In this document: one piece after another, positions 1 to 43,903 of the stretch
How positions within the stretch are numbered: position 1 is the first letter of the stretch
Layout of the letters: each line of letters begins with the position of its first letter
Translations under genes and position numbers: made by a program
The notes under the pieces: model-generated
The model's input: only the letters and a program-made list of their open reading frames with translations
Database searches by the model: none
Told to the model about the DNA's origin: nothing
NCBI GenBank assembly: GCA_947623815.1
Contig: CANQHO010000003.1
Coordinates: 1 to 43,903 of the forward strand
Source of the DNA: an uncultured Bacilli bacterium
Lineage (GTDB): Bacteria; Bacillota_I; Bacilli_A; RF39; UBA660
DNA: 43,903 nucleotides
Direction: 5' to 3'

Positions 1-67
1 TTTTAACAAAAATTTTAAATTTATTTTAATATGTTTTTATTTTCTATTTTGCGAAGCACTTTCCTAG

Positions 68-469
68 AAGATAAAAACAGCTTCATTTTTAATGCTGAAA
101 AATGAAATTGGCTTTTTACCAGTTTTAGAAAATGATACTTTAATTGGTGTTATAACGGATCGGGATATAGTTATTAAAGGTTGTACGACTTTAAATGTCT
201 AAAATAAAGTTCAATCAATTATTTCAAATAAGGTAGTAACCATTGATATAAACAAAAATATTAGTGATTGTTTAAAAATAATGCAGAAGGAAAAAATAAG
301 TCGTCTTATAATTACTTCTGAAAATAAGATTGTTGGAATAATTAGTTTATTTGATTTATTGAAAATCGAAAAACTAGAAACCAAAATAATTAAAACTTTA
401 AAAATAATTAAAGAAAATAAAATAAACAATAAAGAACCATTACCTTCTATTGAGGACTTTGAATTATAG
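68..469 (+). pseudogene. CBS-domain pair protein (YlbB/YhcV-like), disrupted
   Basis: The frame of ORF 281..469 extends upstream as IKTASFLMLKNEIGFLPVLENDTLIGVITDRDIVIKG (typical CBS motifs LPV and G(V/I)ITDRD). It is broken by an in-frame TAA at 200-202, and a TAG at 65-67 cuts off the expected N-terminus. Confidence 0.75.
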
Positions 470-514
470 TAACCACCTTTTTCAATTAGAATATACTAAA
501 CTAGGAGGTAAGAT

Positions 515-757
515 ATGAACTTTACAGACGGTTTTTTTAAAAGAGTTGAAAAAAAAACCAATGTTAATAAAGACACTATTCTTTCCTTGGCCCAAAAATT
601 AAGTCAGGGAGATATGAAAAATGAAGATAATTTAAGAGAGGTTATCCATGAACTTAGTACCATGACTGGTAAATCAGTATCTAAAGAAAAAGAAGACAAA
701 ATAATTGAAGCCATTCAAAATGATCAAGTACCTGATAATATTGACAAGTTACTCTAA
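515..757 (+). CDS. spoVIF: Stage VI sporulation protein F
   Basis: 80 aa with FFKRVEKKTNV...LRxVIxxLSxMTGKxVSKEKEDKIIxAI, the SpoVIF family pattern; AGGAGG RBS upstream. Confidence 0.85.
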   Translation: MNFTDGFFKRVEKKTNVNKDTILSLAQKLSQGDMKNEDNLREVIHELSTMTGKSVSKEKEDKIIEAIQNDQVPDNIDKLL

Positions 758-771
758 AGTAACTTTTTTTG
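730..771 (+). repeat. 42-bp direct repeat, copy 1 (spoVIF 3' end plus terminator)
   Basis: acctgataatattgacaagttactctaaagtaactttttttg is identical to 2635-2676. Confidence 0.95.
746..770 (+). terminator. Intrinsic terminator after spoVIF
   Basis: aagttac...gtaactt inverted repeat running into a T tract. Confidence 0.6.
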
Positions 772-823
772 ATAAAAAATGATATCGCAAAAAAAGAAGC
801 CAAACTTCTTTCATTGACATATT

Positions 824-2029
824 TTACTTATCATTTAATAACCAATCTATTATATTGATAACTTTGATACCGTTATAATCATTATTTATCGATTTATCCA
901 TAGTCAATATAATTTTTTCATAGTTGTCGTCAATACTTTCTAAACTTCTAAGTTCTCTTTGTTTGACATTATCATTAACCAAAGACTTAGTAACTTGATA
1001 ATATTTGATACAATTAGGATTTTCTGCAATAAAATCTACTTCATATTCATTGGATTTTCCAATATTAACTCTGTATCCCCTTCTCAACAATTCCAAGTAA
1101 ACAACATTTTTCAGTAAATGACCTTCATCAATATTTCTAAAACCCAATATTATATTTCTAATTCCCGTATCCGATATATAATATTTACCTAAAGTTTTAA
1201 GCAATGCTTTACTCTTGATATCCGTTCTATCAGCTTTATACACAATAAAAGATTTTTCCAACATATTCAAATAATTATCAATTGTTTGGTGATTGGATTT
1301 CTCCATTATTTTATTACTATTTAAATAATCACTTATCTTACTAGAAGATATCGGACTACCAATATTATTTGATAAATATTTTATAATATTTTCTAAAAGA
1401 GCCGTATTTTGAATTTTATTTCTATCGATAATATCTTTTTTAACAATTGTATTATAAATATCATTCAAATAAGTTAAAACCAGGTCATCATTATTTTTAA
1501 TTGAAGTTATAGCGGGCAATCCCCCATATTTTAAATACTCATTAAATTTATCTTCCAAATTATTTTTATCATAATTATTAAAAACTAAATATTCTTTAAA
1601 TGACAAAGGATACATTTTTATTTCTATATATCGTCCCGATAACAAAGTTGATAATTCACTAGATAGAAGATAGGCATTCGATCCCGTTATATAAATATCT
1701 ATATCAAAATCTACTTTAAAAGAATTTATTGCCTTTTCCCATGATTCGACAATTTGGACTTCATCTAACAATAAATATACTTTACTTTTTTTCATTTTGG
1801 TTTGGACATATTGATATAAATCTTTGTAATTTTTTATATCATCATATAAGGCCGATTCAAAATTGATATAAATTATATTCTCTTCCTTAACTTTATTTTG
1901 TAATAAATAATCTTTAAACATCCGTAAAAGAGTTGATTTACCACTTCTTCTAACTCCTGTTATTACTTTTATAAATTCAGTATCTTTATAATCGATTATT
2001 TTTTTCAAATAATTATCTCTTTGAATCAT
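824..2029 (-). CDS. AAA_14-type ATPase with DUF4143-like C-terminal domain
   Basis: Walker A GVRRSGKS, Walker B LLLDEVQ, ITGSN, YGGLP and C-terminal EVDFIA motifs; about 400 aa, typical of this family. Confidence 0.85.
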   Translation of the reverse strand: MIQRDNYLKKIIDYKDTEFIKVITGVRRSGKSTLLRMFKDYLLQNKVKEENIIYINFESALYDDIKNYKDLYQYVQTKMKKSKVYLLLDEVQIVESWEKAINSFKVDFDIDIYITGSNAYLLSSELSTLLSGRYIEIKMYPLSFKEYLVFNNYDKNNLEDKFNEYLKYGGLPAITSIKNNDDLVLTYLNDIYNTIVKKDIIDRNKIQNTALLENIIKYLSNNIGSPISSSKISDYLNSNKIMEKSNHQTIDNYLNMLEKSFIVYKADRTDIKSKALLKTLGKYYISDTGIRNIILGFRNIDEGHLLKNVVYLELLRRGYRVNIGKSNEYEVDFIAENPNCIKYYQVTKSLVNDNVKQRELRSLESIDDNYEKIILTMDKSINNDYNGIKVINIIDWLLNDK

Positions 2030-2249
2030 ATTTCATCACCAATTCCATAATATCACAATAAAACTTAGCTGTAAAGTTTTGATGATGAACTTGCAAAAAA
2101 AGTTTTTTTGACATTTTTTGCAAATGAATTTTTTTAAACTGTTTTAAACAAAATAACAATATTAAATAACTGTGATGATATATATCCCAAAATATAGTAT
2201 AATTTAATTAGCCCGTTAAAACAAAAATTAAGACAAGGAGGAAACTATT

Positions 2250-2619
2250 ATGAAGAGTTTACAAATTAGAAATTCAACAGCAGAGTTTTTAATATTTACT
2301 AAACAAAAAAAAGAAAAAAATATTGAAGTAATAGTAGATGAAGAATCTGTATGGTTAAGTCAAAAATTAATGGCCGAATTATTTGGAACAACTAGAAACA
2401 ATATTACTATGCATTTAAAAGATATTTTTAGTAAAGAACTAGACGAAAAAGCAACTAGTAAGGATTTCTTACTAGTTCAAAAAGAAGGACAAAGAGAAGT
2501 AAAAAGAAATACAAAATATTATAATTTAGATGTCGTTATTACAATTTAATCAACAAGAAGTATTAGATAATCTAGGAACAGTTTCTCATAAAATTGCGGA
2601 AAGTATGAAGATAATTTAA
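2250..2619 (+). pseudogene. RhuM-family protein, internally deleted
   Basis: N-terminus has ESVWLSQKLMAELF, NITMHLKDIF and YYNLDVVI (RhuM-like) and stops at 99 aa. An overlapping frame then reads LQFNQQEVLDNLGTVSHKIAE, resembling the RhuM C-terminal segment, so the middle appears deleted. Confidence 0.75.
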
Positions 2620-2676
2620 GATAGTTTATCCAAAACCTGATAATATTGACAAGTTACTCTAAAGTAACTTTTTTTG
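2605..2676 (+). repeat. Decayed duplicate of the spoVIF 3' half (direct repeat copy 2)
   Basis: 2605-2632 matches 621-648 with 2 mismatches in 28 bp; 2635-2676 is identical to 730-771. Confidence 0.9.
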
Positions 2677-2704
2677 GTATAAAAAGGTAATGTAATCATA
2701 ATAT
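2677..2704 (+). promoter_or_regulatory. Possible sigma-E-type promoter of spoIVA
   Basis: GTATAAA-N13-CATAATAT resembles the mother-cell sigma-E consensus, and spoIVA is sigma-E controlled in B. subtilis. The AT-rich background lowers specificity. Confidence 0.4.
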
Positions 2705-2725
2705 TTACTAGAAAGTAGGGATTAA

Positions 2726-4201
2726 ATGGAAAAAACAGACATCATAAAAAATATTGCCAAACGGACTGATGGGGAAATATATTTAGGAGTTGTTGGAGCC
2801 GTTAGAACAGGTAAATCAACATTTATAAAAAAAGTAATTGAAAACTTAGTTGTACCAAATATTGAAGATGAATATGAAAGAAAAAGAGCCTTAGATGAAA
2901 TCCCCCAATCCGCTCAAGGAAAAACCATCATGACGATCGAACCTAAATTTGTACCGAGCAATGGAGCAACTATTTTAATTGATGATTTTAAAGCCTCAAT
3001 TAGACTAATTGACTGTGTCGGTTATGTTATACCTGGTTCCACTGGCTATGAAACCGAAGATGGACCAAGATTGGTTAAATGTCCATGGTATGATGAAGAA
3101 ATACCTTTTATCGAAGCGGCAGAAATTGGTACGGAAAAAGTAATTAGAGATCATTCATCAATTGGTATTGTCGTAACTACCGATGGATCATTTACCGATA
3201 TTTCTAGAAATGATTATATCGAAGCTGAAGAAAGAATTGTATCCGAATTAAAAGAAATTGGTAAACCTTTTATTGTTATTTTAAACAGTAATCACCCTAG
3301 TTTACCAGAAACGGAAAAACTGGCTGAACAATTAAAAGAAAACTACCAAGTACCAGTTTTACCAATCAGTATTGAAAATATGACCGAAAGAGATATATAC
3401 AATATCTTAAAAGAAGCACTATATGAATTTCCAGTATTAGAAGTAAAAGTTGATATGCCCGAATGGATCGCTTGCTTATCACCAAACAATTGGCTTAAAA
3501 AAATATACATTGACAAAATAAAAGAAAGTGTTATGGAAATCGATAAACTTAAGGATATCGATAAAATAACTGACCATTTTCACGAATGTGAATATATTGA
3601 AAAGGCTTATCTATCTGGAGTTGATCCATCAACTGGTATTGTAACTGTTACTTTGGAAGCCAAAAAAGATTTATACAATCAAGTGTTAAAAGAAATAATT
3701 GGTACCGATATAAAAAACAAATCTGATTTACTTAAATTATTCCAAGAATATCAAGAGGCTAAAACCGAATACGATCAAATAAAAAATGCTTTAAAAATGG
3801 TTAAACAAACCGGATATGGGGTGGCTAGTCCATCACTTAGTGATATGAAATTAGATACCCCAGAAATAATAAAACAAGGAAGTAGATACGGTATCAAATT
3901 AAAGGCTACTGCCCCATCTATTCACATGATAAGAGTTGATGTTGAATCTACCTTTGAACCAATTATCGGTTCGGAATTACAAAGTAAAGAACTTATTGAT
4001 TACCTCATGAAAGACTATGATTCCAATCCAGATAACATTTGGAAAAGTGAAATATTTGGAAGAAGTTTAGATGTCATCGTAAAAGAAGGAATCCAAGCCA
4101 AACTTTCTTTATTACCAGAAAATGTTCGTTTTAAACTTTGTCAAACTTTAGGTAAATTAGTTAATAAAGGTAGTGGTAATTTATTTGCTATTGTAATATA
4201 A
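2726..4201 (+). CDS. spoIVA: Stage IV sporulation protein A (coat morphogenetic ATPase)
   Basis: 491 aa; IYLGVVGAVRTGKSTFIKK, DEIPQSAQGKTIMTIEPKFVP, IDCVGY, TTDGS, APSIHMIRVD, IWKSEIFGRSL. Confidence 0.97.
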   Translation: MEKTDIIKNIAKRTDGEIYLGVVGAVRTGKSTFIKKVIENLVVPNIEDEYERKRALDEIPQSAQGKTIMTIEPKFVPSNGATILIDDFKASIRLIDCVGYVIPGSTGYETEDGPRLVKCPWYDEEIPFIEAAEIGTEKVIRDHSSIGIVVTTDGSFTDISRNDYIEAEERIVSELKEIGKPFIVILNSNHPSLPETEKLAEQLKENYQVPVLPISIENMTERDIYNILKEALYEFPVLEVKVDMPEWIACLSPNNWLKKIYIDKIKESVMEIDKLKDIDKITDHFHECEYIEKAYLSGVDPSTGIVTVTLEAKKDLYNQVLKEIIGTDIKNKSDLLKLFQEYQEAKTEYDQIKNALKMVKQTGYGVASPSLSDMKLDTPEIIKQGSRYGIKLKATAPSIHMIRVDVESTFEPIIGSELQSKELIDYLMKDYDSNPDNIWKSEIFGRSLDVIVKEGIQAKLSLLPENVRFKLCQTLGKLVNKGSGNLFAIVI

Positions 4202-4224
4202 AAGACAAGAATTTTCTTGTCTTT
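4200..4224. terminator. Bidirectional terminator between spoIVA and der
   Basis: aaaagacaagaa...ttcttgtctttt inverted repeat between convergent genes. Confidence 0.75.
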
Positions 4225-5544
4225 TCACATATTATTTTCCCCTTTATTTTTAAACTGAATAACAATTGGTGTTCCTTCCAATTCAAAATTTTCCCGCAAC
4301 TTATTTTCCAAATAACGTTTGTATGAAAAATGAACCAATCCTTTACTATTAACTTGAATATTAAAAGTTGGGGGCATGGTACTTACTTGATTCGCAAAAT
4401 AAATTTTTAATCTTCTATCTTTATAAGATGGTGGTAAATTTAAATGATAGGCTTCTTCAATAACATCATTTAATACACTAGTTTTAACCATCAAATTACT
4501 ATTTTGATAAACTTTTTCAATTTCTGGCATAAGAGTATGAATTCTTTTTTTCGTCAAAGCCGATAAAAAGACAATTGGGGCATAAGAAATAAACGCTAAT
4601 TCACTTCTTATCCACTCTTTCATTTTTTTCATTTCCGTATCTTTATTTTCAATCAAATCCCATTTGTTAACGGCAATAATAATTCCTTTACCGGCTTCCA
4701 AAGCATAAGATGCAATATGTTTATCATGTTCAATAATACCTTCTTCAGCATTGATAACTAATACACAAACATCCGATCTTTCAATGGCCTGCATAGAACG
4801 CAGTAAACTATATTTTTCGATTTTTTCATAAACCCGACCTTTTTTCCGCATTCCGGCTGTATCGATTACCACATATTTTTTTTCATGATAAGTGAAAGGT
4901 AAATCTATCGAATCTCTAGTAGTACCTGCTATAGATGAAACAATTACTCTTTCTTCATTAAGTAAAGCATTTACTAAACTACTTTTCCCCACATTGGGTC
5001 TTCCAATAAAAGAAAAATGGATGGAATCATCTTTTTTTTCTTCACTACTTTTATTCATATCTTTACATATTTCTTCAATCAAAGTAACAGTTTCACTATT
5101 TTGTTCCCCACTGACACTAACATAATTTTCAAATCCTAATTCATAAAAATCATATTGATGATTTTTGTATTCTTTAGTATCCATTTTATTTATGGCAACA
5201 ATAACCGGTTTTTTAGATTTTATCAAAATATCTCTAACTAAAAAATCATCACTAGTTAATCCTTCTTTTCCATCGACTACAAATACTACTTTGTCGGCTT
5301 CATCAATCGCAATCATCGCTTGCATTTTAATGTCTTCTATAAAGTCATTATCCCCTTTTTCAATTCCCCCAGTATCAATTAGATAAAAACTATAATCTTG
5401 ATAATTAACCGTTCCATATAAACGATCTCTAGTGACACCGGGTGTATCTTCAATAATTGCCATTCTTTTTCCTATTAAACGATTAAATAAAGTACTTTTC
5501 CCCACATTTGGTCTTCCCACCAAAGCAACTGTTTGTTTGGCCAT
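4225..5544 (-). CDS. der: Ribosome biogenesis GTPase Der (EngA)
   Basis: Two GRPNVGKS P-loops, TRDR/TRDS, DTGG/DTAG, NKMD/NKWD; C-terminal KH-like domain with GTPI. Confidence 0.97.
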   Translation of the reverse strand: MAKQTVALVGRPNVGKSTLFNRLIGKRMAIIEDTPGVTRDRLYGTVNYQDYSFYLIDTGGIEKGDNDFIEDIKMQAMIAIDEADKVVFVVDGKEGLTSDDFLVRDILIKSKKPVIVAINKMDTKEYKNHQYDFYELGFENYVSVSGEQNSETVTLIEEICKDMNKSSEEKKDDSIHFSFIGRPNVGKSSLVNALLNEERVIVSSIAGTTRDSIDLPFTYHEKKYVVIDTAGMRKKGRVYEKIEKYSLLRSMQAIERSDVCVLVINAEEGIIEHDKHIASYALEAGKGIIIAVNKWDLIENKDTEMKKMKEWIRSELAFISYAPIVFLSALTKKRIHTLMPEIEKVYQNSNLMVKTSVLNDVIEEAYHLNLPPSYKDRRLKIYFANQVSTMPPTFNIQVNSKGLVHFSYKRYLENKLRENFELEGTPIVIQFKNKGENNM

Positions 5545-5585
5545 AACAACACCTCTTTGGTATTATATCAAATTTTTTTTTATTT

Positions 5586-5984
5586 TTAAACATCTTCATC
5601 GATGATTATATCAATTGTATGTTCTAAAATATTTCCTATTTCTAAATTAGATATTTTTTTATTTAAAGTAATAAATGGTTGGATTTTTTTTAAATAATTA
5701 AGTTGATAGTCATCATCAATAATAAATTTAAACTTAGTATCTATTACTTGAACATTTATATCATCATCGAGAAAAAAAAGGTCATCATCAGTAAAATATA
5801 CAGTAATTAAATAACCATAATTTTCATCTTTAAATATTTTAATAAAATATATTTGACGATTTTTTATTTGGTATTTATTTTTGATAATTTTTAATATTTT
5901 TTTTAAATTATCTTCTTTTTCAACATCAAATAAATAATTGGAAACCAAAATTTTAATTTTGTCATCTTCTTCTATTACTTTCAT
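5586..5984 (-). CDS. Hypothetical protein, possibly a distant MecA/YpbH-like adaptor
   Basis: 132-aa ORF with RBS (aggaagtg). The MKV..DDKIKILV start loosely recalls MecA-family N-termini; a weak impression only. Confidence 0.45.
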   Translation of the reverse strand: MKVIEEDDKIKILVSNYLFDVEKEDNLKKILKIIKNKYQIKNRQIYFIKIFKDENYGYLITVYFTDDDLFFLDDDINVQVIDTKFKFIIDDDYQLNYLKKIQPFITLNKKISNLEIGNILEHTIDIIIDEDV

Positions 5985-6030
5985 ATTTCACTTCCTAAAT
6001 TATTGTATGTTTTTAAATTAGAAATGCGAA

Positions 6031-6057
6031 AAAGAAAATAGTTTTTCTATTTTCTTT
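6031..6057 (-). terminator. Intrinsic terminator after the pilin-amidase gene
   Basis: aaagaaaatag...ctattttcttt inverted repeat followed by Ts on the minus strand. Confidence 0.7.
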
Positions 6058-7954
6058 AACTATTCCTACAAAATTCGTAAAATTCACCTTTTCCTTTAAC
6101 TATTTTACATTTTTTCCCTGAGGCATCTTTTTCACCGACTGGACAATATCCAGTAGAACTAAAATAATAGCAATACCATTTATCTTTTCTTGTACATTTT
6201 CCACCATGCCATTCACAGCCTTGTTGACCTTTAAAAATGTTTGTACAATCAGAATAAGTTTTATATAATTTACAAATATCACTACTTGATTTTTTTTCTA
6301 AATTTTCATGTACTCCATAATTATTATTAGAGTTACTATTTGAATTACTATTGCTGCTAGAACTATTTGAACTACTGCTTGAGCTACTACTAGAACTACT
6401 TGTTGAACTATTAGAACTACTACTATCAGTAGTACTTCTAGCAATTTTACTACCATAATGTTTTTTAAATACATTAGCTAATTCTTTAGCTATTTTTTCT
6501 TTATTTTTATTATATTTATTCATGGCAGCTGTATTATCGTAAAACTCGGTTTCTATATAAGTAATCGGAATATTTAAGCTTTCAAAATAATTAACATTTT
6601 TTAAACTTTGGGTGATGTTACCCATGCTTTTACCGGTATATTTTACTACAGCTTCTTTCAATTCTTTATCGATACTAGACATTCCTTTAGTTCCCAACAT
6701 TAAAAGGGTTCCCTGAGCCGTATGTGAATCACTGGCATTAAAATGAATTTCAATAACATGGGTAAATTTTTTAAATTTCTTTTCATTATTCTTAAATGTT
6801 TGGGTTTTTAAAACATTTTCCACATACATTGATTTATTCATTTTAGCATCTGTTCCACCCAACATTTCATTGGCAATTGAAGCTTTTAAGTTTAAATTAT
6901 CTAATTCTTTTTTCAACAGTTTAGCTAGTATTCTAGTTTGATCTGGTTCTAAGTATTTATATCCACTTTCTTCACGACATTCATTGCTTACTTGGGCACA
7001 ATATGGATAATAAGAGTGACCGGCAATTATCAAAATTCCACCATCACCTTTACTTTTACTGGTGGAAATTTCATCGATTTCCCAATCATCTTCCAATACT
7101 ACTCTATTGGTTGTTTCTGGATTAGGAGTTTTACTAGGTGTTTTATTTTTTCTATCATTGGCACCGGGGTCAATGTATCCGGCCTCTTTACAGTCTGATG
7201 CACTTGTTAAAAAGCATGATACACATCCCATAAAATTATCTTTACTTCCAACTCGGCCAAATACCCACTGAACTATAGCTAGTACAAAGAATATGGCGAC
7301 ACCAGCTATAAGCCTTCTGGTGAATTTATTTTTTTGTTCGTCCATATCTTTTTCTTCACTACTTGTTGTTGCTTTAAAAAAGTCTAACATTCCTAAGGCA
7401 ATTATTATTATTGGAATTAGTAATTTCAATATATTGAATAAAGCTCTAACATACATAGGTAAAGTTTCTGGTATTTGATCTTTGGTATTTCCTGTACAGG
7501 TTATAGCTTTTATTTTTCCTTCGTTTGGGTCTTTACTACTATTATCTTCTTTTTTGGTAGTACTACTACCTGTAACATCTACCGGCATACAGGAATTATT
7601 TTTAACTTCACATTCGTTGCTTCCAACTTTTTTAGGGCATTCGTCAGCTTCATAGTCATAACATGTTTTACTTTCGGAAGTATCAACCGCATTTCCTTCG
7701 GAATCAACGGTAGTAACACATTTATCGTCCTTAACTTCACAGGTCATTCCATTTACTTCTTCAGGACACCCCAAATCCGGATAATCTTCACAATAGGCAT
7801 CTTTACAGGTATTCGATGTTTGATAACAAATTTTACCTTCTGAAGATTTGACTGGACAATTACTCACCTCATATTCATCACATGTTTTGGCAGCATTAAC
7901 TTGAGAAGTAAATAAAATAAAACTAAATAAAAATAATAATATTTTTTTCTTCAC
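6056..7954 (-). CDS. Membrane protein: signal peptide, Cys-rich repeats, TrbC/VirB2-pilin-like 2-TM core, N-acetylmuramoyl-L-alanine amidase (Amidase_3-like), Ser-rich linker, Cys-rich tail
   Basis: Signal peptide MKKKILLFLFSFILF..VNA; CxDYxxxxCP repeats; core ILKLLIPIIIIALGMLDFFKA...KFTRRLIAGVAIFFV; amidase Zn and catalytic motifs IIAGH, E, IEIHFNA, YIETEF. Confidence 0.8.
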   Translation of the reverse strand: MKKKILLFLFSFILFTSQVNAAKTCDEYEVSNCPVKSSEGKICYQTSNTCKDAYCEDYPDLGCPEEVNGMTCEVKDDKCVTTVDSEGNAVDTSESKTCYDYEADECPKKVGSNECEVKNNSCMPVDVTGSSTTKKEDNSSKDPNEGKIKAITCTGNTKDQIPETLPMYVRALFNILKLLIPIIIIALGMLDFFKATTSSEEKDMDEQKNKFTRRLIAGVAIFFVLAIVQWVFGRVGSKDNFMGCVSCFLTSASDCKEAGYIDPGANDRKNKTPSKTPNPETTNRVVLEDDWEIDEISTSKSKGDGGILIIAGHSYYPYCAQVSNECREESGYKYLEPDQTRILAKLLKKELDNLNLKASIANEMLGGTDAKMNKSMYVENVLKTQTFKNNEKKFKKFTHVIEIHFNASDSHTAQGTLLMLGTKGMSSIDKELKEAVVKYTGKSMGNITQSLKNVNYFESLNIPITYIETEFYDNTAAMNKYNKNKEKIAKELANVFKKHYGSKIARSTTDSSSSNSSTSSSSSSSSSSSNSSSSNSNSNSNSNNNYGVHENLEKKSSSDICKLYKTYSDCTNIFKGQQGCEWHGGKCTRKDKWYCYYFSSTGYCPVGEKDASGKKCKIVKGKGEFYEFCRNS

Positions 7955-7956
7955 AA

Positions 7957-8538
7957 TTATATTATCCTTTCAATCTTTTCATGAATTTCTCTTTTTCCAT
8001 CTTTACTTATATTGGAAAAAACAACAAAATCATCACCAACAACTAAATCAAGTTCTTTAAGTATTAAATTTCTTTGAACTTGGTGTTTAGTAATGGGAAC
8101 TTTATCGGCTTTAGTAGCTACAACAGTTACTGGTAATTTATAATATTTTAAAAAGTCATACATTATAATGTCATCTTCGCTAGGTTTATGACGAAAATCA
8201 ATTAGTAAAAAAACTTGTTTTAATTCATCTCTACTAGTTAAATAATCTTCTATCAACAATCCAAATTTTTTTCTTTTTTGTTTACCAGTACTAGCATATC
8301 CATAACCGGGAGCATCGACTAAGTAAAATTCTTCATTGACATAGTAAAAATTTATGGTTTGAGTTTTTCCGGGACTACTTGATATTCTAGCAATATTTTT
8401 GCGATTGGTAATTGTATTTATGAAACTACTTTTTCCAACATTGGAACGTCCTATTAGCAAAAATTCGGGTTTATGATTTTTGGGATACTGACTTCTTCTA
8501 ACGGCACTCATAACTAAATCTACGCTGTTTATCTTCAT
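7957..8538 (-). CDS. engB: Ribosome biogenesis GTP-binding protein YsxC/EngB
   Basis: GRSNVGKSS, SSSPGKTQTINFY, DAPGYG, TKADK; 193 aa. Confidence 0.96.
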   Translation of the reverse strand: MKINSVDLVMSAVRRSQYPKNHKPEFLLIGRSNVGKSSFINTITNRKNIARISSSPGKTQTINFYYVNEEFYLVDAPGYGYASTGKQKRKKFGLLIEDYLTSRDELKQVFLLIDFRHKPSEDDIIMYDFLKYYKLPVTVVATKADKVPITKHQVQRNLILKELDLVVGDDFVVFSNISKDGKREIHEKIERII

Positions 8539-8611
8539 AATACATCACCTTTTTCTTTTTTTAATTATATCATATGTATTTATTTAGTGGCAACTTAAAT
8601 CAATTTAACTA

Positions 8612-8640
8612 TTGTCAAATATTGTAATTTGTGATATTAT
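8612..8640 (+). promoter_or_regulatory. Sigma-A promoter divergent from engB
   Basis: TTGTCA-N17-TATTAT with extended TG. Confidence 0.6.
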
Positions 8641-8645
8641 TTATA

Positions 8646-8712
8646 GGACATCACACTCGTTATTTTTATTTTTTACGTGATAGTCTATAAGTCCTTATTT
8701 AAGGACTTTTAT
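8646..8712 (+). ncRNA. Candidate small non-coding RNA (about 65-70 nt)
   Basis: Lies right after the sigma-A promoter. Stem gac-atcac...gtgat-a-gtc, then terminator agtcctt-attt-aaggact-ttt; no ORF or RBS. Confidence 0.45.
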
Positions 8713-8847
8713 TGTTTGGACTTTTTTGAATAAATTGAGAACTATTTTGGTATATCCAAAAAATAATTTATAAACTAATATTCGACATATTTTGACTATA
8801 TCTAGTTTTATAATAGCAACTTAACAAATTCAAAAAAGAGGAAAACT

Positions 8848-9719
8848 ATGAAAAAAACAAAAGAAAACAGGAACTTGTTTCATTAACAAATGACTTCACC
8901 TTTAAGCAAATTTTTTAAAAAAATCCCATCTTTTTAAAAAAATTTATTAAAGATGTTTTACATCTAGATTTTGATATTGAATCTTTGGATATACAAAATT
9001 CGGAACTAGTAAAACTTAATAAAAACGAGCGTAAAAAAGTTTTAGATATTTATGTAGTTCTAAATGATTTTTATAATCTATCAATTGAACTAAAAAACTG
9101 TGATTATTCCAGTGTTAAAATTAGAAATTTTTTATACCTTAACTCAATTTATAACTCTTTATATAAAAAGGGACAAAAAATTAAAGATGTAAAAGCCAAA
9201 GCAGTTCAGTTAAACTTAAATGTTTTATCTAATGAATTTGACAATTTAGATGGAAAATGTTCTGTTTAAGATCAAGTTAATAACACCGTTATTATTGATA
9301 ATTATAAAATAATCAATAAAAATCTTGCTTATTTAGACGACATAACTTATAATAGGGATAAAGAAAAAGAAATTGCTTGGTGTAGAGCAATTAAGGCTAC
9401 AACTTATAAAGAATTAGATAAAAATTTAAGAATTGTTTTATCTGATGAAGAACGAAAACTATTTTTAAAGGAGGTCAAAAAATTGAATAGTGATAATTTT
9501 TTATATGAATATTGGAAAGATGAAGATGTCAACGAAGTAGTTAGAGAATTGAAACTTGCTCATGCTGAAGAAAAAGGATTTGACAATGGATTTGATAATG
9601 CATCTAAAGAATTTATCAAAAATATGTTGTTAAATGGTGCTGATCTAAACTTTATTTCTAAAGTGTCTGGCAAATCCACCAAAGAAATAAAAACTTTACA
9701 AAAACAACTAATCAATTAA
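8848..9719 (+). pseudogene. Rpn / PD-(D/E)XK nuclease family (PDDEXK_2-like), disrupted
   Basis: LTNDFTFKQIF, LDIYVVLN...IELK and C-terminal EEKGFDNG...IKNMLLNGADLNFISKVSG. Lesions: frameshift shortly after the ATG at 8848, TAA at 8916-8918 and TAA at 9267-9269. Confidence 0.8.
9483..9719 (+). CDS. Intact C-terminal mini-ORF of the Rpn gene (candidate RpnS-type intragenic antitoxin)
   Basis: TTG start preceded by a strong AAGGAGGT Shine-Dalgarno at normal spacing; 78 aa, uninterrupted. Confidence 0.6.
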   Translation: MNSDNFLYEYWKDEDVNEVVRELKLAHAEEKGFDNGFDNASKEFIKNMLLNGADLNFISKVSGKSTKEIKTLQKQLIN

Positions 9720-9736
9720 AAAACAGAATATAAAAA

Positions 9737-9770
9737 CGGACTGTAGAATTTTCAAACAGTCCATTTTATT
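9737..9770. terminator. Terminator between the rpn remnant and the end of the T7SS operon
   Basis: ggactgt...acagtcc inverted repeat flanked by A and T tracts. Confidence 0.65.
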
Positions 9771-9774
9771 TTTA

Positions 9775-9915
9775 TTAAAATTTTTTTATATTTTTTCTTG
9801 TCTTTATATTATCTTGCAATTCTTCATATTTTTGACCATGTTTGTTTTTGATTTCAATTATTTGTTCCTTATTTTTTTTGATTTTTTCTAATAATACCTT
9901 TTTTTCTTCATTCAT
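9775..9915 (-). CDS. Small basic coiled-coil-like protein (46 aa), not in the ORF track
   Basis: Hand-translated MNEEKKVLLEKIKKNKEQIIEIKNKHGQKYEELQDNIKTRKNIKKF. AAGAGGT RBS overlaps the stop of the upstream gene, and it ends just before the terminator. Confidence 0.6.
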   Translation of the reverse strand: MNEEKKVLLEKIKKNKEQIIEIKNKHGQKYEELQDNIKTRKNIKKF

Positions 9916-9918
9916 AAA

Positions 9919-10602
9919 TTACCTCTTGATATAATTTTTTTTACATTTAACACTAAATTCATCATATTTTATTACATTAAATGGTATATTGGTTTCTTTT
10001 CTAACCTTATACTCTAAAAAATTAGTTAATACATCTAATTTTCCCAAATTATTAGCTAAAGAAGAAACTTCATAATTATTTTTATACTGATTATATCTAA
10101 CTCCAATAATAATAGAATTACTAGGTTTATAATATTTCTTATTATCTGGGCCATAATTTATATTCACATTTTCTTCATTAGGATTTTCTAAAATAACATT
10201 TTGATAAGTATTTTCGATAAATTGGAAATTTGAGGAGTTTAAAGATAAATCACCAGTTTTATATATAGACCATAAATAATTTATCTGTTCTCTAGTTAGT
10301 CGTTCTATATAGATGTTATTTCTTAAATAAAAATATTTTAAATACCCTTCTGAAAGATGTTGATAAAGATCTTTTTCTTCATAAGGAACTAAAGGAAAAT
10401 CATCTATTCTTTTTTCTAACTGTTTATCAACATCTAACAAATAGTATTTTTTCATCATAAATTGAATAAGTAAATTATTATAAACATTATATAAAATCAA
10501 ATAACCATTCATTTCTGCATCAGACTTAATATTACATTCTTGTCTTATATTAGGCCTTTCTAATAACAAAAATTCTTCATCTATAAAATTTACTTTATTC
10601 AT
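9919..10602 (-). CDS. Hypothetical protein coupled to the giant T7SS-locus gene (candidate immunity or accessory)
   Basis: 227 aa; start overlaps the upstream stop (ATGA); no signal peptide or recognisable family. Confidence 0.7.
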   Translation of the reverse strand: MNKVNFIDEEFLLLERPNIRQECNIKSDAEMNGYLILYNVYNNLLIQFMMKKYYLLDVDKQLEKRIDDFPLVPYEEKDLYQHLSEGYLKYFYLRNNIYIERLTREQINYLWSIYKTGDLSLNSSNFQFIENTYQNVILENPNEENVNINYGPDNKKYYKPSNSIIIGVRYNQYKNNYEVSSLANNLGKLDVLTNFLEYKVRKETNIPFNVIKYDEFSVKCKKNYIKR

Positions 10603-13600
10603 TCTATTCCCTCCACAACATTAAAGTAAAGACTAAATCTTTTTCCAATCAAATCTTTTATTGGAATCAAAAGTCTTTTACCCCAACTACTAACAACTAA
10701 ATAATCATCTAAAATTCCCGTTATGAAAACAGCATGACCATCTCCTTCTTCCCAAGTTGTTGTTGTTGTATAAACTTCATCAATACTAGACATAAGTCTA
10801 ATTGGTTTGCTTATTTTAAATAGTTCTTTTTTTTCACTAATAATACTTAAAACTATACCATTATTTTCATCTTTTTTCAAATAATTAATAATTGTTTTTT
10901 TAAATTCATTTACATTATTTTTAGTTAACACTTCTTGTTTAGGATCAAAGGTTTTAATAAGATTTCTTTTATAATTTAATTTTATATTTTTACTTTTTAG
11001 AAAAGCTTCAATAATTGTATTATCCTGCCAACCCAAGCCAGATAAATATATTTGATTATTAGTTATTAAATTATCAACATGTAATTTACCAGTTTCATCA
11101 TAAACAAACAAATTCCCTTTTTTACTTCCATTTAGATATTTATTACTATTTATATAAACATACATATCCAAAATTAACTCTGTATAATTAAACTCTTTAT
11201 GTCCATCGATATTTCTATACATTAAATATCCAAAATCTTTTTTGAAAGCTCTAGGATTATCTTTATAAGCTAAGAATATTGAATTAGCTATTGCTGCATA
11301 AGAACAAGTTCCAGAACTATTTATAGCCATTAAAGTTCTAATAGCTTCAAAATAACTCATACCTTGGGAAACTAGTTTTCTTTCTAATCGCATAATTTCA
11401 TTATTATAATCGAAGGTAAAACTTTGTTCTATTACATCCAAAATATCAAAACTATTATCCCGATTACATTTATCATAAAGATATTCAATAATTATAGTTC
11501 CTTCTCTAACCACATCTAAATTAAAATTGGAATTTTTAGACTTTATTTTACTTAAAAATTGTTTAGCTGTATTTACACTATATTCTCTTTTCTTAATTAA
11601 ATAAGAAATAAAATCATTTTCATCTGTTAACCAATCTAGATTTTTTACACCCATCGTCATATAAAATGAAGTTATATTTTGATCAGCACCATATATTTGA
11701 CTAGAATTATTTTTTATAAATAAATCATAGTTTTCTAATACTTGTTGTATCATTTTTTCTTTAATAGTTTCCGGAAAAACTTCATTATAATCAATATTGT
11801 CTAAACTAATATTTTGATGATTAGTAAAGTAATTGTTTATATATTTTATAACACTTGGATTTTTCATATTAGCATACGCTAATAACTTTTTAAAGTTTTC
11901 TTCACTTATGTCTATATTTTGAGTCACTATTTGGGTTAAATCATCTAAAAATATTTTACTACAATCGGCATAAGAAAGATGATTAGATGACTCTTCATTA
12001 GTAAAATTTTTACTAACTTTTAAATAATAAAGCATAAATAAATCATTAAATATAAAATTAGGATCATTTAAATTTTCTTCCGTAATTATTTTATTCATTT
12101 CTTCAATAATTAAATTTTTATCATAAATTTTGTTATCCCTCAACATAAGTTTAAGTTTCAAACTATTTGGCATATCTTCAGCATATACTATAGGAACATC
12201 AATGTTATATTTGTTTATAAAACTATCAACAAATTCTCTATCATTTTGATCCCAATTATATTTCTGATGAATAATATCATTAAATCCTTCTTTTCCAACA
12301 TCTATTTTATTTTTAATTATAATATCGGTATATTTTGTATTCATATTCTTTATTTGTTGAAAAAAGTCTATATATTTATGTTCAAGTAAACCGGGACTAT
12401 CATCATAAACATCTTCAGCATTTTGACGAATAAAATCTCGAACTTCAATTAAATAAAATTTAAATTCATCGGATAATATTAAAGAAGGATTATTAGATAA
12501 TATCTCTTGATTAAAATGTTCTTGGTAGTAATTATATAAAATAGATAAATCTTCAACATTATAAATTTTATTAGTTTTAAACATTATTTTTAGTTTTAAA
12601 CCATCTGATAAATTATCTTTATATCTAACTTTAGAAAAATCTAATTTTTCTAAAGCTTCATTATATAAAGATTCTAATCTTTGTAGTTGAATACTATTTA
12701 AATCTAAATCATAATTATATTTTTTAATTGCATCATATAGTTGCATAAAAGCTTCTAAATAATTTATTTTATAACCACCATCTATAGCTTTTCCATTTTG
12801 TAAAGCTTCATATAAATCTTCATTTTTTATAATATCTAATAAACTTCCAATTGATGCTATTTTTACAAAAGTAGCATCTAAATCTTCATCATAAAAGTTA
12901 AAAACCATATCTTTAGTTGCTTCTATATCATTAGTTTTGTTTAATTTATTATCTATTTTTTTAATTAGTGAATCAATATCGATATCAATTTCATTAGCCC
13001 TAAAAGTTATTTCATAAGTAGCATCAAATTTTCTATTTTCATCTTCTAAAATATCTTTTAAGTATTGAAGTTCACTTTCCGAATTACAATTTTCTATTGC
13101 TTTATTTAATACTTCATTTATTCTATCAGCTGAAAAATATTTATTAACCAAAGAAATATCCGTTGGATTTCTATAACCACTTCTATTATTTTCATGTAAA
13201 ACTAAAATATCTTTTATTAACTTTATATTATTAGTATTATTATATTCCGCTATCAAGTTATCTATCTTAGTACTTTCTTTAATAGCTAAATTATTTATAA
13301 TATTTTCCGTATTGTCATTTTTTATTTCCATATTTGTAAAAGAAGATAATTCTGAAACTGAGTTTCTATTTATTTCTTTTACATTTTTATTTAAGAATTT
13401 ATTATTAGCTGCTAAGTCATATAAATAATCATTATAAATAGCTTTTAAATTACCTATTTTTTTAGTAAATTTTTGTAATTTTTTTCCCTCGATAGTATTT
13501 GGATAATTATCATAGGTATTTTTATCTACTTCCTTATACACTAATTCATTTCCCATTTTAACTAAACAAAAATATTTCTTTTCAGGATTATAATCTGATA

Positions 13601-16600
13601 TATTTAAATTACCTTCGTAAGTTATAGCTTTATCATCTAAATTCCTTATTTTTAATTTATTACTATTTACTAATTGTTCATCAACATTTAATTTTACAGC
13701 TGTTGTTCTAATTGGTAAACTATCTAAATTAGTTAAATAAGCTCCAACACTTGGTACGCCATTAAAGAAAAATGATTTTGGAGTTCCATAACTATTCATA
13801 ACATTGGCTTTTTTTACATAACCAGATTCTATTATCTTATTAGCACTTGTTTCCGATGTAAAATGATAAAGACCATTTTCTAAAATACTTTTATTGACCT
13901 CTTCAATATTATTAGTGTTAGTATATATAAAACGTTTAACTCCTGATTTAAGGGTATTTACAAAACCAGTTATTAAATTATTATCTTGATATTTAAAATC
14001 ACTTAAATCTAACTGATTACTAAAATCATAAGTACTAACACCACCTAAATCAGTTAAAAGATTGATTAAGCTAGTATTTATAAAATTGTTGTTTCCTTCC
14101 AAAGCCAAAAGACCATCTTTAGTGACTTTAAAACCATTTTTGGTAAATATATTCTTATATTTTTCTAATGTTTTAATACTTGCTTCAATATAATATTCAT
14201 CACCATCTTTATTGAAAACAATTTGGGCATGTTCAAAATTAGAATTGTTTTTTATGGTATTGATTAAGCCAATATAATTTCCTACTATTTTGGGGATATC
14301 TTCAGTCATTTTGGTTTGAATTCCTTTACTTATTGAGTCAAAGAAAACATTTGCATTTCTAACATCATCGCCACCATATCCGATATAACCTTCATTACCA
14401 TTTGTAGCCGTAGCATTTTGATAAACAATATTAAAATTCTGATTATCCAAAGACGCCACAATAGAGGGAATTAAAGCCATATTTTTTTGATTGTCAACAA
14501 AAGCCAAATAAGGTCCTCTTCCATCTTCATGTCCAGCACAACTAGCTTTTGTCTCTATTTTACTATTAAAACACTCTAATAATAGTTTTTCCAGTTTTTC
14601 ATTTCCTTCCGCAAAATCATGAGCCGCTTTTTTAATATCGGTTAATTGACTTAACGGTATTGGCACTCCTGTATTTAAACTTTCTGTACTATTAACATTG
14701 GTAAATGTTTTACCACTATTATTATCAATATTACTAAAAATATTTCTTATTCTATCGATAGTTTCTTGTCTTTTAGCCCGTTTTAGTTCTTTTAATTTTT
14801 GCTGTTCCTTTTCTTGTTCTAGTTGATTTATTTTTAATTGTCTAGCAAATTTTTGAGCTTCATTTAAATTTAAGTTACTATAAAAATCGTTTAATATATC
14901 ACTTGATATTTGATTTGAGATCCTATGATTTACTTTTATACTTCCAAATCCCCCAAATCCTATTCCGGATACAAAACCTCCTAAAAATGTCTGTTCTAGT
15001 TGTTTGGCAAAATCTTTATTGGCCATTTGTCTAGCAACATCTTCACTATATCCTTGTTTTATATAATTATCTATAGCTATATTATGATTACTTAATTCTC
15101 CTGATGTTATCTCATCAAAAAAGTAATTTACCAAATCTGTACTTAATTCTTCTTCGCCTTCTACTAAAGCTTGACTCATCGTCATTGCTCCCCCATAAAA
15201 GGTTTTGGTGGCGATAGAAGCTAAAGTTTCATTTGGTATTTTATCAGATATTTTATTAGCTATTTTTACTATTTCAGGACTAGCTTTTCCCTCTAAATTA
15301 AGTAAATGACTTACTGAATAACTTTCCATAAGTGATTCAGTTATTCCAGCTGAAGACGCTAATAAAACTGCTTTCCAATCGGGCAAACCTCTATCTAAAG
15401 AATCATTTAATGTAGATACATATGCTCTTGATCCCATTAAGGCTCCACTTAATATTGGAGCAGTTGTCCCTCCAGTGGCGGCAGTTATGGCTATCAAACT
15501 GGCACTATCAGCCATACTCATCATCGTACTATAAGCAAAAGCTAAGGCTTCACTATCTTCCGCTATATCAGCACTTATAGCTTGTCGATATACATCACTA
15601 CTACTATAGACATTAGTCTTTCTTATTTTCTCATCTCTTATTAAGTAATTTAGGGAATAACAAGCTGCTCCTATTCCTTCTAATGATCCGGTTAGTATTG
15701 ATGAAGCAGACGCTAAAAATTTATGATTTTTCGCATATTCTTCATCTTTTAAGGTTCTATCAACTAACCATCTATTATCTAACTCGTCTGATATATCTTC
15801 TAAGTATTTATATGCTTTATCTAAACCTTGGGTATTATATATATAATTAAATACATCTTTTTCTTGTCTTCCTTGACCACTCATGAATTCTGCCCATTTT
15901 AAATAGTGGTCTAATTTTAAATCATCAGCTTGAATTTGATAGTTTCCTTTCTCAGTTTGAACAAATCCATATTTATCTATTTCTATTTTTCCATTTATTA
16001 TACAGTTTATTATATCTACTAATTCTTCTTTATTTTTTACTATATAAGTTGGACTTCCATTATTTGTCCCAGGTAATTTACCTTGTTCAAATAATTTATT
16101 TATATTTTCTATTGTTTTTATACTTTCTTTTTTAAAGTTATTATTTTTTTCATAATCTTTTTCACTTATATAACTATCAATATTTTTAAAATAATGATTT
16201 ATTTCTTTATTTACGTTTTCATATATAGCTTGATAATTAGCTAAACTTTGTTTTAATGTTTCTATTTGATTATCTATTTTTTTTAAGTTTTCTTCTCTTG
16301 TTTTTACTTCTTCATTATATTTATTAGTCAATTCATCAAAAAATTTCATCTGTTCAATAGTATTATTCCACATATATACGGTGGTTTCTTTTCCGGTAAA
16401 CAATGATTTTGATGTTACTTTAGTTAAATTTCTTAATTTTTCGATATATTTACTATCTTTATACATTTCCTCAAAAGTTAGTGGTACATATTTTATATCA
16501 CTTTCCAAATTAGGAGTTTTATAAACATATCTAGTTTGTCCATTTTCATCTTGATATTTCCACGCTACTATTTCACTTGATAAAATACTTTCTAAATTTT

Positions 16601-17654
16601 CGCCACTTCTTAATCTAGTAACTATTTTTAATAAAGCTTCCATTTCATGAGTATCTTTTAAATCTCTCATATTTATTAGTTTTTGTAATTCGGTTTGATT
16701 GGCTTTGATTACTTCTAATAATTGTGATAAACTTTCGATATTTAATCCATAGGCATGTAAATATGATGCTTCCATTATGGCTTTTCTTCGGGAGTTATCT
16801 TGATCGTTTTCTATTTCTTTCATCAAATCTTCAATAGTTATTTGTTGGTTTATTATTCTTTGAATATCTTTATCTTGAATTCCTATTTTTTGTAATAAAC
16901 CTATCATTTGATTTACATCTATTTCGCTTATATAAGTATTGATTCTAGATATCTCTCCTACACTAGCACTTTTTCCTTGGCCTATATTTAAATTACTAGA
17001 ATTAGAATTATTTTTGATATTAGAGCTCATATTATTTGTCGCTGAAGCTGAAGTACTACTTATTGATGAACCAAAACTAATACTTCCACCATTGGCACTA
17101 ATGTTGGAAGTATTAGGAGCAAAAGAAGATACTGTATAATTATTTTTATTAGTATTAGTAGTACTTTCTATTTTATTTATATTACTAGTAATATTACTAG
17201 AACTAGATGATGAATTTACGTTTATATTGACATTATTATTGCCTTGAATATTACTATTAGTTTGATAAACATGGGTATTATTATTTGTCTGATTACTTAT
17301 ATTAGTTTTTGCGTTACTGTTAACATTACTATTTATATTATTAGATGGGTTAGCTTTAACTGTAGAATCATTTATTTTATTAGTTACTACATTATTAGTA
17401 TTTTCTTTAATACTATTGATTGGACTTTTGGCTGTATTACTAGTAGCAATATTACTTTTATTGATTGTTTTTTCATTTGATGGTACTAAGTCAATCACTT
17501 CTGTTTTGGCTTTATTCGTATTGGTTGTCAAACTTTTTAAATTGGTATTATTTATTTTTACTTTATCAGTTAAACTTTCTACATGAGTATTACTTTTAGT
17601 TACATTTTTAAAGTCTAACCTAATATTTTTATTAACAGATACATTTATCGCCAC
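10599..17654 (-). CDS. Giant multi-domain protein, candidate T7SS effector with C-terminal papain-like cysteine peptidase
   Basis: 2351 aa: Asn/Ser/Thr-rich N-terminus, coiled coils, Ala/Gly-rich hydrophobic block, ASCAGH-motif domain, LYHFT..I.ESG motif, internal repeat, C-terminal GTCSYAA...GHAVFITG...VSSWG. Confidence 0.75.
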   Translation of the reverse strand: MAINVSVNKNIRLDFKNVTKSNTHVESLTDKVKINNTNLKSLTTNTNKAKTEVIDLVPSNEKTINKSNIATSNTAKSPINSIKENTNNVVTNKINDSTVKANPSNNINSNVNSNAKTNISNQTNNNTHVYQTNSNIQGNNNVNINVNSSSSSSNITSNINKIESTTNTNKNNYTVSSFAPNTSNISANGGSISFGSSISSTSASATNNMSSNIKNNSNSSNLNIGQGKSASVGEISRINTYISEIDVNQMIGLLQKIGIQDKDIQRIINQQITIEDLMKEIENDQDNSRRKAIMEASYLHAYGLNIESLSQLLEVIKANQTELQKLINMRDLKDTHEMEALLKIVTRLRSGENLESILSSEIVAWKYQDENGQTRYVYKTPNLESDIKYVPLTFEEMYKDSKYIEKLRNLTKVTSKSLFTGKETTVYMWNNTIEQMKFFDELTNKYNEEVKTREENLKKIDNQIETLKQSLANYQAIYENVNKEINHYFKNIDSYISEKDYEKNNNFKKESIKTIENINKLFEQGKLPGTNNGSPTYIVKNKEELVDIINCIINGKIEIDKYGFVQTEKGNYQIQADDLKLDHYLKWAEFMSGQGRQEKDVFNYIYNTQGLDKAYKYLEDISDELDNRWLVDRTLKDEEYAKNHKFLASASSILTGSLEGIGAACYSLNYLIRDEKIRKTNVYSSSDVYRQAISADIAEDSEALAFAYSTMMSMADSASLIAITAATGGTTAPILSGALMGSRAYVSTLNDSLDRGLPDWKAVLLASSAGITESLMESYSVSHLLNLEGKASPEIVKIANKISDKIPNETLASIATKTFYGGAMTMSQALVEGEEELSTDLVNYFFDEITSGELSNHNIAIDNYIKQGYSEDVARQMANKDFAKQLEQTFLGGFVSGIGFGGFGSIKVNHRISNQISSDILNDFYSNLNLNEAQKFARQLKINQLEQEKEQQKLKELKRAKRQETIDRIRNIFSNIDNNSGKTFTNVNSTESLNTGVPIPLSQLTDIKKAAHDFAEGNEKLEKLLLECFNSKIETKASCAGHEDGRGPYLAFVDNQKNMALIPSIVASLDNQNFNIVYQNATATNGNEGYIGYGGDDVRNANVFFDSISKGIQTKMTEDIPKIVGNYIGLINTIKNNSNFEHAQIVFNKDGDEYYIEASIKTLEKYKNIFTKNGFKVTKDGLLALEGNNNFINTSLINLLTDLGGVSTYDFSNQLDLSDFKYQDNNLITGFVNTLKSGVKRFIYTNTNNIEEVNKSILENGLYHFTSETSANKIIESGYVKKANVMNSYGTPKSFFFNGVPSVGAYLTNLDSLPIRTTAVKLNVDEQLVNSNKLKIRNLDDKAITYEGNLNISDYNPEKKYFCLVKMGNELVYKEVDKNTYDNYPNTIEGKKLQKFTKKIGNLKAIYNDYLYDLAANNKFLNKNVKEINRNSVSELSSFTNMEIKNDNTENIINNLAIKESTKIDNLIAEYNNTNNIKLIKDILVLHENNRSGYRNPTDISLVNKYFSADRINEVLNKAIENCNSESELQYLKDILEDENRKFDATYEITFRANEIDIDIDSLIKKIDNKLNKTNDIEATKDMVFNFYDEDLDATFVKIASIGSLLDIIKNEDLYEALQNGKAIDGGYKINYLEAFMQLYDAIKKYNYDLDLNSIQLQRLESLYNEALEKLDFSKVRYKDNLSDGLKLKIMFKTNKIYNVEDLSILYNYYQEHFNQEILSNNPSLILSDEFKFYLIEVRDFIRQNAEDVYDDSPGLLEHKYIDFFQQIKNMNTKYTDIIIKNKIDVGKEGFNDIIHQKYNWDQNDREFVDSFINKYNIDVPIVYAEDMPNSLKLKLMLRDNKIYDKNLIIEEMNKIITEENLNDPNFIFNDLFMLYYLKVSKNFTNEESSNHLSYADCSKIFLDDLTQIVTQNIDISEENFKKLLAYANMKNPSVIKYINNYFTNHQNISLDNIDYNEVFPETIKEKMIQQVLENYDLFIKNNSSQIYGADQNITSFYMTMGVKNLDWLTDENDFISYLIKKREYSVNTAKQFLSKIKSKNSNFNLDVVREGTIIIEYLYDKCNRDNSFDILDVIEQSFTFDYNNEIMRLERKLVSQGMSYFEAIRTLMAINSSGTCSYAAIANSIFLAYKDNPRAFKKDFGYLMYRNIDGHKEFNYTELILDMYVYINSNKYLNGSKKGNLFVYDETGKLHVDNLITNNQIYLSGLGWQDNTIIEAFLKSKNIKLNYKRNLIKTFDPKQEVLTKNNVNEFKKTIINYLKKDENNGIVLSIISEKKELFKISKPIRLMSSIDEVYTTTTTWEEGDGHAVFITGILDDYLVVSSWGKRLLIPIKDLIGKRFSLYFNVVEGIE

Positions 17655-17668
17655 GATTACAACCCCTT

Positions 17669-17911
17669 TTATATTTTGCCGTTTATCATTGGTATCAATT
17701 CTAAAATTATTTCTTGTTTTATTTCACTAACTATTTTTTTATTTTTTAAAAATTGTTCTTCATCAACTATTTTTTTGTCAATTACTAATGTATTATTCAT
17801 AAAAGCTTGTAAATTATCCATATTTTCTTCTAAATTTTCCAATTTTTCTTTTATTGAATAAAGCTGACTTTTTAAAAAAGCATATTTTATTTTTAATATT
17901 TCTTCTTCCAT
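17669..17911 (-). CDS. Small helical protein, T7SS accessory candidate
   Basis: 80 aa, heptad-like, GGAG RBS; directly upstream of the giant gene. Confidence 0.65.
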   Translation of the reverse strand: MEEEILKIKYAFLKSQLYSIKEKLENLEENMDNLQAFMNNTLVIDKKIVDEEQFLKNKKIVSEIKQEIILELIPMINGKI

Positions 17912-17920
17912 ATTTTCTCC

Positions 17921-18223
17921 TTAGTTAATATCTTTAAATATTTGAGTAACTTTATGACTAGTTTCTTTATATGTTTCAATTTTTTTAATTAAATAGTCAA
18001 GATCATTTTCATGTATATTTTGAATAGTTCTAAATTTATTAGTTAATTGTTCTTGTAAATCATTTAATGAATCACTATTAGAAGTTTTATAATAATAATT
18101 GATATTTTTAAAGGTATTTTTTATCTCATCAAAATTTACATCTATCATAGCTTTATAAGTTTTGATTTTTTCAATTGTCATATTCATTTTTTCAATATCC
18201 ATTAAATTTTCCAAATTACTCAC
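17921..18223 (-). CDS. WXG100-fold-like small protein
   Basis: 100 aa with a helix-turn-helix pattern; central YYKT where WxG normally lies; in the essC locus. Confidence 0.55.
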   Translation of the reverse strand: MSNLENLMDIEKMNMTIEKIKTYKAMIDVNFDEIKNTFKNINYYYKTSNSDSLNDLQEQLTNKFRTIQNIHENDLDYLIKKIETYKETSHKVTQIFKDIN

Positions 18224-18767
18224 CTTGTTCTTCTTTTATTATTTCAATGTCAATACTAGATGTTTTTTCACTAACCATATTTTCATTTTTTTCTATTTTA
18301 TCCAAAGTATTTTTGAGATCTTTTTTTATATTCATCAAATCTTTTTCTATCAGTTCTAGTTTTTGTTTCTCACTATTTATAATAGATGCTTCAACCGGGC
18401 AAAAACTAGTATCTAAAATATCGTAATAATCTACAATATCAGCTATAGAGGTAGCTATTTGATTAAATAAATCTTCTATTTTGGATTTTTTATTGAAGTC
18501 AAAAAAGATATTTTTACCAATACCTTGATTTTCATTGATTAAATAGTTATAAATATTATCAATTTCTTTTAATTCACCATAAGTATTTTCTAGTTTAACT
18601 TTATCAACTGATATTTTTTGATTAAATTCATTAGATTCATTTCCTTGCCAAATAAAAGATATTGATTCTAATTCATTATAGATATTCAAATAGTTTGTTT
18701 GAAAATCATCTAATATTTTTTTCAATTTGTTATTTTCGGTTTCTATTTTATCTAATTGTATTTCCAT
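18216..18767 (-). CDS. WXG100-domain protein (extended)
   Basis: Likely start MEIQLDKI at 18767 (AGGTGA RBS); WQG motif about 40 residues in, later YLINE (YxxxE). Confidence 0.7.
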   Translation of the reverse strand: MEIQLDKIETENNKLKKILDDFQTNYLNIYNELESISFIWQGNESNEFNQKISVDKVKLENTYGELKEIDNIYNYLINENQGIGKNIFFDFNKKSKIEDLFNQIATSIADIVDYYDILDTSFCPVEASIINSEKQKLELIEKDLMNIKKDLKNTLDKIEKNENMVSEKTSSIDIEIIKEEQGE

Positions 18768-18779
18768 TTTATCACCTAA

Positions 18780-18827
18780 TTTTCCTAAATACATAAAAGT
18801 GAATATACTTTTACATATTTAGGAAAA
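18780..18827 (-). terminator. Long intergenic hairpin (terminator or mRNA stabiliser)
   Basis: ttttcctaaata-tgt-aaaagt...actttt-atg-tatttaggaaaa on the minus strand, a stem of about 21 bp with G-U pairs. Confidence 0.7.
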
Positions 18828-18845
18828 ATAAATTTTCCTATTTGT

Positions 18846-19487
18846 TTAACCACCAAATGCGGCTGAAACTTTTCCTTTCATATCTTCAGCACTATTAGCT
18901 TTACTTTCAAGTTTTTTCTTCATTGCATCAGCTGTTTCAATATTAAGATTATCTAGATTTGTTTGAATAATAGATACTGAACTATTTAAAGCGGCTTGTT
19001 GAGCTCCACCATCATCATAAAAACCACAATTGGTAACAGCACTTTTGACATTTTCAAGTGCGGAAGAAGCCTCAGCTGCTAATGAAGAAATAACACCTAC
19101 TACATCAAGTGCAGCACTAACATCGACTCCTATAACTCCATTAATTTCTTTTCTAAATCCACTAGTGTCTACTGTTTGAAGTGCACCATCAAAAGAACTT
19201 TCTGAATATGATTCTTGGTTTTCTATTGCCCAAGCCGTTCCTGCTGAATTCATAGCATTAACTATTTCTAGACATTTATCATATGTAGCTTGAAGAATAC
19301 CATTTACAGTTTCACCAAAAGCATTAAATGTGTCTATAGCTTCTTGACTTGCCCATTTAGTTGCCATTTCATCAATGACTTGACTTTGCATATTAGTACC
19401 CATTGCAGTAACAGCATCTTTATAAGCACTATTAACTGAAGCGATAGACGACCTAATTTCGTCAGGATTAAAACCTGTTGTTGCCAT
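18846..19487 (-). CDS. Ala-rich WXG100-like protein, probably two tandem helical hairpins (EsxA-equivalent candidate)
   Basis: Likely start MATTGFNPDE at 19487 (GGAGGTG RBS); KWAS at the WxG position; own promoter; follows essC-esaB. Confidence 0.65.
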   Translation of the reverse strand: MATTGFNPDEIRSSIASVNSAYKDAVTAMGTNMQSQVIDEMATKWASQEAIDTFNAFGETVNGILQATYDKCLEIVNAMNSAGTAWAIENQESYSESSFDGALQTVDTSGFRKEINGVIGVDVSAALDVVGVISSLAAEASSALENVKSAVTNCGFYDDGGAQQAALNSSVSIIQTNLDNLNIETADAMKKKLESKANSAEDMKGKVSAAFGG

Positions 19488-19530
19488 TATTTCACCTCCC
19501 TCTTTTCGGATATGTTCCTTATCCATAATA

Positions 19531-19560
19531 ATCATATCACAATTTTTATATAAATATCAA
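19531..19560 (-). promoter_or_regulatory. Sigma-A promoter for the WXG100-like/effector cluster
   Basis: TTGATA-N18-TATGAT with extended TG. Confidence 0.5.
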
Positions 19561-19624
19561 CATCTTATATTTTTTTCGTGACATTTTTTCAAAAAAATAT
19601 TAAACTAAAATTATTTTAAATAAT

Positions 19625-19659
19625 AAAAACCAGTTTATATACTTTCAAACCGGTTTTTA
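19625..19659 (-). terminator. Terminator after the esaB-like gene
   Basis: aaaaaccggttt...aaactggttttt hairpin on the minus strand. Confidence 0.65.
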
Positions 19660-19666
19660 TCAACTT

Positions 19667-19933
19667 TTATTCTGATTTAAAAATCAATATTAACTCTGTA
19701 CCATTTCTAATATCTGTTTCAATTAAAATATCATTATTTGAATATATTTTACTAGTATCTTTATTTAATAAAATAACTTCATCATCGATATTTAATGGAA
19801 TATTTTTTAAGTCAGCCACTGATTTAATAATCAACTTTTTAATTTTCCATACCAATTCATTAACTGGCAAAAAAAGATCAAAACTAGTATCCAAATCGGG
19901 AATAAATAATTTAACTAATACCTTATTTTCCAT
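19667..19933 (-). CDS. EsaB/YukD-like ubiquitin-fold T7SS protein
   Basis: Likely start MENKVLVKL at 19933, overlapping the essC stop; FDLFLP and C-terminal L.ETDIRNGTELILI fit the YukD/EsaB pattern. Confidence 0.75.
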   Translation of the reverse strand: MENKVLVKLFIPDLDTSFDLFLPVNELVWKIKKLIIKSVADLKNIPLNIDDEVILLNKDTSKIYSNNDILIETDIRNGTELILIFKSE

Positions 19934-22900
19934 CTTGTTCCTCTTTTCCAAAAAAATTAAGTAATTTACAAAGAGTGGTAACACTATCACTTACAACATA
20001 TCCCATATTATTAGAAATATCTAACAACAATTGTTTAGTAATACTAGATAAATGCAATAAATTTTGACTACCTATACCATTGCCAATCCATATACCATTA
20101 TTGACACTAAAGAAATTATTAAACCATGTCTCAAACGCAAACTGTTTTATTTTAGCTGCATCATCACATATAACAACAGCTATTTTTTCATATTTCTTAA
20201 TCTTTTTAATAAAATCTTCCATTTTTCTTTTATCATCTAATTTGTTGATAAATTTATTTAAACCATAAATTAAAATAATTCCTTGTTGGTTGGAATGATT
20301 ATTTATTAGCTGATCTAAATAATTACTTATTCCATCCATATATTTATCTATATTATCAGTATAATAATTTGAATAATTATTATCCAATTTAAGAGCCTTT
20401 AAAGGATCAAATATCATTAAACTAAGATTAGGAATTTTACGAACTTCTTCTATAAAACTTTTTACAAATATATTGGTAGCATTTAATCGATTAGCAGTTA
20501 TTATATAACCTAAATTTGATAATAAATCTATGGTATTTACTTCTAAATTCTTTTTATTCATACCAACTGGAATACTACTAATATCACCAATATAATTTAA
20601 AACATTTTCCCAAGTCACAAATTCAGGTAATACTGGTATCAATTTAGCTTTATAAGTATTTTTCTGATTGACTTGTTCAATAAATTTACTTAAATATTCA
20701 TTTAAATTATTTTCATCTTCTAAAATACTGGCAGTTTGAAATTCATGAATTACATCTTGTTTTAATAATCCTCGACCAATTATATCCCTTAAAGTGACTC
20801 TAACTCGCATACCAAAAACGGATACATAATCACTAGAATCTTTCATTCTAAAAGCATAAACATTAGAACAATTCTGACTAATTTTATTATGGACAGAATT
20901 ATTAGCATTAGCGGTTATAATAAAGATAATACCATATCTTTCTGAATCTCTAATTATATCGGGAAGTTCATCATAAATACTTTGATTAGATTCATAAATA
21001 GAATCATAATTGTTTAAAACAATAATTTTTAAAGGAATTGGTTCTTTATTTTGAATATAACTTTCATATGAACCTCCAAAATTCACAAATTGCTTTTTTC
21101 TTTGTTGTAATTCTTCTTTAATCAGTTTAAACAAATTATTGTATTTTTCATCTTCACCCGCAAAGACAATTCCTCCAACATGAGCTAAATTTTGAAATCT
21201 TCTTAATGATTCGGAACCATAGTCAATAAAGTAAAAATTAACTTCATCAGCTTGATGATTTTTGACTGTAGAATAAATCATGGCATTTAAAAGCATTTCA
21301 CGTTCACTACCATCATTACCGTAAATAATAGTATTTCCATTGTTTAAATAATCATAACAAATAAGACCTTGTTCTTGGATTTCTGGAGCATCATACTCTC
21401 CTATTACGGCTTTAACATGATATTTAACTGGAGTATAATTATATTTACTTTCCAAATTATTAACTGTTATAATTGGTGGAATATTATCTAACCATAATTT
21501 TCTAGCTTTTTTATTTACACGTTCTGATGCCGAAATAATAGAATTCATAATAGAAGCTAATTGTTCGCCTTTAGCTTCTAATTTTATATTAGAGGCAGCT
21601 TGTAAACTTTTAACAATTACTCCACAATCATTGATAAAATTTATACTTTTATCTACTTGTTTAATAATAGTATCCGAAGGATAGTATTTAGCCCCACACC
21701 AAGCTGATTGACCTAAAGCAAAATATTCATCAAATCCAACTTGCAGATAGAAACGTCCGGTTTGTTTAATAAAAGCGGCTTCAGGTCTTTTAAGCATTTC
21801 TTTACTATCTTGTTCATCTTGAACTTTTAAACAAACTCTAAATTTAGCATTTGACCAGATTTGATCATTTACTACTCCACTTGGTTTTTGAGTTGCTAGA
21901 ATAAGGTGAACACCTAAAGAACGTCCAATTCTGGCAACACTTATTAAGTTGTCCATAAATTCCGGTTGTTGGGCTTTTAATTCAGCAAATTCATCACATA
22001 TTATAAATAGATGAGGAATAGCTTCACTTAATCTTCCATCTTTATAAAAACCTTGATATTTATAAATATTCATGGTGCTTTCCCCTAATTTATCACGAGC
22101 TTCATTAAATATTTTTTGTCTTCTTTTAACTTCACTATCAATACTAACTAAAGTTCTATCCATCTCCGCTTTATCTAAGTTGGTAATTGTTCCCGCTAAA
22201 TGCGGTAAAATTATATTATTAGTTTTGTTTTCAAAAGCAAAAGCTAAACCTCCACCTTTATAGTCAATTAAAATAAACGATACATCATCCGGACTATAAT
22301 TGATACACAAAGATAAAATATAAGTAATAATAAACTCTGATTTACCAGATCCTGTCATACCAGCTATTAAACCATGAGGTCCATGGTAGGTTTCATGTAA
22401 ATCTAAGTACATTAAATCACCATTTTCATCAACCCCTATTTCGGTTTTCAAACTTTCAGTTGGCGTGCTAGTATTCCATCTATTTAATATATTTAATTGT
22501 TCTACTTTACCTATTTTTTCCATTTCTAAAAATGATAAAGAATCTGGTAAAGACCGCATATCATTTTCAAATTCAATTGGAATGTTAGATAAAGTTTTTA
22601 CTACTTTACTTAAATCAACCGGATAATTGGTATCATTAGTTACCGTTATTTGTTCTTGTTCTTCATAAGCATTTTTAAGTACTTCAGTGTTATTATTAGA
22701 AACACTAATAAAGTTATTACATTTACTTGGTAATTTACTTAATTGATTTTCTAAAATAACTAAACTAAATCCCAAATTATCATCCATTTCAGTTACTGTT
22801 TTCGCAAATTCAAATCTTTTTATTTCATCATATCCATCAACAATAATAAAGTAATAAGGTTTAAAAATTGTTTTTTTATTGGATAATTGATTTATACGAC

Positions 22901-24473
22901 TATTAAGTTCGACTTGTAAATACTCATTGACAATTTTAGCACTTTCACTGGTAGTCGAATAAAATCTAAAATTACGATCATTACTAAAAATGTGATTGGT
23001 GTAACGAAAATTATCCCAATATTTTTTTCTTTCTTCATTAGTAAAAATAACTAATTTAAAATCTTCATAACTATAAAAAGTCAATAATTGTAAGATAATG
23101 TTATACATAAATGGTATGGTATTATTAGTAAATCCCATAACAGCAGTTATTTTATTTTCATAAAAAGAATAACCAATAGGAACGTTTTCAATATATTTAA
23201 ATTCTTCTACCAATTGATCAGCCTTTTCTCTAAGTTCATCTTCTTCAATTGTAAAGTCTTCATCGGGATATTGAATTTCAACATCTAATTTTTCATTTCC
23301 TATTCCTATTCTAGTTACTAAAAAATCACTTTGATCAATTCTTTTATCCCAAAAGTTAATTCTTTTATTTTCAATTATTTGTAAACATTCTTCTACCGTT
23401 AATAAGTTTTCTATTAAAATCTGTTTTTGTAAATTAGCTTCTCTCATTAAATCTAATTTTTTTTCGTCTAAATAACGACCATATTTAGTAATGATTTCTT
23501 TTTTTCTTTTCTTTTTCATATGTTTATTGTAAGCTTGAGTCAAAATAGGCCATAATATCATACTAATAAACATAGCCCCACTAGTTACTAATTGCGGCCA
23601 AGAATCTTCCATTGTTGTTTGTTTATTATTTATTCTTATAATAGTACTTACTAACATAGTAAGAGACATAATTCCCATGGTAAGCATTGGTCCAATTACT
23701 AAAATAACTGGCAATTCATTATTATTGCCATCTCTAGGTGGTTCACTTAATTTTATTTTTTTGGTTTCGATTATTCTTCTTAATCTAGGTGATTTAGAAT
23801 AGTAATCTTTTTTATCATATAAATCAACATCTTTAAATTCTCTTTGTTCTATTTTTTCTGGTTCAGGAAACAAATAAGGCGTTAAATGAGCTTCATTATT
23901 TACAATTATGTTATTATTATATATCAATACTATTCCATTTAAAAACACGATTCTAAATCCATAAAGTTCTACTGTATCACCAAATTTTATATAACTAGCA
24001 TTACCTTCTAAGGAATATTTATTTATATATACTGGGGTATTTCCTTTTTTTTGCAGTAACAAATAGTTATTTTGGTAAGATATTTGTAATACTAAATCAT
24101 TTAAATATTTACTTGGAAATTTTAAGGTAGCATTTTCAGTATTACCGATAATAAGATTTATATCAGTTTTATATGTATATGAAAGCATCACTCCAGGACT
24201 TATTTGGCTAACATAAATTAAATAACTAACATTATCTCTTTTTAAAATATAAAAATTATTAACTGCTAATTCAACTTGAGCTACTTGAACCTCATTTAAA
24301 AAGACTTGAACATTTTTACTTTGGCATAAAACCCACTTATCGTTTATAGCTTCAATATTGATAAGTTTATTTTCTTCATCTTTATTTACATCAAATAAGA
24401 AACTACCAGCCACTTCAAAAGGAAGTTCAAAATCAACTATTCTGTTAGCTAAATATAAAGATATCTTCATCAT
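19923..24473 (-). CDS. essC: Type VII secretion ATPase EssC (FtsK/SpoIIIE family)
   Basis: 1516 aa; FHA-like beta-rich N-terminus, SPR motif, two TM helices, HGPHGLIAGMTGSGKSE, IDYKGGG, LPHLAGTITNLD, DEFAELK, ARIGRSLGVHLILATQKPSGVV; degenerate D2 and D3. Confidence 0.95.
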   Translation of the reverse strand: MMKISLYLANRIVDFELPFEVAGSFLFDVNKDEENKLINIEAINDKWVLCQSKNVQVFLNEVQVAQVELAVNNFYILKRDNVSYLIYVSQISPGVMLSYTYKTDINLIIGNTENATLKFPSKYLNDLVLQISYQNNYLLLQKKGNTPVYINKYSLEGNASYIKFGDTVELYGFRIVFLNGIVLIYNNNIIVNNEAHLTPYLFPEPEKIEQREFKDVDLYDKKDYYSKSPRLRRIIETKKIKLSEPPRDGNNNELPVILVIGPMLTMGIMSLTMLVSTIIRINNKQTTMEDSWPQLVTSGAMFISMILWPILTQAYNKHMKKKRKKEIITKYGRYLDEKKLDLMREANLQKQILIENLLTVEECLQIIENKRINFWDKRIDQSDFLVTRIGIGNEKLDVEIQYPDEDFTIEEDELREKADQLVEEFKYIENVPIGYSFYENKITAVMGFTNNTIPFMYNIILQLLTFYSYEDFKLVIFTNEERKKYWDNFRYTNHIFSNDRNFRFYSTTSESAKIVNEYLQVELNSRINQLSNKKTIFKPYYFIIVDGYDEIKRFEFAKTVTEMDDNLGFSLVILENQLSKLPSKCNNFISVSNNNTEVLKNAYEEQEQITVTNDTNYPVDLSKVVKTLSNIPIEFENDMRSLPDSLSFLEMEKIGKVEQLNILNRWNTSTPTESLKTEIGVDENGDLMYLDLHETYHGPHGLIAGMTGSGKSEFIITYILSLCINYSPDDVSFILIDYKGGGLAFAFENKTNNIILPHLAGTITNLDKAEMDRTLVSIDSEVKRRQKIFNEARDKLGESTMNIYKYQGFYKDGRLSEAIPHLFIICDEFAELKAQQPEFMDNLISVARIGRSLGVHLILATQKPSGVVNDQIWSNAKFRVCLKVQDEQDSKEMLKRPEAAFIKQTGRFYLQVGFDEYFALGQSAWCGAKYYPSDTIIKQVDKSINFINDCGVIVKSLQAASNIKLEAKGEQLASIMNSIISASERVNKKARKLWLDNIPPIITVNNLESKYNYTPVKYHVKAVIGEYDAPEIQEQGLICYDYLNNGNTIIYGNDGSEREMLLNAMIYSTVKNHQADEVNFYFIDYGSESLRRFQNLAHVGGIVFAGEDEKYNNLFKLIKEELQQRKKQFVNFGGSYESYIQNKEPIPLKIIVLNNYDSIYESNQSIYDELPDIIRDSERYGIIFIITANANNSVHNKISQNCSNVYAFRMKDSSDYVSVFGMRVRVTLRDIIGRGLLKQDVIHEFQTASILEDENNLNEYLSKFIEQVNQKNTYKAKLIPVLPEFVTWENVLNYIGDISSIPVGMNKKNLEVNTIDLLSNLGYIITANRLNATNIFVKSFIEEVRKIPNLSLMIFDPLKALKLDNNYSNYYTDNIDKYMDGISNYLDQLINNHSNQQGIILIYGLNKFINKLDDKRKMEDFIKKIKKYEKIAVVICDDAAKIKQFAFETWFNNFFSVNNGIWIGNGIGSQNLLHLSSITKQLLLDISNNMGYVVSDSVTTLCKLLNFFGKEEQDGK

Positions 24474-24496
24474 AACACCTCTTTATTGTCATAATG

Positions 24497-24525
24497 ATTA
24501 TATCAAATTAAAGTATTTATTTCAA
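24497..24525 (-). promoter_or_regulatory. Sigma-A promoter of essC
   Basis: TTGAAA-N17-TATAAT with extended TG. Confidence 0.75.
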
Positions 24526-24547
24526 TCAAAAATATAATGAGTCTATA

Positions 24548-24584
24548 ACAAAAAACTTAGCTTTGATAAAACTAAGTTTTTTGT
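24548..24584 (-). terminator. Terminator after the pilin-SGNH gene
   Basis: acaaaaaacttag...ctaagttttttgt 13-bp inverted repeat. Confidence 0.8.
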
Positions 24585-24595
24585 AATCAACATTA

Positions 24596-26194
24596 CTATA
24601 AACATTTTTTCTTTATTTGATTATAAACTGCTGTATATCCAGCATCCGTATAATGTAATAAATCAGAAGCATATTTTCCTTTTAAAGATAGATCTTTATT
24701 TATATTACAATAACTGACATTACTCAATTTAGCAGATGATATTTTAGACTTCATTGCTGAATTAAAATCACTTATATTAGTTTTAGTTACTGGATAACTA
24801 CCACCCGTAGAATCACCACCTATAGGTGTTACAGATCCAAAAATTATATTTTGATTTTTCCAATCACCTTTAGCAAGCTTCTTTACTATATCCATATATT
24901 TTGTAGCTACTGCTTTAACCTCTGATGACGTACCAGAAATATCATTTACACCTAATAATATAACAATATTATACTTAGTATTTGAATCATTTTTTAGAAT
25001 GGTAGTAACTCCATTAGATCCGGTTTGTTCAAACCAAATATAACCTTTTCCCGTTTGACAAACAGCTTGATAATCACGACATGTTCCAGAATAATAACTA
25101 TCACCAACACCACAAATACCAGCAGTTCTAGAATCACCTAACAATATAGTTTTAGTTCCCTTTTTATTTTTCTTAGAAGACTTATTATCATCATCATCTT
25201 TAGTATTAGTAGTTACAGTATGGGTTGATTTTGGTGGAACTTTAGTTGGGGTTTTATTTTGGCGATCATTAACAGCAGGATCAATATATCCAGCATCTCT
25301 ACAATCAGATTCTGTTGTTAAGAAACAAGATACACATCCCATAAAATTATTTTTTTCTCCAACTAGTCCAAATACCCATTGACTAATAGCCATAACAAAG
25401 AATATCGCAAGTCCAGCAATTATTCTTCTAACAAACTTGTTTTTTTGATCATCCATGTTACTTTCATTAGAACTTGTCATGGCTTTAAAGAAATCTAACA
25501 TACCTAATACAATTATAATAATAGGAACTAATAATTTTAAAATATTATATAAAGCTCGGACAAAAGCTGGCAAACCAGCTGGTATTTGATCTCCATCATT
25601 CCCCGTACAGGAAATAGCTTTTATTTGGCCTACACTACCGCCACCGGTATCAGTAGAAGGAGTTGTAGGATTTTCCATTTCTTCTTTAGTCGTTGTTGTA
25701 ATACATGCTTTTGATGTCGAACTACAAACACTACCATTTAAACTAGTTGGACAATCTTCTCCTGGCTCATAATCTTCACATTTAGTTTCACTTTTTAATT
25801 TACAACCAGTTTTGGTTTTCCCACAAGCATTTCCATCGGCATAATCAGGGCAAGCATCCTTGCTATAATCGGAACATATTTTATGGTTTTGATTAGTTGC
25901 TGCATTGATACACTTTTCGGTTGTTTCATCGTAATCACATAATTGTCCCGTACTATCCAAACCACAAGATTTCTCTCCAAATATTAAATACTTTTTTTTC
26001 GGCTCAACACTAGAACACGGTGTTTTTATTGTTTTAAAATCGCACTTTCCATCGATAACTGCACATGTATTTTTTTTATCATCTGTTTTATGTTTAGAAC
26101 AATCCTTGGTAGAATAATCCGTACAATACTTTCCATAAACACTAGGTACTAGTACAAAAAAACATAAAATAATAAACAACAATTTTTTCTTCAT
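24596..26194 (-). CDS. Signal peptide, Cys-rich repeats, TrbC/VirB2-pilin-like core, SGNH/GDSL hydrolase
   Basis: Same core as 6056..7954; SGNH blocks LLGDS, G (TGKG), LLGVND and DLLH. Confidence 0.8.
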   Translation of the reverse strand: MKKKLLFIILCFFVLVPSVYGKYCTDYSTKDCSKHKTDDKKNTCAVIDGKCDFKTIKTPCSSVEPKKKYLIFGEKSCGLDSTGQLCDYDETTEKCINAATNQNHKICSDYSKDACPDYADGNACGKTKTGCKLKSETKCEDYEPGEDCPTSLNGSVCSSTSKACITTTTKEEMENPTTPSTDTGGGSVGQIKAISCTGNDGDQIPAGLPAFVRALYNILKLLVPIIIIVLGMLDFFKAMTSSNESNMDDQKNKFVRRIIAGLAIFFVMAISQWVFGLVGEKNNFMGCVSCFLTTESDCRDAGYIDPAVNDRQNKTPTKVPPKSTHTVTTNTKDDDDNKSSKKNKKGTKTILLGDSRTAGICGVGDSYYSGTCRDYQAVCQTGKGYIWFEQTGSNGVTTILKNDSNTKYNIVILLGVNDISGTSSEVKAVATKYMDIVKKLAKGDWKNQNIIFGSVTPIGGDSTGGSYPVTKTNISDFNSAMKSKISSAKLSNVSYCNINKDLSLKGKYASDLLHYTDAGYTAVYNQIKKKCL

Positions 26195-27628
26195 TTTTTT
26201 CTCCTTTTATTTTAACTAACTTTTTAAAGTAATGCGGTAAGCATAAAGAAATCTTACTTTAGGTAAATCCATAACTAAAGGTTGCTTAGTCAATATTCTC
26301 TCTGGAGTTCCACAATCATATCTTTCCCATTTACCATTTTTTCTTTTATTTCCTAAAATAAATACATGGCTAACAGTTTTACCAACCGCTCCAGCTCTTT
26401 GAAAAATAATATCTCCTGGTTGAACATCACTCATATTACTTATTCGTTTGAAACCATGTTTTTTAACCCAAGCAGTCATATCTCGTTCTTTATTTGGATT
26501 CCAAACTGTTAAACCTTGAACTTTAGGTTGATCCTTAAATCCCAATCTATATAAAACCCATCCTACACACCGATCACAACTAACTTTTTTAGCAGCATGA
26601 TTCATGGCCGGATTATATGGTGCATCTCCATAAGTGAATTTATGTTTTCTAACATAATCAGTTACCCATTTTGCCTCTTTTAAAATCTTTTCCGCATCAG
26701 GGTTAACCAAACCACCTATTACGGCCGTATTCGTTGATTTGGGTGGAGTTTTATTGGGACTTTTATTTTGCCTATCATTAACAGCTGGATCGATATATCC
26801 AGCATCAATACAATCCTCTCCACTAGATAAGAAACATGATACACATCCCATAAAATTATCTTTTTCACCAATTAGTCCAAATACCCATTGACTTATAACC
26901 ATAACCAAGAATATCATTATTCCCCCTAAAATTCTTCTGATAAACTTACTTTTTTGGCCATCCATATCACTTTCATTACCACTAGTAGCAGCTTTAAAAA
27001 AGTCCAACATTCCTAAAATGATAATTATCGAAGGAACTAACAATTTTAAAATATTATATAAACCTCTTACAAAAATAGGTAAATTTTCTGGTATTTGATC
27101 TTTAGCATCACCAGTACAAGTTATAGCTTTTATTTGACCGGTACTGCCTTCCTCAGTATCTGTATAAGCAGTGGTTTCTGTATCAGTAGTGTCCTCTGTA
27201 TTACTAACATTATTTTCGAATTCTTCCTTAGTTATACAAGCATTGGCAGTTGGACTACAAGCCACCCCATCGGCATAATCAGGACAATTATCGGCATTGT
27301 AATCAGAACATAATTTATGATTTTGATTAGTTGCCGCATTGATACACTTTTCGGTTGTTTCATCATAAGTACACAACTGTCCAGTACTATCCAAACCACA
27401 AGATTTCTCTCCAAATATTAAATACTTTTTTTTCGGTTTGACACTAGAACATGGAGTTTTTATTTTTTTAAAATCACATCTTCCATCAATAACTGCACAT
27501 GTATTTTTTTTATCATCAGTTTTATGATTAGAACAATTACTATCAGAATAATCTGTACAATATTTACCATTAACACTAGGAACTAATATGAAAAAACATA
27601 AAATGATAAACCACAATTTTTTCTTCAT
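25890..27628. repeat. Tandem paralogue duplication (near-identical 5' regions at about 25890-26194 and 27320-27628)
   Basis: Long shared DNA stretches, e.g. tactatccaaaccacaagatttctctccaaatattaaatacttttttttcgg in both genes. Confidence 0.9.
26216..27628 (-). CDS. Signal peptide, Cys-rich repeats, TrbC/VirB2-pilin-like core, NlpC/P60-like peptidoglycan amidohydrolase
   Basis: Likely start MKKKLWF at 27628 (AAGGAGG RBS); head has FTYG, SCDRCVGWVLY (Cys), VQPGDIIF and HVFI (His). Confidence 0.78.
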   Translation of the reverse strand: MKKKLWFIILCFFILVPSVNGKYCTDYSDSNCSNHKTDDKKNTCAVIDGRCDFKKIKTPCSSVKPKKKYLIFGEKSCGLDSTGQLCTYDETTEKCINAATNQNHKLCSDYNADNCPDYADGVACSPTANACITKEEFENNVSNTEDTTDTETTAYTDTEEGSTGQIKAITCTGDAKDQIPENLPIFVRGLYNILKLLVPSIIIILGMLDFFKAATSGNESDMDGQKSKFIRRILGGIMIFLVMVISQWVFGLIGEKDNFMGCVSCFLSSGEDCIDAGYIDPAVNDRQNKSPNKTPPKSTNTAVIGGLVNPDAEKILKEAKWVTDYVRKHKFTYGDAPYNPAMNHAAKKVSCDRCVGWVLYRLGFKDQPKVQGLTVWNPNKERDMTAWVKKHGFKRISNMSDVQPGDIIFQRAGAVGKTVSHVFILGNKRKNGKWERYDCGTPERILTKQPLVMDLPKVRFLYAYRITLKS

Positions 27629-27663
27629 TTTTTCCTCCTTACGAAGCATAAATTCTTTTATAA

Positions 27664-27692
27664 ATTATAACATTTCTTGATATTACTTACAA
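27664..27692 (-). promoter_or_regulatory. Sigma-A promoter for the two tandem pilin-hydrolase genes
   Basis: TTGTAA-N17-TATAAT with extended TG. Confidence 0.7.
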
Positions 27693-27697
27693 GTATA

Positions 27698-28468
27698 TTA
27701 CTTTAGAGTTTTACCAGTTTCAATTTCGGCAAAAGTTCTATTTTTCTTTATATTACCCATGAAATAATTATCGATAATACTTTTTCCTTGATTATACCAA
27801 TTATGACCATAATTTAAAAATTTTAATCCTTTTTTAAAATATTCATAAGCTTCGCTACTAGGAAAACATTTTTTAAACATTTCTTCATCAGAATAAAACG
27901 AAGCCTTTATAATATTTTCCCAAGAAATAGTGTTCGCTAAACGAAAGATGGCATTAGTACTAGCTACATACAAATTATTTACTTTATTCTGCACTAAACA
28001 AGCAATAAAATTTACGATTGGCTCTAAAAAAACATCATCACCATCTTTGATGGTTACTTTATATCCTAAATTTTCCATGGTACAAAAAACTTGGGTTTCA
28101 ATTTTTAAAACATCATTATTTTTAATAGTACATATAGCATGTATTACTTCATGAACTAAAACATCAGTAAAATCTTGTTTTAGTTTTTCATTATTTAAAT
28201 AATTTTTATCAAAATACAAATTGATACTATTTTCTTCAAAACCAACATATTGAGCCATCATATTAGTAAATGATGAACTAGGTTTTTCATTATCCCTTTT
28301 AAAATTAATACTTTTTAAATTACTTTCTAACCTAGTAATTATTTCATCAAAGGGAATTATATTTTCCACCATTTTAGTAAATTCTAAAAGACATTCTTTT
28401 AAAATGTTTCTAACTAACTCATCTTCTATTTTTCTTTCATTTAAAAACTTTTCAATTCTTTCTACCAT
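27698..28468 (-). CDS. Hypothetical HExxH (zincin-like) protein
   Basis: VLVHEVIHA with a downstream Glu (FLEPIVN); no signal peptide. Confidence 0.6.
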   Translation of the reverse strand: MVERIEKFLNERKIEDELVRNILKECLLEFTKMVENIIPFDEIITRLESNLKSINFKRDNEKPSSSFTNMMAQYVGFEENSINLYFDKNYLNNEKLKQDFTDVLVHEVIHAICTIKNNDVLKIETQVFCTMENLGYKVTIKDGDDVFLEPIVNFIACLVQNKVNNLYVASTNAIFRLANTISWENIIKASFYSDEEMFKKCFPSSEAYEYFKKGLKFLNYGHNWYNQGKSIIDNYFMGNIKKNRTFAEIETGKTLK

Positions 28469-28519
28469 ATCTATATTTTATCATGTTCAAAACCAAAAAA
28501 ACAATGAAATCATCATTGT

Positions 28520-29629
28520 TTATAAATATTTTTCAATTTTTTTAAAAGAACTATCCTCTAAATCAGTTTTAGATAACTTCTCCAATAATTGTTTTTGATC
28601 TCGGGACAATTTTTTAGGAATAACTACATTTAAAATAATATACATATCCCCTTTTCGTCCGGTACTAATATCCGAAATACCTTTACCTTTAATACGGTGT
28701 TTTTCCATCGGTTGACTACCAGCGGGAATCGTAAATTTAACATTTCCATAAAGAGTTGGAATATCCATTTTTTTACCTAAAATAGCATCCGTAATAGTAA
28801 TTGGTAAGTCTAAATATATATCATTGCCATCTCTTTCAAATAAAGGATGTTTTTTTACTTTAAACTCTAAATATAAATCCCCATTTGGTCCACCATGACT
28901 ACCAGTTTCTCCTTTACCAGCCAGTCTTAATCTATTACCATTGTCGACACCAGCCGGTATTTTGACATCCAATTCTTTTCTTCGATGAATTCTACCAGTT
29001 CCTCGACAAGTAGAACATTTTTTTTGGTAAGTTTCTCCTTTACCACCACAAGTAGGACAAGTAGTTCTAGTCATAAAAGTCCCAAATAAAGTGTGTTGTT
29101 CACTAGTTACCGTTCCACTTCCATGACAATTAGGACAAGTTGATTTACCATGTCCACCATCACCATGGCAGTCATCACAAGTATCCATAACTTCGACAGT
29201 AACCGTTTTATGGGTTCCAAAAACGGCTTCTTCAAAAGTTAATTCAACCGTTTTTAATAAGTCATTACCGCGACTAGCCCGATTGGATTTACGATGATTT
29301 CCGCCAAAACCACTGAAACCAGAAAAACCAAAGCCACCAAATAAATCATCAAAAATGTCGGAAAAATCAAAGTTAGAGAAATCAAATCCGCCACCATTAT
29401 TGCCACTGAAAGCGGCATGACCAAATTGATCATATTGTTTTCTTTTTGATTCATCGGATAAAACGGCATAGGCTTCTTGAGCCTCTTTAAATTTTGCTTC
29501 CGCATCTGGTTCTTTAGATACATCCGGGTGATATTTTTTGGCTAGTTTTCTAAAAGCGCTTTTTATTTCACTTTGACTAGCCGTTTTACTTACACCCAAA
29601 ACTTCATAATAATCTCTTTTTTCCATCAT
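28520..29629 (-). CDS. dnaJ: Chaperone DnaJ
   Basis: J domain DYYEVLGV...HPD, G/F-rich region, four CxxCxGxG repeats. Confidence 0.97.
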
Positions 29630-29634
29630 ATCAC

Positions 29635-31434
29635 CTACTTATATTGTTTTTTAAATTCTTCTATGGTTGCTTCAAACATATTTAAAGCGCTTTCTATTAC
29701 TTCTTTTTTACTTATATCAACACCAGCTATTTTTAGTTCTTCCATCGGATAGTCTTTTCCGCCGCTTTTTAAGAAATTCAAATAATTTTCTAAAGCATTT
29801 TCTTTATTATTTAAAATTCCATCGACGATATAGCAAGCGGCTGATAAACCTAAAGCATACTTATACACATAAAAATCATAGTAGAAATGCGGTATTCTTT
29901 CCCATTCATATCTAATTAAATCATCTAAATGAACATCTTTACCAAAATACAATTCATTTAAACTGTAATAGTAATCACTTATCATTTTTTCGGTTAATAC
30001 TTCCCCATTTTCCATTCTTTTGTGGATATTCATTTCAAATTCCGCAAACATAGTTTGCCGATAAATAGTACTTTTAAATAATTCTAGTAATTGATTAAGC
30101 AAAAACAATTTTTCATTTTTGTCAGTGGCCTTATTATACATATATTTATTTAATAATATTTCATTAACTGTCGAAGCAACTTCGGCAACAAATATTTTAT
30201 AACTAGAATATTGATAAGGATTATTTTTACATGAATAATAGGTATGCATCGAATGACCAAGTTCATGGGCAAGGGTGGATACATCATGGAATTTACCTTC
30301 AAAATTCAAAAGAACATAAGGTTTAGTATCGTAAAAACCAGATGAATAAGCGCCACCCCTTTTTCCTTTATTAGGATATATATCAATCCATTTTTCATCA
30401 AAGGCTTTATTTAAATTAGTAACGTAATCATTACCTAAAACACTTAAGGCTTCAATCACTAATTTTTTGGCTTCATCAAAACTGTAATTTTTATCTAAAT
30501 CTTGAACTAATTCAGCATAGATATCATAAGAATGTAGTTCATCTAAATTTAACACTTCTTTTTTCAATTGATAATAATTATATATTTTATCCATATTTTG
30601 ATGAACAGTATCAATTAAATTTTGATAAACACTAACTGGTACGTTATCTTGAAATAAAGCGGCTTCAATACTATTATTATATTTTTTTATTTGGGAGATG
30701 GATGTTAAAACATCGACATTTCCTTTGAAAGTATTGGCAATAGTATTTTTAAAATTAGAATAAGTTTTAAACAAAAGTTCAAAAGCCCTTTTTCGAACAT
30801 TGCGATCTTTACTAGCAATATAAATGGCATAATTACTTTCTGTTAAAGTCACTTCATTTTTATTTTCATCTAAAATGGTTCCAAAAGTCATATCGGTATC
30901 AGTTAAACTTTCAAAAGTTTTTTCGGGATTATCAAAAGTTTTAGACATAATAGATAAAATATGTTCTTCTTCTTTAGATAAAATATGGGGTTTAAATCGA
31001 TATAAGTTTTCCAATATAAATTCATACTCTAATAATTTAGGTTCTTCTAAATAAAATTCTTTTATTTTATCATAGTCAATAGTCATAAGTTCTGGGGAAA
31101 CAAAGGATGAAATTTTTTCATATTCATTTAACAAAATAGTGGCTTTATTCTCTAATTCTTGATATAGAGTATTAGTTGAATCACTATCGTAATTTAAATG
31201 AGCATAGTAATATATTTTATATATTTTTCTTTCTATTTCATCACTTGATTTTAAATAATTATATAAGTTTTTCCCATTTAAAACTATTTGGCCTTGCCAT
31301 TTTTGAACATCTTTTATTTCATTTTTTACTTTATTATAATAATCATCAAATTCTTTTATATCTTTAAATATAGGTGTTAAATCCCATTTATATATGTTTT
31401 CTATTTCTTCTCTTTTTAGTTCTGATTTAGTCAT
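29635..31434 (-). CDS. pepF: Oligoendopeptidase F (M3B)
   Basis: [42 protein letters not shown]; 599 aa. Confidence 0.93.
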
Positions 31435-31475
31435 TTTTTTCCTCTTTCCTAAGAAAAGTCCTAGACAACTAGAAC

Positions 31476-33874
<2,399 letters not shown>

Positions 33875-33883
33875 AGCGACCTC

Positions 33884-34873
33884 CTATTTTTCTAAGTTCT
33901 TTTTTATATAGTCAAGTAAGGTTACGATGCGATCGTAGTCTAGTCTAGTTGGACCTATAAGGGCTAAAGTCCCTTCTTCCCCATCGACGTGATAATGGGT
34001 TTTTATGATTGATACATTGTCGTCAAATTCTGATTCACTTCCTATGTAAACTTTGATTTCATCATTGTCTTCTTTGATGTTTTTTATAAATTCTTTATCT
34101 TCAAATTTATCTAATATTTCTCTTATTTTTGTAACATCATTGAATTCGGGTTGTTTTAAGATATTAGTTGTCCCAATCATTTTGATATTGGCATCAGCCG
34201 CGAATTCGTTTATAAAGGTACAAAAAGCATCAAACAGTTTTCTTTGATATAAAACGTTATCGTTGATAATTGGTTTTACTTCAAATTCTAGTTTGGCTAT
34301 TACTTCCTCTAATGATGTTCCGGAAATATGCTTGTTGATTAAGTCGACTGTTTGTTTGACTTCTAATGGTGAAATTTTATCTTCGAGTAATACTTTTTTA
34401 TTTTCAACGTGTCCTTTATCGGTGACGATTAAAGCAACTAGTTGTTGATCGGTTACCGGTATTACTTCTACTTTGCTTATTATATTTTCCCGAGCGGAAC
34501 TTCCTAAAGAAATTATAGTACAGTTAGTTAGTTCGGCAACTATTTCTAAACTTTTACTAACGGCATCACTTAAAACTAAGGAATTGTTCGAAAAGATAGT
34601 TTGGAGTTTCAACATATCTTCCCCAGTTAGTTCTTTGGGTTTCATCAAGTTATCGACATAATAACGATAGCCTTTTTCACTAGGTATTCGCCCTGATGAA
34701 ATATGGGTTTTTTCTAAAAGTTCTAAGTTTTCTAGTTCACTCATTTCGTTTCGGATGGTGGCACTTGAACAGTTTAATTCTTGACATAAACTTTTAGAAC
34801 CGATAGGTTTAGCGGATTTGACATATTCTTCGACAATTATTTTTAGTAATTTTTCTTGTCTTAATGTAAGCAC
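33884..34873 (-). CDS. hrcA: Heat-inducible transcription repressor HrcA
   Basis: PIGSK, SSATIRNEM, HISSGRIPSEKGYRYYVD, QPEF, IGPTRLDY. Confidence 0.96.
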   Translation of the reverse strand: MLTLRQEKLLKIIVEEYVKSAKPIGSKSLCQELNCSSATIRNEMSELENLELLEKTHISSGRIPSEKGYRYYVDNLMKPKELTGEDMLKLQTIFSNNSLVLSDAVSKSLEIVAELTNCTIISLGSSARENIISKVEVIPVTDQQLVALIVTDKGHVENKKVLLEDKISPLEVKQTVDLINKHISGTSLEEVIAKLEFEVKPIINDNVLYQRKLFDAFCTFINEFAADANIKMIGTTNILKQPEFNDVTKIREILDKFEDKEFIKNIKEDNDEIKVYIGSESEFDDNVSIIKTHYHVDGEEGTLALIGPTRLDYDRIVTLLDYIKKNLEK

Positions 34874-34932
34874 GGCATCACTTCCTGACTATAGCACTAT
34901 TTCCTTTTATTTACTTGCCAAATTGTATCTTT

Positions 34933-34959
34933 TTGGCATTCTCTTTAATGAAGTGCTAT
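34933..34959 (-). promoter_or_regulatory. CIRCE operator 2 (degenerate)
   Basis: ATAGCACTT-N9-GAATGCCAA versus consensus TTAGCACTC-N9-GAGTGCTAA. Confidence 0.7.
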
Positions 34960-34963
34960 CGTC

Positions 34964-34992
34964 ATTATACTATGATATGCTAGCAAAGTCAA
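34964..34992 (-). promoter_or_regulatory. Sigma-A promoter of the hrcA operon
   Basis: TTGACT-N17-TATAAT. Confidence 0.85.
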
Positions 34993-35006
34993 TATATGAG
35001 TGCTAA
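34980..35006 (-). promoter_or_regulatory. CIRCE operator 1, overlapping the -35
   Basis: TTAGCACTC-N9-CTTTGCTAG (perfect left arm). Confidence 0.8.
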
Positions 35007-35012
35007 TTTTTT

Positions 35013-35639
35013 TTAAAGCCTTTTTGAAAAAACGGTTTTACAGTCATAACAAACATTTTCGATGGGACTTACAATAACTGCATCGGTTAAATTGGTTCCA
35101 CAAATATCTTTATCAAAAAGAGTTTCAAAGTTGATAATAGCCCCGGTACTGCCAGTAAAATCGGTTTTTAAAATAAAAGCTTCATCAAAAGAATTTACTA
35201 ATAAAGTATCAGTTAATACCGTTTCTCTAAAATTTTTTAAATGAATAGTTTGCGGATCTATAATAGCGTTTTTACTACCTTCAAAGTTGGCTCCAACTAT
35301 TTTGGCATCTTTAAAAGGACCCGTAAATGTTACTCCATTCAATATAGTGTATTCTAAATTTTTATCATAAATAGTTTGGGGATTGATAAAAACATTTAAA
35401 CAATCTGTAAAGTCTAAACCTTTTATATTGACATTATCAAAAGATATAGGTAAAAAATCTATTTTTTTTAATAGTTCCCAATCTAAAGCAAACTCTTTGG
35501 ATGATTCTTTAGTAAAAATTACATCATCTATTATTTGTTTTTCCCAAAATAATTTTATTTTTTGATCTGATGAATATTCTTCTAAATATTTTTTTAATTT
35601 TTCTCTTAATTCTATTATTTTTGTTTCATAAATTGTCAT
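35013..35639 (-). CDS. Pentapeptide-repeat-like protein
   Basis: About three 42-aa units (INPQTIYDKNL..., IDPQTIHLKNF..., INFETLFDKDI...) containing A(N/D)F/L-type pentapeptides. Confidence 0.7.
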   Translation of the reverse strand: MTIYETKIIELREKLKKYLEEYSSDQKIKLFWEKQIIDDVIFTKESSKEFALDWELLKKIDFLPISFDNVNIKGLDFTDCLNVFINPQTIYDKNLEYTILNGVTFTGPFKDAKIVGANFEGSKNAIIDPQTIHLKNFRETVLTDTLLVNSFDEAFILKTDFTGSTGAIINFETLFDKDICGTNLTDAVIVSPIENVCYDCKTVFSKRL

Positions 35640-36856
35640 TTTACACCTCTATTTACGTTATAATTATCTGTTTCTATATTTTCTTTTAAATTGTTTATTT
35701 TTTCATTATATACTTGGGATATAGTACTTTTTAGTTCTCTTGCGGTTTTACTATCTATTAAACCTTCTAAAAATCCATTATCAATTCTATTTAAAATAAA
35801 TTCTTTTTCTTGGAATAATTGTTCTTTTTCTTTTCCTTCTAATTCAATTTTAATATTAAAAAGTTGTTCAACTATTTGAATATTTTTATTTTTTTCTTCT
35901 TTTAATTTAGTTAAAATAGTATTTAATATATTTTGATACATCATATTCTTATTATCAAAATTTAAAGTAGATGCTTGGTTATTTTTAATAAGAAATTTTT
36001 GTTTTTTTTGTTCGTTAGTTACGATATCTTCTTTTAAAAATTTAATAACATCTGTTACTGTATCGTAATTTTTTATTCTTTTATTTAAAGTTTCAATATA
36101 TTTTAATGTTTTTAAATCAGTAGCATTTTTATTAAAATAAATATTAAATAGATATTTTATCCAACTACTAGCGGAACTTAATTTTAATTTAGAAACATCA
36201 ATATATAAACTTCCATTGTTTCCAAATAATTGTTTAAAAACTTCTATATCATCTTGTTTAAATAGATACCTTTTATTGGATTCAAATTTTTTTAAATAGG
36301 ATACTAAATGTAATAGATGTTGTTTTCTTTTTTCCATTTCTTCTTTAACTTTTTGTTCAGCTTTTACTATATCTAAAGTATCAATTGTTAAAGAATCGTG
36401 TAGTATGTCTTTACCAATTTTAATATCTATTACTTGATAGTCATCTTTATTTATTTTATCCGTTATCCATTCTTCCCCTTCAAAACCATTATTGTAATGA
36501 CCTTGTAATGAAGGTTTAATAAAGGGTTTTCTTATATCTATATTTTTAGTATTTATAGAATACACTATTCCAACGGCCGGGATTCTTATGTCTTCTTTGG
36601 GGTTAATACCAATAGTTATATCTTTATCAATAATAGTTCCATCAAAAGGACTTACTTTAGCATATGCTCCTAAAGCCATGTTTTTATTAGTAGTCATATA
36701 AAGACCATATTCATTACCATCAGCTACAACTTTTCTGCCATTTTCATCTATTTGATAAGGATTAGGTGGATATAAATTAGTATCATAAAATTTAAAATTT
36801 TTTAACATATCATAAGTTATTTTAACACCTCGATATAGTATTTCTGGTTTATTCAT
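35636..36856 (-). CDS. Hypothetical protein with ADP-ribosyltransferase-like N-terminal domain and helical C-terminus
   Basis: ILYRG, GLYMTTN..MA..YA, GIVYSI and EGEEWI in the order expected for an ART fold. Confidence 0.55.
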   Translation of the reverse strand: MNKPEILYRGVKITYDMLKNFKFYDTNLYPPNPYQIDENGRKVVADGNEYGLYMTTNKNMALGAYAKVSPFDGTIIDKDITIGINPKEDIRIPAVGIVYSINTKNIDIRKPFIKPSLQGHYNNGFEGEEWITDKINKDDYQVIDIKIGKDILHDSLTIDTLDIVKAEQKVKEEMEKRKQHLLHLVSYLKKFESNKRYLFKQDDIEVFKQLFGNNGSLYIDVSKLKLSSASSWIKYLFNIYFNKNATDLKTLKYIETLNKRIKNYDTVTDVIKFLKEDIVTNEQKKQKFLIKNNQASTLNFDNKNMMYQNILNTILTKLKEEKNKNIQIVEQLFNIKIELEGKEKEQLFQEKEFILNRIDNGFLEGLIDSKTARELKSTISQVYNEKINNLKENIETDNYNVNRGVK

Positions 36857-36920
36857 CGTCTACTCCTTTTAAAACTTTTAACAATACAATTTTACCATAT
36901 TTTTTAAACAATAAATATAA

Positions 36921-36946
36921 AAGCATACACTTTTTGGTGTATACTT
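36921..36946 (-). terminator. Intrinsic terminator
   Basis: aagtatacac...gtgtatgctt followed by Ts on the minus strand. Confidence 0.65.
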
Positions 36947-36954
36947 GATTTATT

Positions 36955-38838
36955 TTATTCTATTATAAGGGAAGCTGTGGCCATATTGTTTTCATATTTA
37001 ACAAGATAATTTCCTATTTTTAAATTAGATCCCGATACAACACTTCCATATTTATCTAATGTTAATTCTCCACTACTTGGAGCCTCTCCTTTTATATCTA
37101 AAGTTAGTTCATTACCATTTGAACATTTTAATTTACTATTTTGTAAAACTGTACATTTACCAGCCATATTAATGTTAGTATTTGCCATCATCTTTAAAAC
37201 AGCGGCTTTTTCAGCGGCTTCGACATAGGCATAAGCTGTACTTTCGGCTACTGTTTTTCTATTTTGACTAATACTATCTAAACCTAACCCATTTAATTTT
37301 TCTAAGGCTTTAGACATTTTATTTTCATCACTTGGTGTCATTTGATCAACTGGTAAGGCTTTACTAACATCGATATCGTTTACTGTTTTACCTTTTTCAA
37401 CTGTCAAATTCATTATAATTTCTAATTTATTATTATCAGTTGAATTAACGGTAAATTTAAATTGACTATCAGTTTTCTTCCCGCTTGATTTAGAAGTTGC
37501 CACAATTGTTCCAGTAATTTTATTAGTATCGTTGATAGTATAATCAATATCGATATTTTCAAAATCAAATTTTTTAACAACCATATTAACAACTTCAGTT
37601 TTTTGATTATTTGATATAGTGTTAATACTTATGTTAGTATTTTCTTTTTCTTTTTTAGAAGTTATTTCCATAACGGCTTTTCCATCAGAAATTGAGGCCA
37701 TATAACCATTATTTTTATAATTATAATATACTAATTTATCATTGTCATTTTTAAATGCTATTCCCACAAATTTATTAGTAAATCCTTTGGTATAAATTAT
37801 AAGTGAGGCTTTTTCATCAAAATTATTAAAGTTTTCTTCCTTTCCCCAAGTTTCAATATTTTCTTTAATTTTATTTTTATCAGTTTTAGATAAATCAGCT
37901 ATTTTATCTATTAACTTATCATTTTTTGATAAACTATTAGAAAGTTTTTTCATTAAATCTTTTACAGTTTCTTGTTTTATTTCATAAGTTACACTTTTAA
38001 CTTTGACTTTTTGACCATTGATTTCAATAGTATCTTTTCCAGCTTTTAAATATTTTTTATCTAATGATTTTATTAAAGAGTCTTTAAATTCTTTAGTTAT
38101 AAAGTTGATATCATCAAATATCTTATCATTACTAGTGGTACTAAATAATTTACTAAAATCTTCTTCTCCTATGTCATAAATATTATCGAAAAGACTTTTA
38201 CTTTTTATATATTCATGATTATTTTTTAAGTATATACTAATATCTCCAATATTTTGATTATTTTGATTTAAAGATCCGGTAACTTCAACAAGTTTTTTAT
38301 TTTGATCAATTCCACCATTAAATAAAACTTTATTAGTAGTAGTAGAATTTAATTGAAGATCACCATTAAAAGTTAAGTTTTCTTTAGAGTTATAATAATT
38401 ATAGTTATTTTGTAATTTATCTAAAGTATTACTTAGACCATCATAAAAAGTATTTATGGTTGTTTTAACAATCACTTTAGGATTATTTAATACTTGGGTA
38501 TAAAATATCCCTAATAAAACGGCTATTAAAACAATAACTAAAATGATTATTGGGGCTTTGTTGTTTTTAGGTTTTACTGTTGGTTGATTACTTATATTGC
38601 TTGATTCATTTGTTGGTTGATTATCTACATTGTTTGGTTCACTTGTTGATTGATTAACCATATTGCTTGGTTCAATTGTTGATTGATTATCTACATTGCT
38701 TGGTTCATTTGTTGATTGATTATCCACATTGCTTGATTCGCTTGTTGATTGATTATCTACATTGCTTGGTTCATTTGTTGGTTGACTTTCTACATTGTTT
38801 TCTTCCTCTGTTGATTTAATATTATTTGAATTATCCAT
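36955..38838 (-). CDS. Single-pass membrane protein with N-terminal 11-aa repeats and type-IV-pilin-like C-terminal domain
   Basis: Likely start MDNSNNIK at 38838 (GAGGAG RBS); TM PIIILVIVLIAVLLGIFY; beta-rich ectodomain; C-terminus STAYAYVEAAE...IKGEAPSSGELTL. Confidence 0.65.
   Translation of the reverse strand: MDNSNNIKSTEEENNVESQPTNEPSNVDNQSTSESSNVDNQSTNEPSNVDNQSTIEPSNMVNQSTSEPNNVDNQPTNESSNISNQPTVKPKNNKAPIIILVIVLIAVLLGIFYTQVLNNPKVIVKTTINTFYDGLSNTLDKLQNNYNYYNSKENLTFNGDLQLNSTTTNKVLFNGGIDQNKKLVEVTGSLNQNNQNIGDISIYLKNNHEYIKSKSLFDNIYDIGEEDFSKLFSTTSNDKIFDDINFITKEFKDSLIKSLDKKYLKAGKDTIEINGQKVKVKSVTYEIKQETVKDLMKKLSNSLSKNDKLIDKIADLSKTDKNKIKENIETWGKEENFNNFDEKASLIIYTKGFTNKFVGIAFKNDNDKLVYYNYKNNGYMASISDGKAVMEITSKKEKENTNISINTISNNQKTEVVNMVVKKFDFENIDIDYTINDTNKITGTIVATSKSSGKKTDSQFKFTVNSTDNNKLEIIMNLTVEKGKTVNDIDVSKALPVDQMTPSDENKMSKALEKLNGLGLDSISQNRKTVAESTAYAYVEAAEKAAVLKMMANTNINMAGKCTVLQNSKLKCSNGNELTLDIKGEAPSSGELTLDKYGSVVSGSNLKIGNYLVKYENNMATASLIIE
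38578..38800. repeat. 33-bp tandem repeat, 6 copies plus a partial
   Basis: Encodes TNEPSNVDNQS / TSESSNVDNQS / TNEPSNVDNQS / TIEPSNMVNQS / TSEPNNVDNQP / TNESSNISNQP. Confidence 0.92.
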
Positions 38839-38935
38839 TTTTTTTACTCCTCTCACTACTCTATAAATATACCATATTTAGACATAAAAAGTCTACTTAA
38901 ACAACATATATAACCAAAAGAACCAATCGGTTCTC

Positions 38936-39745
38936 TTACGATACGAGCTGATATTCATCCTTTACTTTTTTAAACGTTGCTGTTTTATATTTTTTTATTT
39001 TATTACCCACAACCGTACCATTTTCTTTCCACTTACTCTTTTCTAAATTCTTATCACTTGGTTCAACATAATAATTAACTTCACAAGCTAAAGTTTTTAA
39101 AGAATCAGTAGTATAACAATTTTGAATAGAAATTATTTCTGAACTTTTTAAAGTAGACCACTTATTAACTACTGATAACCCATTCACATAAGTCAAAAAA
39201 GAATTAGACATCGTAGAAAAAGCCGTACTATCTTTCAAAAAGAATATCTTTTGGTAAGTTGTTTCCTTATTTTTTCTATCTATTTCGCTTTGATTCAAAA
39301 GCAAATTACAAGAAGTTACTAAAACTTGATTTTTTATTTCTAAAGGACAAGTTTCCTTTTCAATGGTCAAAGTATAAGCAACCGCATTTTTAGTATATTT
39401 ACCAGTTAAAACAACCGAATCAGCCACATACTTAAAAGTATCATCATTATAAAAAGTCAAATTTTTTCCATCCTTAGATAAAGTATAAGTAGTTACAGCC
39501 GTTTTATATTCTGGTGTAGCCTTACTTTCATATATTTGAAATAAATCCCAACCTAGAAAATACTGTAAAGTAGTAAATACCGCAAAAACAAAAATAGCTA
39601 CCATAAATACCGGTTTAAAACTTTTTATATTGAGTTTTTTCTTCAAAGGATTTAAACTAAGTTTTCTTTTGACAACCTTTTTACTTTCCCCGTCTTCATC
39701 AAAATCCAAAACTTCGATTTTTTTCCCATAATATTCTTTTTCCAT
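38936..39745 (-). CDS. Hypothetical single-pass membrane protein
   Basis: Charged N-terminus, one TM (VFMVAIFVFAVFTTLQYFLGW), ectodomain with two Cys pairs. Confidence 0.75.
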   Translation of the reverse strand: MEKEYYGKKIEVLDFDEDGESKKVVKRKLSLNPLKKKLNIKSFKPVFMVAIFVFAVFTTLQYFLGWDLFQIYESKATPEYKTAVTTYTLSKDGKNLTFYNDDTFKYVADSVVLTGKYTKNAVAYTLTIEKETCPLEIKNQVLVTSCNLLLNQSEIDRKNKETTYQKIFFLKDSTAFSTMSNSFLTYVNGLSVVNKWSTLKSSEIISIQNCYTTDSLKTLACEVNYYVEPSDKNLEKSKWKENGTVVGNKIKKYKTATFKKVKDEYQLVS

Positions 39746-39794
39746 ATATATGTCTCCTGTTTGTATTATATCAAAATATTAGTTTTTTTACAAG

Positions 39795-40730
39795 TTATAC
39801 CCGGTGGCATTTACTACCCCAAGCATCGACTAATTCATCATCTTTATAAATTCTTAAAATTTCACAATGATTAGAGCATCTATTACACTCTTCCCCTTTA
39901 GTTACAAAAGAAATATCATGAAAATTTAAATTGTATACCTTATCAGTTTCTTTTTGTTTAGCCAATATAGCCATACCCATTGCTCCCATTAAATGACCAT
40001 TGGGATCGACAATAATTGGCATTTTTAAAACTTCCTTAAAATACTTTACTACCCCTTTATTCTTACTAACTCCCCCTTGAAAAACAATTGGTCCTTCGAT
40101 TTTCTTACCCTTGCCTAAATTATTTAAATAATTTAAAACAATACTTTTACAAAGTCCGGCAATAATATCTTCTTTAGAATAACCCAAACCAGCTTTATGA
40201 ATTAAATCGGACTCCGCAAAAACCGTACAACGGGCCGCTATTTTAACGGGAGTTTTACTTTTTAAAGCCATGTTACCAAATTCTTCAATCGGAATAGATA
40301 ATCTTTTAGCTTGACTGGATAAAAAAGCCCCTGTTCCCGCCGCACATAAAGTATTCATCGAATAATCGACAATAATACCATTTCTTAAAATAATTATTTT
40401 ACTATCTTGTCCGCCAATTTCCAAAATAGTTTTTACATCCGGATGAATGGCTAAAGTTCCAATCGCATGAGCCGTAATTTCATTTTTAACAATCGATGCA
40501 TCAACCATTAAACCAATCAATTTTCTAGCACTACCTGTTGTTCCTATACCTTTTAAAACATAATCATCAGGTAATTGTTCTTTTAAAGATTTTATCAACT
40601 TTTTAACGGCTTGAATAGGTTCACCATTAGTTTCTAAATAGTCTTTGGCTAAAATATTGTTGTTATAATCAATAATAACCCCTTTAGTACTAATCGAACC
40701 TATATCAATTCCTAAATAACACTTTTTCAT
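39795..40730 (-). CDS. Acyl-CoA dehydratase activase (HgdC/BcrAD-BadFG family ATPase)
   Basis: GIDIGSISTK, EITAHA, EIGGQDSK, MNTLCAAGTG, RCTVFAESD, C-terminal CxxCxNxC. Confidence 0.9.
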   Translation of the reverse strand: MKKCYLGIDIGSISTKGVIIDYNNNILAKDYLETNGEPIQAVKKLIKSLKEQLPDDYVLKGIGTTGSARKLIGLMVDASIVKNEITAHAIGTLAIHPDVKTILEIGGQDSKIIILRNGIIVDYSMNTLCAAGTGAFLSSQAKRLSIPIEEFGNMALKSKTPVKIAARCTVFAESDLIHKAGLGYSKEDIIAGLCKSIVLNYLNNLGKGKKIEGPIVFQGGVSKNKGVVKYFKEVLKMPIIVDPNGHLMGAMGMAILAKQKETDKVYNLNFHDISFVTKGEECNRCSNHCEILRIYKDDELVDAWGSKCHRV

Positions 40731-41787
40731 TTTCCTTCCTCATTTCTATCATATCGACAAACGCTTCACATCTAGTTTTCATACCTACTTTAGAAGTATT
40801 GGTATCAAATGAAAATTCTAATAATGGCATATCATATTTTTGACATATTTTTTTAATTATTAAAGAGGCACCTATTTCGGGAGTACAAAAACTACTTTTT
40901 ATATGAATTACCCCATCAAATTTTTCTTCACAAAGTTCTATACATCGACCAATGTTATCAGCCGCATCAGCCCCCATTTTATACTTAATATAATCTTTGG
41001 CTTTTTTTAAATATTTTTTTACTTTTTTCTTTTTTTCAAATAATAAATATGTCGCATTGGTATATCTTTTTATCGCAATACCATGACTCGCTAGTTCTAA
41101 TTCTAATTCATAATTGGCACTTGGTTCCATAACGGTATAAAGTTCCCCAATAATTCCTACTTGAAAACGGGGTTCATTTTTAAGTTTTATATTTTTAAAT
41201 TTATTTTTGTAATAACGATATTTTCTTTTTAAGGAAAAATAACCTTTAGTTTTACTAAATGAATTAAGCATTTCTTTTTTTAAATTTAAAAAACTGTTTT
41301 TTTCTTGTTCAAAACCGATATTATACCTTATATATTCATCTATTTCATCCATATATTTAACCATATTTTTAGTTATAAATAAGTAGTATAAACCTTTTAA
41401 AATGGAAAATTTAGGATCTATTTTTTTAAATTGTTTGATTATTTTTTTGATGTCGGTTTTTCCTTCGGTTACTAAGTTTATATAAGTGAAATGGTAGTTT
41501 AAATTTTTAAGTATTTCTTTTTGGAGTTCATGGTAATAACCATAACGACATCCGCCCCCTAATTGAATTAAAACATTGGCTCCTAGTTCTAAACATTCGA
41601 TAAAGGTACCTAAAGTGTATTTAAAAGGGGTACAAACAAAGTCAGGAGAGTATCTACTTCCTAGTTCAATCGTTTCACTACTGATATGGGGTATATATAA
41701 AGTTTCAGCCCGGACAATATGTTTTAGTAAATAAGTTATAGGATAAGCATAGTCTCCCACTTGGGGAAAAGCAATTATTTTATTCAT
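40705..41787 (-). CDS. 2-hydroxyacyl-CoA dehydratase-like / activase-associated protein
   Basis: SPDFVCTPFK, GGCRYGYY, GIIGELY, DGVIH..SFCTPE, TRCEAFVDM; likely start MNKIIAF at 41787. Confidence 0.75.
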   Translation of the reverse strand: MNKIIAFPQVGDYAYPITYLLKHIVRAETLYIPHISSETIELGSRYSPDFVCTPFKYTLGTFIECLELGANVLIQLGGGCRYGYYHELQKEILKNLNYHFTYINLVTEGKTDIKKIIKQFKKIDPKFSILKGLYYLFITKNMVKYMDEIDEYIRYNIGFEQEKNSFLNLKKEMLNSFSKTKGYFSLKRKYRYYKNKFKNIKLKNEPRFQVGIIGELYTVMEPSANYELELELASHGIAIKRYTNATYLLFEKKKKVKKYLKKAKDYIKYKMGADAADNIGRCIELCEEKFDGVIHIKSSFCTPEIGASLIIKKICQKYDMPLLEFSFDTNTSKVGMKTRCEAFVDMIEMRKENEKVLFRN

Positions 41788-42673
41788 TTTTAGCCTCCAA
41801 TATATCGACAAAACTTTCTATTCTAGTTTGGATACCACTATCACTACTTAAATCATCCACAATCAAATTTAAAGTTGGTAAGTTTAGTTTTCTAATAACT
41901 AATTCATTTACTAAACTATCTGGTCCACAAGGAAAACTAGATAGGAATATAACACCATCTATTTTTTTTAAGGAAAGCATGATACTGCCAATATTTTCTT
42001 TGTTGTATTTAAAGTACAATTCTTTACTAAGTTTTTTACTTTCTATTCTTGCTTTTTCTTCATCAAATAAGTCACTATATATTACTTGGACATTTAATTT
42101 TTCTAAACTTTCAATAATTGGTTTACCAATCATTTCATCATAACTATTGTATGGATGGGACACTAATAATATTTTTAAACCATCTTTATTTAATTTTTTG
42201 ATATTTTCTTTTATTTTTTGTTTTTTGGTTATGGCTACTTGTTCTTTAGCTTTTAAATAAGCTTTTTTTATTTCTTTTTTACTTTTGTTTAAATCTTTTT
42301 TTAGTTTTAAAAAACCTTTATATTCACTTTGTTTTTTTTCTAAATCAATATTGTAATTTAATATTTTATTGGGAAATATGTTACTGGCGATATCATAGGT
42401 GGAAAGAAAGTTAGTACATGTTTGATTGTTACTACCAAAGTTATCAATTCTCGGTATTAAAATATAGTCACAATCTTTTAAGTAAGCAATATGTCCTAAG
42501 TATATTTTCATACTAAGACACATTTCATCTTGGGCTAGTTTGTTTCCTAAATCTAATATTTCTTGATTGGTTGGTGGGGTTACTTTTGTTTCGATATTTA
42601 AATTGTCAAAAAATCTTAACCATAAATCACCATAATAGTAAAAATATAAACTCCTAGGGATTCCTATTTTCAT
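41780..42673 (-). CDS. Acyl-CoA dehydratase activase-related protein (DUF2229-like)
   Basis: MKIGIPRSL, DEMCLSMKIYLGH, HPYN, FPCGPDSL, TRIESFVDIL. Confidence 0.8.
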   Translation of the reverse strand: MKIGIPRSLYFYYYGDLWLRFFDNLNIETKVTPPTNQEILDLGNKLAQDEMCLSMKIYLGHIAYLKDCDYILIPRIDNFGSNNQTCTNFLSTYDIASNIFPNKILNYNIDLEKKQSEYKGFLKLKKDLNKSKKEIKKAYLKAKEQVAITKKQKIKENIKKLNKDGLKILLVSHPYNSYDEMIGKPIIESLEKLNVQVIYSDLFDEEKARIESKKLSKELYFKYNKENIGSIMLSLKKIDGVIFLSSFPCGPDSLVNELVIRKLNLPTLNLIVDDLSSDSGIQTRIESFVDILEAKNE

Positions 42674-42772
42674 ATTATCACCTTGTTTATTTTATGTCTT
42701 ATTTTTTTTATTTATGTTATTGTTTACAAATTATTTTACAAGGTATATACTAATTTTAGAAAGTAGGTATTT

Positions 42773-43630
42773 ATGACAAAGAAAAATATTTTAATTGCTT
42801 TTTTACTTAATTTGTTTTTTTCAGTTTTTGAATTAGTTGGAGGTTTTATAACGGGAAGTATTGCGATTGTGTCAGATTCGGTTCATGATTTTTCGGATGC
42901 TTTAACGATTGGTATTTCTTATTTTTTAGAGAAAAAAAGTTTAAAAAAAGCGGATAAAAATTATACTTATGGTTACAATCGTTATTCTATTTTAGGGGCG
43001 TTTTTAACTACTAGTATTTTAATTATTGGTTCTTTTTTGGTTATTTTTAATTCGGCTTCTAGGATTGTCAATCCGGTTGCTTTAAATTATGATGGAATGA
43101 TTTTTTTGGCTTTGATTGGTATTGTTATCAATGGTATAGCAAGTTTTGTGACTAGGGATAGTCATTCTTTAAATCAAAGATCAGTTAATTTACATATGTT
43201 AGAGGATGTTTTAGGTTGGGTTGTAGTTTTTATTGGCGCTATTGTGATTAAGTTTACTGATATTGTTTTAATAGATTCGATTATGTCAATAGGTGTTGCT
43301 TTGTTTATTTTGATTGAGGCTTTAAAAAATATGAAGGATACTTTGGATTTGTTTTTGGAAAAGACACCTAAGGATATTGATGTTGATAAGATTGAAAAAG
43401 ATTTATTAAAGATTGATCATGTAGTTAGTATTCATCATTTACATTTTTGGAGTTTGGATGATAATACTAATTTAGCAACTTTACATGTGGTGGTTGATAA
43501 AAATGATTGTTCTATTAAAAATGATATCAAAAATAAGTTAAAAGATTATGGGATTAGTCATACTACTGTTGAAGTGGAAAGTAAGGATGAAAAGTGTATG
43601 GATTTAAATTGCCATATTGAAAAAAATTAA
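42773..43630 (+). CDS. Cation diffusion facilitator (CzcD-like Zn/Co/Cd transporter)
   Basis: SDSVHDFSD, YTYGYNR, LHMLED, HHLHFWSLD, HTTVEVE; six hydrophobic segments. Confidence 0.92.
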   Translation: MTKKNILIAFLLNLFFSVFELVGGFITGSIAIVSDSVHDFSDALTIGISYFLEKKSLKKADKNYTYGYNRYSILGAFLTTSILIIGSFLVIFNSASRIVNPVALNYDGMIFLALIGIVINGIASFVTRDSHSLNQRSVNLHMLEDVLGWVVVFIGAIVIKFTDIVLIDSIMSIGVALFILIEALKNMKDTLDLFLEKTPKDIDVDKIEKDLLKIDHVVSIHHLHFWSLDDNTNLATLHVVVDKNDCSIKNDIKNKLKDYGISHTTVEVESKDEKCMDLNCHIEKN

Positions 43631-43674
43631 GTATAAATTTTACTTTTTTACTCATTTTATAAATGGGTGATGTT

Positions 43675-43851
43675 ATGGAAAAAAAGCAAGGTATTAAATG
43701 TTCAGTACATGATTGTACGCATTGTAATGCGGATAAAGATACTTGTAAATTAAAAGAAATTAAAGTTTGTAGTTGCACAAATGAAGAAAAAAAAGAAGCA
43801 ACTATGTGTGATTCTTATAAAAGAGTTGAACAAAATATCAAACAAGTTTGA
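43675..43851 (+). CDS. DUF1540-like small Cys-rich protein
   Basis: IKCSVHDCTH...CKLKEIKV...TMCDSY pattern; likely start MEKKQG at 43675 with GGGTGA RBS. Confidence 0.75.
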   Translation: MEKKQGIKCSVHDCTHCNADKDTCKLKEIKVCSCTNEEKKEATMCDSYKRVEQNIKQV

Positions 43852-43903
43852 TATGTATAACCTCACGATTATACTTTTCTACTTCTTAGAAGTCTCCTTC
43901 TCC

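Follow-up and report, generated by a model that had tools for sequence, protein, structure and literature searches.

A T4SS-pilin-like membrane hairpin carries three different wall-enzyme heads in an uncultured Bacilli bacterium

Three genes in one region of the genome of an uncultured, small-genome gut bacterium encode a pilin-like membrane hairpin joined to three different wall-enzyme heads. The genes, here called A, B and C, lie in a window of 43,903 nucleotides, the whole stretch of DNA that was analysed, on contig C3 of the source genome (G000, an assembly of 96 contigs that is 94.6% complete). We lean, with some reserve, towards reading their products as exo-enzymes that a co-opted pilin module holds at the membrane and that would probably remodel the cell's own wall.

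Results

Each of the three proteins begins with a signal peptide, continues through Cys-rich repeats and a common core, and ends in a head of its own (Table 1). Similarity between A, B and C ends abruptly after the core, with a conserved ...IDP..NDR.NK.P.K.P linker just before the break. In A, the core runs from a Cys through a transmembrane helix, a short loop and a second transmembrane helix to a C..C..C pattern and the AGYIDP..NDR.NK motif. No Pfam family was matched by the N-terminal Cys repeats of A or by its C-terminal 8-Cys module. For C, an alternative start at the ATG at position 27649 would give a protein of 477 aa. The first-pass annotation of the window had picked out three genes with a shared core and unrelated C-terminal enzymes, an observation that is confirmed here, and the modular build that it described, with Cys repeats, common core and differing heads, is borne out. 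It knew of no described system with this architecture, and the literature that we searched held no description of a system in which a pilin-like hairpin is combined with a wall-enzyme head.

Table 1. Coordinates of the fusion proteins, their parts and the intervening island (positions in the window).
Feature	Position	Strand	Remarks
Protein A	6056..7954	-	632 aa; signal peptide, three 4-Cys modules, core, Amidase_3 head, Ser/Asn linker, 8-Cys C-terminal module
A, C-terminal 8-Cys module	6059..6292	-	3' of Ser/Asn-rich linker
A, Amidase_3 domain	6473..7036	-	32.6 bits; 35.9 bits in second search
A, core (P0001)	7100..7537	-	aa 140-285; PF18895 25.6 bits
A, Cys-rich N-terminal repeats	7535..7891	-	aa 22-140, 12 Cys, CxDYxxxxCP x3
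T7SS island	8539..24595	-	outside the fusion system; without counterpart in the syntenic locus of G001
PDDEXK transposase fragment	8985..9269	-	within T7SS island
2351-aa ORF	10599..17654	-	within T7SS island
essC	19923..24473	-	within T7SS island
Protein B	24596..26194	-	532 aa; signal peptide, four 4-Cys modules, core, SGNH/GDSL head
B, Lipase_GDSL_2 domain	24632..25144	-	36.3 bits; 39.2 bits in second search
B, core	25220..25633	-	73% identical to P0001; PF18895 18.2 bits
Protein C	26216..27628	-	470 aa; signal peptide, three 4-Cys modules, core, NlpC/P60-fold head
C, NlpC/P60-fold head	26219..26737	-	family without Pfam domain, 32 homologous clusters
C, core	26729..27148	-	68% identical to P0001; PF18895 22.7 bits; model helices 22-56, 59-93

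The three enzyme identities proposed earlier are supported, those of A and B by scores over the Pfam cut-off and that of C by fold. The head of A matches Amidase_3 (PF01520) at 32.6 bits against a cut-off of 27, over profile positions 1–170 of 174, and contains GHS, EPD, EIHFNA and IETEF in that order, which may correspond to the zinc ligands (His, Glu, His) and the catalytic Glu. The head of B matches PF13472 (SGNH/GDSL) at 36.3 bits (cut-off 32.9) and contains LLGDSRT, LLGVNDI and DLLHYT in that order, putative SGNH blocks I (GDS), III (GxND) and V (DxxH). The head of C scores 13.5 bits (E 0.073) with NLPC_P60 (PF00877), below the 23-bit cut-off; in an AlphaFold model and fold search it adopts a papain-like NlpC/P60 fold, and its fold matches include the T6SS effector Tse1. 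SCDR..W, PGDI...H.F and RYDCG are conserved across the C head and its homologues, as judged from their alignment and not from a solved active site. Searches of PDB sequences with the heads of A, B and C gave no match at the thresholds used. A six-frame search of the source genome returned no NLPC_P60 match at E ≤ 0.01, and Amidase_3 besides that of A was seen in one 223-aa ORF and one sub-threshold match.

Homologues also show head diversity. Among the best 150 homologous representatives, 15 carry an enzyme domain by hand count (NLPC_P60, CHAP, Peptidase_C39_2, M23, GDSL, Amidase_3 or Esterase). Heads in relatives further include Exo_endo_phos and Big_2, so the reach of the core family goes beyond wall remodelling.

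The core family comprises 4163 clusters at E ≤ 1e-3 and 657 at E ≤ 1e-10, and its link to T4SS pilins runs through PF18895 (T4SS_pilin). The scores of A (20.7 bits; 25.6 in the six-frame search), C (18.9; 22.7) and B (18.2) all lie below the gathering cut-off of 26.6, and membership of the three proteins in PF18895 is, judged from sequence, transitive and not direct. Among the best 150 of the 4163 cluster representatives, 72 match PF18895 at E ≤ 1e-3 and 14 exceed the cut-off (hand count), the latter with up to 35.5 bits and with E values of 1e-16 to 1e-25 against the core; a 181-aa pilin of the relative G017 reaches 36.4 bits. In an alignment with 30 small family members, the cores of A, B and C retain all residues that are invariant or nearly so in the small pilins.

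Kinship with canonical VirB2, by contrast, was not detectable by Pfam, hhalign or PDB profile search. PF04956 (TrbC/VirB2) gave no Pfam match for A, B, C or the 150 best homologous representatives; hhalign of the core profile gave a probability of 0.1% against 23 VirB2 homologues, an alignment so narrow (55–93% identity) that very distant kinship could escape it, and 0.04% against VirB2 alone. A profile search of PDB sequences with the core returned chance matches and no pilin, and a fold search with the hairpin returned generic helical matches. Searches by tblastn, of plasmids with a small family member and of phages with the core, gave no match. The suggested resemblance to T4SS pilins is supported for PF18895, together with the small paralogues beside VirB genes described below, and was not detected for PF04956.

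Hydropathy windows of the three proteins show a signal peptide and then two hydrophobic helices with a short loop, in agreement with the alignment to the 30 small members. In the AlphaFold model of C, which was built from an alignment after a single-sequence model (pLDDT 40) had been discarded, the hairpin helices 22–56 and 59–93 have pLDDT values above 90. From the parity of a signal peptide plus two hydrophobic helices we infer that repeats and enzyme heads both face outside, in keeping with the topology first proposed. The many Cys of the proteins likewise suggest disulfides, and a staple between the conserved N-terminal Cys and the C-terminal C..C..C may hold the ends of the hairpin together. 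A search of the source genome for VKOR and DsbA-like Thioredoxin_4 genes found neither.

The core family is a hallmark of one lineage of uncultured Bacilli with genomes of 0.7–1.4 Mb. It was present in all 24 genomes of family f1 in a first sample and, in a sample of the class, in 34/34 genomes of the lineage against 2/266 from other families, so that the core can serve as a sequence marker for the lineage. In relatives, pilin-like genes stand in tandem next to a chromosomal virB6 / virB3-like / virB4 / virD4 cluster, and both small and N-terminally extended members adjoin VirB6-, VirB4- and VirD4-like genes. Within 12 kb of a VirB4-like gene we found 42/78 core matches (30/47 small, 12/31 larger), spread over 20 of 26 relatives. 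These T4SS operons carry a separate CHAP, M23, glucosaminidase or C39_2 hydrolase. All 17 annotated members of relatives with an enzyme or other C-terminal extension as head lie outside T4SS operons, with rplU-rpmA and VanY, YceG/MltG, XerC-like or tsaE genes as neighbours; two of them, in G005, are about 10 kb from virB4.

A, B and C are the only detectable core-family members of the source genome, and its T4SS cluster is on contig C15 and thus not adjacent to them; no relaxase was found in this genome, the one searched. Their locus reads dnaJ / SprT-like / C / B ... ysxC / A / der, with gaps of 21 nt between C and B, 2 nt between ysxC and A, and 122 nt between B and essC. A 132-aa ORF without signal peptide or Pfam family follows A. 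In the sister genome G001, the syntenic dnaJ-to-der locus holds four fusion genes.

Cores and heads have followed different courses. The heads of the source and sister genomes are orthologous (72, 66 and 60% identity), while the cores of one genome evolve in concert: they are 54–58% identical between orthologues of the two genomes versus 61–74% within a genome, A, B and C group together in a clade (98/97 support), and in G006, G007, G010 and G020 the cores of paralogue pairs are almost the same. Since the hairpins remain alike within a genome while the heads diverge, they probably co-assemble or share one membrane partner. The fusion genes are 48–65% identical between the two genomes versus 81–95% for neighbour genes, a faster divergence that would be more typical of exposed or conflict-related proteins than of core autolysins.

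Discussion

According to the tether reading that we cautiously favour, A would be an N-acetylmuramoyl-L-alanine amidase, B an SGNH esterase and C an NlpC/P60-type endopeptidase, all extracytoplasmic. One common module, made up of a signal peptide, disulfide-type Cys repeats and the two-helix hairpin of the lineage's T4SS-pilin-like family, would hold each enzyme at the outer face of the membrane, a pilin module having been co-opted as tether and display scaffold. The enzymes would most likely remodel the cell's own peptidoglycan in growth, separation and O-acetyl turnover, in an organism that appears to have few other autolysins; peptidoglycan O-acetyl as the substrate of the B head is conjecture. 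The housekeeping dnaJ-to-der context, kept in the sister genome, and the place of headed relatives outside T4SS operons argue for such a tether, and the sub-cut-off PF18895 scores, as well as the missing VKOR and Thioredoxin_4 genes despite so many Cys, argue against it. Moreover, a plain anchor would not need so conserved and co-evolving a hairpin, leaving scope for a fibre or T4SS role, and in an assembly of 96 contigs absent autolysins or small pilins may be merely unassembled.

Autolysins such as LytE, CwlO, SagA, Acd24020 and those of the Amidase_3 type use LysM, SH3b, coiled-coil or wall-binding repeats. Unlike these housekeeping endopeptidases and amidases of Firmicutes, A, B and C use a two-helix pilin-like module with Cys repeats. 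Soberly read, the proteins are probably the principal autolysins of a gut lineage about which little is known, with a pilin hairpin reused as a carrier of exo-enzymes; if the hairpins of a genome do co-assemble, this would be a new way of organising surface enzymes in a monoderm.

Alternatively, A, B and C could be minor subunits of a T4SS-dependent VirB2-like pilus, extracted by VirB4 and polymerised on VirB6 with both termini outward, which would bring wall-cutting enzymes to a neighbour cell for attack, feeding or mating. We hold this to be unlikely, and quite unlikely in the form of a lineage-wide fibre, of the type proposed for Patescibacteria, with enzyme-headed modular subunits to open neighbour cells and feed on them. 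The small pilin-like kin of the core adjoin VirB6-, VirB3-, VirB4- and VirD4-like genes, the three cores keep all family-invariant residues, and homogenisation of cores within a genome is what co-polymerising subunits would be expected to show; the presence of a T4SS cluster in a small genome whose sole detectable family members are the three fusions, with no relaxase found, is also consistent with a fibre. A precedent comes from Patescibacteria, in which, according to PMC12102498 and PMC12857230, VirB2-like arrays next to a T4SS are essential for epibiotic growth. Set against this are the exclusion of all 17 headed members from T4SS operons, the undetectable similarity to canonical VirB2, the generic fold matches of the hairpin, and the difficulty of packing heads of 170–350 aa and N-terminal extensions of 120–160 aa on every subunit; according to PMC12857230, a pilus has been shown for no Bacillota T4SS. 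The first-pass idea of wall-breaching attack is weakened because headed members sit in housekeeping loci and heads include Exo_endo_phos and Big_2. Were a fibre nevertheless formed, it would display amidase, endopeptidase, esterase or nuclease to neighbours. It would represent a novel type of pilus and the first case of enzymes displayed on one, and the lineage would be a second, independent example among monoderms of a dependent lifestyle based on a T4SS.

T-pilin and TrbC are cyclised, a feature with which the Cys staple suggested for the ends of A, B and C may be compared. With TrbC/VirB2/TraA pilins the three proteins share the plan of a cleaved signal peptide, two hydrophobic helices, a short polar loop and, as predicted, both ends outside; unlike them, they show no detectable sequence or profile similarity to PF04956, and canonical pilins are about 70–120 aa long and free of enzyme domains. 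There is also a likeness to the Patescibacteria arrays (PF18895). As described in PMC12102498, these, like the small family members here, consist of small proteins with a signal peptide and two helices, in several divergent tandem copies beside VirB6-, VirB3-, VirB4- and VirD4-like genes, in a chromosomal cluster that nearly all members of a reduced-genome monoderm lineage carry and for which no relaxase was detected. Here, unlike in those arrays, the host belongs to the Bacilli, and A, B and C lie outside the T4SS cluster, bear Cys-rich N-terminal repeats and a C-terminal enzyme, and score below the PF18895 cut-off. VirB2-type pilins are stated in PMC12857230 and PMC12102498 to be absent from Gram-positive T4SSs except those of Patescibacteria, and a family of Bacilli now shows the same signature of pilin-like genes in tandem next to a chromosomal T4SS cluster. 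As putative membrane-associated wall enzymes, the three proteins also recall the VirB1 analogues PrgK, TraG of pIP501 and CwlT, which have CHAP, NlpC/P60 or M23-type domains and act with Gram-positive T4SSs. The genes of these analogues lie within the transfer operon, whereas A, B and C have a pilin-like hairpin and lie in the dnaJ-to-der locus, and the VirB1-analogue place in the lineage's T4SS operons is already filled by the CHAP, M23, glucosaminidase or C39_2 proteins.

Another possibility, which we consider improbable, is that the proteins are released polymorphic bacteriolysins, with the N-terminal part as an export and maturation module and the heads as diffusible wall-degrading toxins against competitors, freed by cleavage at the conserved linker. 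A conserved N-terminal part followed by unrelated C-terminal enzymes across a sharp break recalls polymorphic toxins (LXG/T7SS, CDI, Rhs), the linker motif lies immediately before that break, divergence is fast relative to neighbour genes, and NlpC/P60 and amidase heads serve elsewhere as antibacterial effectors, Tse1 among them. Unlike such toxins, however, A, B and C showed no trafficking domain of a known type (LXG, WXG and Rhs included), and the gaps around them leave no space for immunity genes; nor does the 132-aa ORF after A have a signal peptide or Pfam family. Their heads, moreover, are orthologous and position-stable between the source and sister genomes, with no cassette turnover.

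EssH opens the wall for the T7SS in Staphylococcus aureus. A comparable accessory role, in which A, B and C would breach the wall on behalf of the adjacent EssC machine, is highly improbable: B ends just upstream of essC, with A on the far side of the island, and in G013 a T7SS cluster is followed by a 357-aa protein that combines a core with a Peptidase_C39_2-like part (E 0.008), but the syntenic locus of the sister genome has its four fusions with no essC and nothing matching window positions 8539–24595, and among the 12 f1 relatives with essC over the cut-off G013 is the only one with a core match within 12 kb (1/78 matches, against 42/78 for virB4). The T7SS link entertained in the first-pass annotation is thus not supported. 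Furthermore, G003 (91% complete) has a fusion gene and no essC over the cut-off, the second essC of the source genome (contig C19) has no core-family member nearby, and a promoter-like site (11/12 matches) and a hairpin, both consensus matches only, are seen between B and essC. The island, which also holds small WXG-like ORFs and a 227-aa ORF, looks like an unrelated, later insertion between the fusion genes; no flanking direct repeats were seen at its ends beyond AT-rich chance matches. A 465-aa ORF upstream of essC on contig C12 of the sister genome, with a weak NLPC_P60 match, was set aside, as it lacks the core and resembles none of A, B and C. By eye, the N-terminus of this ORF is LXG-like.

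Three proteins share a core and differ in their enzyme heads

With a G+C content of about 27%, the window is AT-rich; it includes sporulation genes (SpoIVA) and belongs to a 1.36-Mb assembly of 96 contigs that is 94.6% complete. The three open reading frames (ORFs) A, B and C were found where a first-pass annotation had placed them. Their alignment showed that all three share a signal peptide and Cys-rich N-termini, as well as a densely invariant block, the core (pairwise core identity 61-76%); just past the motif AGYIDP..NDR.NK.P.K.P, similarity is lost as abruptly as that annotation had described, and the parts beyond the core gave no meaningful blastp match among themselves. The predicted extracellular parts of each protein hold 20-26 cysteines. 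The N-terminal regions have 12 (A), 16 (B) and 12 (C), grouped in modules of four, each core has four, and an extra 8-Cys module stands at the C-terminal end of A, beyond a Ser/Asn-rich linker. Despite this richness in Cys, searches of the assembly for VKOR and DsbA-like Thioredoxin_4 genes came back empty.

The proposed enzyme heads were confirmed for A, as Amidase_3 (32.6 bits, cut-off 27; 35.9 bits in a second search), and for B, as an SGNH-type Lipase_GDSL_2 domain (36.3 bits, cut-off 32.9; 39.2 bits in a second search). For C, the suggested NlpC/P60 fold is predicted, but the Pfam NLPC_P60 match was missed (E 0.073). The C head has 32 homologous clusters (P0167-P0198), with no Pfam domain on record, in which the motifs SCDR, PGDI..H.F and RYDCG are conserved; one homologue, P0167 (293 aa), also bears a pilin-like N-terminus. 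The assembly contains no match to canonical NLPC_P60, and Amidase_3 is found besides A only in a 223-aa ORF and one sub-threshold match.

Positions of the genes, ORFs and loci discussed in the text
Feature	Location	Strand	Description
A	window 6056-7954	minus	632 aa
B	window 24596-26194	minus	532 aa
C	window 26216-27628	minus	470 aa; alternative ATG at 27649
Head of C	window 26219-26737	minus	
T7SS island	window 8539-24595		
Transposase fragment	window 8985-9269	plus	PD-(D/E)XK; PF12784, E 1.4e-7
227-aa ORF	window 9919-10602	minus	
2351-aa ORF	window 10599-17654	minus	
ESAT-6-like region	window 17669-19990	minus	weak matches only (100-aa ORF, NF035934, E 3.5e-4)
essC	window 19923-24473		TIGR03928, 936 bits
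256-aa ORF	window 27698-28468	minus	HExxH motif; weak SprT-like match
Its counterpart, sister genome G001	L034:7225-7989		58% identity
Four consecutive ORFs	window 35013-39745	minus	208, 406, 633 and 269 aa
T4SS cluster, window's assembly	contig C15 (L033) 3396-16707		
Core + Big_2 proteins, relative G007	L044:8840-12327		two, alternating with 249-252-aa ORFs
Core + Exo_endo_phos, relative G008	L051:9224-10363		E 1.9e-15
452-506-aa core protein, relative G003	L039:9073-10428		
452-506-aa core protein, relative G002	L040:7880-9397		
465-aa ORF, sister genome G001	contig C12, L057:6656-8053		

The core is lineage-wide and akin to the Pfam T4SS_pilin family

We defined the core unit by aligning A, B and C with 30 small family members. 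It consists of a signal peptide and a conserved Cys, then helix 1 (...P....G..D), a short polar loop that closes with RR, helix 2 and C..C, and A, B and C retain all conserved residues of the small-member unit. The pilin resemblance claimed for the core stood as kinship to T4SS_pilin (PF18895): the A, B and C cores score under the cut-off (18-26 bits against 26.6), and some homologues pass it. Searched exhaustively with phmmer, the core of A (P0001) matched 4163 cluster representatives at E<=1e-3, of which 657 also reached E<=1e-10; among the best 150, PF18895 matches at E<=1e-3 in 72, and 14 pass the cut-off (hand count). The claim did not extend to canonical VirB2, with hhalign giving a probability of 0.04% for the pTiC58 protein and 0.1% for 23 VirB2 homologues; a PDB profile search with the core found no pilin, and fold matches of the hairpin were generic only. 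As no homology to PF04956 is detectable, the term "VirB2-like" rests on Pfam family, architecture and gene neighbourhood. In the same best 150 representatives (112-632 aa), the core lies N-terminally, in the middle or C-terminally, and 15 carry an enzyme domain (NLPC_P60, CHAP, Peptidase_C39_2, Peptidase_M23, GDSL, Amidase_3 or Esterase), indicating that pilin-like hairpin-hydrolase fusions are common in metagenomes.

The core was present in 24/24 genomes of the window organism's own family against 2/16 others (40 nearest genomes), and in 34/34 against 2/266 when 300 genomes were sampled across the class. Genomes of this family all measure 0.7-1.4 Mb, and public records with relatives, one of them a circular 1.2-Mb contig, carry the labels uncultured Bacilli, Mycoplasmatota, Bacillota or Firmicutes CAG:884; plasmid and phage collections yielded no match.

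Most genomes of the family carry a conserved chromosomal T4SS-like cluster (22 relative loci annotated; e.g. L036-L038, L041, L042, L052, L053). Its order is small pilin-like genes in tandem, together with proteins having an N-terminal extension and a C-terminal core, a TrbL_4/VirB6-like protein (about 600-770 aa), three small ORFs, a VirB4-like ATPase (594-596 aa), a wall hydrolase (CHAP, M23, glucosaminidase plus CHAP, or Peptidase_C39_2) and a VirD4-like coupling protein. Across 26 relatives, 42 of 78 core matches have a VirB4-like gene within 12 kb, an association that holds in 20 of the 26 genomes, versus 1 of 78 for essC at the same limit. In the window's own assembly, the pilin position ahead of the VirB6-like gene instead holds a MerR gene, a VirD4 fragment and an IS91-type transposase. 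The only family members detected in that assembly are A, B and C, and relaxases of two families (PF03432, PF02486) were not found.

The closest described system is the array of VirB2-like pilins in the T4SSs of Patescibacteria (PMC12102498, PMC12857230); according to both papers, Gram-positive T4SSs are otherwise without VirB2 homologues. A full-text literature search covering main texts found neither pilin arrays of this kind in Bacilli nor fusions of a pilin with a hydrolase. What makes the finding of interest is the probable pilin-derived enzyme carrier, along with a T4SS signature like that of Patescibacteria in a second monoderm lineage, more than the failed link to the T7SS.

Enzyme-headed members lie outside T4SS operons, and their cores evolve in concert

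All 17 C-terminally extended members annotated in relatives lie outside T4SS operons. They occur, for instance, after rplU-rpmA and beside VanY (G006), beside YceG/MltG with an NLPC_P60 head (G024), beside an XerC-like gene with a C39_2 head (G020), beside tsaE (G008), after a T7SS cluster (G013) and, as two members, ~10 kb from virB4, past virD4 (G005). The head diversity expected in relatives was seen, and extends to the non-wall enzyme Exo_endo_phos and to Big_2 domains; the Big_2 proteins of G007 lie near a secreted-type endonuclease gene. In two more distant genomes of the same genus (G002, G003), a protein with the core at its C-terminal end, behind a long N-terminal extension (PF18895, 28.6 bits), adjoins an XerC-like recombinase and a phosphoglucosamine-mutase-like gene, which is a second conserved non-T4SS locus of the core. 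Directly upstream of C, a 256-aa ORF with no apparent signal peptide keeps its place in the sister genome; elsewhere in the window, four ORFs between hrcA and BcrAD/HGD-D genes gave no Pfam match at E<=1e-4.

Between the window's genome and its sister, the heads are orthologous (A and a 624-aa protein, 72%; B and 392 aa, 66%; C and 470 aa, 60%), whereas the cores of these pairs are 54-58% identical versus 61-74% within one genome. A maximum-likelihood tree of 43 cores placed A, B and C in one clade (98/97), separate from the sister's paralogues, and near-identical core pairs occur in G006, G007, G010 and G020, some at different loci with different heads. What keeps the hairpins of one cell alike is gene conversion or else selection for compatibility with one another. 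The fusion genes (core plus another part) diverge fast, at 48-65% identity versus 81-95% for neighbouring genes.

We lean towards a lineage-specific pilin-like hairpin co-opted as an exo-enzyme tether, with A, B and C as the organism's own wall-remodelling set. Display of the enzyme-headed proteins on fibres appears unlikely, although it would fit the conservation and co-evolution of the hairpin and a T4SS that is near-universal in the lineage. Still less probable is that the heads are released bacteriolysins; immunity genes for these are missing.

The T7SS island is absent from the sister locus

The first-pass annotation had also suggested that the three proteins could serve the intervening T7SS, whose essC is genuine. 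In the same locus of the sister genome, hrcA, grpE, dnaK, pepF, dnaJ and a 255-aa ORF are followed by fusion genes of 470 aa, 392 aa (with GDSL) and 438 aa, a free GDSL gene, ysxC, a 624-aa fusion gene, a 137-aa ORF, der and spoIVA, with no T7SS gene in between and no match to the island. From these sequences, the T7SS between A and B is apparently an insertion. The link fails on synteny and on the single core match near essC, and a role of A, B and C as T7SS accessory enzymes is very improbable. G003 likewise has a fusion gene and no essC over the cut-off.

Between B and essC lie a promoter-like site and a hairpin (consensus matches only), and a transposase fragment sits at the island edge, adjoining ysxC. 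No EssA, EssB or EsaA family was among the Pfam and NCBIfam matches of the island ORFs. essC and small WXG-like ORFs are followed downstream by a 2351-aa ORF with an Asn/Ser-rich N-terminus and no Pfam or NCBIfam match; it may be a giant T7SS substrate, and the 227-aa ORF after it may be its partner protein. In the sister genome, a 465-aa ORF that immediately precedes an essC, with a weak NLPC_P60 C-terminus and, by eye, an LXG-like N-terminus, was rejected as kin of A, B and C, being unrelated to all three. Contig C19 of the window's assembly bears a second essC.

Follow-up and report, generated by a model that had tools for sequence, protein, structure and literature searches.

Locus and general features

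The window, a stretch of 43,903 nucleotides from an uncultured Bacilli bacterium, carries on its minus strand a cassette headed by the gene for EssC. After it come, in this order, a gene resembling YukD, four small genes for helical WXG100-like proteins, a giant gene and the gene p227. The coordinates of these genes, and of the segments distinguished within the giant protein, are shown in Table 1.

Table 1 Features of the EssC cassette and segments of the giant protein (positions in the window; residue numbers refer to the giant protein)
Feature	Position	Strand	Basis or remark
EssC, T7SS FtsK/SpoIIIE-type ATPase, 1516 aa	19923..24473	-	TIGR03928, Pfam FtsK_SpoIIIE
YukD/EsaB-like small protein, 107-aa ORF	19667..19990	-	Position after EssC; ubiquitin-like matches in homologues
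p229, helical, first of four cassette-specific partners	18846..19535	-	Same position in 11 related loci
p192, helical, WXG100-like N-terminal half	18216..18794	-	TIGR03930 E 0.032; family in 9 loci
p100, 100-aa helical protein	17921..18223	-	Family in 9 loci
p80, 80-aa helical protein	17669..17911	-	Adjoins giant gene on upstream side
Giant gene, 2351 aa, probable T7SS-linked polymorphic multi-domain effector	10599..17654	-	Family, linkage and homologue comparison
Asn/Ser/Thr-rich leader, residues 1-235	16950..17654	-	Composition; N-terminus alternates hydrophobic and polar residues
Short linear motif E52-V-I-D-L56, form E-[TSEV]-h-D-[LFMI]	17487..17501	-	Recurrence among leaders
First part of N-module, residues 236-435	16350..16949	-	Family-specific; helices and small beta unit
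Small-residue-rich helical domain, residues 436-943	14826..16349	-	Common to phage polyvalent proteins, core ~597-915; invariant motifs
Charged helix, then domain without recognised fold, residues 944-1215	14010..14825	-	Shared with closest relatives only
Shuffled module, candidate H-Y-D type ADP-ribosyltransferase, residues 1253-1425	13380..13898	-	Sub-threshold Pfam and Atlas matches
Mostly helical region, residues 1471-2030	11565..13244	-	Accompanies protease module in some relatives
Predicted papain-like cysteine peptidase module, residues 2050-2351	10602..11507	-	Predicted fold and Cys2117/His2307
p227, 227 aa	9919..10602	-	Candidate cytoplasmic partner of protease module (immunity protein or inhibitor)

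Secretion-associated genes

EssC matched TIGR03928 with 936 bits (cut-off 778.4) over residues 223-1498, which left an N-terminal extension, and matched Pfam FtsK_SpoIIIE at 3.7e-40. Identity to the EssC of the window is mostly 50-57% for the copies that accompany the cassette elsewhere, falls to 38-45% in the more distant loci L011, L012, L016, L017 and L020, and is 40-44% for EssC from 10 further loci in the order. Of the 15 related loci with enough flanking sequence, 14 have EssC linked to the giant gene and on its strand (12 upstream, 2 downstream); homologues unlinked to essC would have told against the preliminary description of this DNA. The order of the cassette is conserved in the related loci while the flanking housekeeping genes differ. 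T4SS-pilin-like segments were seen in genes nearby in the window; such genes are not conserved beside EssC elsewhere.

The YukD-like ORF probably starts at an internal ATG (MENKVLV...). A YukD-like gene follows EssC in 12 related loci, with 33-69% identity, and ubiquitin-like-domain matches were found in four of eight homologues, all weak and below cut-off (E 1.9e-4 to 4.5e-3); PF08817 (YukD) had no match in the genome. The small helical genes noted earlier directly upstream of the giant gene were confirmed as p229, p192, p100 and p80. Weak WXG100 matches occur in the C-terminal part of two of the 12 p229 homologues, and the 10 further EssC loci in the order yielded no full-length p229 homologue. 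With 36.5 bits against a cut-off of 27.3, the p192 relative at locus L016 qualifies as a bona fide WXG100 protein; the L004 member matched at E 4.1e-4. The match of p100 to NCBIfam ESAT6_2 (E 3.5e-4, 20.7 bits) lies well under the cut-off of 100, and its homologues gave no Pfam match, while p80, whose family is present in 8 loci and always stands immediately before the giant gene, had no family match, its homologues included. At the 10 further EssC loci, all four partner families (8-11 related loci each) are missing.

The genome is 94.6% complete and gave no match above cut-off to EssB (PF10140), EsaA (TIGR03929), WXG100 (PF06013) or YukD, and EssB was above cut-off in none of 151 genomes of the order. 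Because these four components are missing genome-wide at Pfam and TIGR cut-offs, the machine is, as judged from sequence profiles, atypical, and its small proteins are weakly WXG100-like. The giant protein had been described as lacking a recognisable LXG N-terminus, and LXG (PF04740) indeed had no match in the whole protein (E<=0.01), in its segments (E<=5) or in the genome (E<=0.01); LXG proteins were likewise found in none of 61 related genomes, and PT-TG (PF14449) was found neither in the genome at E<=10 nor in the segment scan of the giant protein. It is synteny that suggests a link between the giant protein and the T7SS.

The giant gene and its family

The giant gene starts with GTG, preceded at 8-9 nt by a Shine-Dalgarno-like AAGGGG, and the same start is matched in the 79%-identical homologue P0002. 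Since the 7-kb open frame lies in DNA of low G+C content (20-33%) and has at least 23 close homologues, it is far from a chance ORF, and the gene proposed in the preliminary description is real. Homologues numbered 32, of which 23 span 47-100% of the N-module described below, and a search of 1.84 billion representatives gave 1009 matches at E<=1e-3, 431 at E<=1e-10 and 95 at E<=1e-30. The whole protein had no Pfam, PHROG, NCBIfam or PDB-sequence match, and carries no transmembrane segment or signal peptide. The N-module is present in two of the 151 genomes of the host order, in which EssC is above cut-off in 78. The family is previously undescribed and comes from small-genome gut Bacilli.

The leader (residues 1-235) consists of 25% Asn, 18% Ser and 11% Thr, which bears out the low-complexity N-terminus reported earlier, and among 44 family representatives its length has a median of 230 aa and a range of 125-538. 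The E-[TSEV]-h-D-[LFMI] motif occurs at positions 42-77 in 34 of the 44 full-length representatives, where 0.2 would be expected from shuffled leaders. Behind the leader lies the N-module of ~700 aa (residues 236-943, also given as 235-943), the part that is retained across the family. Its first part, residues 236-435, is kept in the Bacilli family, is modelled with pLDDT mostly of 77-90 and is a candidate T7SS-targeting region; it had no specific PDB match and was found in none of 73 viral loci. In the predicted model a 59-residue helix follows at residues 433-491. No part of the family is better conserved than the Ala/Gly/Ser-rich block, which was found where it had been placed, at 14940-15720 (residues 645-905); it had also been taken for a membrane-inserting segment, but it contains no classical transmembrane helix, the highest 19-residue Kyte-Doolittle mean being 1.27.

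Relationship to phage polyvalent proteins

Nine phage polyvalent proteins matched the giant protein with E of 1.2e-14 to 8.6e-4, the BLAST alignments covering query residues 598-891 at 22-29% identity. A structural search of BFVD gave seven matches at E<=1e-3 (best 1.5e-9), all of which are N-terminal pieces of phage polyvalent proteins, while the model of the domain had no specific match among solved structures. The phage-like domain (residues 436-943) was matched in 72 of the 73 viral loci and the full N-module in none. The matching phage proteins carry ART-PolyVal, PBECR5, LPD3, LPD23 and MuF_C domains, and genes for portal, major head and internal virion proteins lie just upstream of them. 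On sequence alignment and predicted structure, residues ~597-915 thus share homology, which was unexpected, with the N-terminal part of the giant polyvalent proteins of podovirus-like phages.

In the tree the T7SS-linked copies form a single branch (21 rows, SH-aLRT 100). The signature polyvalent domains (ART-PolyVal, LPD, PBECR, MuF_C) are absent from the giant protein and from the 41 close relatives scanned, and the related Bacilli loci contain no phage or conjugation genes, with EssC and housekeeping genes instead. A role of the phage-like domain at membranes is suggested by its homology to phage-borne proteins.

C-terminal modules

The C-terminal halves of the family are shuffled mosaics, in which the modules at residues 1216-1470, 1455-2351 and 2075-2350 sit at differing positions in different relatives; the combination of a conserved N-terminal half and swapped C-terminal domains, which the preliminary description had proposed to look for, was therefore seen. 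When the last 400 residues of 68 ORFs of >1400 aa, a pool of giants, EssCs and phage polyvalent proteins, were clustered, 25 clusters were obtained, including 18 singletons. Several globular domains had been described, and two modules could be delimited, but residues 944-1215 (no Pfam match at E<=0.1, and no usable Atlas match for residues 1035-1215) and residues 1471-2030 (no family match) were left without a match. At the C-terminus of P0003, P0004 and P0008 the whole of residues 1455-2351 recurs collinearly, and part of it does so in P0005, P0009, P0019 and P0002.

Residues 1253-1425 form a candidate HYD1-type ADP-ribosyltransferase (ART) with sub-threshold matches. Tox-ART-HYD1 (PF15633) matched residues 1262-1293 at E 6.2e-4 and 20.8 bits, under the cut-off of 25 and over profile positions 1-33 of 97, and in the Atlas the named clusters closest to the module are three ART families, whose scores of 0.87-0.88 fall under the 0.9 mark. 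The His of G-L-x-H-x-T is conserved in all eight copies of the module, which stands at different positions in P0003, P0010, P0020, P0023 and L008. Elsewhere in the family the giant of L014 ends in ADPrib_exo_Tox (31.7 bits, cut-off 23.4), as does P0075, and the gene after the L014 giant is an ADP_ribosyl_GH (2.1e-35). By profile matches, L014 has a bona fide ART toxin domain followed by an ADP-ribosylglycohydrolase gene, which is toxin-immunity logic. An ADP_ribosyl_GH gene (1.7e-72) also follows the giant of L011, which has no recognised ART domain.

The terminal protease named in the preliminary description is supported by structure prediction and conservation. The peptidase module, which had no Pfam or PDB-sequence match, was modelled with pLDDT 82.2 and pTM 0.81; Foldseek against the PDB gave four matches at E<=1e-3, all papain-fold enzymes, and in the wide VIA search nearly all of the top 50 rows were clan-CA peptidases (Z 5.8-8.7). 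Because the individual scores are middling (best Z 8.7, TM 0.25-0.40), the case for the papain fold is carried by the uniformity of the match list. G2115, C2117, N2124, G2142, H2307 and W2324 are invariant in the 23 aligned modules, and in the model Cys2117 lies at the N-terminus of helix 86-100 and His2307 at the start of strand 276-285. The motif H-A-x-x-I-T-G ... V-S-S-W-G recalls the H-A ... N-S-W-G of papain, with Ser at what we take to be the position of the papain Asn. The module is predicted to be a papain-fold Cys/His peptidase. Its fold, with the Cys where the central helix begins and the His where a strand begins, resembles that of clan CA peptidases, among them toxins such as CdiA-CT of Citrobacter rodentium (8ssm) and a papain-like toxin/immunity pair (9l5u).

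The gene p227 overlaps the stop of the giant gene by 4 nt (ATGA) and is translationally coupled to it. Its product has no signal peptide and no family match in Pfam, NCBIfam or PHROG searches. In 13 complete loci, which are related and so not independent, a p227-like gene and the peptidase module occur both together in nine and are both missing in four, with no discordant locus. The overlap described earlier was therefore found, but p227 is not the orphan that had been assumed, since its family follows the protease module from locus to locus. Immediately past p227 there is a fragment of a PD-(D/E)XK transposase. A multi-warhead protein had also been envisaged; one enzymatic module is solid, but the second, ART-like one is under the Pfam cut-off. 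The preliminary reading of the locus, with its chaperone-toxin-immunity arrangement of T7SS substrates, held in part: for linkage, domain swapping, absence of LXG and the protease. A membrane-inserting segment and more than one warhead were not borne out, and p227 is no orphan.

Comparison with known systems

MARTX and large clostridial toxins combine in one giant polypeptide a region that engages membranes, several enzymatic cargoes and a cysteine protease domain, and they use a T1SS or no secretion system, as against the T7SS for the giant protein. Their workings may resemble those of the giant protein; no membership or homology was found, and the giant protein differs in that its likely targets are bacteria and in that a partner gene accompanies the protease. 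Typical LXG toxins are 3-5 times smaller than the giant protein, which also differs from them in having no detectable LXG, a ~700-aa N-module behind a ~235-aa disordered leader, several cargo modules and a phage-related domain. Its lineage is also unlike LXG hosts in the zero counts for EssB (above cut-off, 151 genomes) and LXG (61 genomes) given above.

The giant cassette otherwise resembles those of LXG toxins with Lap/WXG100-like partners, such as Streptococcus intermedius Tel and S. aureus EsaD with EsxB/C/D and EsaE, for which Garrett et al. 2024 (PMC11217815) and PMC13483458 served as references of layout. Common to both are the location after essC and esaB, several small helical genes preceding the substrate, a conserved N-terminal part for trafficking, toxin modules that are exchanged at the C-terminus, and, downstream, immunity-type genes with cytoplasmic products. 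With T7SS subtypes T7SSb-j, as the Results of PMC11217815 describe them, the cassette shares EssC (TsxC) with its N-terminal extension, a candidate for the ubiquitin-like TsxB and WXG100-like proteins beside a candidate substrate, but none of the subtypes described there consists of EssC, a YukD-like protein, helical proteins and a giant substrate alone. That survey (Garrett, Higginson and Palmer 2024) drew on RefSeq, whereas the host lineage is known only from metagenome bins.

With the polyvalent proteins of phages and conjugative elements (Iyer, Burroughs, Anand, de Souza and Aravind 2017, PMC5512222) the giant protein shares its size, its multidomain build and its shuffled enzymatic modules, but its gene lies outside such elements, in an EssC cassette with immunity-type genes, and the signature domains are absent. 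A search for terms in PMC5512222 gave no mention of type VII, WXG, transmembrane or ejection, and our literature search found no paper that combines 'polyvalent protein' with 'type VII secretion'.

Proposed role and alternative explanations

We propose that the giant protein is exported by the T7SS, independently of Sec, and acts as a polymorphic effector, a scenario to which, taken as a whole, we assign a probability of about 0.7. The disordered leader with its E-x-h-D-h motif, residues 236-435 and the four small partners would present the giant protein to EssC, much as LXG-Lap complexes do. After export, the phage-like helical domain would engage the membrane of the target cell and help the cargo across, a task that its phage-borne homologues would likewise have to perform on ejection into the host. 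The peptidase, and probably also the ART-like module, would then act in the target cytoplasm, and p227, placed in the cytoplasm because it has no signal peptide, would protect the producer cell. We tentatively suggest, as a rather doubtful step, that an ejection-linked helical domain of phages entered a T7SS toxin lineage by a single capture and now serves as the translocation device for a chain of enzymes.

The same system would operate with a different division of labour if the papain-like module were an autoprocessing protease that releases the cargo domains after delivery, with p227 as a safety inhibitor in the producer. It would then resemble the cysteine protease domain of MARTX and the processing peptidases of polyvalent proteins, Iyer and co-workers being said to have proposed in 2017 that the peptidase domains of the latter are processing enzymes. 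The module is the commonest of the family, being present in 14 of the 23 close homologues, so that a conserved processing role fits as well as a variable warhead; it is also often internal, with another domain at the C-terminus (L002 twice, L007, L009 and L014), and L014 pairs an internal protease with the terminal ART toxin that has its own glycohydrolase gene. Processing by the module is not required, however, because the four complete members without p227 also have no protease. The module also stands at the C-terminus, the usual position of a toxin domain, of proteins of 900-1230 aa with other helical N-termini, and occurs as a stand-alone protein of 273 aa, and immunity proteins are typically dedicated cytoplasmic partners of this translationally coupled kind. 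We regard autoprocessing as unlikely, though by no means negligible.

Two further explanations deny the giant protein the part of a toxin. It might belong to a mobile element as a genuine polyvalent protein, delivered with DNA against the defences of the recipient, the EssC cassette being the transfer apparatus. The domain in common with phage polyvalent proteins, the patchy occurrence of the cassette (2 of 151 genomes) in varied genomic neighbourhoods, the transposase fragment and the pilin-like segments would suit such an element, but genes for a portal, a capsid, a relaxase or a VirB4-like protein are absent from the related loci, which have housekeeping flanks, the pilin-like genes are not conserved beside EssC in other loci, the signature polyvalent domains are absent from the giant protein and its scanned relatives, and the partner and immunity genes argue for self-protection against a toxin, which makes this explanation very improbable. 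Still more improbable is that the giant protein, instead of being a substrate, builds part of a reduced T7SS, for instance as an envelope-spanning stalk in place of EsaA and EssB. The size and conservation of the N-module, and the failure to find EssB and EsaA in the genome or EssB in the order, are in favour of this; yet the machine works without the N-module, because EssC is present in 78 genomes and the N-module in two, the giant protein has neither a transmembrane segment nor a signal peptide, and the mosaic, enzyme-bearing C-termini and linked immunity-type genes are unfitting for a stalk.

Conclusions

Our preferred reading remains that of a probable new T7SS-linked family of polymorphic multi-enzyme effectors with a new trafficking module. 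If, beyond this, the more doubtful capture of the phage-like domain as a translocation device were true, type VII secretion would be a third delivery route of polyvalent multi-enzyme proteins, besides phage capsids and conjugation, and the phage-like domain would offer a handle both on the entry into prey cells of T7SSb toxins with cytoplasmic targets and on the entry into the host of giant phage cargo proteins.

Gene Organization and the T7SS-Linked Cassette

The giant gene is preceded on its strand by EssC, the T7SS ATPase, a small gene that takes the place of EsaB/YukD, and four small helical genes (p229, p192, p100 and p80); the coordinates of these and other features are collected in the table below. 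The sequence AAGGGG lies 8-9 nt before the giant gene's start, 14 nt past the stop codon of the preceding gene, and the G + C content around the gene is 20-33 %. Weak WXG100/ESAT-6 matches were obtained for two of the four helical proteins (E 3.5e-4 and 0.03), one homologue in the p192-like set counts as a true WXG100 protein (36.5 bits), and four of eight YukD-like proteins gave weak ubiquitin-like matches.

Positions of the features discussed, in the window unless another contig or locus is named
Feature	Position	Strand	Description
EssC	19923-24473	minus	TIGR03928, 936 bits vs cut-off of 778.4
Gene in EsaB/YukD position		minus	Upstream of giant gene
p229, p192, p100, p80		minus	Helical proteins of 229, 192, 100 and 80 aa, upstream of giant gene
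Giant gene	10599-17654	minus	2351 codons, GTG start
p227			227 aa, directly downstream of giant gene, begins within its stop codon (ATGA overlap)
Transposase fragment	8985-9269	plus	PD-(D/E)XK family, PF12784, E 1.4e-7, beyond p227
Small ORF	9483-9719	plus	Next to transposase fragment, beyond p227
Secreted paralogue	24596-26194	minus	Common Cys-rich N-terminal region, membrane segment
Secreted paralogue	26216-27649	minus	Common Cys-rich N-terminal region, membrane segment
Secreted paralogue	6056-7954	minus	Common Cys-rich N-terminal region, membrane segment
406-aa protein	35636-36856	minus	No family match, overlaps next entry by 4 nt
Pentapeptide-repeat protein	35013-35639	minus	208 aa
Second EssC	Contig C19, ~9441-14257	minus	1519 aa, own YukD-like gene
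DUF4176-like gene	L014:18734-19021		E 2.5e-5, just under cut-off
GH-E HNH protein	L032:703-2982		Phage-type locus

A total of 39 loci were recovered from species-representative genomes, 20 of them close relatives, and EssC linkage was scored in those 15 close loci whose flanks were long enough, the other five being too short. EssC and a YukD-like gene lie upstream on the same strand in 12 of these and EssC lies downstream in two, so that the linkage to essC that the preliminary description took as a test is seen in 14 of 15; locus L013 has no EssC within 10 kb of its giant gene. The conserved order is EssC, YukD-like, p229-like, p192-like, p100-like, p80-like and giant gene, and the genes outside this block vary between genomes. 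Ten other EssC loci of the order, whose EssC is 40-44 % identical and which also have short WXG100-like genes, are without a giant gene and without full p229, p192 or p80 homologues. The N-module of the giant protein (residues ~236-943) was found in 2 of 151 genomes of the order, and the sole other sampled genome with it, G007, carries the full cassette with an EssC that is 57 % identical. The cassette thus acts like a self-contained accessory unit of patchy distribution, equipped with an EssC variant and partner proteins that belong to it. The transposase fragment on the opposite strand beyond p227 may be a remnant at the cassette edge.

Membership in the system was considered for the Cys-rich, pilin-like hydrolase genes that precede EssC and was rejected, since they were not found in the related loci; the three paralogues are not conserved beside EssC there. 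The membrane segment of the three paralogues bears a weak resemblance to T4SS pilins and to the pilin-like conjugal transfer protein Mbov_0395, and their C-terminal ends differ (GDSL lipase, a domain without assignment, and Amidase_3).

An Apparently Reduced T7SS in the Lineage

The window is contig C3 of a 1.36 Mb genome (96 contigs, 94.6 % complete) in which no match to EssB, EsaA-N, LXG, WXG100 or YukD models was obtained. The DNA sequencing runs listed for it are labelled rabbit gut or gut metagenome, and no RNA run is listed. Among the 151 sampled genomes of the order, which are small (0.6-1.6 Mb), EssC was above cut-off in 78 and EssB in none, and LXG was found in none of 61. As EssC is common and EssB and LXG are at zero in these samples, the lineage seems to run a reduced T7SS, and the order-level counts suggest a type that has not been described. 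It has no counterpart among the subtypes T7SSb-j as the Results section of Garrett et al. 2024 (PMC11217815) presents them. The second EssC of the window's own genome is 36 % identical to the first and has housekeeping genes directly downstream, with neither a giant gene nor helical partner genes behind it.

Family, Spread and Modularity

The full-length giant protein gave no Pfam, PHROG, NCBIfam or PDB-sequence match. Its first 235 residues are rich in Asn (25 %), Ser (18 %) and Thr (11 %), no internal repeat was significant by self-BLAST (two stretches look alike by eye), and an Atlas search with residues 1035-1215 gave no usable match. An Ala/Gly/Ser-rich hydrophobic block lies where the preliminary description placed it; its identity as PT-TG was rejected, the PT-TG model and segment searches being without match.

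A word-indexed search with residues 236-1040 as the query returned 32 proteins, of which 23 (1472-3969 aa) have most of residues ~235-943 in common with the query, 31-79 % identical, with coverage of only 47-70 % in a few, and are rearranged or wholly different beyond this region. The conserved N-terminal half with swapped C-terminal domains anticipated earlier is thus present in these close homologues. When 1.84 billion representatives were scanned in full, 1009 matched at E<=1e-3, 431 of them at <=1e-10 and 95 of them at <=1e-30. Most of the close-relative loci are in bins labelled uncultured Bacilli; Bacilli-type cassette contigs in bins labelled Muribaculaceae or Methanobacteriaceae (L005, L006, L007, L009 and L010) are probably binning errors rather than transfers.

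Most of 41 close relatives scanned are without any Pfam match, and most of their cargo is unrecognised by Pfam. The C-terminus of homologue P0075 is an ADPrib_exo_Tox domain, and other relatives carry transglutaminase-core or HD domains. The giant protein of locus L014 ends in ADPrib_exo_Tox (31.7 bits vs a cut-off of 23.4) and is followed by a DUF4176-like gene and then an ADP-ribosylglycohydrolase gene (2.1e-35); an ADP-ribosylglycohydrolase gene is also downstream of the giant gene of L011 (1.7e-72). The C-termini and downstream genes of the relatives obey the logic of polymorphic toxins. The S8-type polymorphic toxin system, as outlined in PMC9424270, was considered as a relative of the giant-gene system and is unrelated.

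Residues 1253-1425 of the giant protein form a shuffled module that occurs in eight sequences at differing positions. Over its first 32 residues it matches Tox-ART-HYD1 (E 6.2e-4, 20.8 bits, under the cut-off of 25), and the named Atlas clusters closest to it, at 0.87-0.88 and under the 0.9 mark, are three families of ADP-ribosyltransferases, which leaves it a candidate ADP-ribosyltransferase module only.

Phage Link of the N-Module

The nine weaker matches of the 32 share only residues ~598-891 at 22-29 % identity and carry ART-PolyVal, PBECR5, LPD3, LPD23 and MuF_C domains; they are polyvalent proteins in the sense of Iyer et al. 2017 (PMC5512222), in which the terms 'type VII' and 'WXG' are absent. 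No paper was found that combines 'polyvalent protein' with 'type VII secretion'. The polyvalent-protein loci come from Clostridia bins, and upstream of the giant gene (phrog_22978) each has phrog_156 (portal), phrog_1357 (major head protein) and phrog_511 (internal virion protein). Just before the portal gene of one phage-type locus, L032, lie a gene whose product has a C-terminal GH-E HNH nuclease domain and, behind it, an Imm33 immunity gene.

Viral contigs, when scanned, yielded 73 loci (longest ORF, median 3245 aa), all matching only positions ~244/346-700 of the 708-residue query; 72 of them match the segment of residues 598-943, and in none is there a match to EssC, to a partner gene, to residues 236-597 or to a cargo module. 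The N-module as modelled by AlphaFold (pLDDT 80.6, pTM 0.68) matched seven BFVD entries at E<=1e-3 (best 1.5e-9), all of them first pieces of phage polyvalent proteins. Foldseek against the PDB gave nothing significant (best E 0.049, unrelated membrane proteins), a PDB sequence search with the N-module profile gave no match, and the VIA wide search returned generic two-helix hairpins only (Z<=8.9), where the 708-residue model may hide single domains. Sequence and predicted structure together show the homology of the N-module domain to phage-borne proteins. A quick maximum-likelihood tree built from 99 domain sequences gathers the 21 T7SS-linked copies in a single branch (SH-aLRT 100), and the viral-contig and prophage copies in it are intermixed; being unrooted, the tree gives no direction of transfer.

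Protease Module and p227

Residues 2050-2351 form a protease module. By an iterated profile, 14 of the 23 close homologues and nine loci carry it, in terminal or internal position and, in L002, twice. It is also C-terminal in 900-1230-aa proteins with other helical N-termini, and a 273-aa stand-alone copy exists; neither kind of carrier has a Pfam match within the module. G2115, C2117, N2124, G2142, H2307 and W2324 are invariant across 23 aligned sequences. In the predicted model (pLDDT 82.2, pTM 0.81) the Cys opens the central helix and the His opens a strand, and Foldseek against the PDB gave four matches at E<=1e-3, then more papain-fold enzymes. An independent all-against-representatives structure search returned almost only clan-CA cysteine peptidases, with PeiR (Z 8.7, rmsd 3.1 over 136 residues) and IdeS (8.5) at the top, xylellain and staphopain C next (8.2), and C39 domains and a CdiA-CT toxin also in the list. 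With scores that are middling, the case is built on how uniform the match list is. The terminal protease recognized earlier accordingly has a papain-like fold as modelled, with the invariant C2117 and H2307 as its Cys/His dyad. Designed WD-repeat proteins returned from the PDB by the protease profile were dismissed as spurious.

The p227 family (no family match; no signal peptide by eye) occurs in exactly nine loci, which are those with the protease module in the giant gene, terminal or internal, and was not found in the four complete loci without the module (L004, L011, L013 and L016). No locus is discordant; the loci are related, hence this covariation is not a statistical test. The gene had been called an orphan, a label that gives way to a family tracking the protease module. 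The main internal rival to a toxin reading is that the protease may cut the polyprotein instead of poisoning a target. Complex prediction for the protease module with p227 gave 0.46, 0.43 and 0.74 vs 0.33 for the control, which is evidence neither way.

Targeting and Proposed Mechanism

Residues 236-435 occur only in the T7SS-linked family. Ahead of them, the leader is variable in sequence as well as in length (median 230 aa) but retains two short features: an alternating hydrophobic/polar N-terminus is present in 32 of 44 family representatives, and the motif E-[TSEV]-h-D-[LFMI] occurs at positions 42-77 in 34 of the 44 vs 0.2 expected by shuffling (E52-L56 in the window). The recognition unit would consist of this motif, residues 236-435 and the four partner proteins, and the giant protein would be exported through EssC. 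The phage-like domain may help to translocate it across a membrane, with the cargo acting in the target cytoplasm. The highest 19-residue hydropathy of this domain is 1.27, with no transmembrane-grade stretch; any action of the domain on membranes would be through amphipathic helices rich in small residues.

The giant gene represents a real, conserved and previously undescribed family of giant modular T7SS-linked effectors, which belongs with the T7SS polymorphic toxins and has a new, putative trafficking module containing a phage-related domain. The preliminary reading of the gene was largely right, the orphan label apart; membrane insertion is not yet borne out by the hydropathy of the phage-like domain, nor are multiple warheads by an ART-like module scoring below the Pfam cut-off.

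Significance

T7SSb toxins are known mainly as LXG proteins of cultured Bacillota, and their recognition by the machine, as well as the entry of those with cytoplasmic targets, is poorly understood. The giant family has a putative trafficking module that is different and far larger, in a lineage with a T7SS seemingly devoid of EssB, EsaA and LXG, and this would widen the rules for what an EssC motor can export. Homology to phage-borne polyvalent proteins joins two conflict systems, and a conserved domain of ~320 residues with invariant motifs is now defined that can be assayed for membrane activity. Most of the scanned relatives lack a Pfam match, and the family offers a store of enzyme modules missed by current libraries.
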